Shown: positions 1 through 64,000 of the stretch, piece after piece
Numbering within the stretch: position 1 is the stretch's first letter
Layout: every line of letters begins with the position of its first letter
Assembly (NCBI RefSeq): GCF_021869535.1
Contig: NW_026262690.1
Location: 50,158,001-50,222,000 of the forward strand
Origin: Mytilus californianus
Lineage: Eukaryota
Reading direction: 5' to 3'
Length of the DNA: 64,000 nucleotides
The notes under the pieces: model-generated
What the model saw: the letters and a program-made list of their open reading frames with translations, nothing else
What the model was told of the DNA's origin: nothing
Database searches by the model: none
Position numbers and translations under genes: made by a program

Positions 1-2880
1 GCCCATGCATTGTAAATGGAACCAGTGACGGTAAATACGCTCTGTTTATAGGAGCCATTGTGTTTGCATCAAGCATCAATAAATAACTCTGGCGTTTATC
101 TCCGTCAAGAACTGGAGTCAAAAGGATGCCATCGTCCTCCCTGGTGGAATTAGGAGTAGGTATAAACCACATATCCACAGGATAATGGTTATCTAAAGCA
201 AATGCACTGTCTTGATTAGTACCGCAAACATCTTTCTTCACTAAAGCTGTACTTGAAAATAATTTGTTGTCTCTTTTCGTAGCGACGCCGTAAATATAGC
301 AATATTTACGATGTCTGTACATTTCATTAATGCACGGGAAATCAAAATTATTTATGAAAGGAAAGATTGAATTAGGAGAAAAAGTGGTGACTGTCACATT
401 TGTTGCATTCAAGTTGATTGAATAACGTTTTATTTCTGACGGTGTATATTGTGCGTTTTGTCTTTTAGTAGGCAATCTCAATGTTTCAAGTTCATATATT
501 TTTGAATAAGCAGGATCTTTAAACATAGTTACGTCCATAATAATTTTATTGTTGTCTTCATAAGCATTTACATGATGTGATGGAAAGCCATTTTCTGTTT
601 GAATAGTATGTACATTGCCAGTCTTAATCTCAACAACATAAATCGTGGCTTTTTCAGACGGAAACCATTCCAGACCTTCATAAGCGTTTGCATATTTGAG
701 CATTTTCCCAATATTTGTATAATAAGCAGCTGCAAATAGTATAACATAACGAGGCGTGACGGAAAACGAATGCATGTAAGGTGCTTTGTCAACTTCCCAC
801 TGAGCTACCAATTCTCGATCAAAGGCTGACTTCATTCTAATAACCGACAAACGACTTTTGACCTTAGGAATAAGACTTACACTCGTTAGAAATGTGAAGT
901 GATAACTAGAATTATGCTCTGGGACGGGATGAGCAGAGGACATCGTATCTATAAATCCAATATATGTTCCACGTGGATTTGGCGGATCAATTTCACCAAT
1001 GGTATCTATAGAAGTGGGTTCGAATTGGTAAACCTTCCATGCATCTGTTAATGTTATATATTCGTATGACTGCTTTTCTTGATTGAATAATCTATACACA
1101 TTTACATTTGTGTTATCAAATCCATTCAAAACAGAGATTTCACGCCTATCCAATGGAAAGGGTGGCGAAACACTTTCAAATGTCAAAAAATTGGCAATAT
1201 CTTTTATTTCACCGGATACATTGTATGTTTCAGACCGTAAAAAGTCCTGAGAAAAAGACGTTGATCCATTTCCATAGAATTTCCAGTTATAAATTTTACC
1301 AAAACCATCAAATGCGTGTGTGAAATTTCTTTTACCCATCCCAAACATAGCTGGACCTGTTCGTACCTGCAGTAAATGAAAAAAATAATATTAAGTTTAT
1401 CTACGTCGATGTATTTCCACTATTCTACGTGATCTAGCATTAGCATTGGCAAACACGTCACATTTGCAATTTCATCAAAGGGGATAAATTAATTTATCCA
1501 GGAGGAAGGGACTGGGTCGTAACCCTTGGCTAGCGAAGATACAGCGGTTGATAAGATATCCGAATGTGTATTACGCAACGCATTGATACTAAATAGATGC
1601 AAACTGAGTGGAACAAAACTTTTAAGTAAAAACTAAATTTAGCTGGTTAAAAAATAAAGATCTAGCTATCTAGAGGCATTTTCACGGCTTGTTGCTAGTC
1701 ACTGTTGCTAGTACGGATAATTTATTTTCAGTTTGGTACATGCCCTGCATTGTCCTGAATTTTGTGGGACATACTATTCCAGTTCATCTCATTAAAGTTT
1801 TTTTCAGTTTTTACCAGGCCAGAATATTTATTTCCTAAATCCTCCTGCACCCCACCCATTATTTTGAATATACCGTTCAGAAGCTACGCTTTGACCATTT
1901 TATGGTCGGCGGGGAAGGGGTTGGAGTTTTTTTTTCGATTGAATATACATTGTCACGACTTGTTGCTAGAACGGCCAATTTATTTTCATTTTGGTATATG
2001 TCCTGCATTGTGTGGAATTTTGTAGGACAGAATTATTTATACCATCCGATTAAAGTTTTTTTTTTTAAAGTTTTTACCAGACCAGAATATTCATTTCCCA
2101 AGTCCTCTTGCACCCCATCCGTATTTTGAACTCAAAAAGAAAATTAAACATAATTGTTCCAGTATACAACATAATCAATTTGCTCTGAGTAAGTTAATGT
2201 CGTTATGGAAGTTGCGAAGTTATTTCCTCTTTCATCCTGTTGTTACTTCACTGTCACGTCGTGATTACTACTTTCTATGCTTTCTAGGCTATCGGCAATA
2301 CTATATATATTGTAATTATTCATGCCTTCATATATAATGATAGATATGAACGTGTTATATAGGATATACTCCTGTCTCAAAACGACAAGCGCCTTTATTC
2401 ACGCAATTTAAACATTTTAGATCCGTAGAGCCATTTAAACGGAAATAAAAATACACATCTTACCGAAAAGCTATTTATAATCAACACTGCAGACGGTGAT
2501 ATTATAAGATTCTTTTGAACGACATACCATTATATATATATGTTGCATATAATTATTCAATTATTCAATTTCATTGCGTGTGATTATCTAAGGACAGTAG
2601 TTCATTTTTCATTATTTCCTGAAGGTGAACTCCGAGTCATACAAATACATAAAACACGTGAAAAGAACGTGCTTTCAGTGGTTTGATCGATTTTAAAAAT
2701 AAATGATCTTACCAGAGAGCCACGCAGCCACTTTGGCAATGGATACTGGAAATGTATTGGTTTGTTTAGAAACACGTCCTTGTTATCAGTAAATAAAAGA
2801 CTATAAGCATCCTGTTCCACACTGTACACAAAATGTATGCTAAGTATTACCAAAACAGCAAGTACAAAATTGTATGTCAT
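1..2880 (-). CDS. Carotenoid cleavage oxygenase (BCO1/BCO2/RPE65 family), 3'-partial, with predicted signal peptide
   Basis: Exon 1 2713..2880 (MTYNFVLAVLVILSIHFVYS...LPKWLRGSL, donor CTG|GTAAGA, phase 0); exon 2 <1..1366 (acceptor TGCAG|GTA). Exon 2 is one open frame to the window edge: VRTGP..HAFDG, SAHP, YMHSF, HHVNAYE, EDDG, PFTMHG. The four His motifs match the Fe ligands of the family. The ORF track misses exon 2, probably because its stop is outside the window. Confidence 0.93.
1683..2130 (+). repeat. Imperfect direct duplication (~180-bp unit) in the oxygenase intron
   Basis: 1683..1870 resembles 1953..2130. Confidence 0.75.
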
Positions 2881-3700
2881 CTTCGCAAAGTTGACAAGTA
2901 CTAGTGTTATCTAAGTAAAGAAATTGTATTTACTTATGTGTATATGTATTAGATATATAACTATGGTGTTGATAAACTGTAGATTGCATACTGTACTTGA
3001 TTTGTCGTGTATCGTACTTTGCCTTGAGATAAAAAAAATCCTTTAGTTTTAAAATAGTTACAGGTGTGATGCAAACGCCATTGAGACAATGTGTTGACAC
3101 AGCAAGATTACCAAAGTAAGACATCCGTAGGTCTACGCACTGACTTCCAACTACCGCTTGTACAATATGAAAAGGCTATAAATCGTCAAAGGTCGACATG
3201 ATAAGTTGTGAACAACGCATACCACTGAGGTTTTGGTAGTGGCAGTGCATACAGTGGCAACCGTTATCAACTCTTTGAATTTTTAACTGAAAATTTATCA
3301 CGGTTTTTTGTACAGAACACATATCAGTACTGGACAGCTTCACGGATTCTTTTTAAATGAAAACTTAAAAAAAAAAAATCCTAAAAACCATTTCGGAAAA
3401 TAAAACAAATAAAAAAATAGTAAAGCATTCATTTAAAGTCCTCCTCCGGTTGAAAATCCCGCTGCGTCGAAGACCCATTAGTGGCCTTGGTCTGTTTTCT
3501 GCTCTTTGGTCGGGTTGTCTCTTTCGGTGCTATGCTTTTGCGCCAATTTGCATTTTTTTTTGTATTAGAAATTTATAATTAGTATAAAATCACTTAATTA
3601 CCAAAAGGAAATACTTTACAAAATTTCTTATTCAGGATACAAGGTATATTTAAACTTATCCGTTATACCTGTAAAATGACACAAATGTAGTTTTAATTTT

Positions 3701-3810
3701 TGGCGCAAATGAAATATAACCTTGTGGCGCAAATGAAATATAACCTTGTGGCGCAAATGAAATATAACCTTGTGGCGCAAATGAAATATAACCTTGTGGC
3801 GCAAATGAAA
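3701..3810 (+). repeat. Perfect 24-bp tandem repeat, 4.6 copies
   Basis: TGGCGCAAATGAAATATAACCTTG starts at 3701, 3725, 3749 and 3773, with a partial copy at 3797. Confidence 0.95.
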
Positions 3811-4357
3811 CATTGAATTTTGTAAAAATTGGCGACAATGTAATGGGTCCGTCTCTTTGGCAGTTTCCCCGTTTCAATTCCCTATTCTATTTGAATCAAT
3901 GCATAATGTAATTAAGATACATATATTATAATGTTCTTGCATTACTACTATAGGGAGTGTTTATCGACATTGACTACCCATGAGGGTCTCGCACGGTTTC
4001 TTGCATGCGTTAAGACGCCCTAATTATATCGAAAAATGAAACCAGAAGCATTATCTTTTTTCATTGCATCACTTGAATGCAAGTCGTCCATTTGGTTTGA
4101 AAATTTTATTTAACCTTTAAAAACGCAATACTTTTATGTTTTAATATATTCAGCATGCACAAACCTATGTCAGTGTGACTTGAAATGATGTTTGTTTCAC
4201 GTGAATAATTAGTTCATATTTTTTTAAACTATCAATTATTTAAGTCTTTTTGAATCCTGTGACATTTGCAGAAAAAGTCAAAATATTTTCAATGATGGTC
4301 TAATATTTTTCGGAGTTTAGTGTGGAATCCATTTCGCTAACTAGTATATATTATTTT

Positions 4358-4497
4358 TTAGGGGCCGGCTGAAGCCCGTCACCGGTGCGGGATTATCTCG
4401 CTGCGTTGAAGACCCATTGGTGGCCTTGGGCTGTGTTCTGCACTTTGGTCAGATTGTTGTCTCTTAGACACATTACCCGTTTCCATTCTCAATTATA
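4358..4497 (+). repeat. Dispersed repeat (GGGGCC.GCTGAAG..CTCGCTGCGTTGAAGACCCATTGGTGGCC)
   Basis: Second partial copy at about 3440..3525. Confidence 0.65.
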
Positions 4498-5340
4498 TTT
4501 AGAAAAATCATTCAGAGAAAAATATTTATGATACAAATCTTGTAGATTAACGTATGGTCGATGTTAGCATCATATTTATATTGGATGATATTTTTAAAAT
4601 TTGGTTCAAATAATTGCGAAAATGCGAAATCGCGATAAGGCAAAATGATCGCTTCTGGTCAAAATAGCTTCTGCGTGTTTCTTAATAAGTCGGAAAAGTT
4701 ACTGTCTTAAGACACGTATCCAAATGTAATACCAGGCAATGTTAAAACTACTTGCATAACGGTCTAGTTGTTTGATATATCGTGTATTGGTTTAGCTGGC
4801 TTTTTTTTTTTTTTTTTGGTTTTGCTTTGTTTTGTCTTGATTTATTTGGTTTCTGTTTACCATTAGGTTAAAAGGATCTTGACTTGGTACGAAGAAGGTA
4901 ATCAACATTTACATAAAATGGATTGGAGAATTTCAATATAGTGCATCCCAAGGAAAGCAACACGGTGTAGGAGAGACTTTATTTTTCTTCTTCCTAGCAA
5001 CAACATCACTTAAATCATCATGTGTTTTTTATTTTTTTTTATTTTAACATGAAATAATTGAAAAGTATAAACAACAATGTAACAACATTTTGAAAATTAA
5101 AAAAGTAAAACAAAATAGTGTGATTGAAACTGGTGCTAAACATTCTTTAACTCTTTAATGTTCATATTGGCAATTAGTACAATAATATCCTCAGCCCCTT
5201 CGTACAAGTAGATAAATCACGTTTTTAATCTACCCAATAGCTCGTCCGTGAGGAACCTTCCTAGGTCTCATACCAATGAGCTGTATTGCTTTTGGTTTGA
5301 AATAAACTATGAAACTATAACAAACATGATTATTTTTCTT

Positions 5341-6912
<1,572 letters not shown>

Positions 6913-7062
6913 TTTTATCGTTTTCTGTGTTAGCTTGTCAAGAAATATGAAAGGTATTTGAAGGCAATGAAATTGACCTCCGTGTTTTTATTAATAATTT
7001 TTAAATCGTCAAACTTGGCCATGTCGATTATTACTATGTGTCATAAACCATGTTGGAGGAAT

Positions 7063-7070
7063 TGACGTCA
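7063..7070. promoter_or_regulatory. Candidate CRE/ATF site TGACGTCA, about 150 bp upstream of the A1 ATG
   Basis: Perfect palindrome; function inferred from the motif only. Confidence 0.3.
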
Positions 7071-8644
7071 TACTAAAGATTTCCTACAGGATTTAAATAA
7101 ACCGATTATCATTGGCATGTAGATAGATAGCTGTATATATATGTACCTACATAATGTCTATTTTTAATTAATATACATGTAATTTTATAAATATTTAATT
7201 TATAATGGCTGAGAGTGTACATATAATTTTAATAATTGAATACAATCATACGTTAACTGTTTGAAGGAATGATTGTTTCAAATTAACAACAAATTATTCA
7301 TTCAATTGTTTTAATGTTATGATACATCTCCATTAGAGACAAATATAGATATATTTTGAATATCTTTGAAATCAAATATGCCTCAAGAAGTAAACAGACA
7401 ATCACGCAATCGTTCCTCGTGAATACACTACAAGTTTGTGCAATTAAAGCATCGAGTAATGACCAAACTGAGAGTCGGGGGCTGGGGGGGGGGGGGGGGG
7501 GTGGGGGGGGGAAGGGGTGTAAACAAAAAGTATAAATTTGTAAGATGTTTTTTTATTTTCTTTGTGTTGTTGGTTTATACAAATAATCGACAAAAAATAT
7601 ATTAAAACAGTAAAAAAAACAAAACAACACCGCAAATAAATAAACATAACAAAATAAAATTGAATGAACTGTATTTCCGCAATATTCAATGATTTCCTTA
7701 TGACAACAAATCAAATTATCAAATGTGTACATCCTATAAAACTATGAAAGCAAAATTGCATTAGTTGTAAAATTTCCTAAAATTTTTCTATCTTACAAAC
7801 CCAGATACTATTTAGTTATCTCGTATAATCCATTTCACAGTTTCCGTCTCGTTCCTCGATACTTCACAGAAAGTTTTTTCTCTTATTGAAATTGTTGTTT
7901 TAGCAGCCAGGAATGATTACTGTTTTTATAGACTTATTTTTTTGTTTTTGTCTTTTTCAACAAATTTTCAGTTTTACAGTCTGAACATTACTGGTTTCCA
8001 ATTGAAATTCAAAAGCGTTTGCTTTCGTACCAAATTTGTGCAGCATCTCCTACATGCTAAATGAAGAATATTTTATTATTCTATAATTAAGAACTTTGTC
8101 TCCCTTTAACTTGCAATGAGTAACACGACGGGTGTCGCTATTGTAGCAGAAACTGCTTACCCACTGTTTTTGATGAGTTTGTTGTGTGTCGTTTTCTTTT
8201 TGTTCGTGATGTTGTCTGTTTTTATTGGGCTTGTGCTTTTTGACTGCTCCCCATGCTATCTTTTTTCTCTTTTTTGTCAATTTTCATAAAGTATCAATAC
8301 AAAGATAACCAATTTCATCCACAGCTTTTTTAACGTGAATATTCCATAAGCCATATTGTGTTATGTACCCCATATCAAAGAAGCATTTAAGGAGCTTTAT
8401 TTTCATTTAAACAGGTTTGGAAAACTAGTTTCTTACTCAGAATATCCCTAATTTCATGTAATAATCTGGTTTTGTAAAGATTTGAAGGTAACAATTATTT
8501 TTATATTAATTGAAAACTTTTACAAAATATAGATAAGGATACTTTCTTTTCTTCAATTATTTTTGTTGAAAAAAATAAAATCAATGAAGGAGACACAACT
8601 GATCGTTCATACTTTAAAAAGATGTAGTCAATGAACCCGAAGGG

Positions 8645-9545
8645 CTCTTTCGCTCATTTGACCGGAGAGGAAATTGGAGTTTTTGCCATCACTTTGCGTC
8701 CGTCGTCGTCGATATTTGTCCACCGTCCGTCGATCAGCCAACCAACATGGCCGACATGACTAAAAATAGAACATTAATGTAAAATACAATTATTGTCATA
8801 TATCTTGAAAAAAATAATATGTAGGGAAAATGGGACAAGACAAAAGTTATCAAACCATGGGATGACTAGAGTAATTGCCTTTAAATCACGATTTTTTCCA
8901 AATTTTCAAGTGTTTGTCTATCATGTCGAAAACTTTAATACAAAGATAGAAATTGTGAAAGTAAAAATGATCTGCAATACAAGATCTAACAAAAAGGCTA
9001 AATGACCAAAATAATTGGATGACCAACAAAGGAGTTATTGCCCATAAATGAAGATTTTTTACTTTTATCTGTAAAAGAATAACATTTAGGCAAATAATGA
9101 ACACCAAAAAAGGTCAGCTATACAAAATCTACAAAAATGAGATTTAAATGAAACAATTGGATGACTTCTTATAGGAATTATTGACCTTAAATGACAATAT
9201 TTGACCTATTTTTATAATTTTGTCAATTATCTCTAAAACTTAAAAAAGATAGGTAGAATATAGAAACTGTACCGACCGTGCGAGACCGTCATGGGTAGTC
9301 AAAGTCGTTACCTCCCCCCTACTAGTAGTAGTAGAAACTGTAAACAACAAAAATGATTAGCCCAACAAGACCTGTAAAAAAATGCCAATACCACAAACTC
9401 ATTGGATGACTCCATATGTAGTTATAGATCTTAAATAAGGATTTTTATTCATTTTATGAGTTTTGGGCAAAAATCTATAGTAGAGAGAAACTGAAAACAG
9501 TAAAAATGATCAGCAATACAAGATCTCCAAAAAAGATATTTGATC
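8645..9545 (+). mobile_element. Probable HINE-like repeat remnant
   Basis: GCTCATTTGACC..CCATCACTTTGCGTCCGTCGTCGTC start, followed by degenerate internal subrepeats. Confidence 0.5.
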
Positions 9546-10175
9546 ATGAATAATATGCCATTATTTAATGTTGGAGAGTGGAAATTGTTGAAGATGAACA
9601 TCGATTAAGGGGAACGATATAGACTTTTTAGATCCTCTAGTTTTAATTAATGTTTCAACTGACATACGTATACTACCTAAATTGTTAGCAGATGCTGATT
9701 ACCCTTCCAGAGCACCTGATGACATCCCTTTTTTTTTCTTTTCTTTTTTTTTGCAGAGTTCGTGTTAACAATCCTTAGACTTCTGTGTAGTTTTTTGTGA
9801 TCGGCTGTTTGTCTTTTTGTCGGTTTTTGTTTGATTTGTTTTGGTCATGGTGTTTTCTGTTTTAATAAGACTTGTTGGTTTTGAGGGCCCCTTTCGTTTC
9901 TTTTCAATATCTTTTTAACAGAGGTGAACAGATAATACCCATTGGAATACCAACTGCGAGTAGGAATATAAATCCTTCAAACCCAGCAAATATGTTGTTG
10001 CATTTTAATTATTTCATCATCAAAATATTTGTAATGAAAATAAGAAAAATACAATTATTTGAATGGTTTTAATGGAAAATTTGAAAAATTCCGCGATGCA
10101 GCTTTCTTTGTGTAGTTAAGAAATCATTATATGGAACAAGGATTTTCAAAGAGAAAAAACATCCACCAAATAGAT

Positions 10176-10433
10176 ATAAGAAGATGTGGTATGAGTGCCA
10201 ATGAGACAACTCTCCATCTAAGTCAAAATTTATAAAAGTAAACCATTAAAGGTCAAAGTACGGTCTTCAACACGGAGCCTTGACTCACACCGAACAGCAA
10301 GCTATAAAGGGCCCCAAAAATTACTAGTGTAAAACCATTCAAACGGGAAAACCAACGGTCTAATCTATATAAAAAACGAGAAACGAGAAACACTTTTGAA
10401 CCACATCAACAAACGACAACTACTGAACATCAG
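10176..10433 (+). repeat. Dispersed repeat, AAGAAGATGTGGTATGAGTGCCAATGAGACAACTCTCC family
   Basis: Same head also seen at 18460 (fragment) and, on the minus strand, at 27918..28092, 43879..43990 and 45690..45833. Confidence 0.8.
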
Positions 10434-12265
10434 TAAGTCCATTTCACTTATAAGATGAATCAATAGTAATAATTACTTATTATTTGACATATCTAAACAA
10501 CCAAACTATTTCTTTAAAAATGTTTATTTACTTTATTTGTGTGCAAGTATATATTTATATTGGCTTATCTAATTTTATGCATTTCTTGTGTATGTTTATT
10601 TTTATTTTAACCTTTGTTCGTGCATGGTTTAATGAGAGAAAACTCTCAAAACTTTCAAAATAAATTGCTAATGTCCTATTACCCAACTATTTGTTTCTCA
10701 TCGAGAACTTGCATGCCATATACTTCGATGAAATTGAAATTAGTGATACAAGTACAGAGACAAGAAGACGTCATGTATTTTTTTCTTGAAATTAGAGTCG
10801 AATTGTTCATCTTGCATTATTTCCTAGCTTTAAAGGTTAGTGTATTTACTCTTCGAATTGTATGACGAACGACCCACCTATAGAAGGGACGAATCTAGTT
10901 TCACCTAATTTGGTATTCATGCGATTTGATTGTTGTCGTTCACGTTCTAGCACTAAGATGTACGGATGTTTTACTATCTTCAGTACACTAATTTCATATA
11001 TAGCAAATGCCATAGATTCATGATTGGTCTTCCAGTATATCTAATTGATATAATTATCTCCATAAGACAGTACACTAAATCACAATACATTTACTGAACA
11101 GTCCCAACAGTGCATCGTTAATTTTGAATAGTGGTTCATACTTTTTCTTATTGTATTTAATACTTACATGAAGGACTGGGGGAGACTACAAGCTAAGAGA
11201 CCACGGATTATATCATTCTGCTGAACTCCTCAGGTAATGATTCAATTCTGATTTTATTGAAGCAATTATAATGTATAACAATTTGTATTACTATCATGCT
11301 AATTATTACGAATCTATTTATCTTTAATTGTAATGTTTTGAAAATGAGACTCCATAAAAGTAAGCTTCATGATTATATGAATGATATAAAACTCGATATC
11401 AATTAAAATGTTGTATAAGCAAAATATTATTATTTTATATGAATAAAAACACACACAAGGATAACCTAATGTCGTTTTTGTAACATCGAGATACTCTAAT
11501 TCCCAACGATACCAAGGACTGACCATAGTTCGAAAAATAGCCGGTTAAAGATCAATCTGATTCTGTGTTCTTTGGCTTAGATACTAAAAAAAATCAATCG
11601 GCGTTGGTCCGTTTATTCAGGTGGCGTGCAAAGTTTCATGAATGGATAATTTCACTTTTTTTTTTACAGTCACCGAATAAATGTAAAAGTCCGTTAGTAA
11701 GACAGACTGCATGTTGTTATAACATATGAAGTAAGAATTATTACTATTATATTTTTAAAATTAGAATGGAATCATTTATTGACAAAATTAAAAAAAAATA
11801 AAGATATCTATACGAAATAAAGGCAAGTGATTGCTTCTTCTATTTTCCTAAAAGCAGATTTTAAAATTGCCCTCTTATCTCTGAAATTATAAAATTAATG
11901 AAGTGAAATAGCTTTGTTGCATTCTGGACTGTGGAGTTGGACAAATGTAAGATCAATAGTTTCACTTTTTTATAAACATACAAATAGAACAACAGAACGT
12001 TGACAAAATGCATACCACAATGATTTACAATAATATAATTCATCTTTCTCAGTTTGATTTTACTATGGAAGTACTACATCGGCAATCTAGTCCTTCAATG
12101 AATTAACATATTGCACAGTTTCATTGTATACATTTCCACACTTAGATCTTTATTCCTGTTACCAGATCAATGTTTATCTTGTTGTCCGAAGTAATGTTTA
12201 TCGGGATATCTTCTACTTCCTGTGTTATCTTCCAGTTCATGTATCGTATGTTAAGATGACAGAGG

Positions 12266-14553
12266 TCAATATTTTTTGTTATTTTTAACCAAGTTTGCCA
12301 TTTCCTTCATGCTCTCAAAGATTCCTTCACCTGTTGTTGCGCACGCTCCATGAATGTACCATTTTCTGCTAGTCATCTCCGATAAACCAAGACCATCTGC
12401 CACTTCTGATGGACTCATAGATCCTATAGAATATAAAAGGATAAATAAAAAATGAGTGATTTCTTGAGTTTTATTTACAGCATGTTCCGATATCAAAATA
12501 TGTTCATTGAATATTATGTCAATATGTAAATAGTGGATATCACATCTTACTACTTTATATCATAATGACCGCGTGTACTTTGTCTTAAATGTTATAAAAC
12601 TACCTAAAACCAAACTTTTAACCACCTTAAATTTTACGTAATCCTGATAGGGGACGGATGGACACACAGACCGGAAAACATAGCACCCTATCATTTCATA
12701 GGAGGGGCATTAAAATTAACCACAATGTTAGAACTTGAAAAAAAAACTTACGTGGTAAATCTTGTTTATTGGCCACGACTACAACTGGTACACCTCTCAT
12801 TTCATCACTATTGATAATTCCATCAAGTTCATCTTTAGCGTCCGAAAGTCTCTCTCTATCATTGCTGTCAACTATATAAAGAAGTCCTGAAATGTAAAGG
12901 TCATATATATTTTGCATTCGATTTTAGACAGTTACACTTTGTTTGTACACTGGCATGCTTAAACAATAAATAGGATGACGATTACTGACTTATTAATAGC
13001 ATTTAAAATTTAAAATAAAAATTGAATTCTTTGCATTATATAAATAAGCAACTTTGAATAGTTTTCTTGTTTCGTATAAAATATTTATTTCTATCTGATT
13101 TAATGATGACGGATTTTGCTATGAAACTGGATTGAGTCGTTTTGTCATAAAATGAAATTAATTAACTAAAGAATGTTTTTGACAGTTAAAGAAGAGGTAA
13201 ATGACCAGAAAACAAATGCAAGTGCTTTTTCTCTTGATATATTGATTATTTCATGCATGCGACTTTTGAGTCGTTTACTTCCGTTTATATTTTCTCTGTC
13301 AAGTCATCAAAGTAAAAAACGGACATCAGACTAAATTATTTAAAGATTTAAAGTGAATATTATACGTGGTAAGCCCGGTAGAAATGGAAGTCCGAACTGA
13401 AATAACAATTACAGCACTAAATGATAAATTACGCATTCGAAACATGAATGAGAAGTCAATTTAGCAATAGTTATTTACGGCGGAGTAAGATGAACTTCTG
13501 TATAGTATTAAACAAATGTACCTTCTGCATTCCGGTAATAATGATGCCACAGACGTCTGATTTTCTCCTGTCCACCAATATCCCACACGGTAAAGCTGAT
13601 ACCCTTCACTGGACTGACAGTTTCAACATTGAACCCAATAGTAGGGATTGCATGGACCCTTTCATTCAACTTGATCTTGTAAAGAATGGTTGTTTTTCCT
13701 GAAGTAAAAACCAACAACTTTTTACAACAATTCGCAAAATCAGCTATACAATTTTAAGTTTAAATGTTGTTTTTTTTTATTATTGTGATGTTTTGTCGCT
13801 GTTTCATTTCCTTATACCCAATACATCTTTTTTATCCATATAACTGATAATCGTCTCTTAACAGTTGATTACAATTTTAGTTTTTGTCAGTAAAATGCGA
13901 TTTTTTTAAGACGAAATGCCTATATTGATTGTCATACTTTCCATGTTGGAAGTTAATTGCTGGATCGTACAATCTGGTTTCGATCAAATGGCATTGGTGA
14001 CGAAATCCTACTTAAACATTTCCTGAGTACTTCAATGTATTTTTGTCTTATCAAATATATGAATTATAGTCTTATGTCATTTTTTTAAGTACACAATGTT
14101 TATTCTAACGTTGTTTTGAAGTATTAATAAACTTTAATGTTTGTTTTTCTCTGACAAGGTATTACTTAACCTGAGACATCGAATAAGAAAACAAAAACGT
14201 AGAAATGGTTCAGTGCTCAAAAGCTAGTCAAATTAAATTTCCCAAAATGTCCATTGTCTATTTTTGTGTCTCAGTTTACAATACTCTCTCATTGGCGCAT
14301 ACCCACATCTTAAATTGACTGTATTCAAAAATTGAATCGTTGTTCGTTATAGCCAAACAAAAATTCCTCAACTTCCCTATGCGTTAAATATTAAATTTTC
14401 CATAAAGCAAACTATTTACTAAGTATATTAAATGAGTCATATAAAAGGAAGAAATGTACCTGCTGCGTCCAGTCCCAACATCAAAATTCTTGCTGGTGTC
14501 GACTCAGAAAATTCAGAAAATACATCGTACAATTGAGATAGCCACAAACCCAT
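12266..14553 (-). CDS. ARF-family small GTPase A2, 187 aa
   Basis: join(14460..14553,13522..13698,12752..12886,12266..12423); 564 nt. [46 protein letters not shown]. Confidence 0.96.
12570..12716 (+). mobile_element. HINE-like end fragment in intron 3 of A2
   Basis: GGACGGATGGACACACAGACCGGAAAACATAGCACCC..GGGGCATTAAAA, which resembles a HINE end; recognised from memory. Confidence 0.45.
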
Positions 14554-14736
14554 CTTGAATATTTTAATTACACTATTCACTTATATTTCAAGATATAAAA
14601 GACAAATTAAAAACTTCAACTTTTTATAATAGATGTTTAAGTAGGATTTCGTCACCAATGCCATTTGATCGAAACCAGATTGTACGATCCAGCAATTAAC
14701 TTCCAACATGGAAAGTATGACAATCAATATAGGCAT
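13916..14736. repeat. Perfect 104-bp inverted repeat pair flanking A2 exon 1
   Basis: 13916..14019 is the exact reverse complement of 14633..14736. Confidence 0.95.
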
Positions 14737-16084
14737 ATAGAAAAACCTTTAACTATAAGTGAAATAATCGAGGAGTATCGAATGTATGTTTACATTAGAC
14801 ATTGACGACTGAATAATAAAAGTATCTAAATATAACTAACTATTTCAATTATTTGAACCTCGATTTTTTAATTTCCTCTGTAGTCGATCAAGGAAATAAT
14901 ATTTATTTTGAATGTTCTATGTTTAAAAAAAACTAAATTTCCCTGAGAAAATTATGGGACACTGCAATACAAGTTGACAGTTGTATTAATGTAGCTTTTA
15001 CTTTGTGCTTATACACAAGTTTTAACTCCAATTTTTTTGTTTTTTGTTTTATTTTTTGTTTGCTGTTGTTTGTTCACGTCTTTGTAGTTGCTCTTTTTTG
15101 TTTACTGTCATTTTCTTTTTGTTTTATGCTTCTGTTTTCTTTCTTTTTTTTAAGGGGGGGGGGGGGGGGGGGGAGGGGGGGGGGGGGGGGGGGATATAGG
15201 CTAATGTTTTTTTTTGGTGTGTTATCAACAAAAAGAAAAACGTGTAAATGTTTCATTTTCGGACCAGTAAAGAACTTGTTGATTGTCGTTAAGTATGATA
15301 GAATTTTACATCTACAAAAAAAAATGAAGAATTAATCTTTTTCATCTTCAATTATGTCCCCCATAACGTAAGAACAACATTTTTGCATGTACAAATTTAT
15401 ATAATTTCCTCGGGGGGGGGGGGGGGGGGGGGGTGGTAAATGAACTCTCGTCTCGTACCTGTGATAAAATATAGCTTTCGTTCGTCTGGTGATGACTTTC
15501 CTCGAAATTTAATCTACGGTTGTCACACAGTACATGTACACGAAGTATGGTGGCTTGGAGAGGTACATATGTGCAATTCAAGTTTATATCATATATATTG
15601 CCAAGGATGGAAATGTTATCATTCAAACAGTCACCAACCAATATACCTAAGCCAATTATACCATATATTGTCTGCATTGGATAACCAAGCCAACACCTAA
15701 ACATGAATGTGTTTCACAATAATATATACAATTTTTCGTCTTTAATAATTCAGGTCCAACTATGTAAAACCTGCATTTTTGCCGTTGTAAATATATATAA
15801 CTCATATATGACTTCGCGACATCGTGATAATACCGCTGCAAACTATAATATGCAATAAATGTCAGCTTCAACTAGAATTGTTACACACTTTATTACACAT
15901 TGGTTACCTTGCATATAAGCTGGTACTTGCCATGTAGGCACAACCACATTTTATTCTAAACGTCTAAATACTTGGAATATTTTATCACACAATATATGGA
16001 TATTGTCTCGTGTATCTTATATTTTACGTGTTTGAGAGCAGTTGATATTCGGTGCAGGCCAAAATTTATCAACCTAATCGGAGG

Positions 16085-16384
16085 CACTTGTCTCTGGAAA
16101 GAAATTACCTATATACTTTAATATATATATATATATAACAAAAGGTACCTAACTCGTATAATGTCTGTTAAGAATGTTTCCGACAATAGAAATAGGCGTG
16201 TTATACACCATTTTGTAGATAATTTAATGTACAGATTAAGGACATAACAAGTTTGAGTGGGATAGACAACCGCAGAATCGAAATATAACGGAAGTTCGCG
16301 ACAGGGTGACATTTCTCAAATGTATGGGTTAGGCACCTTGTGTTAAATTAAAGTATATAGGTAATTTTTTTTCAGAGACAAGTG
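16085..16384. repeat. MITE-like element with 38-bp inverted ends
   Basis: CACTTGTCTCTGGAAAGAAATTACCTATATACTTTAAT versus the right end, 2 mismatches; no TSD found. Confidence 0.6.
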
Positions 16385-17740
16385 GTCGTGATCATACCAC
16401 ATCTTATTTTTTTATTTTCATAGTCTTTCGTCCGGTTATTATTTCAATTTGGTTTTATTTCAATCGAATTATTTATTGAAAGGCTATGTAATCTATAATG
16501 TGAAATAAATACTAGTACGTAGCTAATTTGATCCATGTAAAAAAATATAAGCCAGCTATAATACTAGCTAAATAAGCCACATTTTTGTTTGATTATTTTT
16601 TACACTTCAGAAAGAATTGGTAGTTTGTTGAATTTTACTCTTTTAATTCTTTTTTTCAATATAATATGGTTGTAATTTAATGTTACTTGTGTTTTAATTT
16701 GTAACTTATGTATTTGTACATAATTATCACGTGTTGTCTTACTTTGTTTGTTCCTACAATTTTGGATTTTGGAAGTTTAATAGAAACATGATTTCTCTAA
16801 ATCACTTATACCAGGAAAAAACGACAAGAGGAAGAAGATACAAATTTTAAGATGTGTATGTATGTTTTGATAGACAAGTCTTTAACAAAAGTTTCAGTCT
16901 AAAAAAACACGTGCGTGGTGCATAATTAAAGGCATGGGCGATTTTAATACTTTGAGCTATTGGAGTACGAGAATATCAAGCTTTATAATTACTATATAAT
17001 TTACATTCCACAATCAATGGTAATGAACAGTGATTTTTTTTCTACTCTTTGTATGAAGGTATTTTTTTGTGTGTCCGTTATCAAATTCTGATTCATAAAA
17101 GTTCTATTATAATTTTATATATTTTGGTTGTAGAAGATGAAAAAATGGCACCTTCTTTGAAAGATTTAATGCATTTTCTATCTTGTTTCTTTATTTTGAA
17201 TTCTTTTGAATTTTATTTTGCATAAAATGCTTTCTCATGGATTTTTATAATGTAACTTGAAACTGTCTTTGTATTAGTCATTGATCATAATATCTTTAAG
17301 TGGAAATATTTGGCTAAATGTTTCATTTACAAGGGAAAAATCATATTGTTATGGAATGATGGAATTCATGATGTCCAAAACGAAACAAAGACAAATTTAG
17401 TTAAAGAATTGTGTTCCTCTTAACTTTAGAATGAGTCAGAGAAAAAAACAATTCCGATGGTAGATTTTTATTTATGAATACATACAAACAAACAAAAACA
17501 AGTATAATATAAAATATCACAATATTAACACTCGTTTTATTGACCGTTCTCAGTTCTATCAAATATATTGCACAATCCATTAATTTCAATTGCTCCTCAA
17601 TATGATTTGGGATCGATATTTTCGTTTCTGTTACCACACTGATTGATATCGATGTATCCAGGAGTTTGTGTGTCGGGATATCATGGAGTCTCCTTGTCAT
17701 CTTTCAGTTCTTTACATAACTTGTGTAAAGATGGGATTAG

Positions 17741-19624
<1,884 letters not shown>

Positions 19625-22600
19625 TTTGTCTATTTTACTTTCACTACGAGTTTACTTCTTTACAGTCTTTCGAAATTGAATAGAACTGTAAGGAAACTTC
19701 AGTTTTTTATAGTTAATATTAAAGTGGGATTTCGTCACAAATGTCATTTGAATACAACCAAGTCGTAGAAACCAGCAATTAACTTCCAGCATGGCAAGTT
19801 TGACAAATATTTTAAACCTATGATTAAAGCGAAAATGACTGAGGAGTATCGAATGTACGATTACATCGCCCCATGACGACTGAATAAATAAATAGGTATT
19901 TTCCTGAATCGACAATAATATCTATATATAGATATATATATATTAACATCATAATTCTCTAAGCAGTTAGTATTCTGTCTTTATTTCTTTATTATTGGAT
20001 ATTCGAACTCTGCAAAACAGGAGATAAGGCACATACAAGTAATAAAGTCAATGGCTAACAGGAATGCATCATAAGAAGGTCTGGATGGGGTTTACACAAT
20101 AGAGAATAATGGGCAAAAGGTGCAGAATAAAGGGCAAAAAATAAAGAATAGAGAAAAATGGGGACAAAATATAAAGAGTAGGTAATAAAAGGGTGGTTAA
20201 GTATAAAGAATAGAGAAATTGGTCAAAAAAGATAAAGAATAGAGAAAAATGGTTTATAAAAGTAAATAATAAAGAAATGAAGGTCACCCCATCCATACCC
20301 TCATATAAATATAATTTTTTTTACGTTCGTAACTTATATAATAGGTAAAAGAAAGGCGAATGTTTGTTTTAAAGTACATAAGTATTTACTTTCTCGGGAA
20401 CAAAACTACCAAACTACCTCGAAAAAAGTGATTCGACTCTGTAGTATCTAATTTCCAGTTCGGACACTTCGGTGACATTGACAATCGATCTTAGTAATAG
20501 GTAATAGAAAAGAAAGGATTTGGGTTATCCATCCGTGACACAAAATCAATACATGCACAGCAAAAAACACTAAAAAGCAATGAAACATTTATAGTCCACA
20601 ATTACAATTATATTGAAACTATCTAGAAGATTTCAGCCTCAGATATAATAAGGATTAATATGATTTTGGAATTTATTTATATAATATTTCGTCCAAGCAG
20701 TGCATTATATGCCTCTAAAGACTGGTTGGTATTAATATACATGTCTATTGACATGTATATGTATGTTGAAAATTGTAATACTTTGTATATCATGTACATG
20801 TACCAAGTTGTACTTTAACATAAAAATATCTATCTATCTGTCTACACACATCTCCTTATTTTCAATTTTGTTGTAAAAAACAATACTTCATTAATTTGTT
20901 TGTTTAAATATATTAGAATTGCAAATATATAGTATAATAATATTTAGGAACTTTTCGCAAACACGTATAATGAAACTATTGCGTCAGTGTTTCAAGAGAT
21001 GAATTAGATGATTTGCATTTCTGTCGTCCAAATCAAGTTATGGGAAGGCCTTCAAAAAATCTTCGAGTAGATGTTCAATCCCAGTGCTTCCTTTATTTGC
21101 TGTAGAATTTCGTTTTCTTGCTATTCAATAAAAATAAATTAGTATTTTAATTTCATTCGTACATCCCAACTTTATCTAAATTACAGTGTTCGTTCCATTA
21201 TAATTAAAAAGAACTCGTAGAAAGTTAACAAATTGTCCCAAAATATGACCGTGCATATCCTTTTTATTTGATTTGGAGCAAAACAAACTTTTTGTCATGA
21301 ATATATGAATTGGAAAATAACAAACAATTTCACGTTGAGGCTATAACGAAAAAGAAATCCGAATCTCAGCAGCTTCTGCATGATGTGTTTGCTATTTTAT
21401 TTCTTTTTGTTAGAAGTTTTATCACAAAAAATGATGAAAAATTAAAATTAAATTGAAATCGAAAAAAAAAACCAATTCAATTGGTATTGCATGGTTCTTT
21501 GAATGATTTAGATAGTTAAAAAGTTTTTAATACTAGTACTTGAATTATCACCTAGTCTAACAACAATTTAACGATTAAAGAGACGAAGTATAAAATGGAT
21601 ATGTTTTAGTTAAGCACATGTATTCAGATAAATTCTGGGTGTGATTTTTTTTAGCAGAATGTTTTTTTTTATTTTTCTCCCCTTGGTCGGCAGGATGTCC
21701 CATCCGGCTTGTCATTCCCGCCAGTCACGACCCACGGCCTTAAAATGTTCTCCCCGAGGAAAAGCCTGTTGAAATCTCAAATAGTAGTCAAGTAAGAATA
21801 ATGATGAGGTGAAATATCTATTAATTGCCGGCATATTGTTTTGTTATGAAGTACTGATTTTTAATTGGTTTTCAATTAATGAAGAGATATTTGTAGACTT
21901 TCTATAAAGAAATATTCCAAACTTCGACAACATACTTCTGAATCACCCGAGTTATTACTACAAGAGAGTCAACCGTTTTTTAACATTTTTATTCATAATA
22001 AAAACTTCTTTTAGTTAAAGTTAAATTCTTTCAGCAGATATCAAAAGCATTTAAAAAAATCAAACTGCGATAGTATGGAATTAGAAGTTTGGCAATCAAT
22101 AACACTTGGCACTATATGAAAATCGATTAAACAATAACCGTTTTACCAGCCATTGACTGTAAATGCTCACAGTATTTTCAAGTACCTGCAAGTTTACTTC
22201 GACGTTTTACTTTTTGTTGACGTCATATGCGTTAACGGTACAGTTTGAAAATAAAACAACAATGTTTTTGTAATGTCATGTATGTAAACTTAATATTTAC
22301 AAAGTCAAATTAATCAATAAGGGCATACTAAGTGAGGAATTTGTGTATCAAAAGTATGTAGAAAGTATACATTTTACCTCGAAAAAATTGGGTTTTCAAT
22401 GTATGAAAATAGTATTAATTTGGGACTAAGAAAGTTGTACTTTCGATGATTTAGATAAAAAAAAAAAAACAAAACGGAAAAGCTACTTCTAGCAAAAAAA
22501 ATTGACTTCTTCATCGACATGTGAACATGAAAAACATTGAAAGAATAGTTTAAGTAACCCATCGCACTTCTGCGTTACCACCAACGCTCTTCGGTGTAGC

Positions 22601-22762
22601 TATCAACAAGATAGCGTCACAATACCACCTACGCAATTCGGTGTGATCAAAAACGCACTTCAGCGACTTACCATCGCACTTAAACGTGACCATAACGGTT
22701 CAGAGTACCATCGCTGTTCAGAGTCATATATATATTTTATATATATTTATATATATATATAC

Positions 22763-23188
22763 AAGAACGTCTGAACCAGAGACAACTCTACGACAGATTT
22801 TATCCATCGGATCACCAGTGATGGTGATACAAGGCTGAAAACACATTCTGTATACATACTTCGTCTAAATAACAGCCCAACAATGTTTGCGGAAGCAAAT
22901 TTGTTGTTCTTCCCTGGCCGGGATTCGAACTCATGCTACTGAGACATCGTGGCACCAAATCGCCTTGCACTATGCCCGACGCGCTAGACCTCTAGACCTC
23001 CTAGGCTCGACAAAAATCAAGTTTTCGATGGCCGGGTGTTACCTTTCCTCGTCAATTTTTATCTAGCGTCGTAACACAGTACATGGTATATAAGGCATGA
23101 AGATGGAATATTACAGATCAGCTGAATTATCTATCGTAGAGGATCTTACAAATTAAGAGAAAGAGTTGTCACTGATTCAGACGTACTT
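22763..23188. mobile_element. TA-microsatellite-embedded element with 27-bp imperfect TIRs and a tRNA-derived Pol III region
   Basis: Left AAGAACGTCTGAACCAGAGACAACTCT versus right AGAGTTGTCACTGATTCAGACGTACTT; minus-strand B box GAGTTCGAATCC at 22921-32; (TA)n on both sides. Confidence 0.65.
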
Positions 23189-23219
23189 ATATATATATAT
23201 ATATTTTCTTTCGGGTTAA

Positions 23220-23718
23220 TATGATCCGTTCATTCTATTTCGACTTTTTAAAATTCAAGAGTCTATCCTAAATTGAGGTAAATTATATGGCCTTCCAAAT
23301 ACCGTTTCGATCCCTAACATCACTGAAGAGACATTAATTGTCGAAATCCGGATATGGTGTCCAAATTTTTGCACCTCATGTTTGTGGTATATCATCTTTT
23401 CCGCAAGTTTATTGTTTTCTGTTTGGTATTAAATTAATATTAAGATCCATTTTGTTACATCTGGTGATCAATTTAATCGGCAGTCAGCAGGGTTTAAGAA
23501 CATCCGTTTTTCGACCTGTAGTCAAATGCGTTTTGTTAAAATATACTTTTTCACTTTTTTGGTCTTTTGGAAAATGTTGTTTGTGCTGTATTTAGACCCC
23601 TCTACCAAGAAATTTGTTTTACATGCACACGTATAAAAATTGAGGTTTTTATCCAACGCAATCTTAGGTTTGAACAATGTTTTCAATTTAGACTTGTATA
23701 TATATATATATATATATA
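23220..23718 (+). mobile_element. Hammerhead-bearing dispersed repeat, copy 1, (TA)n-flanked
   Basis: Inverted homolog of 32575..33090; contains the HHR at 23317. Confidence 0.75.
23317..23360 (+). ncRNA. Minimal type I hammerhead ribozyme
   Basis: Stem I ACATCA/TGGTGT; CTGAAGA; GAC-ATTAATT-GTC; GAA; palindrome ATCCGGAT; H17=A. Confidence 0.85.
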
Positions 23719-24020
23719 TGTCTCATCAACATCTTTTTATCATAAACGTAAAACTTCCGAAACGAAAAGGACAGTATGATTATTTAATTATAAAGTTTTA
23801 AGACTTAGAAGTGGTGTTACATAATCTATAATACAGATTCTATTTCTATGGGGAATGTTACTTTAAAATGATATTTGATACATAGACACTAAAACAATAA
23901 CATGTTATGTTTTCACCACGGTGACAATTTTTTGCTCGAAATGCAGACAATTAGTCATTGCTTATTTTTTTTCAATTTGGTATTTTTAAGCGAATTATCT
24001 ATTGAAAGTCTGTGCATATA

Positions 24021-24319
24021 AAAATAAGAAGATGTGGTATGATTGCTAATAAGATAACTCTCCATCAGAGACCAAATGACATTGAAGTTAACAACTATAG
24101 GTCACCATACATTTAACAATGAGCAAAACCATTACCGCATAGTAAGCTATAAAAGGCCCAGAAATGACAAATGTAAACAATTCAAACGAGAAAACTAACA
24201 GCCCGATTTATGTACAAAGCAATAAACGAAAAACAAATATGATATACAGCAACAACCACTGAATTACAGGCTATTGACTTGGGACAGGTACATACAGAAT
24301 GTGGCGTTATTAAACATGT
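24021..24319 (+). repeat. Sister dispersed family (AAGAAGATGTGGTATGATTGCCAATGAGACA)
   Basis: Homologs at 30717..30879(-), 39397..39710, 40262..40600, 56208..56520 and 60127..60357. Confidence 0.8.
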
Positions 24320-25687
24320 CTATAACGTGGGGACTAAAGGAGTACCGGAGGTACTTTTGAAGTGTAAAATCGAAGCAAAAAAAATCAGACGACAACACGA
24401 ACCATCAGACAACTCAAAATAAAGACATACAACACAACAAAAAATAATAAAACCAACATCAAACAGCACAATGGGTTAATATCAAATGCTTTGTAGGTAA
24501 CCCCCAACTTTAGTTCAGTCGCCAGTAATTATTTGTAATATGCGTTATTGAGTCCAATTCGGTGTGCGAACAGGAAAATTATAAGCCAGCTATAACTCAA
24601 GATATGTAAACTTTTTGTTTGCTTCTTTTTTACATTTCTGAATGGATTGGTAGTTTGTTGGATTTTACTCTTTTAATTCTTTTTTTCAATATGATATGGT
24701 TGTTACTTGTGTTTAACTTTATAGCTTTGAGAATAATATGTATACATACTAATCAGGTGTTGTCTTACTTTGTTAGTTCCTTAAATTCATATCATCCACT
24801 TTTGATTTTGGAAAGTTGAACTAGAACATGACTTCCCTAAATCACTTATAACAGGAAAAATTGATAAGAGGAAGAAGATACAAAGTTTAGAATGTGTATG
24901 TGTATTTTGATTGATAAGTCTTCAAAAACAGTTTCAGTCTGAAAACACGTGTGGAGTGCATATTTCAAGGCAAGGGCGATTTTGATACTTTGGGTTATCG
25001 GAGTACGAGAGCATTAAACTTTACAGTTACTACAATTTACATCCCACAATCAATGGTAATGTACATTGAGTTTGTGAACTCTTTGTATGAAGAAAATATT
25101 TGTATGTTCGTTGTCAAATTCTGATTCATAAAACATCTATTCTTATCATCTATTCTTATCTTATATATTTCAATTGTAAAATATGAAATTTCTTGGTAGT
25201 AAATGTAGCCGAATCGATCATTATATCTTTAAGAGGAAATGTTTTGGTTAAACGTTTCCTTTACAAGGAAAAATTAGATTATTATGGAATGATGAAATTA
25301 ATCATGTCGAAAATGAAAGATAGAAAAAATATAGTCAAAAGTTAAATAAGTGAAATTATTGTGTTCCTTTTTAAATTAAGAATGATTCAGAAAAAAAACT
25401 AACCAATGCAAGAGATTTTTATTTATGATTACATACAAACAAATCAAAAATAGTATAACATTATATATCACAATATTAACTATCGTTTTAATCATCGTTC
25501 TCAGTCCAATTAAATATATTGCACAATCCACTGATTTCAATTGTTCCTCAATATGATTTGGGATCGATATTTTCGTTTCTGTTTCATACTGACTGTTGTC
25601 GAAGTGTCCAGGAGATAGGTTTTCGGGATATCCTGGAGTCTCTTTATCATCTTTAAGTTCACCTAACTAGTGTTTAGAATGAAAAGG

Positions 25688-27256
<1,569 letters not shown>

Positions 27257-27917
27257 TTTGTATATTTTACTTTTACTACGAGTTCACTTCTTTACAGTCT
27301 TTTAAAATTGAATAGAACTGTAAGGAAACTTCAGCTTTTTATAGTTAATCTTAAAGAGGGATTTCGTCACACATGTCATCTGAATACTACCAAGTAGTAC
27401 AATCCAGCAATTAACTTCCAGCATGGCAAGTTTGACAAGTATTTTTAAACCTATGATTAAAGGGAAAATGACCGAGGAGTATCGAATGTACGATAACATT
27501 GCCCCATGACCACTGAATAAATAAATAGGTATTTTCCTGAATCGACAATATTATCTATATATAGATATATATATGTTAACATCATAGTTCTCTAAGCAGT
27601 AAGTATTCAGTCTTTATTTCTTTATTAATGGGTATTTGAACTCTGCAAAACAGGAGATAAGACTTGCACTTACAAAAATAGAGAAAAATGGGTACAAAAT
27701 ATAAAGAGTAGGTAATAAAAGGGTGTTAAGCATAGGCGGATCCAAGGGGGGGGGGGGGGGGGCCCGGGCCACCCCATTTGTGGAAAAAATTTGGTTGATT
27801 ATATAGGAAATCACTGAAGCATGACTATCTAGAAGATTTAAGCCTCAGATATAATAAGGACTAATATGATTTTGGAATTTATTTATATAATATTTCGTCC
27901 AAGCAGCGCATCATGTG

Positions 27918-28092
27918 CCGTTTGAATTGTTTTACACTAGTCTTTTTGGGGCATTTTATAGCTTCCTGTTCAGTGTGAGCCAAGCTTCCGTGTTGAATGC
28001 CGTACTTTGACCTATAATTGTTTACTTTTTACACATTGTGACTTGGATGGATAGTTGTCTCATTGGCACTCATACCACATCTTCTTATTTAT
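27918..28092 (-). repeat. Same dispersed family, upstream of A4 and absent from the A3 unit
   Basis: GTTGTCTCATTGGCACTCATACCACATCTTCTTAT end. Confidence 0.8.
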
Positions 28093-28471
28093 ATGTCTAT
28101 TGACATATATATGTATGTTGAAAATTGTAATTCTTTGTATATCATGTACCAAATTGTACTTTAACATAAAAATATCTATCTATCTACACACATCTCCTTA
28201 TTTTCAATTTTGTTGTAAAAAACAGTACTTCATTAATTTATTTGTTTAAATATATTAGAATTGCAAATAATATACTCTTCATGCTTATCCACTTGTTTTG
28301 GTTACTTGGATTATTCCTATTTCATCTCCTTGTAATAATTGTTTAATATATTTTCACTCTCCTTAGTGTATATTCTTGCGACGAATAAAAACTACTCAAG
28401 AATGCTTATTGTTAAATGATAGATCTTTTATTTTTGTCATTATGTAGAATTTTAAATAGGATTCATGTTAT

Positions 28472-28475
<4 letters not shown>

Positions 28476-28508
<33 letters not shown>
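28476..28508. repeat. (TC)n microsatellite
   Basis: Direct reading. Confidence 0.95.
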
Positions 28509-28513
<5 letters not shown>

Positions 28514-28940
28514 TTTCTGTATAAAGGTTTTCTTGTGTTAATTGTATTTTCTATATATTTTTCTCCGCAAGATTTTGATTTGCCTCTTATAATATTCAAT
28601 TTTTCTTACATTTTTTGTACATATTTTACCAAACAAACCCTAATTTGGAGCTAAGTGACTTCAGATAGTTACAACTTTATTTAAGTCCTGATTAAATATT
28701 ATTTTTTTACTTTTTTTTCAATAGAAATTAACTCTGTCAATGATAGTATTTTGTGTTATCATTTCCAATAATCGTTACACGTCAAAGCATAAAACATTTC
28801 ATACATATTCATTAGTTTTATACTCGACAAGTATGTTATGAGTCCTGACCAGTTGAAAACACTAAAATGTGTTGTCGCCATTCATACACACAATATTCAG
28901 ATATGTATTAATCGACTGTCCAACTTTACTGCTGTTGTTT

Positions 28941-31813
28941 TCACGTTCGTATCATATTCGTCCTTTTCATTGCTTCTATCAATAAAGTCATACTCTCTAA
29001 TACTCCACTGCCTGTTCTGGCACACATACCATGTATGAACCATTGTCTGTCCTCTATCTGACATAATTCAAGACCTGATGCAAGATCTTTAGGAGTTAAA
29101 GTATCTAACAAAGAAAACAACTTGTGTTTAAACATTGCATATGGGCGCGCATTTAAAACATTCTTATTGTAGATTCAACGAAAAAATCCATAGTTTCATT
29201 TATCAACCAAATAACTGTTTGTTCTAGCTTAAATGATTGCAAGTTTTATAATTTTACAGAAACAAAAATTTGATTTTGTACTTTTTGTCCACAGAAGAAT
29301 GCGACAGAGTATTGAAATGAATTTGGATAGAAAAGATTTTTTAGATAACTCCTCCTGGTTTATTTGACAATAGAACCATGAAAATGGTAACTTTCTTTCA
29401 TAATTATTTAATTTTTTTTGTATTTGAAAGAATAGGGACTTACTAGGTAGATCCTGCTTATTAGCTATAACCCCAAGAGGAATACCTCGTGCTTCTTTGC
29501 AGTTCACTATGTAACGATGGAGGGCTTCTTTAGCTGAATGTAATCTTTTTATATCGCTGCTATCGACAACAAATAAAATGCCTGTAAAATTTTCCGTTTG
29601 AAAATTTATTTAATTTTGACTAATAATAATTACGAATAGACACAATTTTAACAACAAAATTAACAAATAAGGTATATCTCGACTTCTTTAATAATCACTG
29701 TTTTCAGATCTTTCATTAATATAGAATAAACATGTAGGTTTTTTCTTCAAAGGACAAGAAATGAGTTCCACCATTAATAATTAAAATATATGATGTCATA
29801 TAAGTGTGTAAATGTAGATGAAGAATGTTTCATACTAGAATAACATTTGAATATGCAAATATACTTAACAATAAATTGCACGCACCAGTGTATGATCGAA
29901 GATATAGTCGATATTATTGCAGGATAAATTCTTTAAATAAATGATGTGTTTGACTTAATTTCCATGTACTCCAAGCCATAAACTAGTAGGTTCACGAAGG
30001 ATTAAAATTGGCCCTACGATTTTAATGTTTTTGAATCGGGTCAAAATACTACAAATTTCACATAGAAATGTTTATGATATTATTTTTGATACAAAATAAC
30101 TTCTTTTTGGCACAGCACATTACAAATTACGAAGTATTGACCCCTATATTATGCATAATGTATGCTGTAACGTCAGTTTTGGTCCAATTTCACCAATATT
30201 TATCACAGTTTTAGCACAATTAAATTTGGCGATATTTGGGTAAACCTTGTCCTCTGCTACAATTAAAAAAAAATGGAACTCATTTCAAAAACCACTATCA
30301 ATTGTTATATGCTAGTAATAAGGTTCTAACTATTTGCATGTACAGAACATGGCCATAAGTATTCGTCACTTGTCATATAAAACTATGCTTTTTTTTTTAA
30401 ATAATGTGGGGTCATTTCTGGTAAGATTTTAATCAACTTGGTATCAATAGACGCAGAATTTTTACAGAATTATTCAGTCACAGAAACTTGAAAAAAAGAA
30501 AGGTGACGAATACTTTTGGCCATGCACATGTAGGTTGAAGTGTCTTAAAAAAAACGCGTAAAAAAGTAACATCAATTATAGTATGAAGGGTTCATTTTTG
30601 TTCTTCGGATTTCTTTGATTTTTTTAAATATTTCATGAAAAATTATTAACTTATGAAATAAGATTTCATTTTTATATGAGGAAAAATGAAACAGGTGGCG
30701 TTATCTTCTGAATTGTTTCACATTTTGTCATCCCGTGGGCTTACTATAGCTTATTATAGGGAATGGGTTTTGATCATTGTTGAAAACCGTACGGTGACTT
30801 GTAGTTGTTAACATTCTTGTTCTTTATTTTTGGTGGATAGTTGTCTCTTTTTCAATAATACCACATCTCATTTTTATATCAGTCACAAGACTTTGTCGGA
30901 TCATTGAAATTACTTCTCATAAAAAATCTTTTTCAACAATACAATATTTTAAACTCTCACAACAAGATAAAATTCACAGTTCACGAAACCCGATAAATAT
31001 GAGTGCAATAAATCACAGAGACTAAAAGTAGAAGAACGATTGTTCTAGTAAAAACATTATTATTTGTTTAATTTAATATATTTGGCATGTTTAGCAGAAA
31101 TCTGCATCAAACGGTGCATTGAAGTAGATTATTTTGTTTTTTAAATTTTGTATTATAACCACATGCCTCAGTGTATTCAAATGTATAAAATGTTAACTAT
31201 AGGATACTGCTGTTATATGTCAAACCTGACGCATTCAAGAAATAACGCTTCCATTCGTGCCTGATTTTATCCCCGCAACCAACATCCAAGATTGTGAAAT
31301 GTATCCCTCTGAATGTATTAACCGTCTCTATGTTAAACCCAATAGTAGGTAATGTCTCAGAAGTCTTATTTTGAAGCTTATATAATAGCGTAGTTTTCCC
31401 TAAAAATAATAAAAACATCATTGGTAAGATCAGATAATAATAATTAGAAATAGGTTATATAAATCCGATGGCTAAATATCGGAAGATTTTTTTTTGAATC
31501 TATATTATATTTAATGTAAGCTGATGCAAACTTGACAACAAGGTTTGTACTTCGAACAATTATTATGTGTTGTGGATACTTTTGCTTAATGAATGAAGGA
31601 CCATTATATCACTGTGCAAAAAAAATAGTTCTCTTATTTTACTTATTTCCAAATTATTTTTTTGTATCCTAGAGGCGCCAAATAAGTAACATCCAATATA
31701 CATTATTCATAATTACCTGTTGAGGTCAAACCTAGCATTACAATCGTCAATGGCATCGGACCACTCGTTAAATGTTGCCAGAATTTGCTCCATTTTGATA
31801 AGCATATTCCCAT
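28941..31813 (-). CDS. Divergent ARF-like GTPase A5, 190 aa (GLTSTGKT, LDVGCG)
   Basis: join(31717..31813,31226..31399,29444..29581,28941..29104); 573 nt, open frame, GT-AG introns. MGICLS start; NKQD retained. Confidence 0.92.
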
Positions 31814-32574
31814 ATTGTGAATATTTAATTCAAAATTATATCATGATTGTAAATCTACAGGATTGTATTCTGTCATCAATGCCGGATGTCAACTTCCAGA
31901 TTTTCCAATATGACGTGACAACTTCCTAACATTTATATGTTTAGAGAATAGTGTAATCGATCAAATACAACACGTTTTTGTATTTGTTATGGTACTTCCA
32001 TACATTTCGATTGTATTTTGTGTTATATACGGACATATTCCAGTTGTAATTAGTTTGCTTCTCAGCTGTTGCTTGGACGTGCTTAGAAAGAGGACAGAGT
32101 AACATTTAGTAGAATTAAGCTCACTTTCAGATATATTATAATTAATAAAACTTAAACAGTTAAACGATTCATGGCCTACCACACCAATTGTAAAAAACAG
32201 AGTGTAAAGTAAACTAACATTAGGATCAAATGTTCTTTCGAAGATGAAGTGTTGTTTAAAAGATAAACTGTTCTTTAGAAGATGAAATGGTCTCAAGTTT
32301 AGAGAACTCAAAAGAAACCATCGGATACTGTCCATTTCATATGCATGAACTTGAGATGTTGGGGAAAAGTAAAGCAACTCAACAACAATGATAACTAAAA
32401 TACATAAATAAGGCAACAACGAGTCTTCAGCAATGTATTGTCTTGGTTATGGGAATCTTTACTCAAGTCACAGTGACTCAAGTATTTGTTTTTTTTTCAG
32501 TTTTTTTCTGCTTTTCTTTCTTTAGTTTTGTTTTTGAGGAGCAAATGGATAGCTTATTGAGGTTTTGTTTAATG

Positions 32575-33090
32575 TATGTATATATATATATATATACAAG
32601 TCTAAATTGAAAACAACGTTCAAACCTATGATTGCGTTGGATAAAAACCGCAATTTTTATACTTGTGCATGCAAAACTTTCTTGGTAGAGGAGTCTAAAT
32701 ACAGCACAAACAACATTTTCCAAAAAAAAAAACAAAAAAGTGAAAAAGTATATTTTAACAAAACGCATTTGAGTAGCAAGTCGAACAACGGATGTTCTTA
32801 AACACTGCTGACTGCCATGGCGATTGCCAAATAAACGGATCACCAGATGTAATAAAATGGATCTTAATTATTAATTTAATACCAAACAGAAAACAATAAA
32901 CTTGCGGAAAAGATGGTATACCGCAAACATGAGGTACAAATATTGGTACACCATAACCGGATTTCGACAATTAATGTCTCTTCAGTGATGTTAGGAATCG
33001 AAACGGTATTTGGAAGGCCATATAATTTACCTCAATTTAGGATAGACTCTTGAATTTTGAAGAGTCGAAATAGGATGAACGGATCATATA
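32575..33090 (-). mobile_element. Hammerhead-bearing dispersed repeat, copy 2
   Basis: Reverse complement of 23220..23718; contains the HHR at 32948. Confidence 0.75.
32948..32991 (-). ncRNA. Minimal type I hammerhead ribozyme, one stem III mismatch
   Basis: Same as the 23317 motif but stem III reads ATCCGGTT. Confidence 0.75.
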
Positions 33091-33099
33091 TAACTACTC

Positions 33100-33390
33100 T
33101 AAATATGTTAACAATGTTAAATCTGCAAACTTGCGGAAGCAAATTTTTGTTCTTCCCTCCCCGGATTCGAACTCATGCTATTGGGATATCGAGACAACAC
33201 CGCCTGTACTGTGTCCAGCGCTATAGACCACACGGCCACCTAGACTGAACTTAAAATTCAGCTTTCGGTGGCCTAGTGTTACCTTTCCTCGTCAGTAGAA
33301 TTTAGAGTTGTAACACAGTACATGATATATTAGGCATGAAGATGGAATTGATTGCAGATTAGCTAAATTATATATCGTAAAGGATCGTAA
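33100..33390 (-). mobile_element. Second, partial copy of the tRNA-derived repeat
   Basis: A box TGGCCGTGTGG (33228-38) and B box GAGTTCGAATCC (33163-74) on the minus strand; homologous to 22870..23150. Confidence 0.7.
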
Positions 33391-33544
33391 GATGCAGTCA
33401 CAGAAATAAATATCTGGCATTATTTCAAAAAAAGATAGCATAAAAATAAATAGTACGGTAATAAATGACACTTACTTTTATACAGAACAAAATGAAACAA
33501 CGTTAACCAATGCAACCAAATTAGACGCTTCAAAAGGTATAATA

Positions 33545-33845
33545 ACAAAAATAACCGAACTCCAAGGAAAATTCCAAACGGAAAGTCCCTTATCAGATGG
33601 CAAAATCAAATCTCAAACACATCAAACGAATGGAAAACAACTGTCATATTCTTGACTTGGTACATGCATTTCCTTTTGAAGAAAATGGTGGATTAAAACT
33701 GGTTTTATAGCTAGCTAAACCTCTCACTTGTATGACAGTCGCATAGAATTCCATTACATTGACAGCAATGTGTGAGCAAAACAAACAGATATGATAGGTA
33801 AAAATGTCAAAAATTGGGGAACAGCAGTCAACATTGTGTTATAAT
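33545..33845 (+). repeat. Dispersed repeat (GAACTCC.AGGAAAATTC.AAACGGAAAGTCCCT family)
   Basis: Homologous to the minus-strand fragment at 36893..36970 that truncates A6. Confidence 0.7.
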
Positions 33846-35035
33846 GCAATAGCAGGTTGACTCGAACATTTGTTACTGAGTATGTAAAGTTGAAAGTTGA
33901 ACAAGATCGTGTCTTCATATATAATTTCGGACACTGCTTATTGAATTCAACTCCAAGGTGCAGCCACCAATATTGGAGTTAAGGAATTATTTACCTCAGG
34001 TTAAGAACTTTGAGCTACTTTCAGTTTCTATGAGCTTGCTCTGGTGCAGTGTTGATTAGTAATGATTTGCATGCTTGTACGTTTGTTATATTCTTATCTA
34101 TTATTCTGGTATTATAGAGCCAAGTGTTATGTTGAGTTTTAGATGTCCTTTGATTTTATAACGTTGTGTTGCTTTCTAATTGACGTATATTCCACTTCTC
34201 CTTTTATTAGTTCACCTGGCCCAATAATGTTCAGCAAAGTAAGATCTACAAATAACAATGAAGTTCTCAGCCATAAGATTTTCTAATCGTGTAAAGTTGG
34301 AATTATTGTATGTTGTCTTTGTTTCTTTTTTACATATCTTAGTTGTATTGTTTTGTATTTTGCTATTTGATATGCCCTGTTCATATGATCTTTATTGGCC
34401 TTTCTTAAGGCCCACGTTTGGTCTGAGTTTAATTACTAGTAATATGAGTACAATAAGTTTACATGGTGTGGTTCAGTCGTGTTGGGAGGGGTATATGATG
34501 GATGTGAATAATCAAAAGGCACCCGGAGATATTAAAATATGATACTAGCATCGCCTTTATTGTTATTCTTTATCTGAACAGTTACTGGAAGGTTTTACAC
34601 TACTAGTATCATGCTCTATTGAACCTACTCTTAAAAATTTCCGTGTCGGTTTTTAGCATAAAATATAATAGCTACACTTTCATAATCAACAATGTTTTAC
34701 TCTATTTATTGGGATATTAACTCGTCACAGTGTATTTATACAAATCTTTTCTATGAATGTGGTCAAAATATTTATTTTGTTTCTTTTCACAGTTCTATAA
34801 TATAAGATGGAAAAAAATGTCAGTAAATAGTAAAACAATCGACACAGAAAAATAACGAAACAAAAACAATAAACACATATAACGCTGCAATTAGAAAAAT
34901 ATATTCCTACATCTATTTAGCAAACTGATGCTATATGCATTTGTTTGATAAGGAAGCCGGTAAGTACAACGGTATTTTTTAACCAAGGCTACGTAACCCG
35001 TATTAACTACTAAGTTAACTCGTTATCACAATTAA

Positions 35036-35654
35036 GGGCATACGATACAGTTACAGGGGAGGTAATGACGTTGCTAACGTAAATTGTCATTTTCGCGACG
35101 TCAAACTGTGACTTACCGGGAAAAGATGCAGTTTTCGACTGATTTTATCATTCAAACTGATTTAACTTGAAAACGAGTTCATGGACCCCTCTTTTTTAAA
35201 ATGACATTTGGTTTGATTACGTAGGAAGATTATGTGTACCAATTTTCATGAAAAAGTCAATAGTGCAATTTTTTTAATTTGATAAATATACAGCAAAAAT
35301 GACGTTTTTTCTACATTCATGAACATTTGATAAATATGAGTTATTTGTAAAAATAAAATGTACAAATTTATAGAAAATCTATATAAAACAGAAATTACAA
35401 ATAATTTAACAAAAAACAGTTTGTGTTTATCTTTTAAAACAAAAAAGTTATGTAATTCTGTCGAAAGGTAAAATACGTCCACAAATCCGAATTTTGAGGA
35501 AATATCTGAAATTTCAACCTCAATTTACTCAAAAATTAGCACATGATGGTATATTTTTTATTACACATTTGATTTAATCAGGTAATAAAATAGCCTATAT
35601 GCAAATTTTCATCAAAATTTCACTGTTATGGGATCAAAACTGTATCGTATGCCC
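35036..35654. mobile_element. TTAA-flanked MITE K1 (Kolobok-like)
   Basis: Perfect 17-bp TIR GGGCATACGATACAGTT; TTAA at 35032-35 and 35655-58. Confidence 0.85.
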
Positions 35655-35658
35655 TTAA

Positions 35659-36385
35659 GGATGTATTCTTCTGACGTTTCGGTCTCGTTGAAATCTCGTT
35701 CTGGAATTATTTCCAAAACATGTGATACAAGGGAAAATATCACTGAATTTAAAAAATATTATAATCAAACATAACCCTGTGAAAAAAATGTGTATTTACA
35801 ATAAGTAGTTTTTGAGTAATAAAATTTTCAAATTATATAACCAATCAAGTCCATGTCATTAGCCAAAATGTTGAGAAAATGGGTGAGGGGTACAAGAAAT
35901 GATTTTACCAGATACGTGTACATCCCATATCAATTTTTTCTTTTCAAATTTCTTATATATGTATTTTTTCAATCATTTATAACAAAGAAGTTGAAATAAT
36001 AGGCTTTTTGTTCAAAATTGACAACATGGTAAATTTGATACGAAAAAGCAACAACATTTTATAAAACTTTCTTATATTAACACCTACCCATAGTTTTTTT
36101 AAGTTAAATTTATTCAGATTGGTCCACTCCATCTTTAGTGAAAGTATGAAGAAAAGATTAATTGATTTTTTTCATGATAATAGCCCAAAAATGGGTAAAA
36201 ATTGATGAAAAATTGGAAAATCATCAAAATTGGGTACTTTCAAATAGCTGTAGCAAAAAAAGAAGTGCACCACCATATGATTTTTTCTTCACCAATTATT
36301 TTTTTACAGTCATATAAACCCACAAATTAGGTTAAGAAAAAAAGTTTAATTCTAGAAATTTTTGGCTCCTCAGAGGTGTACATCC
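35659..36385. mobile_element. TTAA-flanked MITE K2 (Kolobok-like), copy 1
   Basis: GGATGTA termini; TTAA at 35655-58 and 36386-89; full-length homology to 47499..48263 in reverse orientation. Confidence 0.85.
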
Positions 36386-36389
36386 TTAA

Positions 36390-36612
36390 GCTAAGTCGTT
36401 ATCACGACTTAGTAAATCGTTATAACGACTTAGCCAACTCGTTATCACGTCTAAGTAGCTCATTATAACGACTTAGTTTACTCAAAATTAACTTGAGTCG
36501 TTATAACGATCGAGCTAAGTCGATATAACGAGATGACTAAGTCGTTAATTCGAGTAATTAAGACGTGCTAACGAGTTAACTTAGTCGTTATAACGAATTA
36601 ACTAAGTCTTGA
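36390..36612. repeat. Degenerate ~20-22-bp minisatellite of palindromic units (CTAAGTCGTTATAACGACTTAG-like)
   Basis: It begins at about 35008, is interrupted by K1+K2, and resumes at 36390. Confidence 0.75.
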
Positions 36613-36892
36613 AATAACCTGTAACCTGACAATAACCGGCTTCCGTAGTTTTAACACATATTTTCATTATCTGCTTGTATTTTTTAACATTTAGACGCAT
36701 TGCGCGCAAGTATAAGCGATATCCGATACCAATCTTCCCCTCCGATGATTGTGTTTCGTCTTGAACATTCAGACAACATTCTGTAATGCCGTCAGACATT
36801 ATAACATCCTAAGGGCCTTTTCGTTTTGAACATATCTGTCATTAAATTCAGGCTTTCATGTATTCCATCACCTCTCAGTGCACTGTCTCCTC

Positions 36893-36970
36893 AATTTTGA
36901 TTTTGCCATTTGATTAGGGACTTTCCGTTTTGCATTTTCCTCGGAATTCAGTATTTTTGTGATTTTACTT
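36893..36970 (-). repeat. Repeat end fused to A6 exon 2
   Basis: AAAGTAAAATCACAAAAATACTGAATTCCGAGGAAAATGCAAAACGGAAAGTCCCTAATC directly follows the DVGG codons. Confidence 0.75.
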
Positions 36971-37438
36971 TCCACCAACATCCCATATGGAAAATTTAAC
37001 ATCTTTAAATGCGTTGACAGTTTCAACATAAAACCCAATTGTAGGTATTGTAGTCTTAAGATCCACGTTTTTATACTTGTATAACAATCTAGTTTTTCCT
37101 TGGAAATAAAAATATGTTTAAAGACTAAGCAGAATAATTATAAACGTGGAAAGTAAATAAAAGTACAATACAACAATTTCAGTACAAATGTTATCAAAAT
37201 TCTGAACTTACAATTAGTGTGTATATACAAATATACACGTATACGTCTTATATTTAACACATTTATCTACATGTATATCCACATTTAAATGTTCAATACA
37301 AAGATGACTTGGTTCATCATACTAATTAAGAAAGTAACATGCTTCCTATAAATGAAAGATTCGAAACATGATTGCAACTTTTAAATTTCACCGCATTTCG
37401 AGTTTGAATCCGACTGTTTATCTGAGCTGATAAAACAT

Positions 37439-38700
37439 CAGGGGCGTAGGTAGGCCGATATGATGTGTACTCAATGCCGGAGGAGTAAGTGAAACGGCAG
37501 GGGTTCTTGGGACTTTAAATGACCTAACCGAAATCTTATTTTCTTGAGTAACAAGTAAACTTTTGGAAAAAAATAGAAAAAAAAAATATTAATTACAGAA
37601 AAAAACAATGAAGTACTGCTGGCTTAGGAATTTGGATGTTCTAATGTGTAGTGGGTTGAGCCTGGGAACAGTATGTTTGAGCTTGATTAAATTAAATTAA
37701 AAATATTATTCGTTGCTAGTTAGTTTAGGTTAAAAGGGGTGGTACTTGCACGAAAAAAACGTTAAATACAAAGAAGGAATAACAATTTCACGGTGAACGA
37801 GAAATAATTTCGTCCATGAACGTTGATAAAAAAAGTACTATAACGAACGCATATCGTAGGTTGGAAACCTTTAACTGGCAAGTATATAATCTGAGACTAC
37901 TATAACATATGTGTTATAGTAGTCTCAGATATAATATATACGTTTTAAGTCCCGAAATCTGAATCAAATCTATAAGAAAAATCATCAAATTATTTCCGAT
38001 TACTTTTTATTAACTTCCTAAACGATAGTCAGTCATTTAATTTTACCAAGCATAGAATACAAGCACTTTAAATCTCGAAGCATGGAAAATAAGCACTTTT
38101 AATCTCGAAGCACGTATAATATTAAGTTGGAAACACTTTGAACGAGGCACCCGTCTTGCACAACCGAACGTAAAAATAAAAAAAAAGTCAAAACTCGATG
38201 ATCGTCAATTTAAAAAAAAAAAAAAAAAAAAAACGGCAAGCACTATGCACGAAAATTATCCTTTACCAAACCCGTTAAACTTAAGTCAGACTGGACTGTT
38301 TAAAAAAATCTGTTATATATGACAACGTATGTAATTAAGACCATACATACCTCACATGAAAATCATGAGAATGAATCGTTGTCCATGGTCTCTTTAGAAC
38401 GTCATATTTTATTTCGTCAGTTATTTTGAAATCTTCAGAAAAGATGTCAGGACTGGGTAAGGAGGCATAGAATTGTTTTCTGACACCTCGAGGACCATTT
38501 TAATTGTTTGCATCAGCAACATAATCATGATGCTGGTTCCGTAAATTAAAAGTAATTTCAGGAACGGAATATAGCAACATAGTTTTTAATTTAATTTATT
38601 ACTTTAGTTTTATTCCTACTAGATTTACCATATTTTTATTTTTGTAAAATTTTCGATGTGTACGCAACTGCGTTTTTGCGTACGGGTTGCTACGCGCCTG
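37439..38700. mobile_element. Non-autonomous DNA transposon, CAGG termini, 5-bp TSD AACAT, in intron 1 of A6
   Basis: Left end CAGGGGCGTAG; right end read inward CAGGCGCGTAG; AACAT at 37434-38 and 38701-05. Confidence 0.7.
37889..37930. other. Perfect 19-bp stem, 4-nt loop hairpin
   Basis: ATCTGAGACTACTATAACA-TATG-TGTTATAGTAGTCTCAGAT, inside the 37439..38700 element. Confidence 0.9.
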
Positions 38701-39396
38701 AACATCAACTTACTTTTGCAGCGTTTGTCATTTATTCAGAAATCAGTGTAGCACTTATAGCTACTTAAAACCAAGACTTAAACATTACATATATACAGAC
38801 TTAAACATAACATATGTATATACAAAAAAAAAAACAATAACAAAATGTCAACTTTTTAAAAAGCACATAAAGTGTTACCGTTGGATTTCTACCGTTAAGA
38901 CACACCTTTACTATTCGATTTAGAATAAATACACTTACCTACCGCGTCTAAACCAAGCATCATAACCTTTAACGGTTTTTGACCATTTAACAAATAAAAC
39001 CAAAAACTATTAAACTTCGACACTAATATCCCCATGTTGTTAAGCAGATGACTTCTACATGTAAAACTTTCAACGTGTTTTTATGATGTCGATATTTCCT
39101 TTATAGGTTCGGTTAACCTAAGATCAGTGTATTTACAGTTCGTAAAAATCTATTTTAAATATAATATAGTAGGTAATAATCCTGAAAATATTGAAATTAG
39201 CAGACACAGCCGCATTGTATTCGTTTTTTTTTCTTTCTCTCTGTAAACTATCAATATGATTCGATGGTATAAATATGATCTCTTTCTGATAATTTTACTT
39301 ACAGTTTATTACCGGCATTAACAGTTTTACAATAATAATTCATTACAGGAAGATTTTTGTATTTATGATAGTTATTTATGATAGAAATTAAATATA

Positions 39397-39710
39397 AAAA
39401 TAAGAAGATGTGGCATGATTGCCAATGAGACAATTCTCCATCAGATACCAAATGACCTAGAAGTTAACGCCTTAAACGAGTAGCAAAACCCATACCGCAT
39501 AGTAAGTTATAAAAGGACCTGAAATGACAATTGTAAAACAATTCGAACGAGAAAACTAACGGCCCGATTTATGTACAAAATAATGAACGAAAAACAAATA
39601 TGATATACAGCAAAAACGACATCACTGAATTATAGGATCCTGACTTGGGACAGGCACATAAAGAATGTGGCGGAATTAAACATGTTTGCTGGCGCCAAAC
39701 CCTCCCCCTA
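39397..39710 (+). repeat. Sister dispersed family, near full-length copy
   Basis: Colinear with 24021..24319. Confidence 0.8.
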
Positions 39711-41204
39711 AAATGTTTACAATTGAAAAGACGAGGCTTTCCGGGTAATTCAACATTTAAACATTTAAAACTTAAAAAAAAAAACGAGAGTGGATAAAAA
39801 TCATCATTAATGGGATACAGATGTTGAATATTTTTCTCTAATGATTTAATATAAAGTTTAAGTGTAATCCGAATGTGTTTCGCGATTATTTAATTGACGT
39901 GTTGTTCATAAGAAAAGATCCAATTTGATTTAAACGTGCAATGACTTAGAGAGAAAAAATATATATGGGTATGAACAAAACAATTGAATACAGGGATATT
40001 TGTTTTTATAGCTGATTGAGAACAAATGTTAGCGCGTACAACCAATTTGGTCTGTTTGTGAAAAAAAATCTGATTTCGTTCATGGCCGAACATTACAAAT
40101 TATAACGAAACCCATCGCAAATATTGCCGTAATAGCATAACAAAAAAATTTGTTTTCCTCTATGAATATTATGCTACCTACCAATTTCAAAAGAAACTCT
40201 TATGTATTACTAAAAGTAAAACTTAAGGAAATCAAGGACGTATAACTAATATACGTCCTCGAGGAGATGGTGTAGTATCGGATTGCCAGTCAGACAACTA
40301 TCCTCCATAATCCAAATGACGCGTATTTCAAACACGAGTAAAACTTATATCGTATAGTCAGCTTTAAAATGCCGCGATATGACAAAATATATACCAATTC
40401 AAGGAGAAAAAAACAACGACCTGATTCATGACAGAACAATAAACGCTGAAAAACAGGGTACTCCGGGACTTGGGACAGTCACTTATATTTTGTGGTACAG
40501 TTAAACAAGCTGGTTAGCGGCCAATCCTCTTCTAACCTGGAACAATGTTGTAACAGTCCAACATAAGAACAAGCTGTAAAAATCAGTTGGAAATGGCCTG
40601 ACTCATAATAACTAATAAGTAAATCATTTTCTCCCAGACTTATATTTCAATCGTACACATTTAACAGATTAAGATTAAAGACGTCAAAAATAGCCTGAAA
40701 AAGCATGACCTTGTTCAAAGCTAGAATATAAGTACATCATATCGATTGGATGTGGGACCATACTATAAGTTATATAGTTTGCTGCTGGCCCCTTGCAGGT
40801 CCATATAGGGTTCGTAAAAGCCATAGGGAGTGAGGCCGTAGGCCGAATCCCCTATGGATTTTATTTAACCTCTATGGATCCGTAGGGGGTCAGTAGCGAA
40901 CCGTATAACAAATTTATCGCATAGGACTTTTCCTGCCAAGTTTTGTATAAAATGTTAAAATAAACAATGAAATACATAAAAAAAACAATAATAGTAGACG
41001 TGACGTCACGCTACCCGTATGGAATCTACTGACCCCATACGGATCCATACGGAGATCACCAAGTGACGGCGTTAAACCAATCACATTGTCACTTATTTAC
41101 CCGAGGTGCGATCAGTTTTCATAAATGTGCCGTAATACATTTTTAGTTTGAATTTCATTTTTTAAAAACAATATCAAAAGTTCTTACTACGGTGTTCTGT
41201 TGGC

Positions 41205-41470
41205 TTTCTTGAAGCTTACTTTGTTTAAAGGATTAACGATTTTAGATGATCGGTTTTAAATCTACGGTATTTATAAACAACATTACCATAAAAATTTTGA
41301 TGTGATATCCCGTTTGTAATTAGAAATTTACAGGCTCAGTAAAAATTTCAAACAAATTCTGTGTATCTGTGACGAAATTAAGTAAATTAAAGTATTAAAT
41401 AATTTATGGTAACGAAATCCCCAACTCAATAAATTGCCAGTTATACATACATTACGTTCATTGACATCCA
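41205..41470 (-). mobile_element. Diverged inverted fragment of the RT C-terminal region
   Basis: The reverse complement aligns by eye with 42705..42975 (AATGAACGTAAT..ACTGG..GGATTTCGTT.CCATAAATT). Confidence 0.7.
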
Positions 41471-41529
41471 AACCGTCATTACATGTTCTGTTTGGTATGA
41501 TATATAAAAAACAGTAATACCGTAAGTCG

Positions 41530-43400
41530 TAACGACATGGAAACAGGCATAGCGGTTTGTGTTCGTACCGGCAGACAAAGCAGCCAATAATGTAGTGGTA
41601 GTGTGACGCATATACTACACGGAATTTCTTCAAAACGAAATTACCAATTCTTCTACATTCAGGTCAGTACGCTCCACAGAGAGTCAAATTGTAAACAAGC
41701 ATATCACTGCCACTACCGAGCTTAAAGCCTCTTCCGAACATTTGAAAGTCCCGAATATGTACTGGTTACCTAAATTACACAAACAACCATTTAGATTCCA
41801 TTTCAACTCCGCATCTAGTAAGTGTTCTACTACTAATCTGTCAGTGCTTCTAACTATCTCCCTTACTACTATCATAGAACTTGTTATTAACTTTTGTATT
41901 AAAGCTTATGAAAATAATGGTATTAATTATTTTTGGAGTGTTAAAAATTCTTTAGAGGTTTTAGATAAAATACGTGCTTTTGATGGTCCTTTTAATTCTG
42001 TTGACAGTTATGATTTTTCTACTCTCTACACTACACTTCCACACAATCTTATCAAGACAAAGTTTTCATATTTAATTAAATGGTCTTTTGAAAAATCTCA
42101 TTGCAAATTTATTTGCTGTAACTCGTTTAAAGCCTTTTTCTGTAACAAAAAAGGAAAGTATGCTAGATACACTTACTGGAAATGTGAAGATATGATTGAA
42201 GCTTTAAATTTTCTCCTGGACAACATATATGTACGTTTCGGCGATAAAGTGTATCGACAGGTAATAGGTATTCCTATGGGCACTAATTACGCCCCTTTAA
42301 TAATAGATTTATTCCTGTATTGATATGAATCTCAGTTTATGACCAAACTCAGTAAAGACACGTCATTGTTACATTTGGTTGATACATTCAACAATACCAA
42401 CCGTTATCTTGATGATATTTTTTCGTTAAATAATCCAGAGTTCTCTAAATATACTACCGAAATTTACCCAAAGGAACTTACCTTAAATAAATCTAACATA
42501 AACAGCAGTAGTTGTCCTTTTCTAGATTTGGACATTTCAATTTCTAAAGGGAAACTCCAAACTAAAATTTACGACAGAAGAGACGATTTTTCATTCCCTA
42601 TTGTTAATTTTCCTTTTTAAGACGGCGATGTTCCTTTGGTTCCATCATACGGTGTTTATATATCCCAACACGTTCGTTATGCCCGTGTTTGTAGTGATGT
42701 CATAGATTTTAACGAACGTAATCAGTGCATCACTGGTAAATTATTAAGTCAGGGATTTCGTTGCCATAAATTACTTAAAACTTTTACTAAATTCTTTCAT
42801 AGATACAAAGATTTGATTAGTAAATTTGGCTGTACCTGTAAAACAGTATTTCACATCCTAAATTTTACGGTAATACTGTACTAAAAGCGCGGAAATCACA
42901 ATGTGATCTGTGTAAACTCACCGAACCTTTAAACAAACTTTTAAGTAAAGGTTATCTAACCAATGTTGTAATTAGATCTTTGAATATAGTTTACATTGGC
43001 ACAAATATCGATTTTGCCATCAGCAAATTAGAACATAACTAAATTTGTATTCTTTTCAAACGGTTTTTTTTGGGGATGTATAAATACACATCCACGTTCA
43101 TTTTCTATATAGAGATTACTCTATCTATATATATATAACATTATACATATTTATTAAAGGTTAACACCTAACTATCCTACTGCCTGTCGATACTTTTATT
43201 TTGGCATTGCACAAGTCATGTCTTCTTTGACTGTCCATGACGTTTAAACACTAAATCCTTGGGATGTGTTTTAGTTGATTTTAGTCTCTGATGCATGATT
43301 TTTTATTATTAATTGTTTTTGGCTTTTAACTAGCTTTCAGTAACTGCGAGTACTCTCAAATCGTACTTTCGTGTTAATTTGACCTGTTGATACAATTTGT
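41530..43400 (+). mobile_element. Decayed Penelope-like retroelement, reverse transcriptase
   Basis: One frame reads FVPADKAANN (41562), YWLPKLHK, RQVIGIPMGTNYAP, RYLDDIF, KIYDRRDDFSFPIVNF. It has in-frame stops at 41604, 42321 and 42618 and a later frameshift. No GIY-YIG domain seen. Confidence 0.88.
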
Positions 43401-43878
43401 AATGCATTTTTGTTATCTAATGTTTACTTATTTATTGTTATATCTCGTCTCACTATTTTTAATATGTACCACCTTTGATAAGTGTTTGGTATGACGATAA
43501 ACTTTTCAACTTCTGTTCTCGTACTTTGAACAACAAAATCATTTATTTTGTAAAAAATATTTTCGTACTCCATGTATACCTTACAACAAATTTATTTTTA
43601 TTTACCTGTGTACGTTATTTTATTTGGCGGCATTTTGTTATAGTTGTCTTTCTGATATTGTTTTACATCTCAACCCCTTTTTTTTATTAATTTTGTATTT
43701 ACATTGTGTCATAGATCAAATGTATTCGTTCAGTGTATGTTCACTTGTTTTTGTTAATATGTCTTTTGATTGAGTTAAGCCATTTCAATTGATAATTTAT
43801 AGTGTGTCCCTCTATGTTGTGATGTTACACTATTGTTTCATGTTAGGGTGAAGGTTGGCGCCTATAAATACGTTTAAA

Positions 43879-43990
43879 CCAAGCTCTGTGTTGAAGGCCG
43901 AACTTTGACCTATAATGATTTAATTTTACAATTTGTGACTTAGATGGAGAGTTGTCTCATTGGCACTCATACCCCATCTTCTTATATCTA
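43879..43990 (-). repeat. Same dispersed family, fragment
   Basis: GAGAGTTGTCTCATTGGCACTCATACC end. Confidence 0.75.
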
Positions 43991-44874
43991 TAGTGTGTAA
44001 AGAACGGTATTATCAATGATAATACACATAAAGAAGACTTTGTAGTGTTATACAGTAATATAATCTTGATTGGTGCATCCTGGCGTAATTCGACATGCTT
44101 GGTTTCAAATTATTTTAGAATAAAAAAGGAAATTATCGTATCATTAAAAACAAGTTTAAGGAAAACATTCTTTAATTATATTGATTAACAGCATATTACA
44201 ACCTTTAGTTTAAAACAGTATAAAATAACACAAATATTGTATCATATAAAATACATATCCTGTTAATAAGACGTTTCTGTCTTACGACTGTACAAACAAT
44301 CCAATAAAAATGTCAGTGTTGATATCTTTTGTGGTCAAAAATTAATCACATTAGATAGTTACGTAGCTGGATACTGATGTGACAAATTTTGTAAACTTTC
44401 TTTGGTAGGGAATTCATGCAATATGAACCAAATTGAAAAGAAAAATAAATTCGTTAAGAATTCATTAAGAATTCATTAAGTATAAAAGACAATGAGGATG
44501 TCTACGTTAAAGTAGCATACGTTAAACTAGCATAGGATATTTTTCTATGTTTTATTTTTAAATATATATTGTTAGAAATAGTATCATAGTAACATGAGTC
44601 ATACATGACATTTAATCAACAATGAATTCTGGTGATATTCTTGTTCACTATGTTGGTCGATGGTGACGGTTCTTAGAACACTGTCTAAGTTTGGGTAATT
44701 TTGTCCCTATCTAAGACCCATATCACACTTATCACATAACTTCTGATCTAGCTTGAACCAACAAGAACAAAATACATAAACTACGTGTTGTGTTTGTACC
44801 TACTAACCATCAGGACAAATTATACCAACTCTGTGTTATGTTTTTATGGTCAATATCAAAAATTTATGATAAAG

Positions 44875-45115
44875 AAGATAAGTTCAATTTTCCCACTGTG
44901 AACTTTCTATTTCTGTGCCTGAAAATGGAGTATATATCTAGCAGTTGATATAATATTCCAGGGGTTTCCTTTAATATCATGACTTCGTCGATGGAGGGTT
45001 ACTGATTACAACCAAGCTATTAGACCAAGAGTTCCAAATGGTAAAGTTGAAGTTGTTCCTTCGATTTTTTTACGGACGCTATCGTGATTTAGTTGACAAA
45101 TATGGAATATCTGTA
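44875..45115 (+). mobile_element. Penelope-like RT C-terminal remnant
   Basis: Resembles the DDF.F.IVNF / GVYISQ / KLL.Q..Q.VKLK..LR.FYGRY segment of the 42.6-kb element. Confidence 0.6.
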
Positions 45116-45689
45116 TCACCTGTAAAGGCCATGAGGACTAACAACACACCCTATGGACAAAATACACTAAATGTGGGTTTTGCTTGTATATCACAAACTT
45201 TTGGGGGCAAAACGTATATGTTCACCACATGGAAAAAATATACAACTCTGTGATTCGTTTGTACCTATATTATCAGAGACCCACTACTATAAAAATCTGT
45301 GTTTTGTTTATACCTACAAACCATACCTATACTGACAACAGTCACCGATTATTATGTTTTTGTATTTTATTCCTTTTTTCAAATCATAGGGACAACACAC
45401 AATACAATCGCGTGTTTAGCCACTTCATTGAATATATTAATACTGAGTATGTATACATGAATATACTTAACGTATATATATTTATGGATACATTTTCAAA
45501 TAAAAAAATAAAATAACAACAAAAAGACAAAAAACAAAACAGAGCAAGATAAAACAAAAAACCTTGTGATTCTAATTTCGGTGTTTTCAGGATATTTTGT
45601 TTTATGACTTACACAACAAAAAGTGTGGAAAACTAAAATCTTAAGTGTTTGAGAACATAAAAACCATAGGGCCCAAACAGACAAATGTC

Positions 45690-45833
45690 GGCCCTTTATA
45701 GCTTGCTGTTCGATGTGAGCCAAGGCTCCGTGTTGAAGGCCGTTCTTTGACCTATAATGGTTTACTTTTACAAATTGTGACTTGGATGGAGAGTTGTCTC
45801 ATTGGCACTCATACCACATCTTCTTATATCTAT
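45690..45833 (-). repeat. Same dispersed family, fragment
   Basis: GGAGAGTTGTCTCATTGGCACTCATACCACATCTTCTTAT end. Confidence 0.8.
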
Positions 45834-46672
45834 TTGCCTAAGGGAGTACATTTTAATTTTAGTAAAATTTCGTAGATAACGAAAAAAAAATCGACACTTC
45901 TATTTTTTAATCATCGTTCTATGTAGCACATCTGTTTTTCTTGAATATCAGACACATCAGAATTTTCTTTTTATTTCTTTTCGTTTTTGAAAATTTTGTT
46001 AAACAAAATTGACAATGGATTGTTCCGATATAAGGTTAATTTTCGCAATCACGTCAGATATGCCTAATTGATTCAGAATTGATATTATTTCATAACTTTA
46101 TAAGTGCTGTTCTGCACAAATGCCGACTACATATGATTTTTTACTTTATGCGCATTTAGCTATGATATTAACAAGAAATATCTGCCCACAAAGGCGACAG
46201 CAGTCGCACTTATCAATGTTCAGATCTTATTGGTCGAAATCTTGTTTAAAACCTAGACATAGTCTTCCAAACAGTCCAAAAATATAGGTTCCTGATGCTT
46301 TCCTATGAAAATTCATACATCACACTTTCTTATCAATTTTACACAAACAAATTTATTTCTGTCATAGTTTAGAAAACACTTAATTGTAATAGGACACAAA
46401 TACATTACATTCCTTTTACTCTACAGAAGAGTCAGCGAGGTATCTATAAATAATAACAATAGGTTCGAACAACATCGACGAGCCATATTCTTCTATTTAA
46501 TTAGTACGTTATCTTCAATAGAAAATAGTAGTGGCTCTATTAATTGTATTCTCATACACCAAAAATGTAATGTCATGTAAGTTGCTTCCAGCGAAGAATT
46601 AGTCGTCAGTATCCAATGATCTTTGACCTTGTTCTATCATACTGTATCTAGTAATATATCGCACATACTATA

Positions 46673-49600
46673 CTATCTTGACGATTTTCGCTTTTTTATT
46701 GTATCCGACATCAATTTCATGCTTTCAAGTAATCCATCTCCTGTTTTTGCACTAACACCGTGTAAAAACCATTTTCTGTTTGTGAGCTGATGTAAACCCA
46801 GTTCACATGATATGTCAGATTTTTTTAGGGCATCTGGAAAAGGAAACATTTCTTAGTTTGCTTTGATACAACCGATTTTAGATCGTAATGTTGAAAATTA
46901 ATATCATCGTCATTCTGAAGCTATTTTGGTTTCATTTCAACATTTTTTGACATTCGTAAATTCTTTAAAAATTCTAAAAATCATTTTTCATGTAAAAAAT
47001 GTTTGTGCGTAACCCGTTTCCATAGAGACTATGACAAAAATTCTTCCCTATTTTAATCAAAATCAATTGGTTCCTCTTTGCAATCGGGTAGTTAAATTGA
47101 AGACGTCAATTTGTTATGGTCGTATCTTACTTCTGTTCGGCGTAGTCTTCTATATCTTGTATCTTAATACTTTTGCTTTGCGTCTTCTCACTTCAAAAAT
47201 ATTTTGTTAATTTTTCGTAAAGCTCATTAATCAGGATGGGAAAAAAAATGATAAGGACCTGATTTTTGTCCCATATTTTAACCATGTCCGAATGAACGCA
47301 CATACAATATTTTATAAAAAGAGCTCCAAAACATAAGTATCAAGGAAGTTTTTAATCATATTAGATATGAGAATTTCGGTGGACCAGTAATATATTTTTT
47401 ATATTTTTTTAAAAATTCGTCCATTTGGCTAAACAAACATATCAACACGTTTGAATGGCTAAGCCAACCGTTAAGTTTGTTAATACTACATTAATTAAGG
47501 ATGTACACCTCAGAGGAGCCAAAAATTTCTAGAATTAAACTTTTTTTCTTAACCCGATTTTTGGGTTTATATGACTGTAAAAAAATAGTTGGTAAAGAAA
47601 AAATCATATGGTGGTGCACTTCTTTTTTTGCTACAGCCATTTGAAAGTACCCAATTTTCATGATTTTCCCATTTTTCATCAATTTTTAGCCATTTTTGGG
47701 CTATTATCATGAAAGAAATCACAGTTTCACAATTAAACTTTTTTTCATACTTTCACTAAAGATGAAGTGAACCAATCTGAATAAACTTAACTAAAAAAAC
47801 TATAGGTAGGTGTTAATATAAGAAAGTTTTATAAAATTTTGTTGCTTTTTCGTGTCAAATTTACCATGTTGTCAATTTTGTAAATTTGGGATTTTTCTCT
47901 TTTTTTAGAACAAAAAGCATATTATTTCAACTTCTTTGTTATTAATGATTGAAAAAATTCATATCTAAGAAATTTGAAAAGAAAAAATTGATATGGGATG
48001 TATATGTATCTGGTAAAGTAATTTCTTGTACCCCTCACCCATTTTCTCAACATTTTGGCTAATGAGACTGACTTGATTGGTTATAAAATTTGAAAATTTT
48101 ATTACTCAAAAACTACTTATTGAAAATACACAATTTTTTCACAGAGTTAAGTTTGATTATAATATTTTTAAAATTCATTGATATTTTCCACTTGTAAGAC
48201 ATGTTTTGGAAATAATTCCAGAACAAGATTTTAACGAGACTGAAACGTCAGAAGAAAACATCCTTAAAATGGTTTTTTGCTTTTTTGTTTTTAGTGGACA
48301 ACATTACCTTTATAGCTGCTTAAACAAGTAGATATACCGTAAGAGATATATGTAATTAAATTCAAACATAATTCGATGGATTTGGCTATTTTTTGGGTCC
48401 TTTTTGGTCATATATCTCTTCAACTGTTTCGTTTCTTATATATACCCTTGGCTTTCAAATATTCGGCTTTGTGTGTTCCTGGGGAAAGTAAATCCAGTAA
48501 AGCGCTTCGGATGTATGAAATTTATTAAGTGTTGTTCTATTTTTTTACAGCACTGGGTCGATGGCACCGCTGGTGGACTATCAGTCATCGAGGGTATCAT
48601 CAGCTCATTAGTCAGTCCTTTGGTGACATGATTTATGACAAACCTTTAAAAAAATTATCCGTTTATAAAATTATAAATCATAACGAATCTAAAGTTTCAA
48701 CTCCCTCAGGCAAAGTTGACCTTAAATGTATTTGGCTATTTCTTTTATGTCCTTTTTGGTCATATAGCTCTTCTTCAGTTGTTTCTGTTACATCCTTGGT
48801 TTTCAAATATTCGGCTTTGAGTGTTCCTGATGTAGGTAAATACAGAAAAGCACTCCGGACGCATAAAATTTATAAAGTGTTGTTTTCATTTTTTTAAACC
48901 AATCTAATTTGTAAAGTGGGCATAATTACATTTAACATACAAAATGTTGAAACATATGAAGTTTTTCCATACATGGGTGCAAATTAGGCTCTTATCCTAC
49001 CATGTCAATTTTTAAATAATTCATGAAAATATCAGATGCTCTACTTAATAAAACTGACATACTTTGAACATCCTGTTTATTAGCTAGGATTCCTATTGGA
49101 ATATTTGCCGCTGTCTCACAGTTCACTATATACTGATGTAGGGCTTCCTTCGCCTCCTGTAGTCTCTCTTTATCACTGCTGTCAACGACAAATAAAATAC
49201 CTGTAAAAATTAACAAACTAGATCGATTAAATTCTAATTAGTTTAAATGCAAAAAAGAATTTGTTCGTTTACTTCTGAGCAGATAGCACTAGTAATCATT
49301 ACAAGAGAATCGCTGCAGCTTTGAACAATCGCAGATCAAGGCATTGCGGAGACTACAAACCATTTAGAATAGTATTAGAAAGTAGAATTTACTTAGTCAT
49401 CTATATTCATTGTCGTATACAGTATACGTTTTGTTCTATTGATGATTTAATGAACTAATAAATTAATCGTACCAAAATAAAATTAATTACTGAAAAAAAA
49501 ATGTTCATCAAAATACGTAAGCTGGAAAACAATCCAGCATAAGGCACTCACCCGCTGCATCTCTGTAATACTGCTTCCATGTTACTTTTACTTTTTCCCC

Positions 49601-49911
49601 ACCACCAACATCGAGCAAATTGAAGTGAACGCCCTTCAGTGGATTTATTGTGTGAATGTTAAATCCGATAGTTGGTATCGTCAAACTATTTCTATTTTGA
49701 ATCTTGTACGACAATGTCGTTTTTCCTGCAATATCAATAAATCTTTATGTTCAAATATCAACTCATATATGGCAGTTTATGGATTGTTAAAATGTTCAGT
49801 TCAGTTCAGTTAAGACTGGTCGAATTATATACTGTTTAATTTATTACCTGCTTCATCTAAACCTAGCAGAAGAATAGTCAATGGTTTCTTGTTTGATGAA
49901 CAAATTCCCAT
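46673..49911 (-). CDS. Divergent ARF-like GTPase A7, 178 aa, short N-terminus (LDVGGG)
   Basis: join(49848..49911,49552..49725,49063..49200,46673..46833); 537 nt, open frame. MGICSSNKKPLTILLLGLDEAGKT; NKQD; VSAK. Confidence 0.9.
47499..48263. mobile_element. TTAA-flanked MITE K2, copy 2, in intron 3 of A7
   Basis: TTAA|GGATGTACAC ... ACATCC|TTAA; inverted homolog of 35659..36385. Confidence 0.85.
48380..48900 (+). mobile_element. Retrozyme-like unit: ~348-350-nt monomer between two degenerate hammerheads
   Basis: Direct repeats at 48381 and 48731. HHR-like motifs at 48473..48514 (palindrome AAGCGCTT intact, core CTGGGGA broken) and 48821..48862 (core CTGATGT, palindrome broken). Confidence 0.65.
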
Positions 49912-50178
49912 ACTTCATATCATCATCTGAACTATTTTTGTAAAACGTATTTTTTATGTCTGTTAAAATGTGATAATACTTTCAGGATGTAACACTCTCA
50001 ATTATAAATGATCACTTCCTATTGAAGGTATAAAGTTTAATGCATAATGATTTATTGTCTATTTATAAAGATAATACATCAGTTTCCTTATATGTCCGTC
50101 CATATGTTGCTAAGGTGCGAACGTTAAAAATAAGCATTATTCTTCGGTATAAATAACTAGTGGCCGTTGTCTATTATT

Positions 50179-52581
50179 AGGTCTTTCCACTTTTCGGTGG
50201 AAAGACCTATTGTATTTGTTCTGATTATTAGGTCTTTCCACTTTTCTGTGGAAAGACCTATTGTTTTTGTTCTGATTATTATTATTTTTTTCTTCCGCCA
50301 AATTTTATTCTCGCGTAACATTTTTGTTTCGCAATATGTCGCTAAGATATTTCTTATATAGTATCATACAGTTTATGCGCTTTTTATTTTCACCCATTCT
50401 AAGTCGAACAATATTCTTTGTAGGAGTTATATTCCCGAACACTGTTTTCCTTGTGACTGCATCTCCTCCGTAACCGTAAAAGAAAGCGACAAATTTATTT
50501 TACCAAAATTGCTCGTTATATCCTCAGGATGTTTTGTCCAATTTTGACCGAAGCGATACGTAAACTCCATATGAGACTTATTTCCTCTTCTGTATTTGAC
50601 ATAAGGGATATATAAATGTATAGCATGAATGGTAAGTGATAGAGACCTAAGGTATATTGATTTGAGTTCCTTGGTTCATTTAAATGAAATTGAGGCCAAG
50701 GTCAAAGGTCAAGGTCATATTCTAAACTTTGACTTTTTTATTTGATCTCCTCTGTCACTTTTAAAGATACAAATTAAAGAACAAGTGCAAAATGTTTGCC
50801 TAATTGTGATTAAGATATGATACATTTGGTTTGAAACAATCCAATGACATCTTATAGGAGTTATTGTCCCTGAAATGATTCAATTTAAGGTTAATTGATT
50901 ATTACTCCAACTTGGTACATGATAAAGCCATAGGGTCTTTTGCAAACTGTTGGTTGACATATAACCTTGAAAAATGTCAACCGGAAGTGACCTTGAGTGA
51001 ACTGGAAGTAGTATTTTTGCACTTATTTCATGGAAAAGTACCTAGAAACAATATATTTTTTGAATGATCATAGATTAACCTATCTTGAGACCGGAAGTGA
51101 CATTTTATAAACCGGAAGTAGCATATTATCTTCCTTATTACAGGCATAAGTATAAACAAACTATATATTTTTGGAATCAGTGTGAATAAAGCTATCATAT
51201 GAGACCGGAAGTGACATTTTCTAAACCGGATGTTGGCAATTATCACCCTTATTTCAGGCAAAAGTATATAGAAACCATTTATTTATTGAATCAGTATGAA
51301 GAAATCTATACTTTGACGCTATTAATAACTTTGAGTAAACCAGAAGTAGCTTCCTATCAATTATTTAGAAAATTGATGTGGAAAGACCTTCAATTGTTCT
51401 TTGAACAATTGGTTTTTAAATATGTTTTTTTTCTTTTCTTCCGCCACTTTTATTTCTTGCGTATAAATTTTGTTGTCGCAAGATGTCGCTTAGATGTTTG
51501 GTATATGGTATCGAACAGTTTATGCGCCTTTGAAATTCACCCTGCGTAATCAAATACTTTTCTTTGTATGAGTTATCTCCCCGAACACTGTTTTCCTTGT
51601 GACTGCATCTCCTCCGTAACCGTATAAAAAAAGCGACAAATTTATTTTATAAAATTGCTCGTTATATCCTTCGCATGATTTGTCCAATTTTGACCGAAAG
51701 CCATACAAACACTCCATATGAGAGTTATTTCCCCTTATGCATTTGATATAAGTGATATGCGTTTCTATCTCGTAAACCATAAGTGATAGAGACTTAGGAT
51801 CTTTTGATTTGAGGTCCTTGGTCCAAAAAAAACGAAAATAAGGTCAAGGTCAGAGGTCAAGGTCATATTTTAAATTTTGATTTTGGCTTATTTTCAATTC
51901 TTTTCAAAAACCGTATAAGATATCGACGACATATTTTTACTAAATTGTAAGTTGCGACATGTCGTAACACATAAATTTTGGTTGAAAGGGTACACTAACA
52001 TTAAATTGGAGTTTTCTCTCCTCTTATATTAAAAATTAGGCATATAGTGATATAACTCATTAACCATATATAATTAAGACCTATGGTCTTTTGATTTGAA
52101 GCCCTTGGTTTATGACCTTGAAATTGAGCTCAAGGTCATAGGTAAATTTGACGTTCTAGATATTGACCTTTGCTTTTACCTCATATGTATACATGATAAA
52201 GCCATGGGACTTTTTGCATTACGTTGCAAGCCACTTGACCATGGAAAAGCCAACCGGAAGTGACCATGTGTAAACCGGAAGTAGCTATTTTTTTGTACTT
52301 ATTTAATGTAAAAGTATATTAAACCTTATATTTTTGGAATCAGTATCAAGTAAACTATAAAAAAAACCCGGAAGTGACATTTTTCAAACCAGAAGTAACA
52401 ATTTATCTCCCTTATTTAGAAAAAAAATGTATAGAAACCATATATTTTTGGAATCAGTGTACAATAAGCTATCATTTGAAGCTGGATATGATATTTTAAA
52501 CCGAATTTTTAATAGTTCTATATCAATATAGATCTTTATGGGTGGAAAGACCTTCAATTGTTCTCTGAACAATTGGTTTTT
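50179..52581 (+). mobile_element. Head-to-tail pair of Helentron-associated (HINE/DINE-1-like) elements
   Basis: 5' hairpin AGGTCTTTCCAC/GTGGAAAGACCT occurs twice, 51 nt apart. The 3' signature GTGGAAAGACCT + stem-loop CAATTGTTC/GAACAATTG + T-run occurs at 51378-51417 and 52542-52581. The two ~1.15-kb units are homologous. Confidence 0.75.
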
Positions 52582-53189
52582 TATCTCTCACATGGTTCGT
52601 TTTAAGTTGCTGTATGTGTTTTTCTTAGTCTCTATTGTAAACTATGTTCCGTGATTCAGATTGCATTTATTTATTTAGATGGTTATGTACTTTCCAATGT
52701 CCTTTTAAAGTTATGCTTTGTGAAGATACCCATCTTGAAATTTATTTCATGACCAAGATCACAAAATTTATATAGGACAATCATTTCCTTACACATACAT
52801 AATAGAGTGAACTATTCTTTAATCTATTTTCTGTGATGATGAACAACTTTGATTTCAGTTCCAGCATAACATGCAAAAATAAATACAATCATAGCATGTA
52901 CATTATTTATTCAGTTTTTTTAATATCATTTTAAAGAAGTTGTTCGAATAACATCACCACTGAAAACTGAAAATTGGGGGTATGCTTTGTAATCGCTCGC
53001 TTTGCATTTATAATTAATTTTGTTTGATAAAACTTATATTCGAGTTGGAGATACAATAAAGTATAATGATTAGTATTTAGATTGAGACTTGCTGTGCTCT
53101 GTTGTCGCAGATTTGTCCCTTTACTGTCATGAATGACAGCTTATGGCATAACGTCATGAAACCAAACGAAATGACACAAAACAGAAATT

Positions 53190-53470
53190 TCCAAGAATAT
53201 CAAATATTTAGATGACATATACTCTGTTCACTACAATCTAGATTTTTCTCAATATGTAAACGAAATTTGTTCACTTCAATCAATTCTTCCTTAATTAAAC
53301 TTTAAGAGTGAACACAGACCTCTTTAAGACATTATTATTAAAATGTCTAATGGTAATCTCCATACCAATATTTATGACAAACTGGGCGACTTTTCCTTTC
53401 TATTGATAATTTTGATTTGTTCTGTTGGTCCCTTTGTAATGTATTGATTTCCCATGTAATTCGATATGTA
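53190..53470 (+). mobile_element. Penelope-like RT remnant
   Basis: AATGGTAATCTCCATACCAATATTTATGACAAA..GACTTTTCCTTT resembles the GKLQTKIYDRRDDFSF region. Confidence 0.5.
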
Positions 53471-54865
53471 CGTGTTTGGATTGATGTCTTCGTAATATTT
53501 TCAGTTATAAACAATTTTACAGGCACCTTCCGGTAAAGGACTTGGTAATCCTTCGTCCTAGACATTCTGTCAAGATTAAGGGATGGGGCTTGACATGTAC
53601 TGATGGTTTTTGAATTTGGTGCATGATGTCTTAGGGTTAGACATTTATCACTCAGATATATTAACCACTGTCTGAATATGATTCATTCATGCAATTCAAC
53701 CAGAGTAAAATGACGGCTGTCACTAATGGAGAAAGAACTACTGACCCTTAGGAACCCATGAGTTCAACCCTTCTTCCGTATTTTGGTGGGGTTCATGCTG
53801 ATAATTCTTTAATATTTATGTGTAGTGTTTTGTGGACTATTGTTTGTCTTTTCGTTCTTCTTCTTTTTGGTCATGGCGTTGTCTGTTTTTATTCGATTTG
53901 TGATTTTATTTTGCAATCTCGTTCTCTTCTCTCACTTTTCAGAGAATAAAAAAATATGCATACCATAAAGTTGTTGAATCGTTTTCTGGTGGTTTCATAG
54001 ATATGAGACTTAACGCGGAAGTATAATTTCACCTGTAGGGTTTTAATAAAAAAAAATGATATTTAACACCCAGCTTTTCATGGTTATCACGCTTTTTCAG
54101 TTTAATCACCAAGTATTGTAATTATTATTTTTTTTCTGATTAGATGGGGAGTAAACATCAAATAAGTCGTTATCTTAACGTACTTTTCAATGAATTATGA
54201 ACCGCAAACCAGTGAATATTGTATCAGTTCGAACTTTTTTTGGGATTTCAGGAGTTCTTCAGAGATTCAGCAAGTGGGGTATTCTTTTCACCCCAAAACA
54301 TCTCTTTCTTTAATTGGGAGGGGAAGATTGTGGGGGTGTCATGGGGTTTTCGCCGATATCATTCTACGTTCCTCATGAAGGTGAATCCAGAATATATATA
54401 TATATGTGTATGTGTGTGTGTGTGTGTGACAATAATATAAGTTTGGTTTTAATTTACTGATAATAACACATCAACATTTATAAAAATAAAAATAATATTC
54501 AAAGATCTAAGTATAATGTTGAAATTGTAACCTTTTATAAGTTTATTTAAAGAATCGATAAGATTACCCGGATCGTATCTAAATGTCCGGGCTCGGTAAA
54601 CAACATCTCCGTAAATATTAGGATGTGCTATCCCGTTTGAAACATGTTTTCTACAGGTACCTTCGTCCTTTCCTTTCGATTTTCGAGTATTTTGTTGTAT
54701 TCTTTCAGCAGCATTTTTTAGTATTTATTTCCTCATTCCTACTAATTGGTTTTTAATGAACATGCTTTGTGGTATGTTCTGAGTGGTTATCGTGTTTGGT
54801 ATTATTTGGTTTCTTATAACGTGGTAAATCAATATGGTCACCTTTTATGTCAAACACACAGCAGG

Positions 54866-56842
54866 TTATTTCCTGATGGCTTCTGCCATAGCTCTCATGC
54901 TGTCATTTAGTCCATTTCCTGTTGTGCCACTTGCACCGTTGATAAACCAACGTCTGTCTCTCACTTCATGCAAATTCAAAACGTTTGCAATTTCTGACGG
55001 ACTAATGGCATCTGCAAAATTCAAATTAAATTTGGACATGCTACTTTTTTCAATATTCAAATATATTTTATTCTTGAGTAATCGTTTAATGCATTTTTTT
55101 TGTAAAAACACAGATTAATCATATTCAAAATGCAAATTCGTCCTTTTTAAAAAGAAATTTAATTCGTTTATTAAATTTCAAGAACGTTTGAGACGTTAAT
55201 GCATGTATGTAAAATGTTTTACAAAGACTCTACACATAAAAAACAATGAAATTTTTGTAAACTCGTAAAAAATAAAAATAAGTAATAAAATTATATGCAA
55301 GTCATGTGTTATCGAAATGGTATTTAATATAAGACAAACTACTTCATAAATATAAGATACGAACTAGGAAGGTCCTGTTTATTGGCTATAACAACCAGTG
55401 GTACTTCTTTCAATATGTCAAAGTTAAGTATACGATGTAATATATCTTTCGCTTCATTCAGTCTGTCTCCATCATTGCTATCCACAACGTACATGATGCC
55501 TGCAAAATTACAGAATAGTAAAAACGACATGGAAGTAATTTGTTTATTGATATGTTCAACTTCTCAAAACGTAAGCACAACAAAGATTAAAGAGACTTTC
55601 AGAAATCGACCCTTTCAGTCAAGGTAAATCTGTTTATCCTCAACAGTTTGGTACATGTAACCTTTCTAGTAATATATGATTATTTAACCGTTCATATTAT
55701 TTAAGCGCAAAAAAGTTAAATTATCCAGAGTTTATCATAAAAGTGTGGCACAACATTCATACAAGACTTGTAGTTACTCTGTATACACTATAAAATGTAG
55801 CGTAAGAGTCACTCAATTGAGACAGAATATAAAAACTTTAGGCATACCTGCTGTGTTATTAAAGTAATGTACCCACAAAGGAATCATGTCTTCTAGAAAA
55901 GGAATGTCCCATACCGTGAAATTGATCCCTTCAACTGGAGTAATGGTTTCGATATTAAATCCAATCGTTGGTATTGTCTGAACGTTTATGTTGTATTTCA
56001 TCTTATATAAGATTGTCGTTTTTCCTACAAGCAATTACAAAAATGTTAATGTATTGTCTCATGTAATATAAAATACCTTCCGGTAGGAGGAATGTTGATG
56101 GGATCGACATTTTTCTGTGAACCAAAAGAATGTCTTTAAGGCAGTGGTCACTGGATGAAAAAAATGTTGAAGAGGCCCAACTCCTCTAATGATTGATTTA
56201 AATTTATAAAACAAGAAGATGTGGTATGGCGCCTAATGAAGCAACTGTCAACTCGATACCAGATGACGTAGACGTAAGCAACTACTATAATCTTCAACAA
56301 TTAACAAAACCTATACCGTATGGTAAGCTATACACGTCCAAAATTGACAAAATTTAAAACAAGAAAACCATCGGCTTGATTTACATATTAAACATTAAAC
56401 GAAAAACAAATATGAGAGACAGCAAGTAACAACCACTGAATTATAATGACTTGGGCAAGGGACCTACATAATGTGGCGGGTTTAAACAAGTTTACTAGCG
56501 ATCATTCCTCTTCTAACCAAAACTTTGCCACTTGACGTTAAACAAACCAACAATCAATCAATCTAACCTAGAATTACAAATTATAAAAACAAATTAAAAA
56601 AAAAGAAGATTAAGACCTTTCGGATCGATTTAAGCATATTTTAAACATCCCCGAGTTCTGTTCCAACGCTTAGAATACGACTGTCGTCGAATTGTACACA
56701 TGATACATGTAATACCTTTCAATATACTAATTCATAAAACAAGAGAACCGGCATTTGACCTCCCTCCACCGTCTAATCCAAGCATTACTATTTTGTATGT
56801 AGCTGGTTCTCCTAACAAAGATTTAGATATCAATGATCCCAT
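54866..56842 (-). CDS. Divergent ARF-like A8 (WDIPFL); exon-1 donor non-canonical, possible pseudogene
   Basis: Exon 1 ~56764..56842 (MGSLISKS..GLDGG), exon 2 55848..56024, exon 3 55365..55499, exon 4 54866..55011; no internal stops. The expected exon-1 donor reads G|GGAGGT instead of G|GT. Confidence 0.72.
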
Positions 56843-57267
56843 GTTATATTAATGTTAATGAATCTTTCTGACACACAAAACAAACAACAAAAAACGTCCA
56901 ACATGGCATATCTCACGGGGGTATTTTAATTTTAAGAATAGAAATAGTAAATAAAATAAATATGTTTATAAATATATAGTTACAACGTTCACATATTTAA
57001 ATTTAAATGGCTTGTCAAAACGGAGGAGTATTTTCACAAAGTATTGATTTCTTTGTTTCGCTTGAACTACTGTTGACGTAACAGGAATTGGAAGTAGTTC
57101 AAAAAACACAATTGACGGAATACTTCCATTTTGACAACTGTAAGTAACCTCCCTGTCCCCTTCGAAAATTAGTCTTATGATGTGTAAATGATTGAATAAT
57201 GGCAAGACATATTAGTTTTGTTTTACTACTATGGAACGCCAAAAACTGTCTTGTTCTGGCCATTTTC

Positions 57268-57754
57268 ATTATATGATGTGCATTTACCTTTATATGATGT
57301 GCACTTGTCATTATATGATGTGCAAACACCTTTATATGATGTGCAAATATCCTTATATTATGTGCAAGTATCCTTACATGATGTCAAAACATCCTTATAT
57401 GATGTGCTAATATACTTATATGATGTGCATATATACTTATATGATGTGCAAATATACTTATATTATGGTCAAATGTACTTATATGATGTGCAAATGTACT
57501 TATATGATGTGCAAACATTCTTATATGATGTGCAAATATTCTTATATGATGTGCAAATATCCTTATATGATGTCATATATAATTACATGATGTGAAAATG
57601 TACTTATATGATGTGCAAAGATCCTAATATGATGTGCAATTATACTTATATGATGTGCAAATATACTTATATGATTTTCAAATATTCTTATATAATGTGC
57701 AAATGTACTTATATTATGGACAATCAGCTTTATATGATGTGGTTGTAACCTTAC
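57268..57754 (+). repeat. 21-bp minisatellite (TATATGATGTGCAAATATACT-like)
   Basis: More than 20 degenerate units; a further unit continues after the transposon at 61314. Confidence 0.92.
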
Positions 57755-60700
57755 CACTGTGTCTAAACTACCCCGGCAAAAAAATGTTTGGACTCGAATA
57801 TCTAATATCCGGCACGGTGACGGAACATCAATAGACAGAGAAAAGGTAGTTTTCTGTTTATTTATTTGTTATTTTTATGATACCGAAGAATATATATATA
57901 TACATATATAACTATTTTCTATTGTGAGATGTAATATTTTCTACAACCATTCTATTAACGGAGAAATAAGTAAAAAAACACGTCAAAATGACGAATTGAG
58001 TGAATCTTGCCTCGAATTTGTTTAATATCTCGTTAAATTGTTCACATTGTACTGAAAGAAAGGTACGGAAAGAAAAATATTGGCATAACAAGCCACTTTG
58101 AGCACCTCAATACTTGTATTTCTGTGTATGGAACGAAAGAAATGGATCATGTCAAAATGGAAGGAGCCGATTTTGTCAATGTGTACAACCCGGTTTTGTC
58201 CTATATTTCACAAGGCAGAACCCGGTTTTGTCAAAGAAAAAAATGCATAATCGCATAACATAATTGAACTTTTGCGTTTTAAAGGAGTCTGGTGGCTCGT
58301 TGGAAAACGATTTCTTTCAGAGGACAACTTATTATTTATTTGAATCTGTAAACACTTGAATTCCTTCTTTATTGGAACAAAAATAATTATAATTTTGCTT
58401 TGCATTTAAACATGATAACCCTACTCACATACATCCAATTTCGCGGGTGTCCCTGTTTTTTTTTATTTCTTATAAAATTCCAAGTTGGTATACGATTTAG
58501 TTATATAAAATTAGTGACGAATCCAGGCAGCGTATAGGTCGCACGTCCCCACCCCACCTTTGATGGCCCCAAAAAAATTAAATAATGTTTTTTACGATTT
58601 TTTTTTAGCTTAAAATCGCCCAAAAAATACTTTAACTGCGAAATAGAAATGAAGGTTATAACGCAAATTGAGATTTAAGTCCTCTGTACCTTTTTTTCTA
58701 TGAAATATGTAAATTTAAGTGATCAAACTTGAAATTAAAGTTTACGGTCTTAAAAATTGAAACACGCACATTTGATATGTGATTTTCTTGCACAACAGGA
58801 TGGTTATCTTTATAAGTAATCCAATCTACCAAGAGGTGTTATCTTGAATGTCCCTCTGGCATCTTTCGCCCCTCTTTCCTATAATCGTTTAAAATAAATC
58901 TTCTTCAGGCTAAGTGTCTATTATAAGACATGATAAGAAGACAAATGTATAGGTGTAATACCACCAAATGATAGTACATCCGGTTGCCTACGAAAATAGG
59001 TCGAAAAAAATATTCCCTTGAATTTGACAGTTGTAGGTAATTAATTCTACATTTCATTGCAGTAAAACATTTCTGGGTCATAAACATATATCTTGGGTAT
59101 TTCAAAGCACCATTATTTTTTATTTTGGGTTTCCATAGAATATTTTAGAAACTTGAGGTTACATGGTTACTAATTAAAAGCTTGTACACAGATAAAAAAG
59201 AGGTGAAAATTTGATTGGTTAACTTCCAGTGATGGTTATTTTCTTATATGCAATGAAATGTTATGTGAAATTTTTTCTATAGTACTGAACAGGATAAAAC
59301 TTTACTCATGCCAAGTATTTCTTTATTTGAAACAAAGACAAATTCTGCACATTTTTTTGAAAAGTGCAAATTTGACAAAGACTAATAGGAGAAAATCAAT
59401 GGTGGTAGTACACCTATATGCATGCAGAATCGCCATAGAAAATGAATGTTTATGGGGAGAAAAGGATAATACTAAGTGTAAATTTGTGCAATTGTCTCAG
59501 GCCATCAAGAAAATGCAATAATGATTATTTAATTCATAGTTCTATAAACAAACAGTTCTGTTATCTCTTCATTGTGTTATGATTATCGTACATTGGCGTT
59601 GGTCAATATATCATTAACAATATATAGGGATGGATTTAGGTTTTTTCAAAGTGGGCGTATTTCAAACAACTTACATACCGCCGAGCGTAGCGAGGCGAAC
59701 AATTTTTTGGACGATTTTAAGCTAAAAAAAAATCGTAAAAAACATGATTTAATTTTTTTGGGGCCATCAAAGTTGGGGTTTGGGGCGTGCGACCTATACG
59801 CTGCTTGGATGTATGTGAGTAGGGTTATCATGTTTATTCTAAAAATTCACATTGATATTTTAAAATTGTCGAAATGCGAGACCAAAGGATGCAAATTCGT
59901 GGCGGCTTGAACTATTTGTATGGAGCTTCATATGTCAGAAGTTAGAAGGCCTGACTACCTCGCACACAGATCTTTTATCTTACGATGTTTCTATCTGTCA
60001 TATGTCCATTGCCCTGGCTTTGACCTCATTTTAGTTCAGCGATTTCCTAACAAAATGAATAGCTGTGAATATCACACTGATAATGGTTGATATACATGAT
60101 CAAGGTTAACATTTCGTGTTCAATATAAAAAAGTAGATATGGTATGATTGCCAATGAGACAACTCTCCACACCAGACCAAATGACACAGAAATTAACAGC
60201 TACATGTCACCGTACGGCCTTCAACAATGAGCAAAGCCCATACTGCATAGTCAGCTATAAAAGGCCCCGAAATCACAAATGTAAAACAATTCAAACGAGA
60301 AAACTAACAGCCTAATTAATGTACAAAAAATGAACGAAAAACAAATATGTAACACAAATCCGTATCTCTAATACCATAAGTAAAAGGTCAACTATATTTG
60401 CTCATATGGCCACATGACTATTTATGAGACCTTGAACTTATTTTCTTGATTAATTGGTAAATGTTAAGTTTTTATTTTTTTTGTTGGTTTTAATGATTGT
60501 AATGTGTTCATGTCCGTCTGGCAGGTTTCATTAGACCTTGACTTTTTTATGGTTCCATGAATAATGTTAAGTTTATGTGATACTTTTATTAAATTATTTA
60601 TCTTACAGATCTTCAAAATAGGTTCAATTACGATCATTCAAGCAGTCGCTACATGTCAGTGCGTACGCTCTTGTATAAATAATATGTAGTATTTATTTTT

Positions 60701-61313
60701 GTTGAAAAAACGCATGTGAAGTTGTTTTAGAATAACATATATATTGAAATTTTTTCGATGGACAATGTTTAGATCCGTGTTAACGTGCTTTCCATACATT
60801 TGTGGTTTCAAAACAAAACAAAACCGGGTCATATACATAGACAAAACCGGGTGATTTTGTAGTAAACAACATTGACAAAACCGGCTCCTTCCCTTTTGAC
60901 ATGACCCATTTCTTTCGTTCCATACACAGAAATACAAGTATTGAGGTGATCAAAGTGGCTAGTTTTGCAATCTCCATGTCAATATCTTTCTTACCGTACC
61001 TTTCTTTCCGTACAATGTGAACAATTTAACGAGATATTAAACAAATTCGAGGCAAGGTTCACTCAATTCGTCATTTTGACGTGCATTTTTACATATTTCT
61101 CCGTTAATCTAGAATGGTTGTAGAAAATATTAAATCTCACAATAGAAAATAGTTTTATATATTTATATATATATATATTCTTCGATATCATAAAAATAAC
61201 AAATAAATAAACAGAAAACTACCTTTTCTCTGTCTATTGATGTTCCGTCACCGTGCAGGATATTAGATACCATCGAGTCCAAACATTTTTGCCGGGGTAG
61301 TTTAGACACAGTG
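57755..61313. mobile_element. Non-autonomous DNA transposon with Transib/RAG-like ends (CAC termini, 5-bp TSD CTTAC, ~480-bp TIRs)
   Basis: The arms 57755..58231 and 60818..61313 are inverted repeats; the first 28 nt are identical (CACTGTGTCTAAACTACCCCGGCAAAAA). CTTAC directly flanks both ends (57750-54 and 61314-18). No transposase ORF recognised. Confidence 0.85.
60127..60357 (+). repeat. Sister dispersed family, nested inside the Transib-like element
   Basis: GGTATGATTGCCAATGAGACAACTCTCCAC head. Confidence 0.8.
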
Positions 61314-61607
61314 CTTACATGATGTGGTTGGGTTTACTTCGTTATATGATGTCGAAACGTCATTATGTGCTTTCATCGTCGTTATGGTCAATGAACATGA
61401 TTACGATTAGAACGATTACTGTCTATGTCATAACTGATTCCGATCTGCTTCTGTGGAATTACTATAAACCTGGCGCAAATCTGTAGCTATCGTTTGGAAA
61501 ATGGTTGAGATTTAAAAAGAGATAAACCTTGGCTTGTTGGTACCTCGTTTTAAGATAAAAAAGATCAAATCTGATATTGTTGGAAAATTGTCAAAATATG
61601 AATTGCA

Positions 61608-61942
61608 AAAGAGGGACGAAAGATACCAGAGGGACAGTCAAACTCATAGATCGAAAACAAACTGACAACGCCATGGCCAAAAATAAAAAGAAAAACAGAC
61701 AAATAATAGCACAGATGACACAACATAGAAAACTAAAGACGTAGCAACACGAACCCCACCAAAAACTGGGGGTGATCTCAGGTGCTCCGGAAGGGTAAGC
61801 AGATCCTGCTCCACATGTGGCACCCGTCGTGTTGCTTATGTTATTACAAATCCGGTAAATAGTCTAATTCGGTATGTCACATTCGTGAAAAGGGAAGGGT
61901 ATTGTAGTTACGACATAAGGAACATATCCGATATCATCTGCA
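61608..61942 (+). repeat. Dispersed repeat (GAAAGATACCAGAGGGACAGTCAAACTC...CTCCGGAAGGGTAAGCAG family)
   Basis: Related minus-strand fragments at about 8130-8280, 9690-9865, 53705-53915 and 58848-58880. Confidence 0.65.
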
Positions 61943-62756
61943 AAGTTCAGTTTTAATCGATGGGTCTACAATAATAAACATACGGGGTCTACAATAATGA
62001 TCATACGGTTATAGTTATTAAATTTAAGAAATAATTCTTTTATGCCATGCTCTATGCTCATTTTAACAAGGGTTGGCATTCATTGGACTGGGGAAATATC
62101 ATTTAAGTGACTGTTTTCGAAACTTTCACTTCCTTTCTTTTTAGTCATTCGGTTGAATATTGTCCTGATTTTTATATTAAATGATACATTACAAAACATT
62201 TTTGAAAAAGACTATTTTTTACTCCTTTTTCAGCATTTCTACCAGGTGCAAAGCTGAATATATGTCTACTAATATTAAATAATTTATCAAAATCCTCTAT
62301 AGATAGCCTAAGGTGTCACTACGGTTCATTCATTTGAATTATCACATGTAAGACTATCTATACTGAAGCGCTGTTATTTTATTACGTTTTGAGACTCAAA
62401 TGATACAAAAACATTATACCAGTATGCTTCATGAATCATGCTTGTTCTTCAGTATTGTTCTTAGAATGTTGGCCCCGTGCAACTGTATAAAATCCATGCT
62501 TTTTCAAGTGCTTGTAGGAATTTTTGTCATCAAATAATTTACCATATCCGTTCAGTTGTTATTTTTATTTACTTATTAATTTACTTATCTGTTTTTAATC
62601 AAATTATATGTTTCCTTCTTTATTCCAGTTGTGTCTTTTCATTATATATAGTGTCGTGACTCTTTTAATTTCGGAGGAACAAATACATATTGACAGTTAT
62701 TCTATCTTATATTTCATTATTTCATCGTCCTTTATTTCAGTAATGTTCTAAAACGC

Positions 62757-63912
62757 ATGGGTGGAAGGTCCTCGAAAGTTGATGAATTATTTTCACACTT
62801 TCCACAGTTAGATAAAACTCATATAATAGTGATTGGATTACACAATGCGGGTAAGAATAATTTAAGGAAATAGTATCATATTGGACAGATTAATTTAAAG
62901 CAATAATATCATATTGAACAGATTAATTTAAAGCAATAGTATCATATTGGACAGATTAATTTTAAGCAATAGTATCATATTGGACAAATTAATTTAAAGC
63001 AATAGTATCATATTGGACAGATTAATTTAAAGCAATAGTATCATATTGGACAGATTAATTTAAAGCAATAGTATCATATTGGACAGATTAATTTAAAGCA
63101 ATAGTATCTTAATAGATAGACATGGTTTCAACTTCTTTACGCATGACACATGTTACCGGAATAGTCCTCATCGGATATGGTCTGTAAACCAGACCTAAAA
63201 TCTAAAAAGGTGTAATGATTAATCGTTAAATAGATTCTATATTTTTCGACAGGTAAAACATCCATTATGCGAGGCATGGGTTTAGATTCCGGCTTGAAGA
63301 AGATTTCCCAGGTAGGAATGCCAATTCTGACAGCAAAGATTGGTAAAAATGTCCACATCACAGCATGGGATGTTGGTGGACCTGGCAAATTACGGAGTAT
63401 GTGGGAGCATTATTTCAGTGTATCTAAAGGTAAATTTATAATTTTTCAAACCTTTTGCCTTAATTAGCAAATATAATTACAGTAGTTTCATAATCAATCT
63501 ATGGAAGACCTACACAAAATGTGCGATGGCATCAAGATTGAAAGAAAATAAATATTATCATTTCTTTATAAATACCATTTAAAATTAAAAAAAAAGGCAG
63601 GTTTGTTGCAGTTATTCGATATCTGTGTTTATTTGAAAAAAAGAAAGAACTCCATTAGACTTATGAATTTGAATATCCCTTTGGTAACTTTCGCCTCTCA
63701 TTTTCCTTTGCTTATTTCATTTGAAATGACTAAATCTGCAATCATGTATTAATTTTGAATCATATAAATACATTCAGGTATAGTGTTTGTAGTTGATAGT
63801 ACTAACAAGGAAACACTAGCAGAAGCTTCTGTGGAACTTAATACCATTTTAAATAAAAAGATATTGGCTGGTGTTCCTTTAATGGTAATGGCAAACAAGC
63901 AAGATATGCTCG
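62757..63912 (+). CDS. Divergent ARF-like A9, 3'-partial (exon 4 outside window), opposite orientation
   Basis: join(62757..62850,63253..63429,63778..63912); GT-AG introns, phase 1. MGGRSS..GLHNAGKT, switch I KISQVGMP, WDVGGP, NKQD. Confidence 0.9.
62859..63108 (+). repeat. 33-bp minisatellite, ~7.6 copies, in intron 1 of A9
   Basis: TTGGACAGATTAATTTAAAGCAATAGTATCATA starts at 62881, 62914, 62947, 62980, 63013, 63046 and 63079. Confidence 0.95.
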
Positions 63913-64000
63913 GTAAGATATTTAAATATAACAAAATATATTCAAATAAGAGTCAAAAGTTGCGTTTGTTCATATAATATATACACACGTCTATATTAGA

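What the first reader, a model, noticed from the sequence alone, without database searches (positions are those of the whole stretch)
28941..63429. The catalytic Gln is replaced by Gly, Gly, Leu or Pro in four paralogs while NKQD is kept
Seen: the G3 segment reads DVGCG (A5), DVGGG (A7), DIPFL (A8) and DVGGP (A9) versus DVGGQ/DIGGQ in A1-A4. All four keep GKT and NKQD, and their frames and most splice sites are intact. Established: Q71 is required for ArfGAP-stimulated hydrolysis; Q71L locks ARF1 in the GTP state; ARL13B naturally has Gly here. Inference: repeated evolution of GAP-insensitive, GTP-locked or pseudo-GTPase ARFs. A5 and A7 share other features (MGIC start, 174/138-nt exons), so their Q-to-G change may be a single event.
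Basis: partly seen in the sequence, partly recalled or inferred. Interest (0 to 1): 0.75.

Follow-up and report, generated by a model that had tools for sequence, protein, structure and literature searches.

The report
Mussel ARF paralogs lacking catalytic glutamine
A tandem array of ARF-type small GTPase genes in the mussel Mytilus californianus contains several conserved copies that lost the glutamine needed for GTP hydrolysis, through three separate evolutionary events; this makes them new, lineage-specific examples of the already known "atypical" or pseudo-GTPase kind.

Summary
The window is Mytilus californianus. It holds a tandem array of four-exon ARF genes. A1-A4 read D[VI]GGQ, and so does A10 just outside the window. 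A5 reads DVGCG, A7 DVGGG, A8 DIPFL and A9 DVGGP. All four keep GKT and NKQD.

Orthologs in M. edulis, M. coruscus, M. trossulus and M. galloprovincialis keep the same substitutions in A5, A7 and A9. dN/dS between species is 0.15-0.33, and every bootstrap interval lies below 1. A spliced A7 mRNA contig exists. These are constrained genes, not neutral pseudogenes.

There were three independent losses, not four:
- One Q-to-G change in the ancestor of A5, A6 and A7. A6 is now a pseudogene.
- Q-to-P in A9.
- In A8, the two glycines went first (M. edulis still reads DISFQ). Q-to-L followed only in the californianus/coruscus lineage.

In this reference haplotype A8 has also lost its canonical intron-1 donor (GT to GG). 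The site is polymorphic, and RefSeq models a 144-aa product without a P-loop.

"GTP-locked" remains an inference. It is plausible for A7. A5, A8 and A9 carry further G-motif lesions and look more like non-switching pseudo-GTPases. Glutamine-less ARF-family members are already known (ARL10, ARL13, ARL15, ARL16), so this is a new member of a known kind.

The parts
28941..31813 (-). A5 gene, 190 aa. Exons 31717-31813, 31226-31399, 29444-29581, 28941-29104. G3 = DVGCG at 31272-31286. P-loop GLTSTGKT, NKQD kept, N-terminus MGIC.
   Evidence: Model. The same exon map on M. edulis DNA gives the annotated protein P0156 exactly. dN/dS against M. edulis is 0.15.
36795..39035 (-). A6 pseudogene. Exon 1 is about 38934-39035 and exon 2 about 36968-37099. 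A 2-nt deletion inside the G3 codons gives DVGGK-stop. The middle of the gene is deleted, and a remnant of the last exon lies at 36795-36890.
   Evidence: M. coruscus A6 reads DVGGG but has a frameshift in exon 3. M. edulis A6 lacks the G3 stretch.
46673..49911 (-). A7 gene, 178 aa. Exons 49848-49911, 49552-49725, 49063-49200, 46673-46833. G3 = DVGGG at 49598-49612. Short N-terminus MGICSSNKKP; [14 protein letters not shown] and SAK all kept.
   Evidence: The model is identical to XP_052105354.1 (P0278). D[VI]GGG is found in five Mytilus species. dN/dS is 0.20. The spliced mRNA contig L011 matches the exon boundaries.
54866..56842 (-). A8 gene. Exons 55848-56024, 55365-55499 and 54866-55011. 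Exon 1 starts at 56842 and ends at 56764 (canonical position) or at 56749 (in-frame cryptic donor). G3 = DIPFL at 55894-55908; NKQD kept.
   Evidence: RefSeq models only 144 aa, starting inside exon 2 (P0293). dN/dS is 0.21-0.33.
56762..56763 (-). Canonical intron-1 donor of A8. It reads GG here, and GT in M. edulis and M. coruscus. It is polymorphic within the species.
   Evidence: Alignments. In read laying, runs X7 and X8 carry A at 56762 on the + strand, which means GT. Run X1 agrees with the window.
62757..64000 (+). A9 gene, first three exons: 62757-62850, 63253-63429, 63778-63912. Exon 4 lies 1522-1718 bases beyond the window end. G3 = DVGGP at 63369-63383. Switch-I Thr replaced (KKISQVGM), P-loop GLHNAGKT, NKQD kept, G5 reads CGT.
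   Evidence: DVGGP is found in M. edulis and M. coruscus. dN/dS is 0.07-0.32. It is single-copy in the genome.
5341..27256 (-). Canonical comparators A1 (5341-6912), A2 (12266-14553), A3 (17741-19624) and A4 (25688-27256). All read D[VI]GGQ, with 94/177/135-nt exons.
   Evidence: A1 equals RefSeq P0301. Paralog dN/dS is 0.07-0.10.

Best explanation
The region is a Mytilus-specific extension of a mollusc-wide tandem array of ARF-like genes. Within the array, duplicates lost the switch-II catalytic glutamine three separate times and were then kept by purifying selection.

- A5/A6/A7 lineage: one Q-to-G change in the common ancestor. A5 later also changed the DxxG glycine to Cys. A6 decayed.
- A9: Q-to-P, together with loss of the switch-I threonine and an altered G5 motif.
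- A8: the two G3 glycines were replaced first (S/P-F). The Gln became Leu only in the californianus/coruscus lineage.

Inferred mechanism. These proteins still fold as ARF G-domains and are N-myristoylated on Gly2. A5 and A7 probably also carry palmitate on Cys4. They cannot carry out ArfGAP-assisted GTP hydrolysis. A7 keeps G1, G2, G4 and G5 intact, so it most likely binds GTP and stays GTP-bound, as ARL13B, the Rnd proteins or an ARF1 Q71L mutant do. A5, A8 and A9 have extra lesions in motifs that sense the gamma-phosphate, so they are more likely non-switching pseudo-GTPases that work through binding alone. The A8 allele in this reference has additionally lost its canonical exon-1 donor. 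It may be a segregating null or P-loop-altered allele.

Shown: the sequence states, their conservation, selective constraint, the phylogeny, and one spliced transcript.
Inferred: nucleotide binding, lack of hydrolysis, and lipidation.
For: - Motif states and exon models.
- Pfam Arf matches on every exon-2 and exon-3 peptide.
- Species identity and identical RefSeq models.
- Orthologs with the same substitutions in up to five Mytilus species.
- dN/dS of 0.15 (A5), 0.20 (A7), 0.21-0.33 (A8) and 0.07-0.32 (A9), with bootstrap intervals below 1. Intron divergence is 0.22-0.40.
- Between the paralogs A5 and A7, dN is 0.35 against a saturated dS of about 2.
- Tree: A5+A7 clade 99/90, A5+A6+A7 83/79, with A8 and A9 as separate clades.
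- A spliced 1108-nt transcript contig of the A7 ortholog has exon junctions as modelled.
- The closest solved relatives are ARF1 and ARF6, and the Gly aligns with ARF1 Q71.
- The AlphaFold model of A7 is an ARF fold (pLDDT 80.8; TM 0.82-0.87 to ARF structures).
- Literature: ARL13B lacks the catalytic Gln, has very low intrinsic hydrolysis and may be mostly GTP-bound (PMC4868535). ARL10, ARL13A/B, ARL15 and ARL16 lack the switch-II Gln, and pseudo-GTPase classes are defined (PMC12722892).
Against: - No biochemical property was measured.
- No RNA evidence was obtained in M. californianus itself. One RNA run, with 6% of its reads sampled, gave no reads on A8 exons. Expression of A5, A8 and A9 rests only on gene models.
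- The AlphaFold model of A7 resembles GDP-form ARFs more than GTP-form ones. This gives no support to a constitutively 'on' conformation, though the bias may come from the alignment.
- Some GTPases without the Gln are still switched off by GAPs that supply catalytic residues (discussed in PMC10505919).
- dS between the paralogs is saturated, so the constraint estimates rest on the species comparisons.
Confidence: 0.7

Rival explanations
1. The variant copies are untranslated pseudogenes drifting neutrally. The altered G3 motifs are simply decay.
For: A6 in the same array is a clear pseudogene, and a stop-riddled ARF fragment lies just downstream. The A8 reference allele has lost its canonical intron-1 donor, and RefSeq gives it only a truncated 144-aa product. 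No RNA reads fell on A8 in the sampled run.
Against: A5, A7 and A9 have intact frames and GT-AG sites in 3-5 species. dN/dS of 0.15-0.33 is significantly below 1 for all four, including A8. A spliced A7 mRNA exists. The true pseudogene A6 shows what neutral decay looks like here: a different frameshift or deletion in each species.
Confidence: 0.05
2. The proteins still cycle. A dedicated GAP supplies the missing catalytic residue in trans, as Rap1GAP's asparagine thumb or the TBC dual finger do. On this reading they are regulated switches, not GTP-locked.
For: Such mechanisms exist in other small-GTPase families (PMC10505919). The ARL13B authors could not exclude a GAP that supplies catalytic residues (PMC4868535). 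A7 keeps all nucleotide-binding motifs, and its switch II is strongly conserved among species.
Against: No such GAP is known for the ARF family (my own knowledge). A5, A8 and A9 also lack residues that sense the gamma-phosphate (the DxxG glycine or the switch-I threonine), and a trans-acting GAP would not repair that.
Confidence: 0.15
3. They are nucleotide-free or GDP-bound scaffolds (class I type pseudo-GTPases) that no longer bind GTP at all.
For: A5 has the DxxG Gly changed to Cys and the P-loop Asp to Thr. A8 lacks both G3 glycines, has an altered G5 (SGT), and has a doubtful P-loop join in this allele. A9 lacks the switch-I Thr and has an altered G5 (CGT) and P-loop Asp. The A7 model takes the GDP-like ARF conformation.
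Against: GKT and NKQD, the main phosphate- and guanine-binding motifs, are kept and conserved across species in all four. That would be unexpected if nucleotide binding had been abandoned.
Confidence: 0.1

Closest known systems
ARL13B (and ARL13A)
   Same: It is an ARF-family G-domain with Gly in place of the switch-II catalytic Gln, as in A7 (DVGGG). It has very low intrinsic hydrolysis and may be mostly GTP-bound (PMC4868535; PMC6140319). Its N-terminus is palmitoylated on Cys (own knowledge), which parallels the Gly2/Cys4 start of A5 and A7.
   Different: The mussel proteins are not orthologs. Their nearest solved relatives are ARF1 and ARF6, and they branch inside a mollusc ARF-like array. 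They end at 178-200 aa, without ARL13's coiled-coil and proline-rich tail. They occur only in Mytilus among the proteins found here.
ARF1 Q71L / ARF6 Q67L laboratory mutants
   Same: The same residue is replaced in an otherwise ARF-like G-domain. These mutants are used as GTPase-deficient, 'GTP-locked' forms (own knowledge; PDB entries such as 8rsq and 2a5g appear among the matches).
   Different: The mussel substitutions are natural, fixed and selectively maintained. They are accompanied by other changes: W66 to L in A5 and A7, a truncated N-terminal helix in A7, and loss of the DxxG Gly in A5 and A8.
Class II pseudo-GTPases (Rnd1-3, RhoH) and atypical ARLs (ARL10, ARL15, ARL16)
   Same: They are small GTPases that lack catalytic residues, bind but do not hydrolyse GTP, and are regulated by expression or modification rather than by cycling (PMC12722892).
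   Different: They belong to different families or subfamilies and are ancient, widely conserved genes. The mussel copies are young, lineage-specific tandem duplicates, with three independent losses in one array.
Mollusc ~187-190-aa ARF-like tandem genes (for example Crassostrea virginica LOC111119543-45, Saccostrea echinata LOC133190169-72)
   Same: They share about 50-56% identity, the same length, and a tandem arrangement. They are the parental type of A1-A4, A10 and A8.
   Different: They keep GGQ. A few Saccostrea copies read D[IV]AGQ, but none of those fetched lacks the Gln.

Membership tests
ARF family (Pfam PF00025) | Significant match to the Arf profile | tested here: met
   The exon-2 and exon-3 peptides of A5, A7, A8 and A9 all score 33-54 bits against a cut-off of 22.3.
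ARF family (Pfam PF00025) | N-terminal Met-Gly (myristoylation site) followed by an amphipathic helix | tested here: inconclusive
   All copies start MG with Ser at position 6. In A7 the helix is cut to about 10 residues (exon 1 is 64 nt instead of 94 nt). In A8 it is shortened by a deletion. Lipidation itself was not tested.
ARF family (Pfam PF00025) | G1 P-loop GxxxxGK[ST] | tested here: inconclusive
   Present in A5, A7 and A9. In A8 the canonical donor that joins GLDGG-G to KT is GG in this allele. Cryptic in-frame donors would add 5 residues to the loop or remove 2.
ARF family (Pfam PF00025) | G2 switch-I threonine (ARF1 T48, in TIPTIGF) | tested here: inconclusive
   Kept in A5, A7 and A8. 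Replaced in A9 (KKISQVGM).
ARF family (Pfam PF00025) | G3 DxxGQ with the catalytic Gln | tested here: not met
   The motif reads DVGCG, DVGGG, DIPFL and DVGGP. The Gly of A7 aligns with Q71 of ARF1.
ARF family (Pfam PF00025) | G4 NKxD and G5 (C/S)A(T/K) | tested here: inconclusive
   NKQD is present in all four; M. edulis A9 reads NKKD. G5 reads CAR in A5 and SAK in A7, but SGT in A8 and CGT in A9.
ARL13 subfamily | Orthology to ARL13, plus a C-terminal coiled-coil and proline-rich extension | tested here: not met
   The best solved matches are ARF1 and ARF6, not ARL13. The tree places the copies within the mollusc ARF-like array. The proteins are 178-200 aa and have no extension.
Class II pseudo-GTPase (binds GTP, does not hydrolyse) | Catalytic residue absent | tested here: met
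Class II pseudo-GTPase (binds GTP, does not hydrolyse) | GTP binding retained and hydrolysis absent | not testable with these tools
   This needs purified protein and nucleotide assays.

The most novel reading that the evidence does not exclude
One young tandem array has produced non-hydrolysing ARF derivatives three separate times, each then held under purifying selection. A7 has its amphipathic helix cut away and a Gly2/Cys4 dual-acylation start. It would be a constitutively membrane-bound, permanently 'on' ARF. Such a protein would act as a lineage-specific organiser or decoy of ARF effectors or GAPs rather than as a switch. This would be a natural series showing how pseudo-GTPases are born from a canonical switch.
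Probability: 0.25. Interest if true: 0.6.

Novelty: new member of a known kind. Interest (0 to 1): 0.45.

Why it matters
ARF-family members without the catalytic glutamine are known, but they are ancient and each arose once. Here several stages sit side by side in one locus:
- canonical parents (A1-A4, A10);
- a clean Gln-to-Gly copy (A7);
- copies with further motif erosion (A5, A9);
- a copy caught between species with and without the Gln (A8: DISFQ versus DIPFL), with a segregating splice-donor variant;
- a dead copy (A6).

This gives a compact natural system for asking which G-domain features stay under selection once hydrolysis is lost. It also supplies ready-made natural variants for biochemical comparison. 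For genome annotation, it warns that names such as "ARF1_2", "ARF6" or "ADP-ribosylation factor-like" on these mussel genes should not be read as canonical ARF function.

Tried and rejected
- Spliced proteins of the window have no single reference, so full-length A8 and A9 of this genome could not be given to the protein searches. I used exon peptides and database protein ids instead. No id was obtained for A9.
- The first homolog search used too strict an E-value and returned only six hits.
- The look-up of encoding contigs found nothing for P0007, which is a mis-spliced M. edulis A5 model.
- The single read-laying run gave no RNA evidence. X7 and X8 behave like genomic DNA, since their contigs run across intron and intergenic sequence. 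The one true RNA run (X21) was sampled at 6% and had reads only on repeats. The call did reveal the donor polymorphism.
- YN00 and ML pairwise estimators failed or timed out on the saturated paralog pairs. NG86 with bootstrap was used on ortholog pairs.
- The idea that A9 is an ortholog of a known glutamine-less ARL was rejected. Its nearest relatives are ARF1-type proteins and a GGQ-bearing gastropod protein.
- The idea that A7's truncated N-terminus forces a GTP-like fold gained no support from the AlphaFold model, which is GDP-like.
The window contains no N runs.


Full report
**What is in the window.** The window is AT-rich (about 32% GC) and has no N runs. tblastn with an exon model of one copy finds nine ARF-like genes. 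Eight lie on the minus strand and one on the plus strand. The flanks fetched from the same contig add the last exon of A9, a stop-riddled fragment, and a tenth intact copy, A10.

Explicit models show the same structure in every copy: four coding exons and three phase-1 GT-AG introns. Exon lengths are 94/177/135 nt plus a variable last exon in the canonical copies. A5 has 97/174/138/164 nt and A7 has 64/174/138/161 nt.

That protein is XP_052105354.1, which equals my A7 model. My A1 model also equals a RefSeq protein.

**The observation.** The G3 pentapeptide is DVGGQ or DIGGQ in A1-A4 and A10. It is DVGCG in A5, DVGGG in A7, DIPFL in A8 and DVGGP in A9. GKT and NKQD are present in all. All exon-2 and exon-3 peptides match Pfam Arf well above the cut-off. 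The Gly of A7 aligns with Q71 of ARF1 in the PDB search.

- A5 and A7 have Leu for the Trp that precedes the Asp.
- A5 has Cys for the DxxG glycine and Thr for the P-loop Asp.
- A8 has lost both glycines, and its G5 reads SGT.
- A9 has lost the switch-I threonine (KKISQVGM), has His for the P-loop Asp, and its G5 reads CGT.
- A7 has only about ten residues before strand 1.

A6 is a pseudogene. A 2-nt deletion inside the G3 codons gives DVGGK-stop, and the middle of the gene is deleted.

**Orthologs.** An exhaustive profile-free search with the A7 exon-2 peptide found a 178-aa M. edulis protein at 91% identity, and an A5-like protein. Cluster look-ups and word searches then gave:
- A7 orthologs in M. 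edulis, M. galloprovincialis, M. trossulus, M. coruscus and M. californianus, all reading D[VI]GGG;
- A5 orthologs in M. edulis, M. trossulus and M. galloprovincialis, all reading DVGCG.

Beyond Mytilus the best hits drop to 38-45% identity.

Genomic loci from M. edulis (L008, L010) and M. coruscus (L009) contain the syntenic series A9-A8-A7-A6-A5. All orthologs of A5, A7, A8 and A9 that could be modelled are intact and have canonical splice sites. A9 reads DVGGP in all three species.

A8 reads DIPFL in M. californianus and M. coruscus. It reads DISFQ in M. edulis, M. galloprovincialis and M. trossulus. So the glycines were lost first, and the Gln was lost later, in one lineage only.

A6 of M. 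coruscus reads DVGGG but has a frameshift in exon 3. In M. edulis the G3 stretch is deleted.

**Selection.** dS between the paralogs is saturated, at more than 1.5. dN is far lower, for example 0.35 between A5 and A7.

Between species, Nei-Gojobori estimates with a codon bootstrap are as follows:

| Copy | Comparison | dN/dS | 95% interval |
|---|---|---|---|
| A5 | californianus-edulis | 0.15 | 0.07-0.29 |
| A7 | californianus-edulis | 0.20 | 0.09-0.41 |
| A8 | californianus-edulis | 0.33 | 0.18-0.61 |
| A8 | californianus-coruscus | 0.21 | not quoted |
| A9 | californianus-edulis | 0.32 | 0.20-0.54 |
| A9 | californianus-coruscus | 0.07 | not quoted |

Alignable introns differ by K = 0.22-0.40. 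The canonical paralogs give 0.07-0.10. All of the A5-A7 divergence, and all divergence between species, came after the loss of Gln. The proteins have therefore stayed under purifying selection without it.

**Number of events.** A maximum-likelihood tree of 39 proteins gives an A5+A7 clade with 99/90 support and an A5+A6+A7 clade with 83/79. A8 forms a separate clade with a long stem. A9 has a very long stem (2.1 changes per site) and sits next to a GGQ-bearing gastropod protein. Taken with the DISFQ state of A8, this means three independent losses of the Gln: Q-to-G once, Q-to-P once and Q-to-L once.

**Expression.** A 1108-nt Logan contig (SRR26849178) carries an uninterrupted 178-aa ORF. It aligns at about 99% identity to the four exons of M. 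edulis A7, with junctions exactly as modelled. It is a spliced mRNA. For A5, A8 and A9 I have only gene models. The single reads experiment gave no RNA support for A8: one RNA run, 6% sampled, no exon reads.

**The A8 allele of this window.** Where M. edulis and M. coruscus have G|GTAGGT at the ARF-conserved exon-1 end, the window has G|GGAGGT. Two cryptic GT sites would keep the frame. Both would change the P-loop, one by adding five residues and the other by removing two. RefSeq annotates only a 144-aa product that starts inside exon 2 and lacks the P-loop.

In the laid contigs, one DNA run (X1) agrees with the window. X1 may come from the same individual as the assembly. Two other runs with the same species label (X7, X8) carry the GT allele on a haplotype that differs by about 2.6%. 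The donor loss is therefore a real, segregating variant. A8 in this species may be drifting towards loss, although its between-species dN/dS still shows past constraint.

**Mechanism.** Established knowledge says the switch-II Gln positions the attacking water, and that Q-to-L mutants are used as GTP-locked forms (PMC10505919; PMC6140319). ARL13B naturally lacks the Gln. It has very low intrinsic hydrolysis and may be mostly GTP-bound (PMC4868535). ARL10, ARL13A/B, ARL15 and ARL16 also lack it, and pseudo-GTPase classes are recognised (PMC12722892).

By inference, A7 has every other G motif intact and is most likely a GTP-binding, non-hydrolysing ARF derivative. A5, A8 and A9 also lack gamma-phosphate sensors (the DxxG Gly or the switch-I Thr). 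They are more likely to be uncoupled from the nucleotide state altogether.

The MGIC start of A5 and A7 fits myristoylation on Gly2 plus palmitoylation on Cys4 (inference). Combined with the truncated helix of A7, this suggests constitutive membrane anchoring. The AlphaFold model of A7 is a confident ARF fold, with pLDDT 80.8 and lower confidence in the switch regions. It resembles GDP-form structures more than GTP-form ones. Structure prediction therefore gives no support for a locked-on conformation.

**Comparison and novelty.** The nearest solved relatives are ARF1 and ARF6, not any known glutamine-less ARL. The parental type is a family of ARF-like genes of about 188 aa, found in tandem in oysters, scallops and other molluscs. 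The kind of protein, an ARF-family member without the catalytic Gln, is known. These are new, lineage-specific members, annotated in databases only as "ARF1_2", "ARF6", "ADP-ribosylation factor-like" or "uncharacterized protein". I found no paper on them.

Interest is moderate. The locus offers a natural graded series, but nothing in it contradicts current understanding.

Noticed in passing
window 36795-39035: A6 is a dead member of the Q-to-G clade. It is broken differently in each species: a 2-nt deletion in G3 plus an internal deletion here, a frameshift in exon 3 in M. coruscus, and a deleted G3 stretch in M. edulis. The M. coruscus annotation fuses it to A7 as one 291-aa protein (P0151).
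   Followed up: partly
L004 2219-2392 (about 2.2 kb beyond the window end, minus strand): A stop-riddled fragment of an ARF exon 2 lies between A9 and A10. It is another decayed copy in the array.
   Followed up: no
L004 9213 to L005 1688 (minus strand): A10 is an intact canonical copy (DIGGQ, 195 aa), so the array extends beyond the window. A further ARF-like exon 2 lies 9.7 Mb away on the same contig (G000:C110:59947049-59947219).
   Followed up: partly
proteins P0152, P0145, P0369, P0311, P0357: Other natural G3 variants turned up among the hits: a Lytechinus pictus protein with DIGYS, an unnamed ENA protein with DIGGG, one with DINGA, and Saccostrea copies with D[IV]AGQ. Sporadic loss or change of this motif in lineage-specific ARF duplicates may be commoner than annotation suggests.
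   Followed up: no
proteins P0291 and P0276/P0281: RefSeq predicts an M. trossulus A8 isoform with an alternative first exon that replaces the P-loop. It also predicts 130-aa A7 isoforms in M. edulis and M. galloprovincialis that read into intron 3. These are possible P-loop-less or truncated products.
   Followed up: no
window 54536-54669 and 57216-58000: These stretches have very high contig depth in all the runs laid (up to about 10^5), so they are high-copy repeats. The second borders the 3.56-kb element at 57755-61313 noted by another reader. That element separates A8 from A9 here, and the A8-A9 gap is far shorter in M. edulis and M. coruscus.
   Followed up: no

What the first reader, a model, noticed from the sequence alone, without database searches (positions are those of the whole stretch)
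57755..61313. 3.56-kb element with RSS-like ends and a 5-bp TSD: Transib/RAG-transposon signature between divergent ARF genes
Seen: both ends read inward CACTGTG-TCTAAACTACCCCG-GCAAAAA; CTTAC is duplicated on both flanks. Removing the element and one CTTAC restores the exact 21-nt period of the host minisatellite (GATGTGG to GATGTGG), which independently supports the TSD. TIRs run ~480-500 bp and end in CCCGGTTTTGT subrepeats. Established: CAC termini with 5-bp TSDs characterise Transib and RAG-like (ProtoRAG) transposons; CACTA and Chapaev make 2-4-bp TSDs; the RSS heptamer is CACAGTG and the nonamer ACAAAAACC; RAG-like transposons have been reported in bivalves. Caveats: heptamer 6/7, nonamer-like 6/9, spacer 14 rather than 12/23, and TIRs much longer than usual. 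Inference: a non-autonomous family mobilised by a Transib or RAG1L transposase.
Basis: partly seen in the sequence, partly recalled or inferred. Interest (0 to 1): 0.75.

Follow-up and report, generated by a model that had tools for sequence, protein, structure and literature searches.

The report
Long-TIR mussel transposon, 5-bp duplication
This is a genuine, gene-less cut-and-paste jumping element in a mussel genome whose ends (CAC...GTG) and 5-letter target duplication point to the transposon group related to the antibody-gene recombinase RAG1, but the enzyme that moves it was not found, so that link stays an inference.

Summary
A 3,559-bp element (57755-61313) has perfect 28-nt inverted termini that begin with CACTGTG. 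Its arms are 478 and 496 nt long and 95.5% identical. Each arm carries three CCCGGTTTTGT-type subterminal motifs. CTTAC abuts both ends. Only a 5-bp duplication fits, and removing the element plus one CTTAC best restores the host 21-nt minisatellite register.

The element has no ORF over 112 aa and no Pfam or Rfam match. Its arms are multi-copy in contigs of four public runs from three organism labels, so this is a non-autonomous member of a repeated family.

The Transib/RAG-like attribution is only partly supported. CAC ends plus a 5-bp duplication are that group's published hallmark, and HzTransib also has long TIRs. However, the "nonamer" resemblance is at chance level (24% of CAC sites in the window show it), the protostome RAGL end consensus is not met, and the CACTG ends with subterminal repeats also recall CACTA-type elements. 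I could retrieve no other copy and no autonomous partner.

First readers of this scan noted at least nine similar elements (CAC...GTG ends, 5-bp duplication) elsewhere in the same genome. All of those notes are unchecked.

Verdict: new member of a known kind, of moderate interest.

The parts
57269..57749 (.). Host 21-nt minisatellite (target of the insertion). Degenerate units continue to the right of the element to about 61373.
   Evidence: TRF, (period 21, 22.6 copies, 81% matches, 0% indels); repeat family D2.
57750..57754 (.). Left copy of the 5-bp target site duplication CTTAC.
   Evidence: chance 0.2%.
57755..57782 (+). Left terminus: 28 nt perfectly inverted with the right terminus, starting CACTGTG. 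It is followed by an A-run of 7.
   Evidence: I7; 0 expected by chance.
57755..58232 (+). Left terminal inverted repeat arm, 478 nt. It contains an (AT)n stretch at about 57884-57917.
   Evidence: 95.5% identity to the right arm over aligned pairs, 13 gap events.
58164..58232 (+). Left subterminal motif cluster: GCCGATTTTGTC (degenerate copy), then AACCCGGTTTTGTC at 58187-58200 and at 58219-58232.
   Evidence: D10, D17; read.
58233..60817 (.). Internal region without coding capacity. It is partly made of other repeats (58407-59836 and 60123-60349).
   Evidence: longest ORF 112 aa; no Pfam match; no Rfam match.
58407..59836 (.). Inner inverted-repeat unit: 32-nt perfect ends, arms about 135 nt, and a 100-nt extra block in the left arm. 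It is either a nested element or an internal palindrome of the family.
   Evidence: (I4, I6).
60123..60349 (+). Copy of a roughly 230-bp dispersed repeat sitting inside the element. There are 8 more copies in the window, and it is hyper-abundant in read contigs.
   Evidence: loose ends at 60123 and 60328.
60818..60889 (-). Right subterminal motif cluster: ACAAAACCGGGT at 60818 and at 60841, and ACAAAACCGGCT at 60875.
   Evidence: D3, D15.
60818..61313 (-). Right terminal inverted repeat arm, 496 nt.
61286..61313 (-). Right terminus, the reverse complement of the left 28 nt. The A-run here is 5.
61314..61318 (.). Right copy of the 5-bp target site duplication CTTAC.

Best explanation
This is one copy of a multi-copy, non-autonomous cut-and-paste DNA transposon family of Mytilus mussels. 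It inserted into a 21-nt minisatellite between two head-to-head Arf-like genes.

Shown:
- Perfect CACTGTG...CACAGTG termini.
- Arms of about 480-500 nt at 95.5% identity.
- Three CCCGGTTTTGT-type subterminal motifs per arm.
- A 5-bp target duplication.
- No coding capacity.
- Arm sequences repeated in read contigs labelled as three different organisms.

Inferred:
- A DDE transposase supplied in trans by an autonomous relative binds the terminal ~25-30 nt, and probably also the subterminal CCGG + T/A-run motifs.
- It cuts at the CAC ends and reinserts the element with cuts staggered by 5 bp.
- Because CAC ends with a 5-bp duplication are the hallmark of the Transib/RAG-like branch of the CMC-Transib supergroup, the most likely mobiliser is a Transib-type or RAG1L-type transposase rather than a classical CACTA, Chapaev or Mirage one.
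For: Termini and arms:
- The 28-nt inverted termini are perfect, with 0 matches expected by chance.
- The arms are 478 and 496 nt long at 95.5% identity.

Target duplication:
- The CTTAC duplication fits only as 5 bp. Its chance is 0.2%, and the minisatellite register is best restored at k=5.

No coding capacity:
- No ORF exceeds 112 aa, and there are no Pfam or Rfam matches.

Multi-copy family:
- Summed contig depth over the arms is 10^3.5 to 10^4.7, against 5-50 for single laid contigs, in all 4 runs from 3 organism labels.
- Between 12 and 29 contigs per run carry A-run length variants at 57778 and 61285, so the terminal region itself is multi-copy.

Literature:
- Transib was defined as the only superfamily with 5-bp TSDs and has invariant CAC ends (PMC1131882).
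- Protostome RAGL transposons have CAC ends and invariably 5-bp TSDs, and non-autonomous derivatives occur in a pearl oyster (PMC7204232).
- HzTransib (3,518 bp) has long TIRs and a 5-bp TSD (PMC1852546).
- CMC elements make 2-4-bp TSDs (bioRxiv 10.64898/2026.08.26.747230).

Unchecked leads:
- Nine first-reader notes describe CAC...GTG elements with 5-bp TSDs elsewhere in this genome.
Against: - No transposase is linked to these ends. No other copy or autonomous partner could be fetched.
- The TSD length is verified for this one copy only.
- The ends do not fit the published end models. Against the Transib heptamer CACAATG the match is 5/7.
- The A-rich 'nonamer' sits at spacer 14-16 rather than 12 or 23, differs by 2 nt between the arms, and is at chance level (24% of CAC sites).
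- The RAGL consensus is matched at 7/17 positions, with its AAA block shifted by 3 nt.
- CACTG ends plus clustered subterminal repeats are classical CACTA traits (my own knowledge).
- A survey of mollusc genomes found a single Transib DDE ORF, whereas CMC was present in all of them (PMC10294476).
- TSD length and end sequence are reported to vary within the Transib lineage, so they support but cannot decide a classification (bioRxiv 10.64898/2026.08.26.747230).
Confidence: 0.55

Rival explanations
1. A non-autonomous member of a CMC-type (CACTA/Mirage/Chapaev-like) lineage whose transposase makes a 5-bp rather than a 2-4-bp staggered cut. It would be mobilised by one of the large CMC-type elements of mussels.
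For: - The ends start CACTG, and each arm carries clustered subterminal repeats within long TIRs. This is the classical CACTA architecture (my own knowledge).
- CMC is present in all surveyed mollusc genomes, whereas only one Transib ORF was found (PMC10294476).
- Unchecked scan notes report CMC-type transposases with a RAG1-like fold in this same genome (s1-279518, s1-279504).
- TSD length is labile in this clade (bioRxiv 10.64898/2026.08.26.747230).
Against: - Published CMC TSDs are 2-4 bp, and here only 5 bp fits.
- The CMC-type element noted in this genome is said to have CGCG ends and a TA duplication, not CAC ends and 5 bp (unchecked).
Confidence: 0.27
2. A member of an undescribed or other DDE superfamily that happens to combine CAC ends with a 5-bp duplication. 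One candidate is the Sola2-like element with CAC...GTG ends noted elsewhere in this genome.
For: - No transposase link exists.
- An unchecked scan note (s1-287965) reports a Sola2-like transposase with CAC...GTG termini in the same genome.
- End motifs recur across superfamilies.
Against: No known superfamily other than Transib/RAGL pairs CAC ends with 5-bp TSDs (PMC1131882). Sola elements make 4-bp TSDs (my own knowledge).
Confidence: 0.12
3. A gene-less derivative of a Maverick/Polinton element that keeps only the long TIRs.
For: Mavericks have TIRs of hundreds of nucleotides and are common in molluscs (PMC8969392, PMC10294476). The arms here are about 480-500 nt.
Against: - Mavericks make 6-bp TSDs (PMC8969392), and here only 5 bp fits.
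- The ends are CAC...GTG, not the AG...CT-type ends described for Polintons (my own knowledge).
- There is no remnant of Maverick genes.
- A gene-less derivative would need protein-primed replication in trans.
Confidence: 0.04
4. Not a mobile element: a local inverted duplication or an assembly artefact inside a minisatellite.
For: The site is repetitive, and a minisatellite can mimic short flanking repeats.
Against: - The arms are multi-copy in four independent runs from three organism labels.
- The boundaries are exact, with a 5-mer duplication whose removal restores the 21-nt register.
- The window contains no N.
Confidence: 0.02

Closest known systems
Transib superfamily, especially HzTransib and non-autonomous Transib derivatives (TransibN families; hopper/Kodama of Drosophila)
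   Same: - 5'-CAC...GTG-3' ends and a 5-bp target duplication.
- Cut-and-paste elements with gene-less derivatives that outnumber autonomous copies.
- HzTransib is 3.5 kb and is described as having long TIRs (PMC1131882, PMC1852546, bioRxiv 10.64898/2026.08.26.747230).
   Different: - The heptamer is CACTGTG rather than CACAATG or CACGGTG.
- There is no heptamer-12/23-nonamer layout above chance.
- Each arm carries three subterminal CCCGGTTTTGT motifs.
- The insertion lies in an AT-rich minisatellite (the 35-bp site is 43% GC), whereas Transibs prefer GC-rich sites.
- No Transib transposase has been tied to these ends, and Transib ORFs are nearly absent from surveyed molluscs (PMC10294476).
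Protostome RAGL (RAG1L-RAG2L) transposons and their non-autonomous TIR pairs (Crassostrea virginica, Pinctada imbricata, Notospermus; PMC7204232)
   Same: - Bivalve hosts.
- Ends beginning CACT.
- Invariably 5-bp TSDs.
- Non-autonomous TIR pairs exist.
   Different: - The published consensus CACTWMCAAACKTYKBB is matched at only 7/17 positions.
- The conserved AAA (TR2) lies at 11-13 here, not 8-10.
- RAGL similarity between ends is described as largely confined to about 13-15 bp, whereas here about 480 nt are inverted.
- RAGL non-autonomous elements were reported as few, whereas this family is abundant.
- No RAG1L has been reported for Mytilus in the searched literature.
CACTA (En/Spm-type) non-autonomous elements of the CMC superfamily
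   Same: - CACTG/CACTA-type termini.
- Long subterminal regions with repeated short motifs in both arms, which serve as accessory transposase-binding sites in En/Spm (my own knowledge).
- CMC is the sister group of Transib.
   Different: CMC TSDs are 2-4 bp, and here the TSD is 5 bp.

Membership tests
Non-autonomous TIR (class II) transposon, generic | Terminal inverted repeats, flanking target site duplication, no transposase gene, multiple copies | tested here: met
   TIRs; TSD; no coding capacity; multi-copy arms in 4 runs.
Transib superfamily | 5-bp target site duplication | tested here: met
   CTTAC lies on both sides and only N=5 fits. This is one copy only; other copies rest on unchecked scan notes.
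Transib superfamily | Invariant 5'-CAC at both ends | tested here: met
   Both ends read inward CACTGTG.
Transib superfamily | 38-bp RSS-like end: CACAATG heptamer, roughly 23 (or 12)-bp spacer, AAAAAAATC nonamer (PMC1131882) | tested here: not met
   The heptamer matches 5/7. The best A-rich 9-mer lies at spacer 16 in the left arm (8/9) but scores only 6/9 in the right arm. The RSS nonamer scores 6/9 at spacer 14. Matches of this kind occur at 24% of CAC sites in the window.
Transib superfamily | Autonomous copies encode a Transib/RAG1-core DDE transposase | not testable with these tools
   No access to the rest of this genome. Every route to other copies came back blank.
Transib superfamily | [quoted passage not shown] | tested here: inconclusive
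   The 35-bp site is 43% GC against 32% for the window, but this is a single insertion, and it lies in an AT-rich minisatellite.
RAGL transposons (protostome RAGL-B type) | 5-bp TSD and a CAC heptamer | tested here: met
RAGL transposons (protostome RAGL-B type) | End consensus CACTWMCAAACKTYKBB with a conserved AAA at positions 8-10 (TR2) | tested here: not met
   Read: 7/17 positions match without gaps. AAA lies at 11-13, so a fit needs a 3-nt insertion.
RAGL transposons (protostome RAGL-B type) | Convergent RAG1L-RAG2L gene pair in autonomous copies | not testable with these tools
   No autonomous copy is reachable. No paper pairs RAG1L with Mytilus.
CMC (CACTA/Mirage/Chapaev) | 2-4-bp target site duplication | tested here: not met
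   N=2, 3 and 4 do not give identical flanks; only N=5 does.
CMC (CACTA/Mirage/Chapaev) | CACTA/CACTG-type ends with subterminal repeat clusters | tested here: met
   CACTG ends and three CCCGGTTTTGT-type motifs per arm.
Maverick/Polinton | 6-bp TSD with TIRs of hundreds of nucleotides | tested here: not met
   The TIR length fits (478 and 496 nt), but the TSD is 5 bp, not 6 (PMC8969392).
Ginger2/TDD | TGTNR termini (4-bp TSD in animals, 5 bp only in Dictyostelium TDD-4 and TDD-5) | tested here: not met
   The ends are CACTG (PMC2836005).
KolobokP | Long terminal direct repeats and a TTAA duplication | tested here: not met
   The repeats are inverted and the TSD is CTTAC (PMC9587614).

The most novel reading that the evidence does not exclude
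Mytilus mussels carry an abundant family (hundreds to thousands of ends) of long-TIR elements that are moved by a RAG1-like or Transib-type transposase. Alternatively, the mobiliser is a lineage intermediate between CACTA-type and Transib-type transposons, combining CACTA-like subterminal repeat architecture with the 5-bp cut of RAG/Transib. Either case would give protostomes their first high-copy natural substrate set for a RAG-like transposase. It would also imply much more RAG-like or Transib activity in bivalves than ORF-based surveys have detected.
Probability: 0.22. Interest if true: 0.7.

Novelty: new member of a known kind. Interest (0 to 1): 0.42.

Why it matters
RAG-like and Transib transposons are the evolutionary source of the V(D)J recombinase. 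In protostomes they are known from a few, mostly decayed, copies, and an ORF-based survey found a single Transib in all molluscs examined.

If this abundant mussel family is moved by such an enzyme, three things follow:
- It marks strong past or present activity of that enzyme in bivalves.
- It supplies many natural ends and target sites for studying end recognition by a RAG-like transposase.
- It offers a simple handle, the terminus, for finding the autonomous element in the assembly.

If the mobiliser turns out to be CMC-type, the family shows instead that the 5-bp duplication is not diagnostic of Transib. That matters for how transposons are classified.

Locally, the insertion sits in the roughly 7-kb region between the nearest identified exons of two head-to-head Arf-like genes. 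I did not test any effect on those genes.

Tried and rejected
Routes to other copies, all blank:
- A word search of the 5.8-billion-protein set with the 50-aa ORF that the terminus happens to encode found no candidate.
- Exact scans of JGI metagenome contigs with a 20-nt terminus and a 23-nt inner arm word gave 0 hits. A scan of GTDB genome contigs also gave 0 hits.
- Exact look-ups of flanking Arf exon ORFs, arm ORFs, internal ORFs and the ORF that starts right after the TSD were all absent from the collection. I could therefore fetch no allelic or orthologous locus to look for an empty site.
- blastn of the element against the window found no other copy of the arms.

- I laid the whole 4.5-kb stretch at 85% likeness.
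- Hyper-abundant internal repeats swamped the tables, so loose ends at the termini (flanks of other copies) and any clean empty-site joint were not shown.
- The one joint across the element (X20, 57384 to 61365) comes from a high-depth minisatellite contig that also folds back on itself. I do not count it as an empty site.
- In hindsight, laying only the two ends would have been better.

Readings I rejected:
- RSS-like nonamer and spacer: at chance level.
- RAGL TR2 consensus: 7/17 positions.
- Ginger2, KolobokP, Maverick, hAT, Mutator and P: wrong ends and/or wrong TSD length.
- A decayed autonomous Transib of typical 3-4-kb size: no ORF piece gives any Pfam hit.

Searches I did not run:
- Further costly protein searches with other arm ORFs, because the look-ups above indicate that short mussel ORFs are not in those collections.
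- I could not read Yuan & Wessler 2011, which is not held.
Full report
**What is there**

Reading the sequence and the repeat finder confirm an element at 57755-61313 (3,559 bp).
- Its first and last 28 nt are perfect reverse complements (CACTGTGTCTAAACTACCCCGGCAAAAA). This word occurs only at these two places in the window, and 100 dinucleotide-preserving shuffles gave no match.
- A global alignment of the arms runs for 478 nt on the left (57755-58232) and 496 nt on the right (60818-61313). It has 445 matches, 21 mismatches and 13 gap events, which is 95.5% identity over aligned pairs and 87.6% over all columns.
- The first 23 nt are identical. Then the A-run is 7 nt in the left arm and 5 nt in the right arm.
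- At the inner end of each arm lie three copies of a short motif. On the left these are AACCCGGTTTTGTC twice and a degenerate GCCGATTTTGTC. On the right they are ACAAAACCGGGT twice and ACAAAACCGGCT.

**The target duplication**

- CTTAC abuts both ends (57750-57754 and 61314-61318). With the ends fixed by the inverted repeat, flank lengths of 2, 3, 4 or 6 do not match. Only 5 does.
- Identical 5-mers at this spacing occur at 0.2% of window positions.
- The host is a 21-nt minisatellite (57269-57741, 22.6 units, no indels) whose degenerate units continue on the right of the element (family D2).
- When the element and k further bases are removed, agreement at lag 21 across the junction is best for k=5 (12/21). 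The next best values are 10/21, at k=8 and k=11. The two GATGTGG words then lie exactly 21 nt apart.

**No coding capacity**

The longest ORF overlapping the element is 112 aa. Sixteen ORF pieces from the arms and interior gave no Pfam match better than E = 0.04, and Rfam found nothing.

Much of the interior is other repeats:
- An inner inverted-repeat unit lies at 58407-59836 (32-nt perfect ends, arms about 135 nt).
- A copy of a roughly 230-bp dispersed repeat lies at 60123-60349, with eight more copies in the window.

**A family, not a one-off**

The single read-laying run (Logan contigs of four runs, three organism labels, likeness of at least 85%) shows summed contig depth of roughly 3,700-46,000 over the arm bins in every run. 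Individual laid contigs have depths of about 5-50.
- Between 12 and 29 contigs per run carry a 1-nt shorter A-run at 57778 or a 1-nt longer one at 61285. The terminal region itself is therefore present in many distinct copies, and the A-run length varies among them.
- The tool warns that depth is not copy number. I read it only as "hundreds to thousands of ends".
- The table of loose ends was swamped by hyper-abundant internal repeats, so I could not read the flanks of other copies.
- One joint across the element (X20) comes from a high-depth minisatellite contig and is not a usable empty site.

**Attempts to reach other copies or the autonomous partner**

All of these failed:
- Protein word search with an ORF borne by the terminus.
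- Metagenome and prokaryote-genome scans with the terminus and an arm word.
- Exact look-ups of twelve ORFs from the flanks and the element.
- The window itself, which holds no second copy.

They remain undone.

**Classification from anatomy and literature**

Points in favour of Transib/RAG-like:
- Transib was defined as the only eukaryotic DNA transposon superfamily with 5-bp TSDs, and CAC is invariant at its ends (PMC1131882).
- Protostome RAGL transposons (oysters, a ribbon worm) have CAC ends and invariably 5-bp TSDs, and a few gene-less TIR pairs were seen in a pearl oyster (PMC7204232).
- CMC elements make 2-4-bp TSDs (bioRxiv 10.64898/2026.08.26.747230). Mavericks make 6-bp TSDs (PMC8969392). 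Animal Ginger2 elements make 4-bp TSDs and have TGTNR ends (PMC2836005). KolobokP has direct terminal repeats and TTAA (PMC9587614).
- Long TIRs are not foreign to Transib, because the active HzTransib (3,518 bp) "has long TIRs" and a 5-bp TSD (PMC1852546).

Points against, or neutral:
- The finer "RSS-like" layout does not survive testing. A match of at least 6/9 to the RSS nonamer at a spacer of 10-25 follows 289 of 1,210 CAC sites in this window (24%).
- The best match to the Transib nonamer (8/9) is at spacer 16 in one arm only.
- The A-run differs between the arms and among copies.
- The protostome RAGL consensus CACTWMCAAACKTYKBB is matched at 7/17 positions, with the conserved AAA displaced by 3 nt.
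- CACTG ends and clustered subterminal motifs are classical CACTA traits (my own knowledge).
- CMC is found in all surveyed mollusc genomes, while a single Transib ORF was found (PMC10294476).
- A recent preprint shows TSD length (5, 3 or 2 bp) and end sequence varying within one Transib lineage. It argues that these traits support but cannot override transposase phylogeny (bioRxiv 10.64898/2026.08.26.747230).

**Earlier notes of this scan (unchecked, used as leads only)**

- First readers described at least nine other elements in this same genome with CAC...GTG or CACTGTG ends and a 5-bp TSD. Several have long TIRs, and their sizes range from 1.3 to 5.6 kb.
- Follow-up agents reported RAG1/Transib-like and CMC-type transposases with a RAG1-like fold elsewhere in the genome.
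- None of these could be compared with the present ends.
- The notes make it likely that the 5-bp duplication is a family trait and that candidate mobilisers exist. I did not verify either point.

**Mechanism, committed**

This is a non-autonomous cut-and-paste element. A DDE transposase of the Transib/RAG1L branch, supplied in trans, recognises the terminal ~25-30 nt (a CAC heptamer followed by a conserved stretch). It probably also uses the CCGG + T/A-run motifs about 410-480 nt inside each end as accessory sites. It excises the element at the CAC ends and integrates it with a 5-bp stagger.
- The anatomy is shown.
- The identity of the enzyme and the role of the subterminal motifs are inferred.

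I put 0.55 on the Transib/RAGL branch, 0.27 on a CMC-type lineage with an atypical 5-bp stagger, 0.12 on another or undescribed superfamily, 0.04 on a Maverick derivative and 0.02 on a non-mobile origin.

**Context**

- The flanking exons are Arf-family. They lie on the - strand to the left (55339-56034) and on the + strand to the right (63267-63977), so the element lies between two head-to-head paralogues of a larger Arf-like cluster.
That closed the route to annotated orthologous loci.

**Verdict**

This is a new member of a known kind, of moderate interest, and its main value is as a handle for finding an active RAG-like, Transib or CMC mobiliser in mussels.

Noticed in passing
window 6000-56034 (- strand) and 63267-63977 (+ strand): The window holds a cluster of Arf-like GTPase paralogues. 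P-loop, WDVGG and NKQD exon motifs recur at about 6.0-6.5, 12.8-13.7, 18.3-19.3, 26.2-26.9, 29.5-31.4, 37.0, 49.1 and 55.4-56.0 kb on the - strand, and at 63.3-63.9 kb on the + strand. Some copies have altered motifs, for example DIPFLE in place of DVGGQ at about 55.9 kb and WDVGGP at 63.4 kb.
   Followed up: partly
window 58407-59836: An inner inverted-repeat unit sits inside the element. It has 32-nt perfect ends (TAAACATGATAACC...) and arms of about 135 nt at about 96% identity. A 100-nt extra block lies in the left arm only. No clear TSD is present (the flanks are ..GCATT and TTCTA..). It is unclear whether this is a nested foldback element or part of the family's body.
   Followed up: partly
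window 60123-60349 (also 24016-24241, 39388-39602, 10169-10405, 27919-28094, 30701-30879, 56205-56414, 45690-45834, 43883-43991): A roughly 230-bp dispersed repeat has nine copies in the window at 67-84% identity. It is hyper-abundant in all four read sets (summed depth 10^6 to 10^7), with sharp loose-end boundaries at 60123 and at 60328-60356. It looks SINE-like and I did not classify it.
   Followed up: partly
window 58960-59413 and 61528-61800: Two further hyper-abundant repeats show summed contig depth of 10^5 to 10^6.9 in all runs. One lies inside the inner inverted-repeat unit and the other in the right flank of the element.
   Followed up: no
window 57384 / 61365 (run X20): One high-depth contig joins minisatellite units on the left of the element to minisatellite-like sequence on its right, skipping 3,980 bp, and it also folds back within the array. 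This could reflect array copies elsewhere or an element-free allele. It is too confounded to use.
   Followed up: no
window 62854-63000: A 33-nt tandem repeat (4.5 copies, 91% matches) lies just upstream of the + strand Arf-like exons.
   Followed up: no
window 57776-57784, 58187-58232 and 60818-60889: The terminal word CCCCGG+CAAAAA and the subterminal word CCCGG+TTTTGT share a CCGG core. The adjoining A/T-run lies in opposite orientation in the two words. The subterminal word read on the other strand (ACAAAACCG) is 7/9 to the RSS nonamer, but it is about 410-480 nt from the end and in the wrong orientation. I take this as coincidence or as a shared binding half-site.
   Followed up: no
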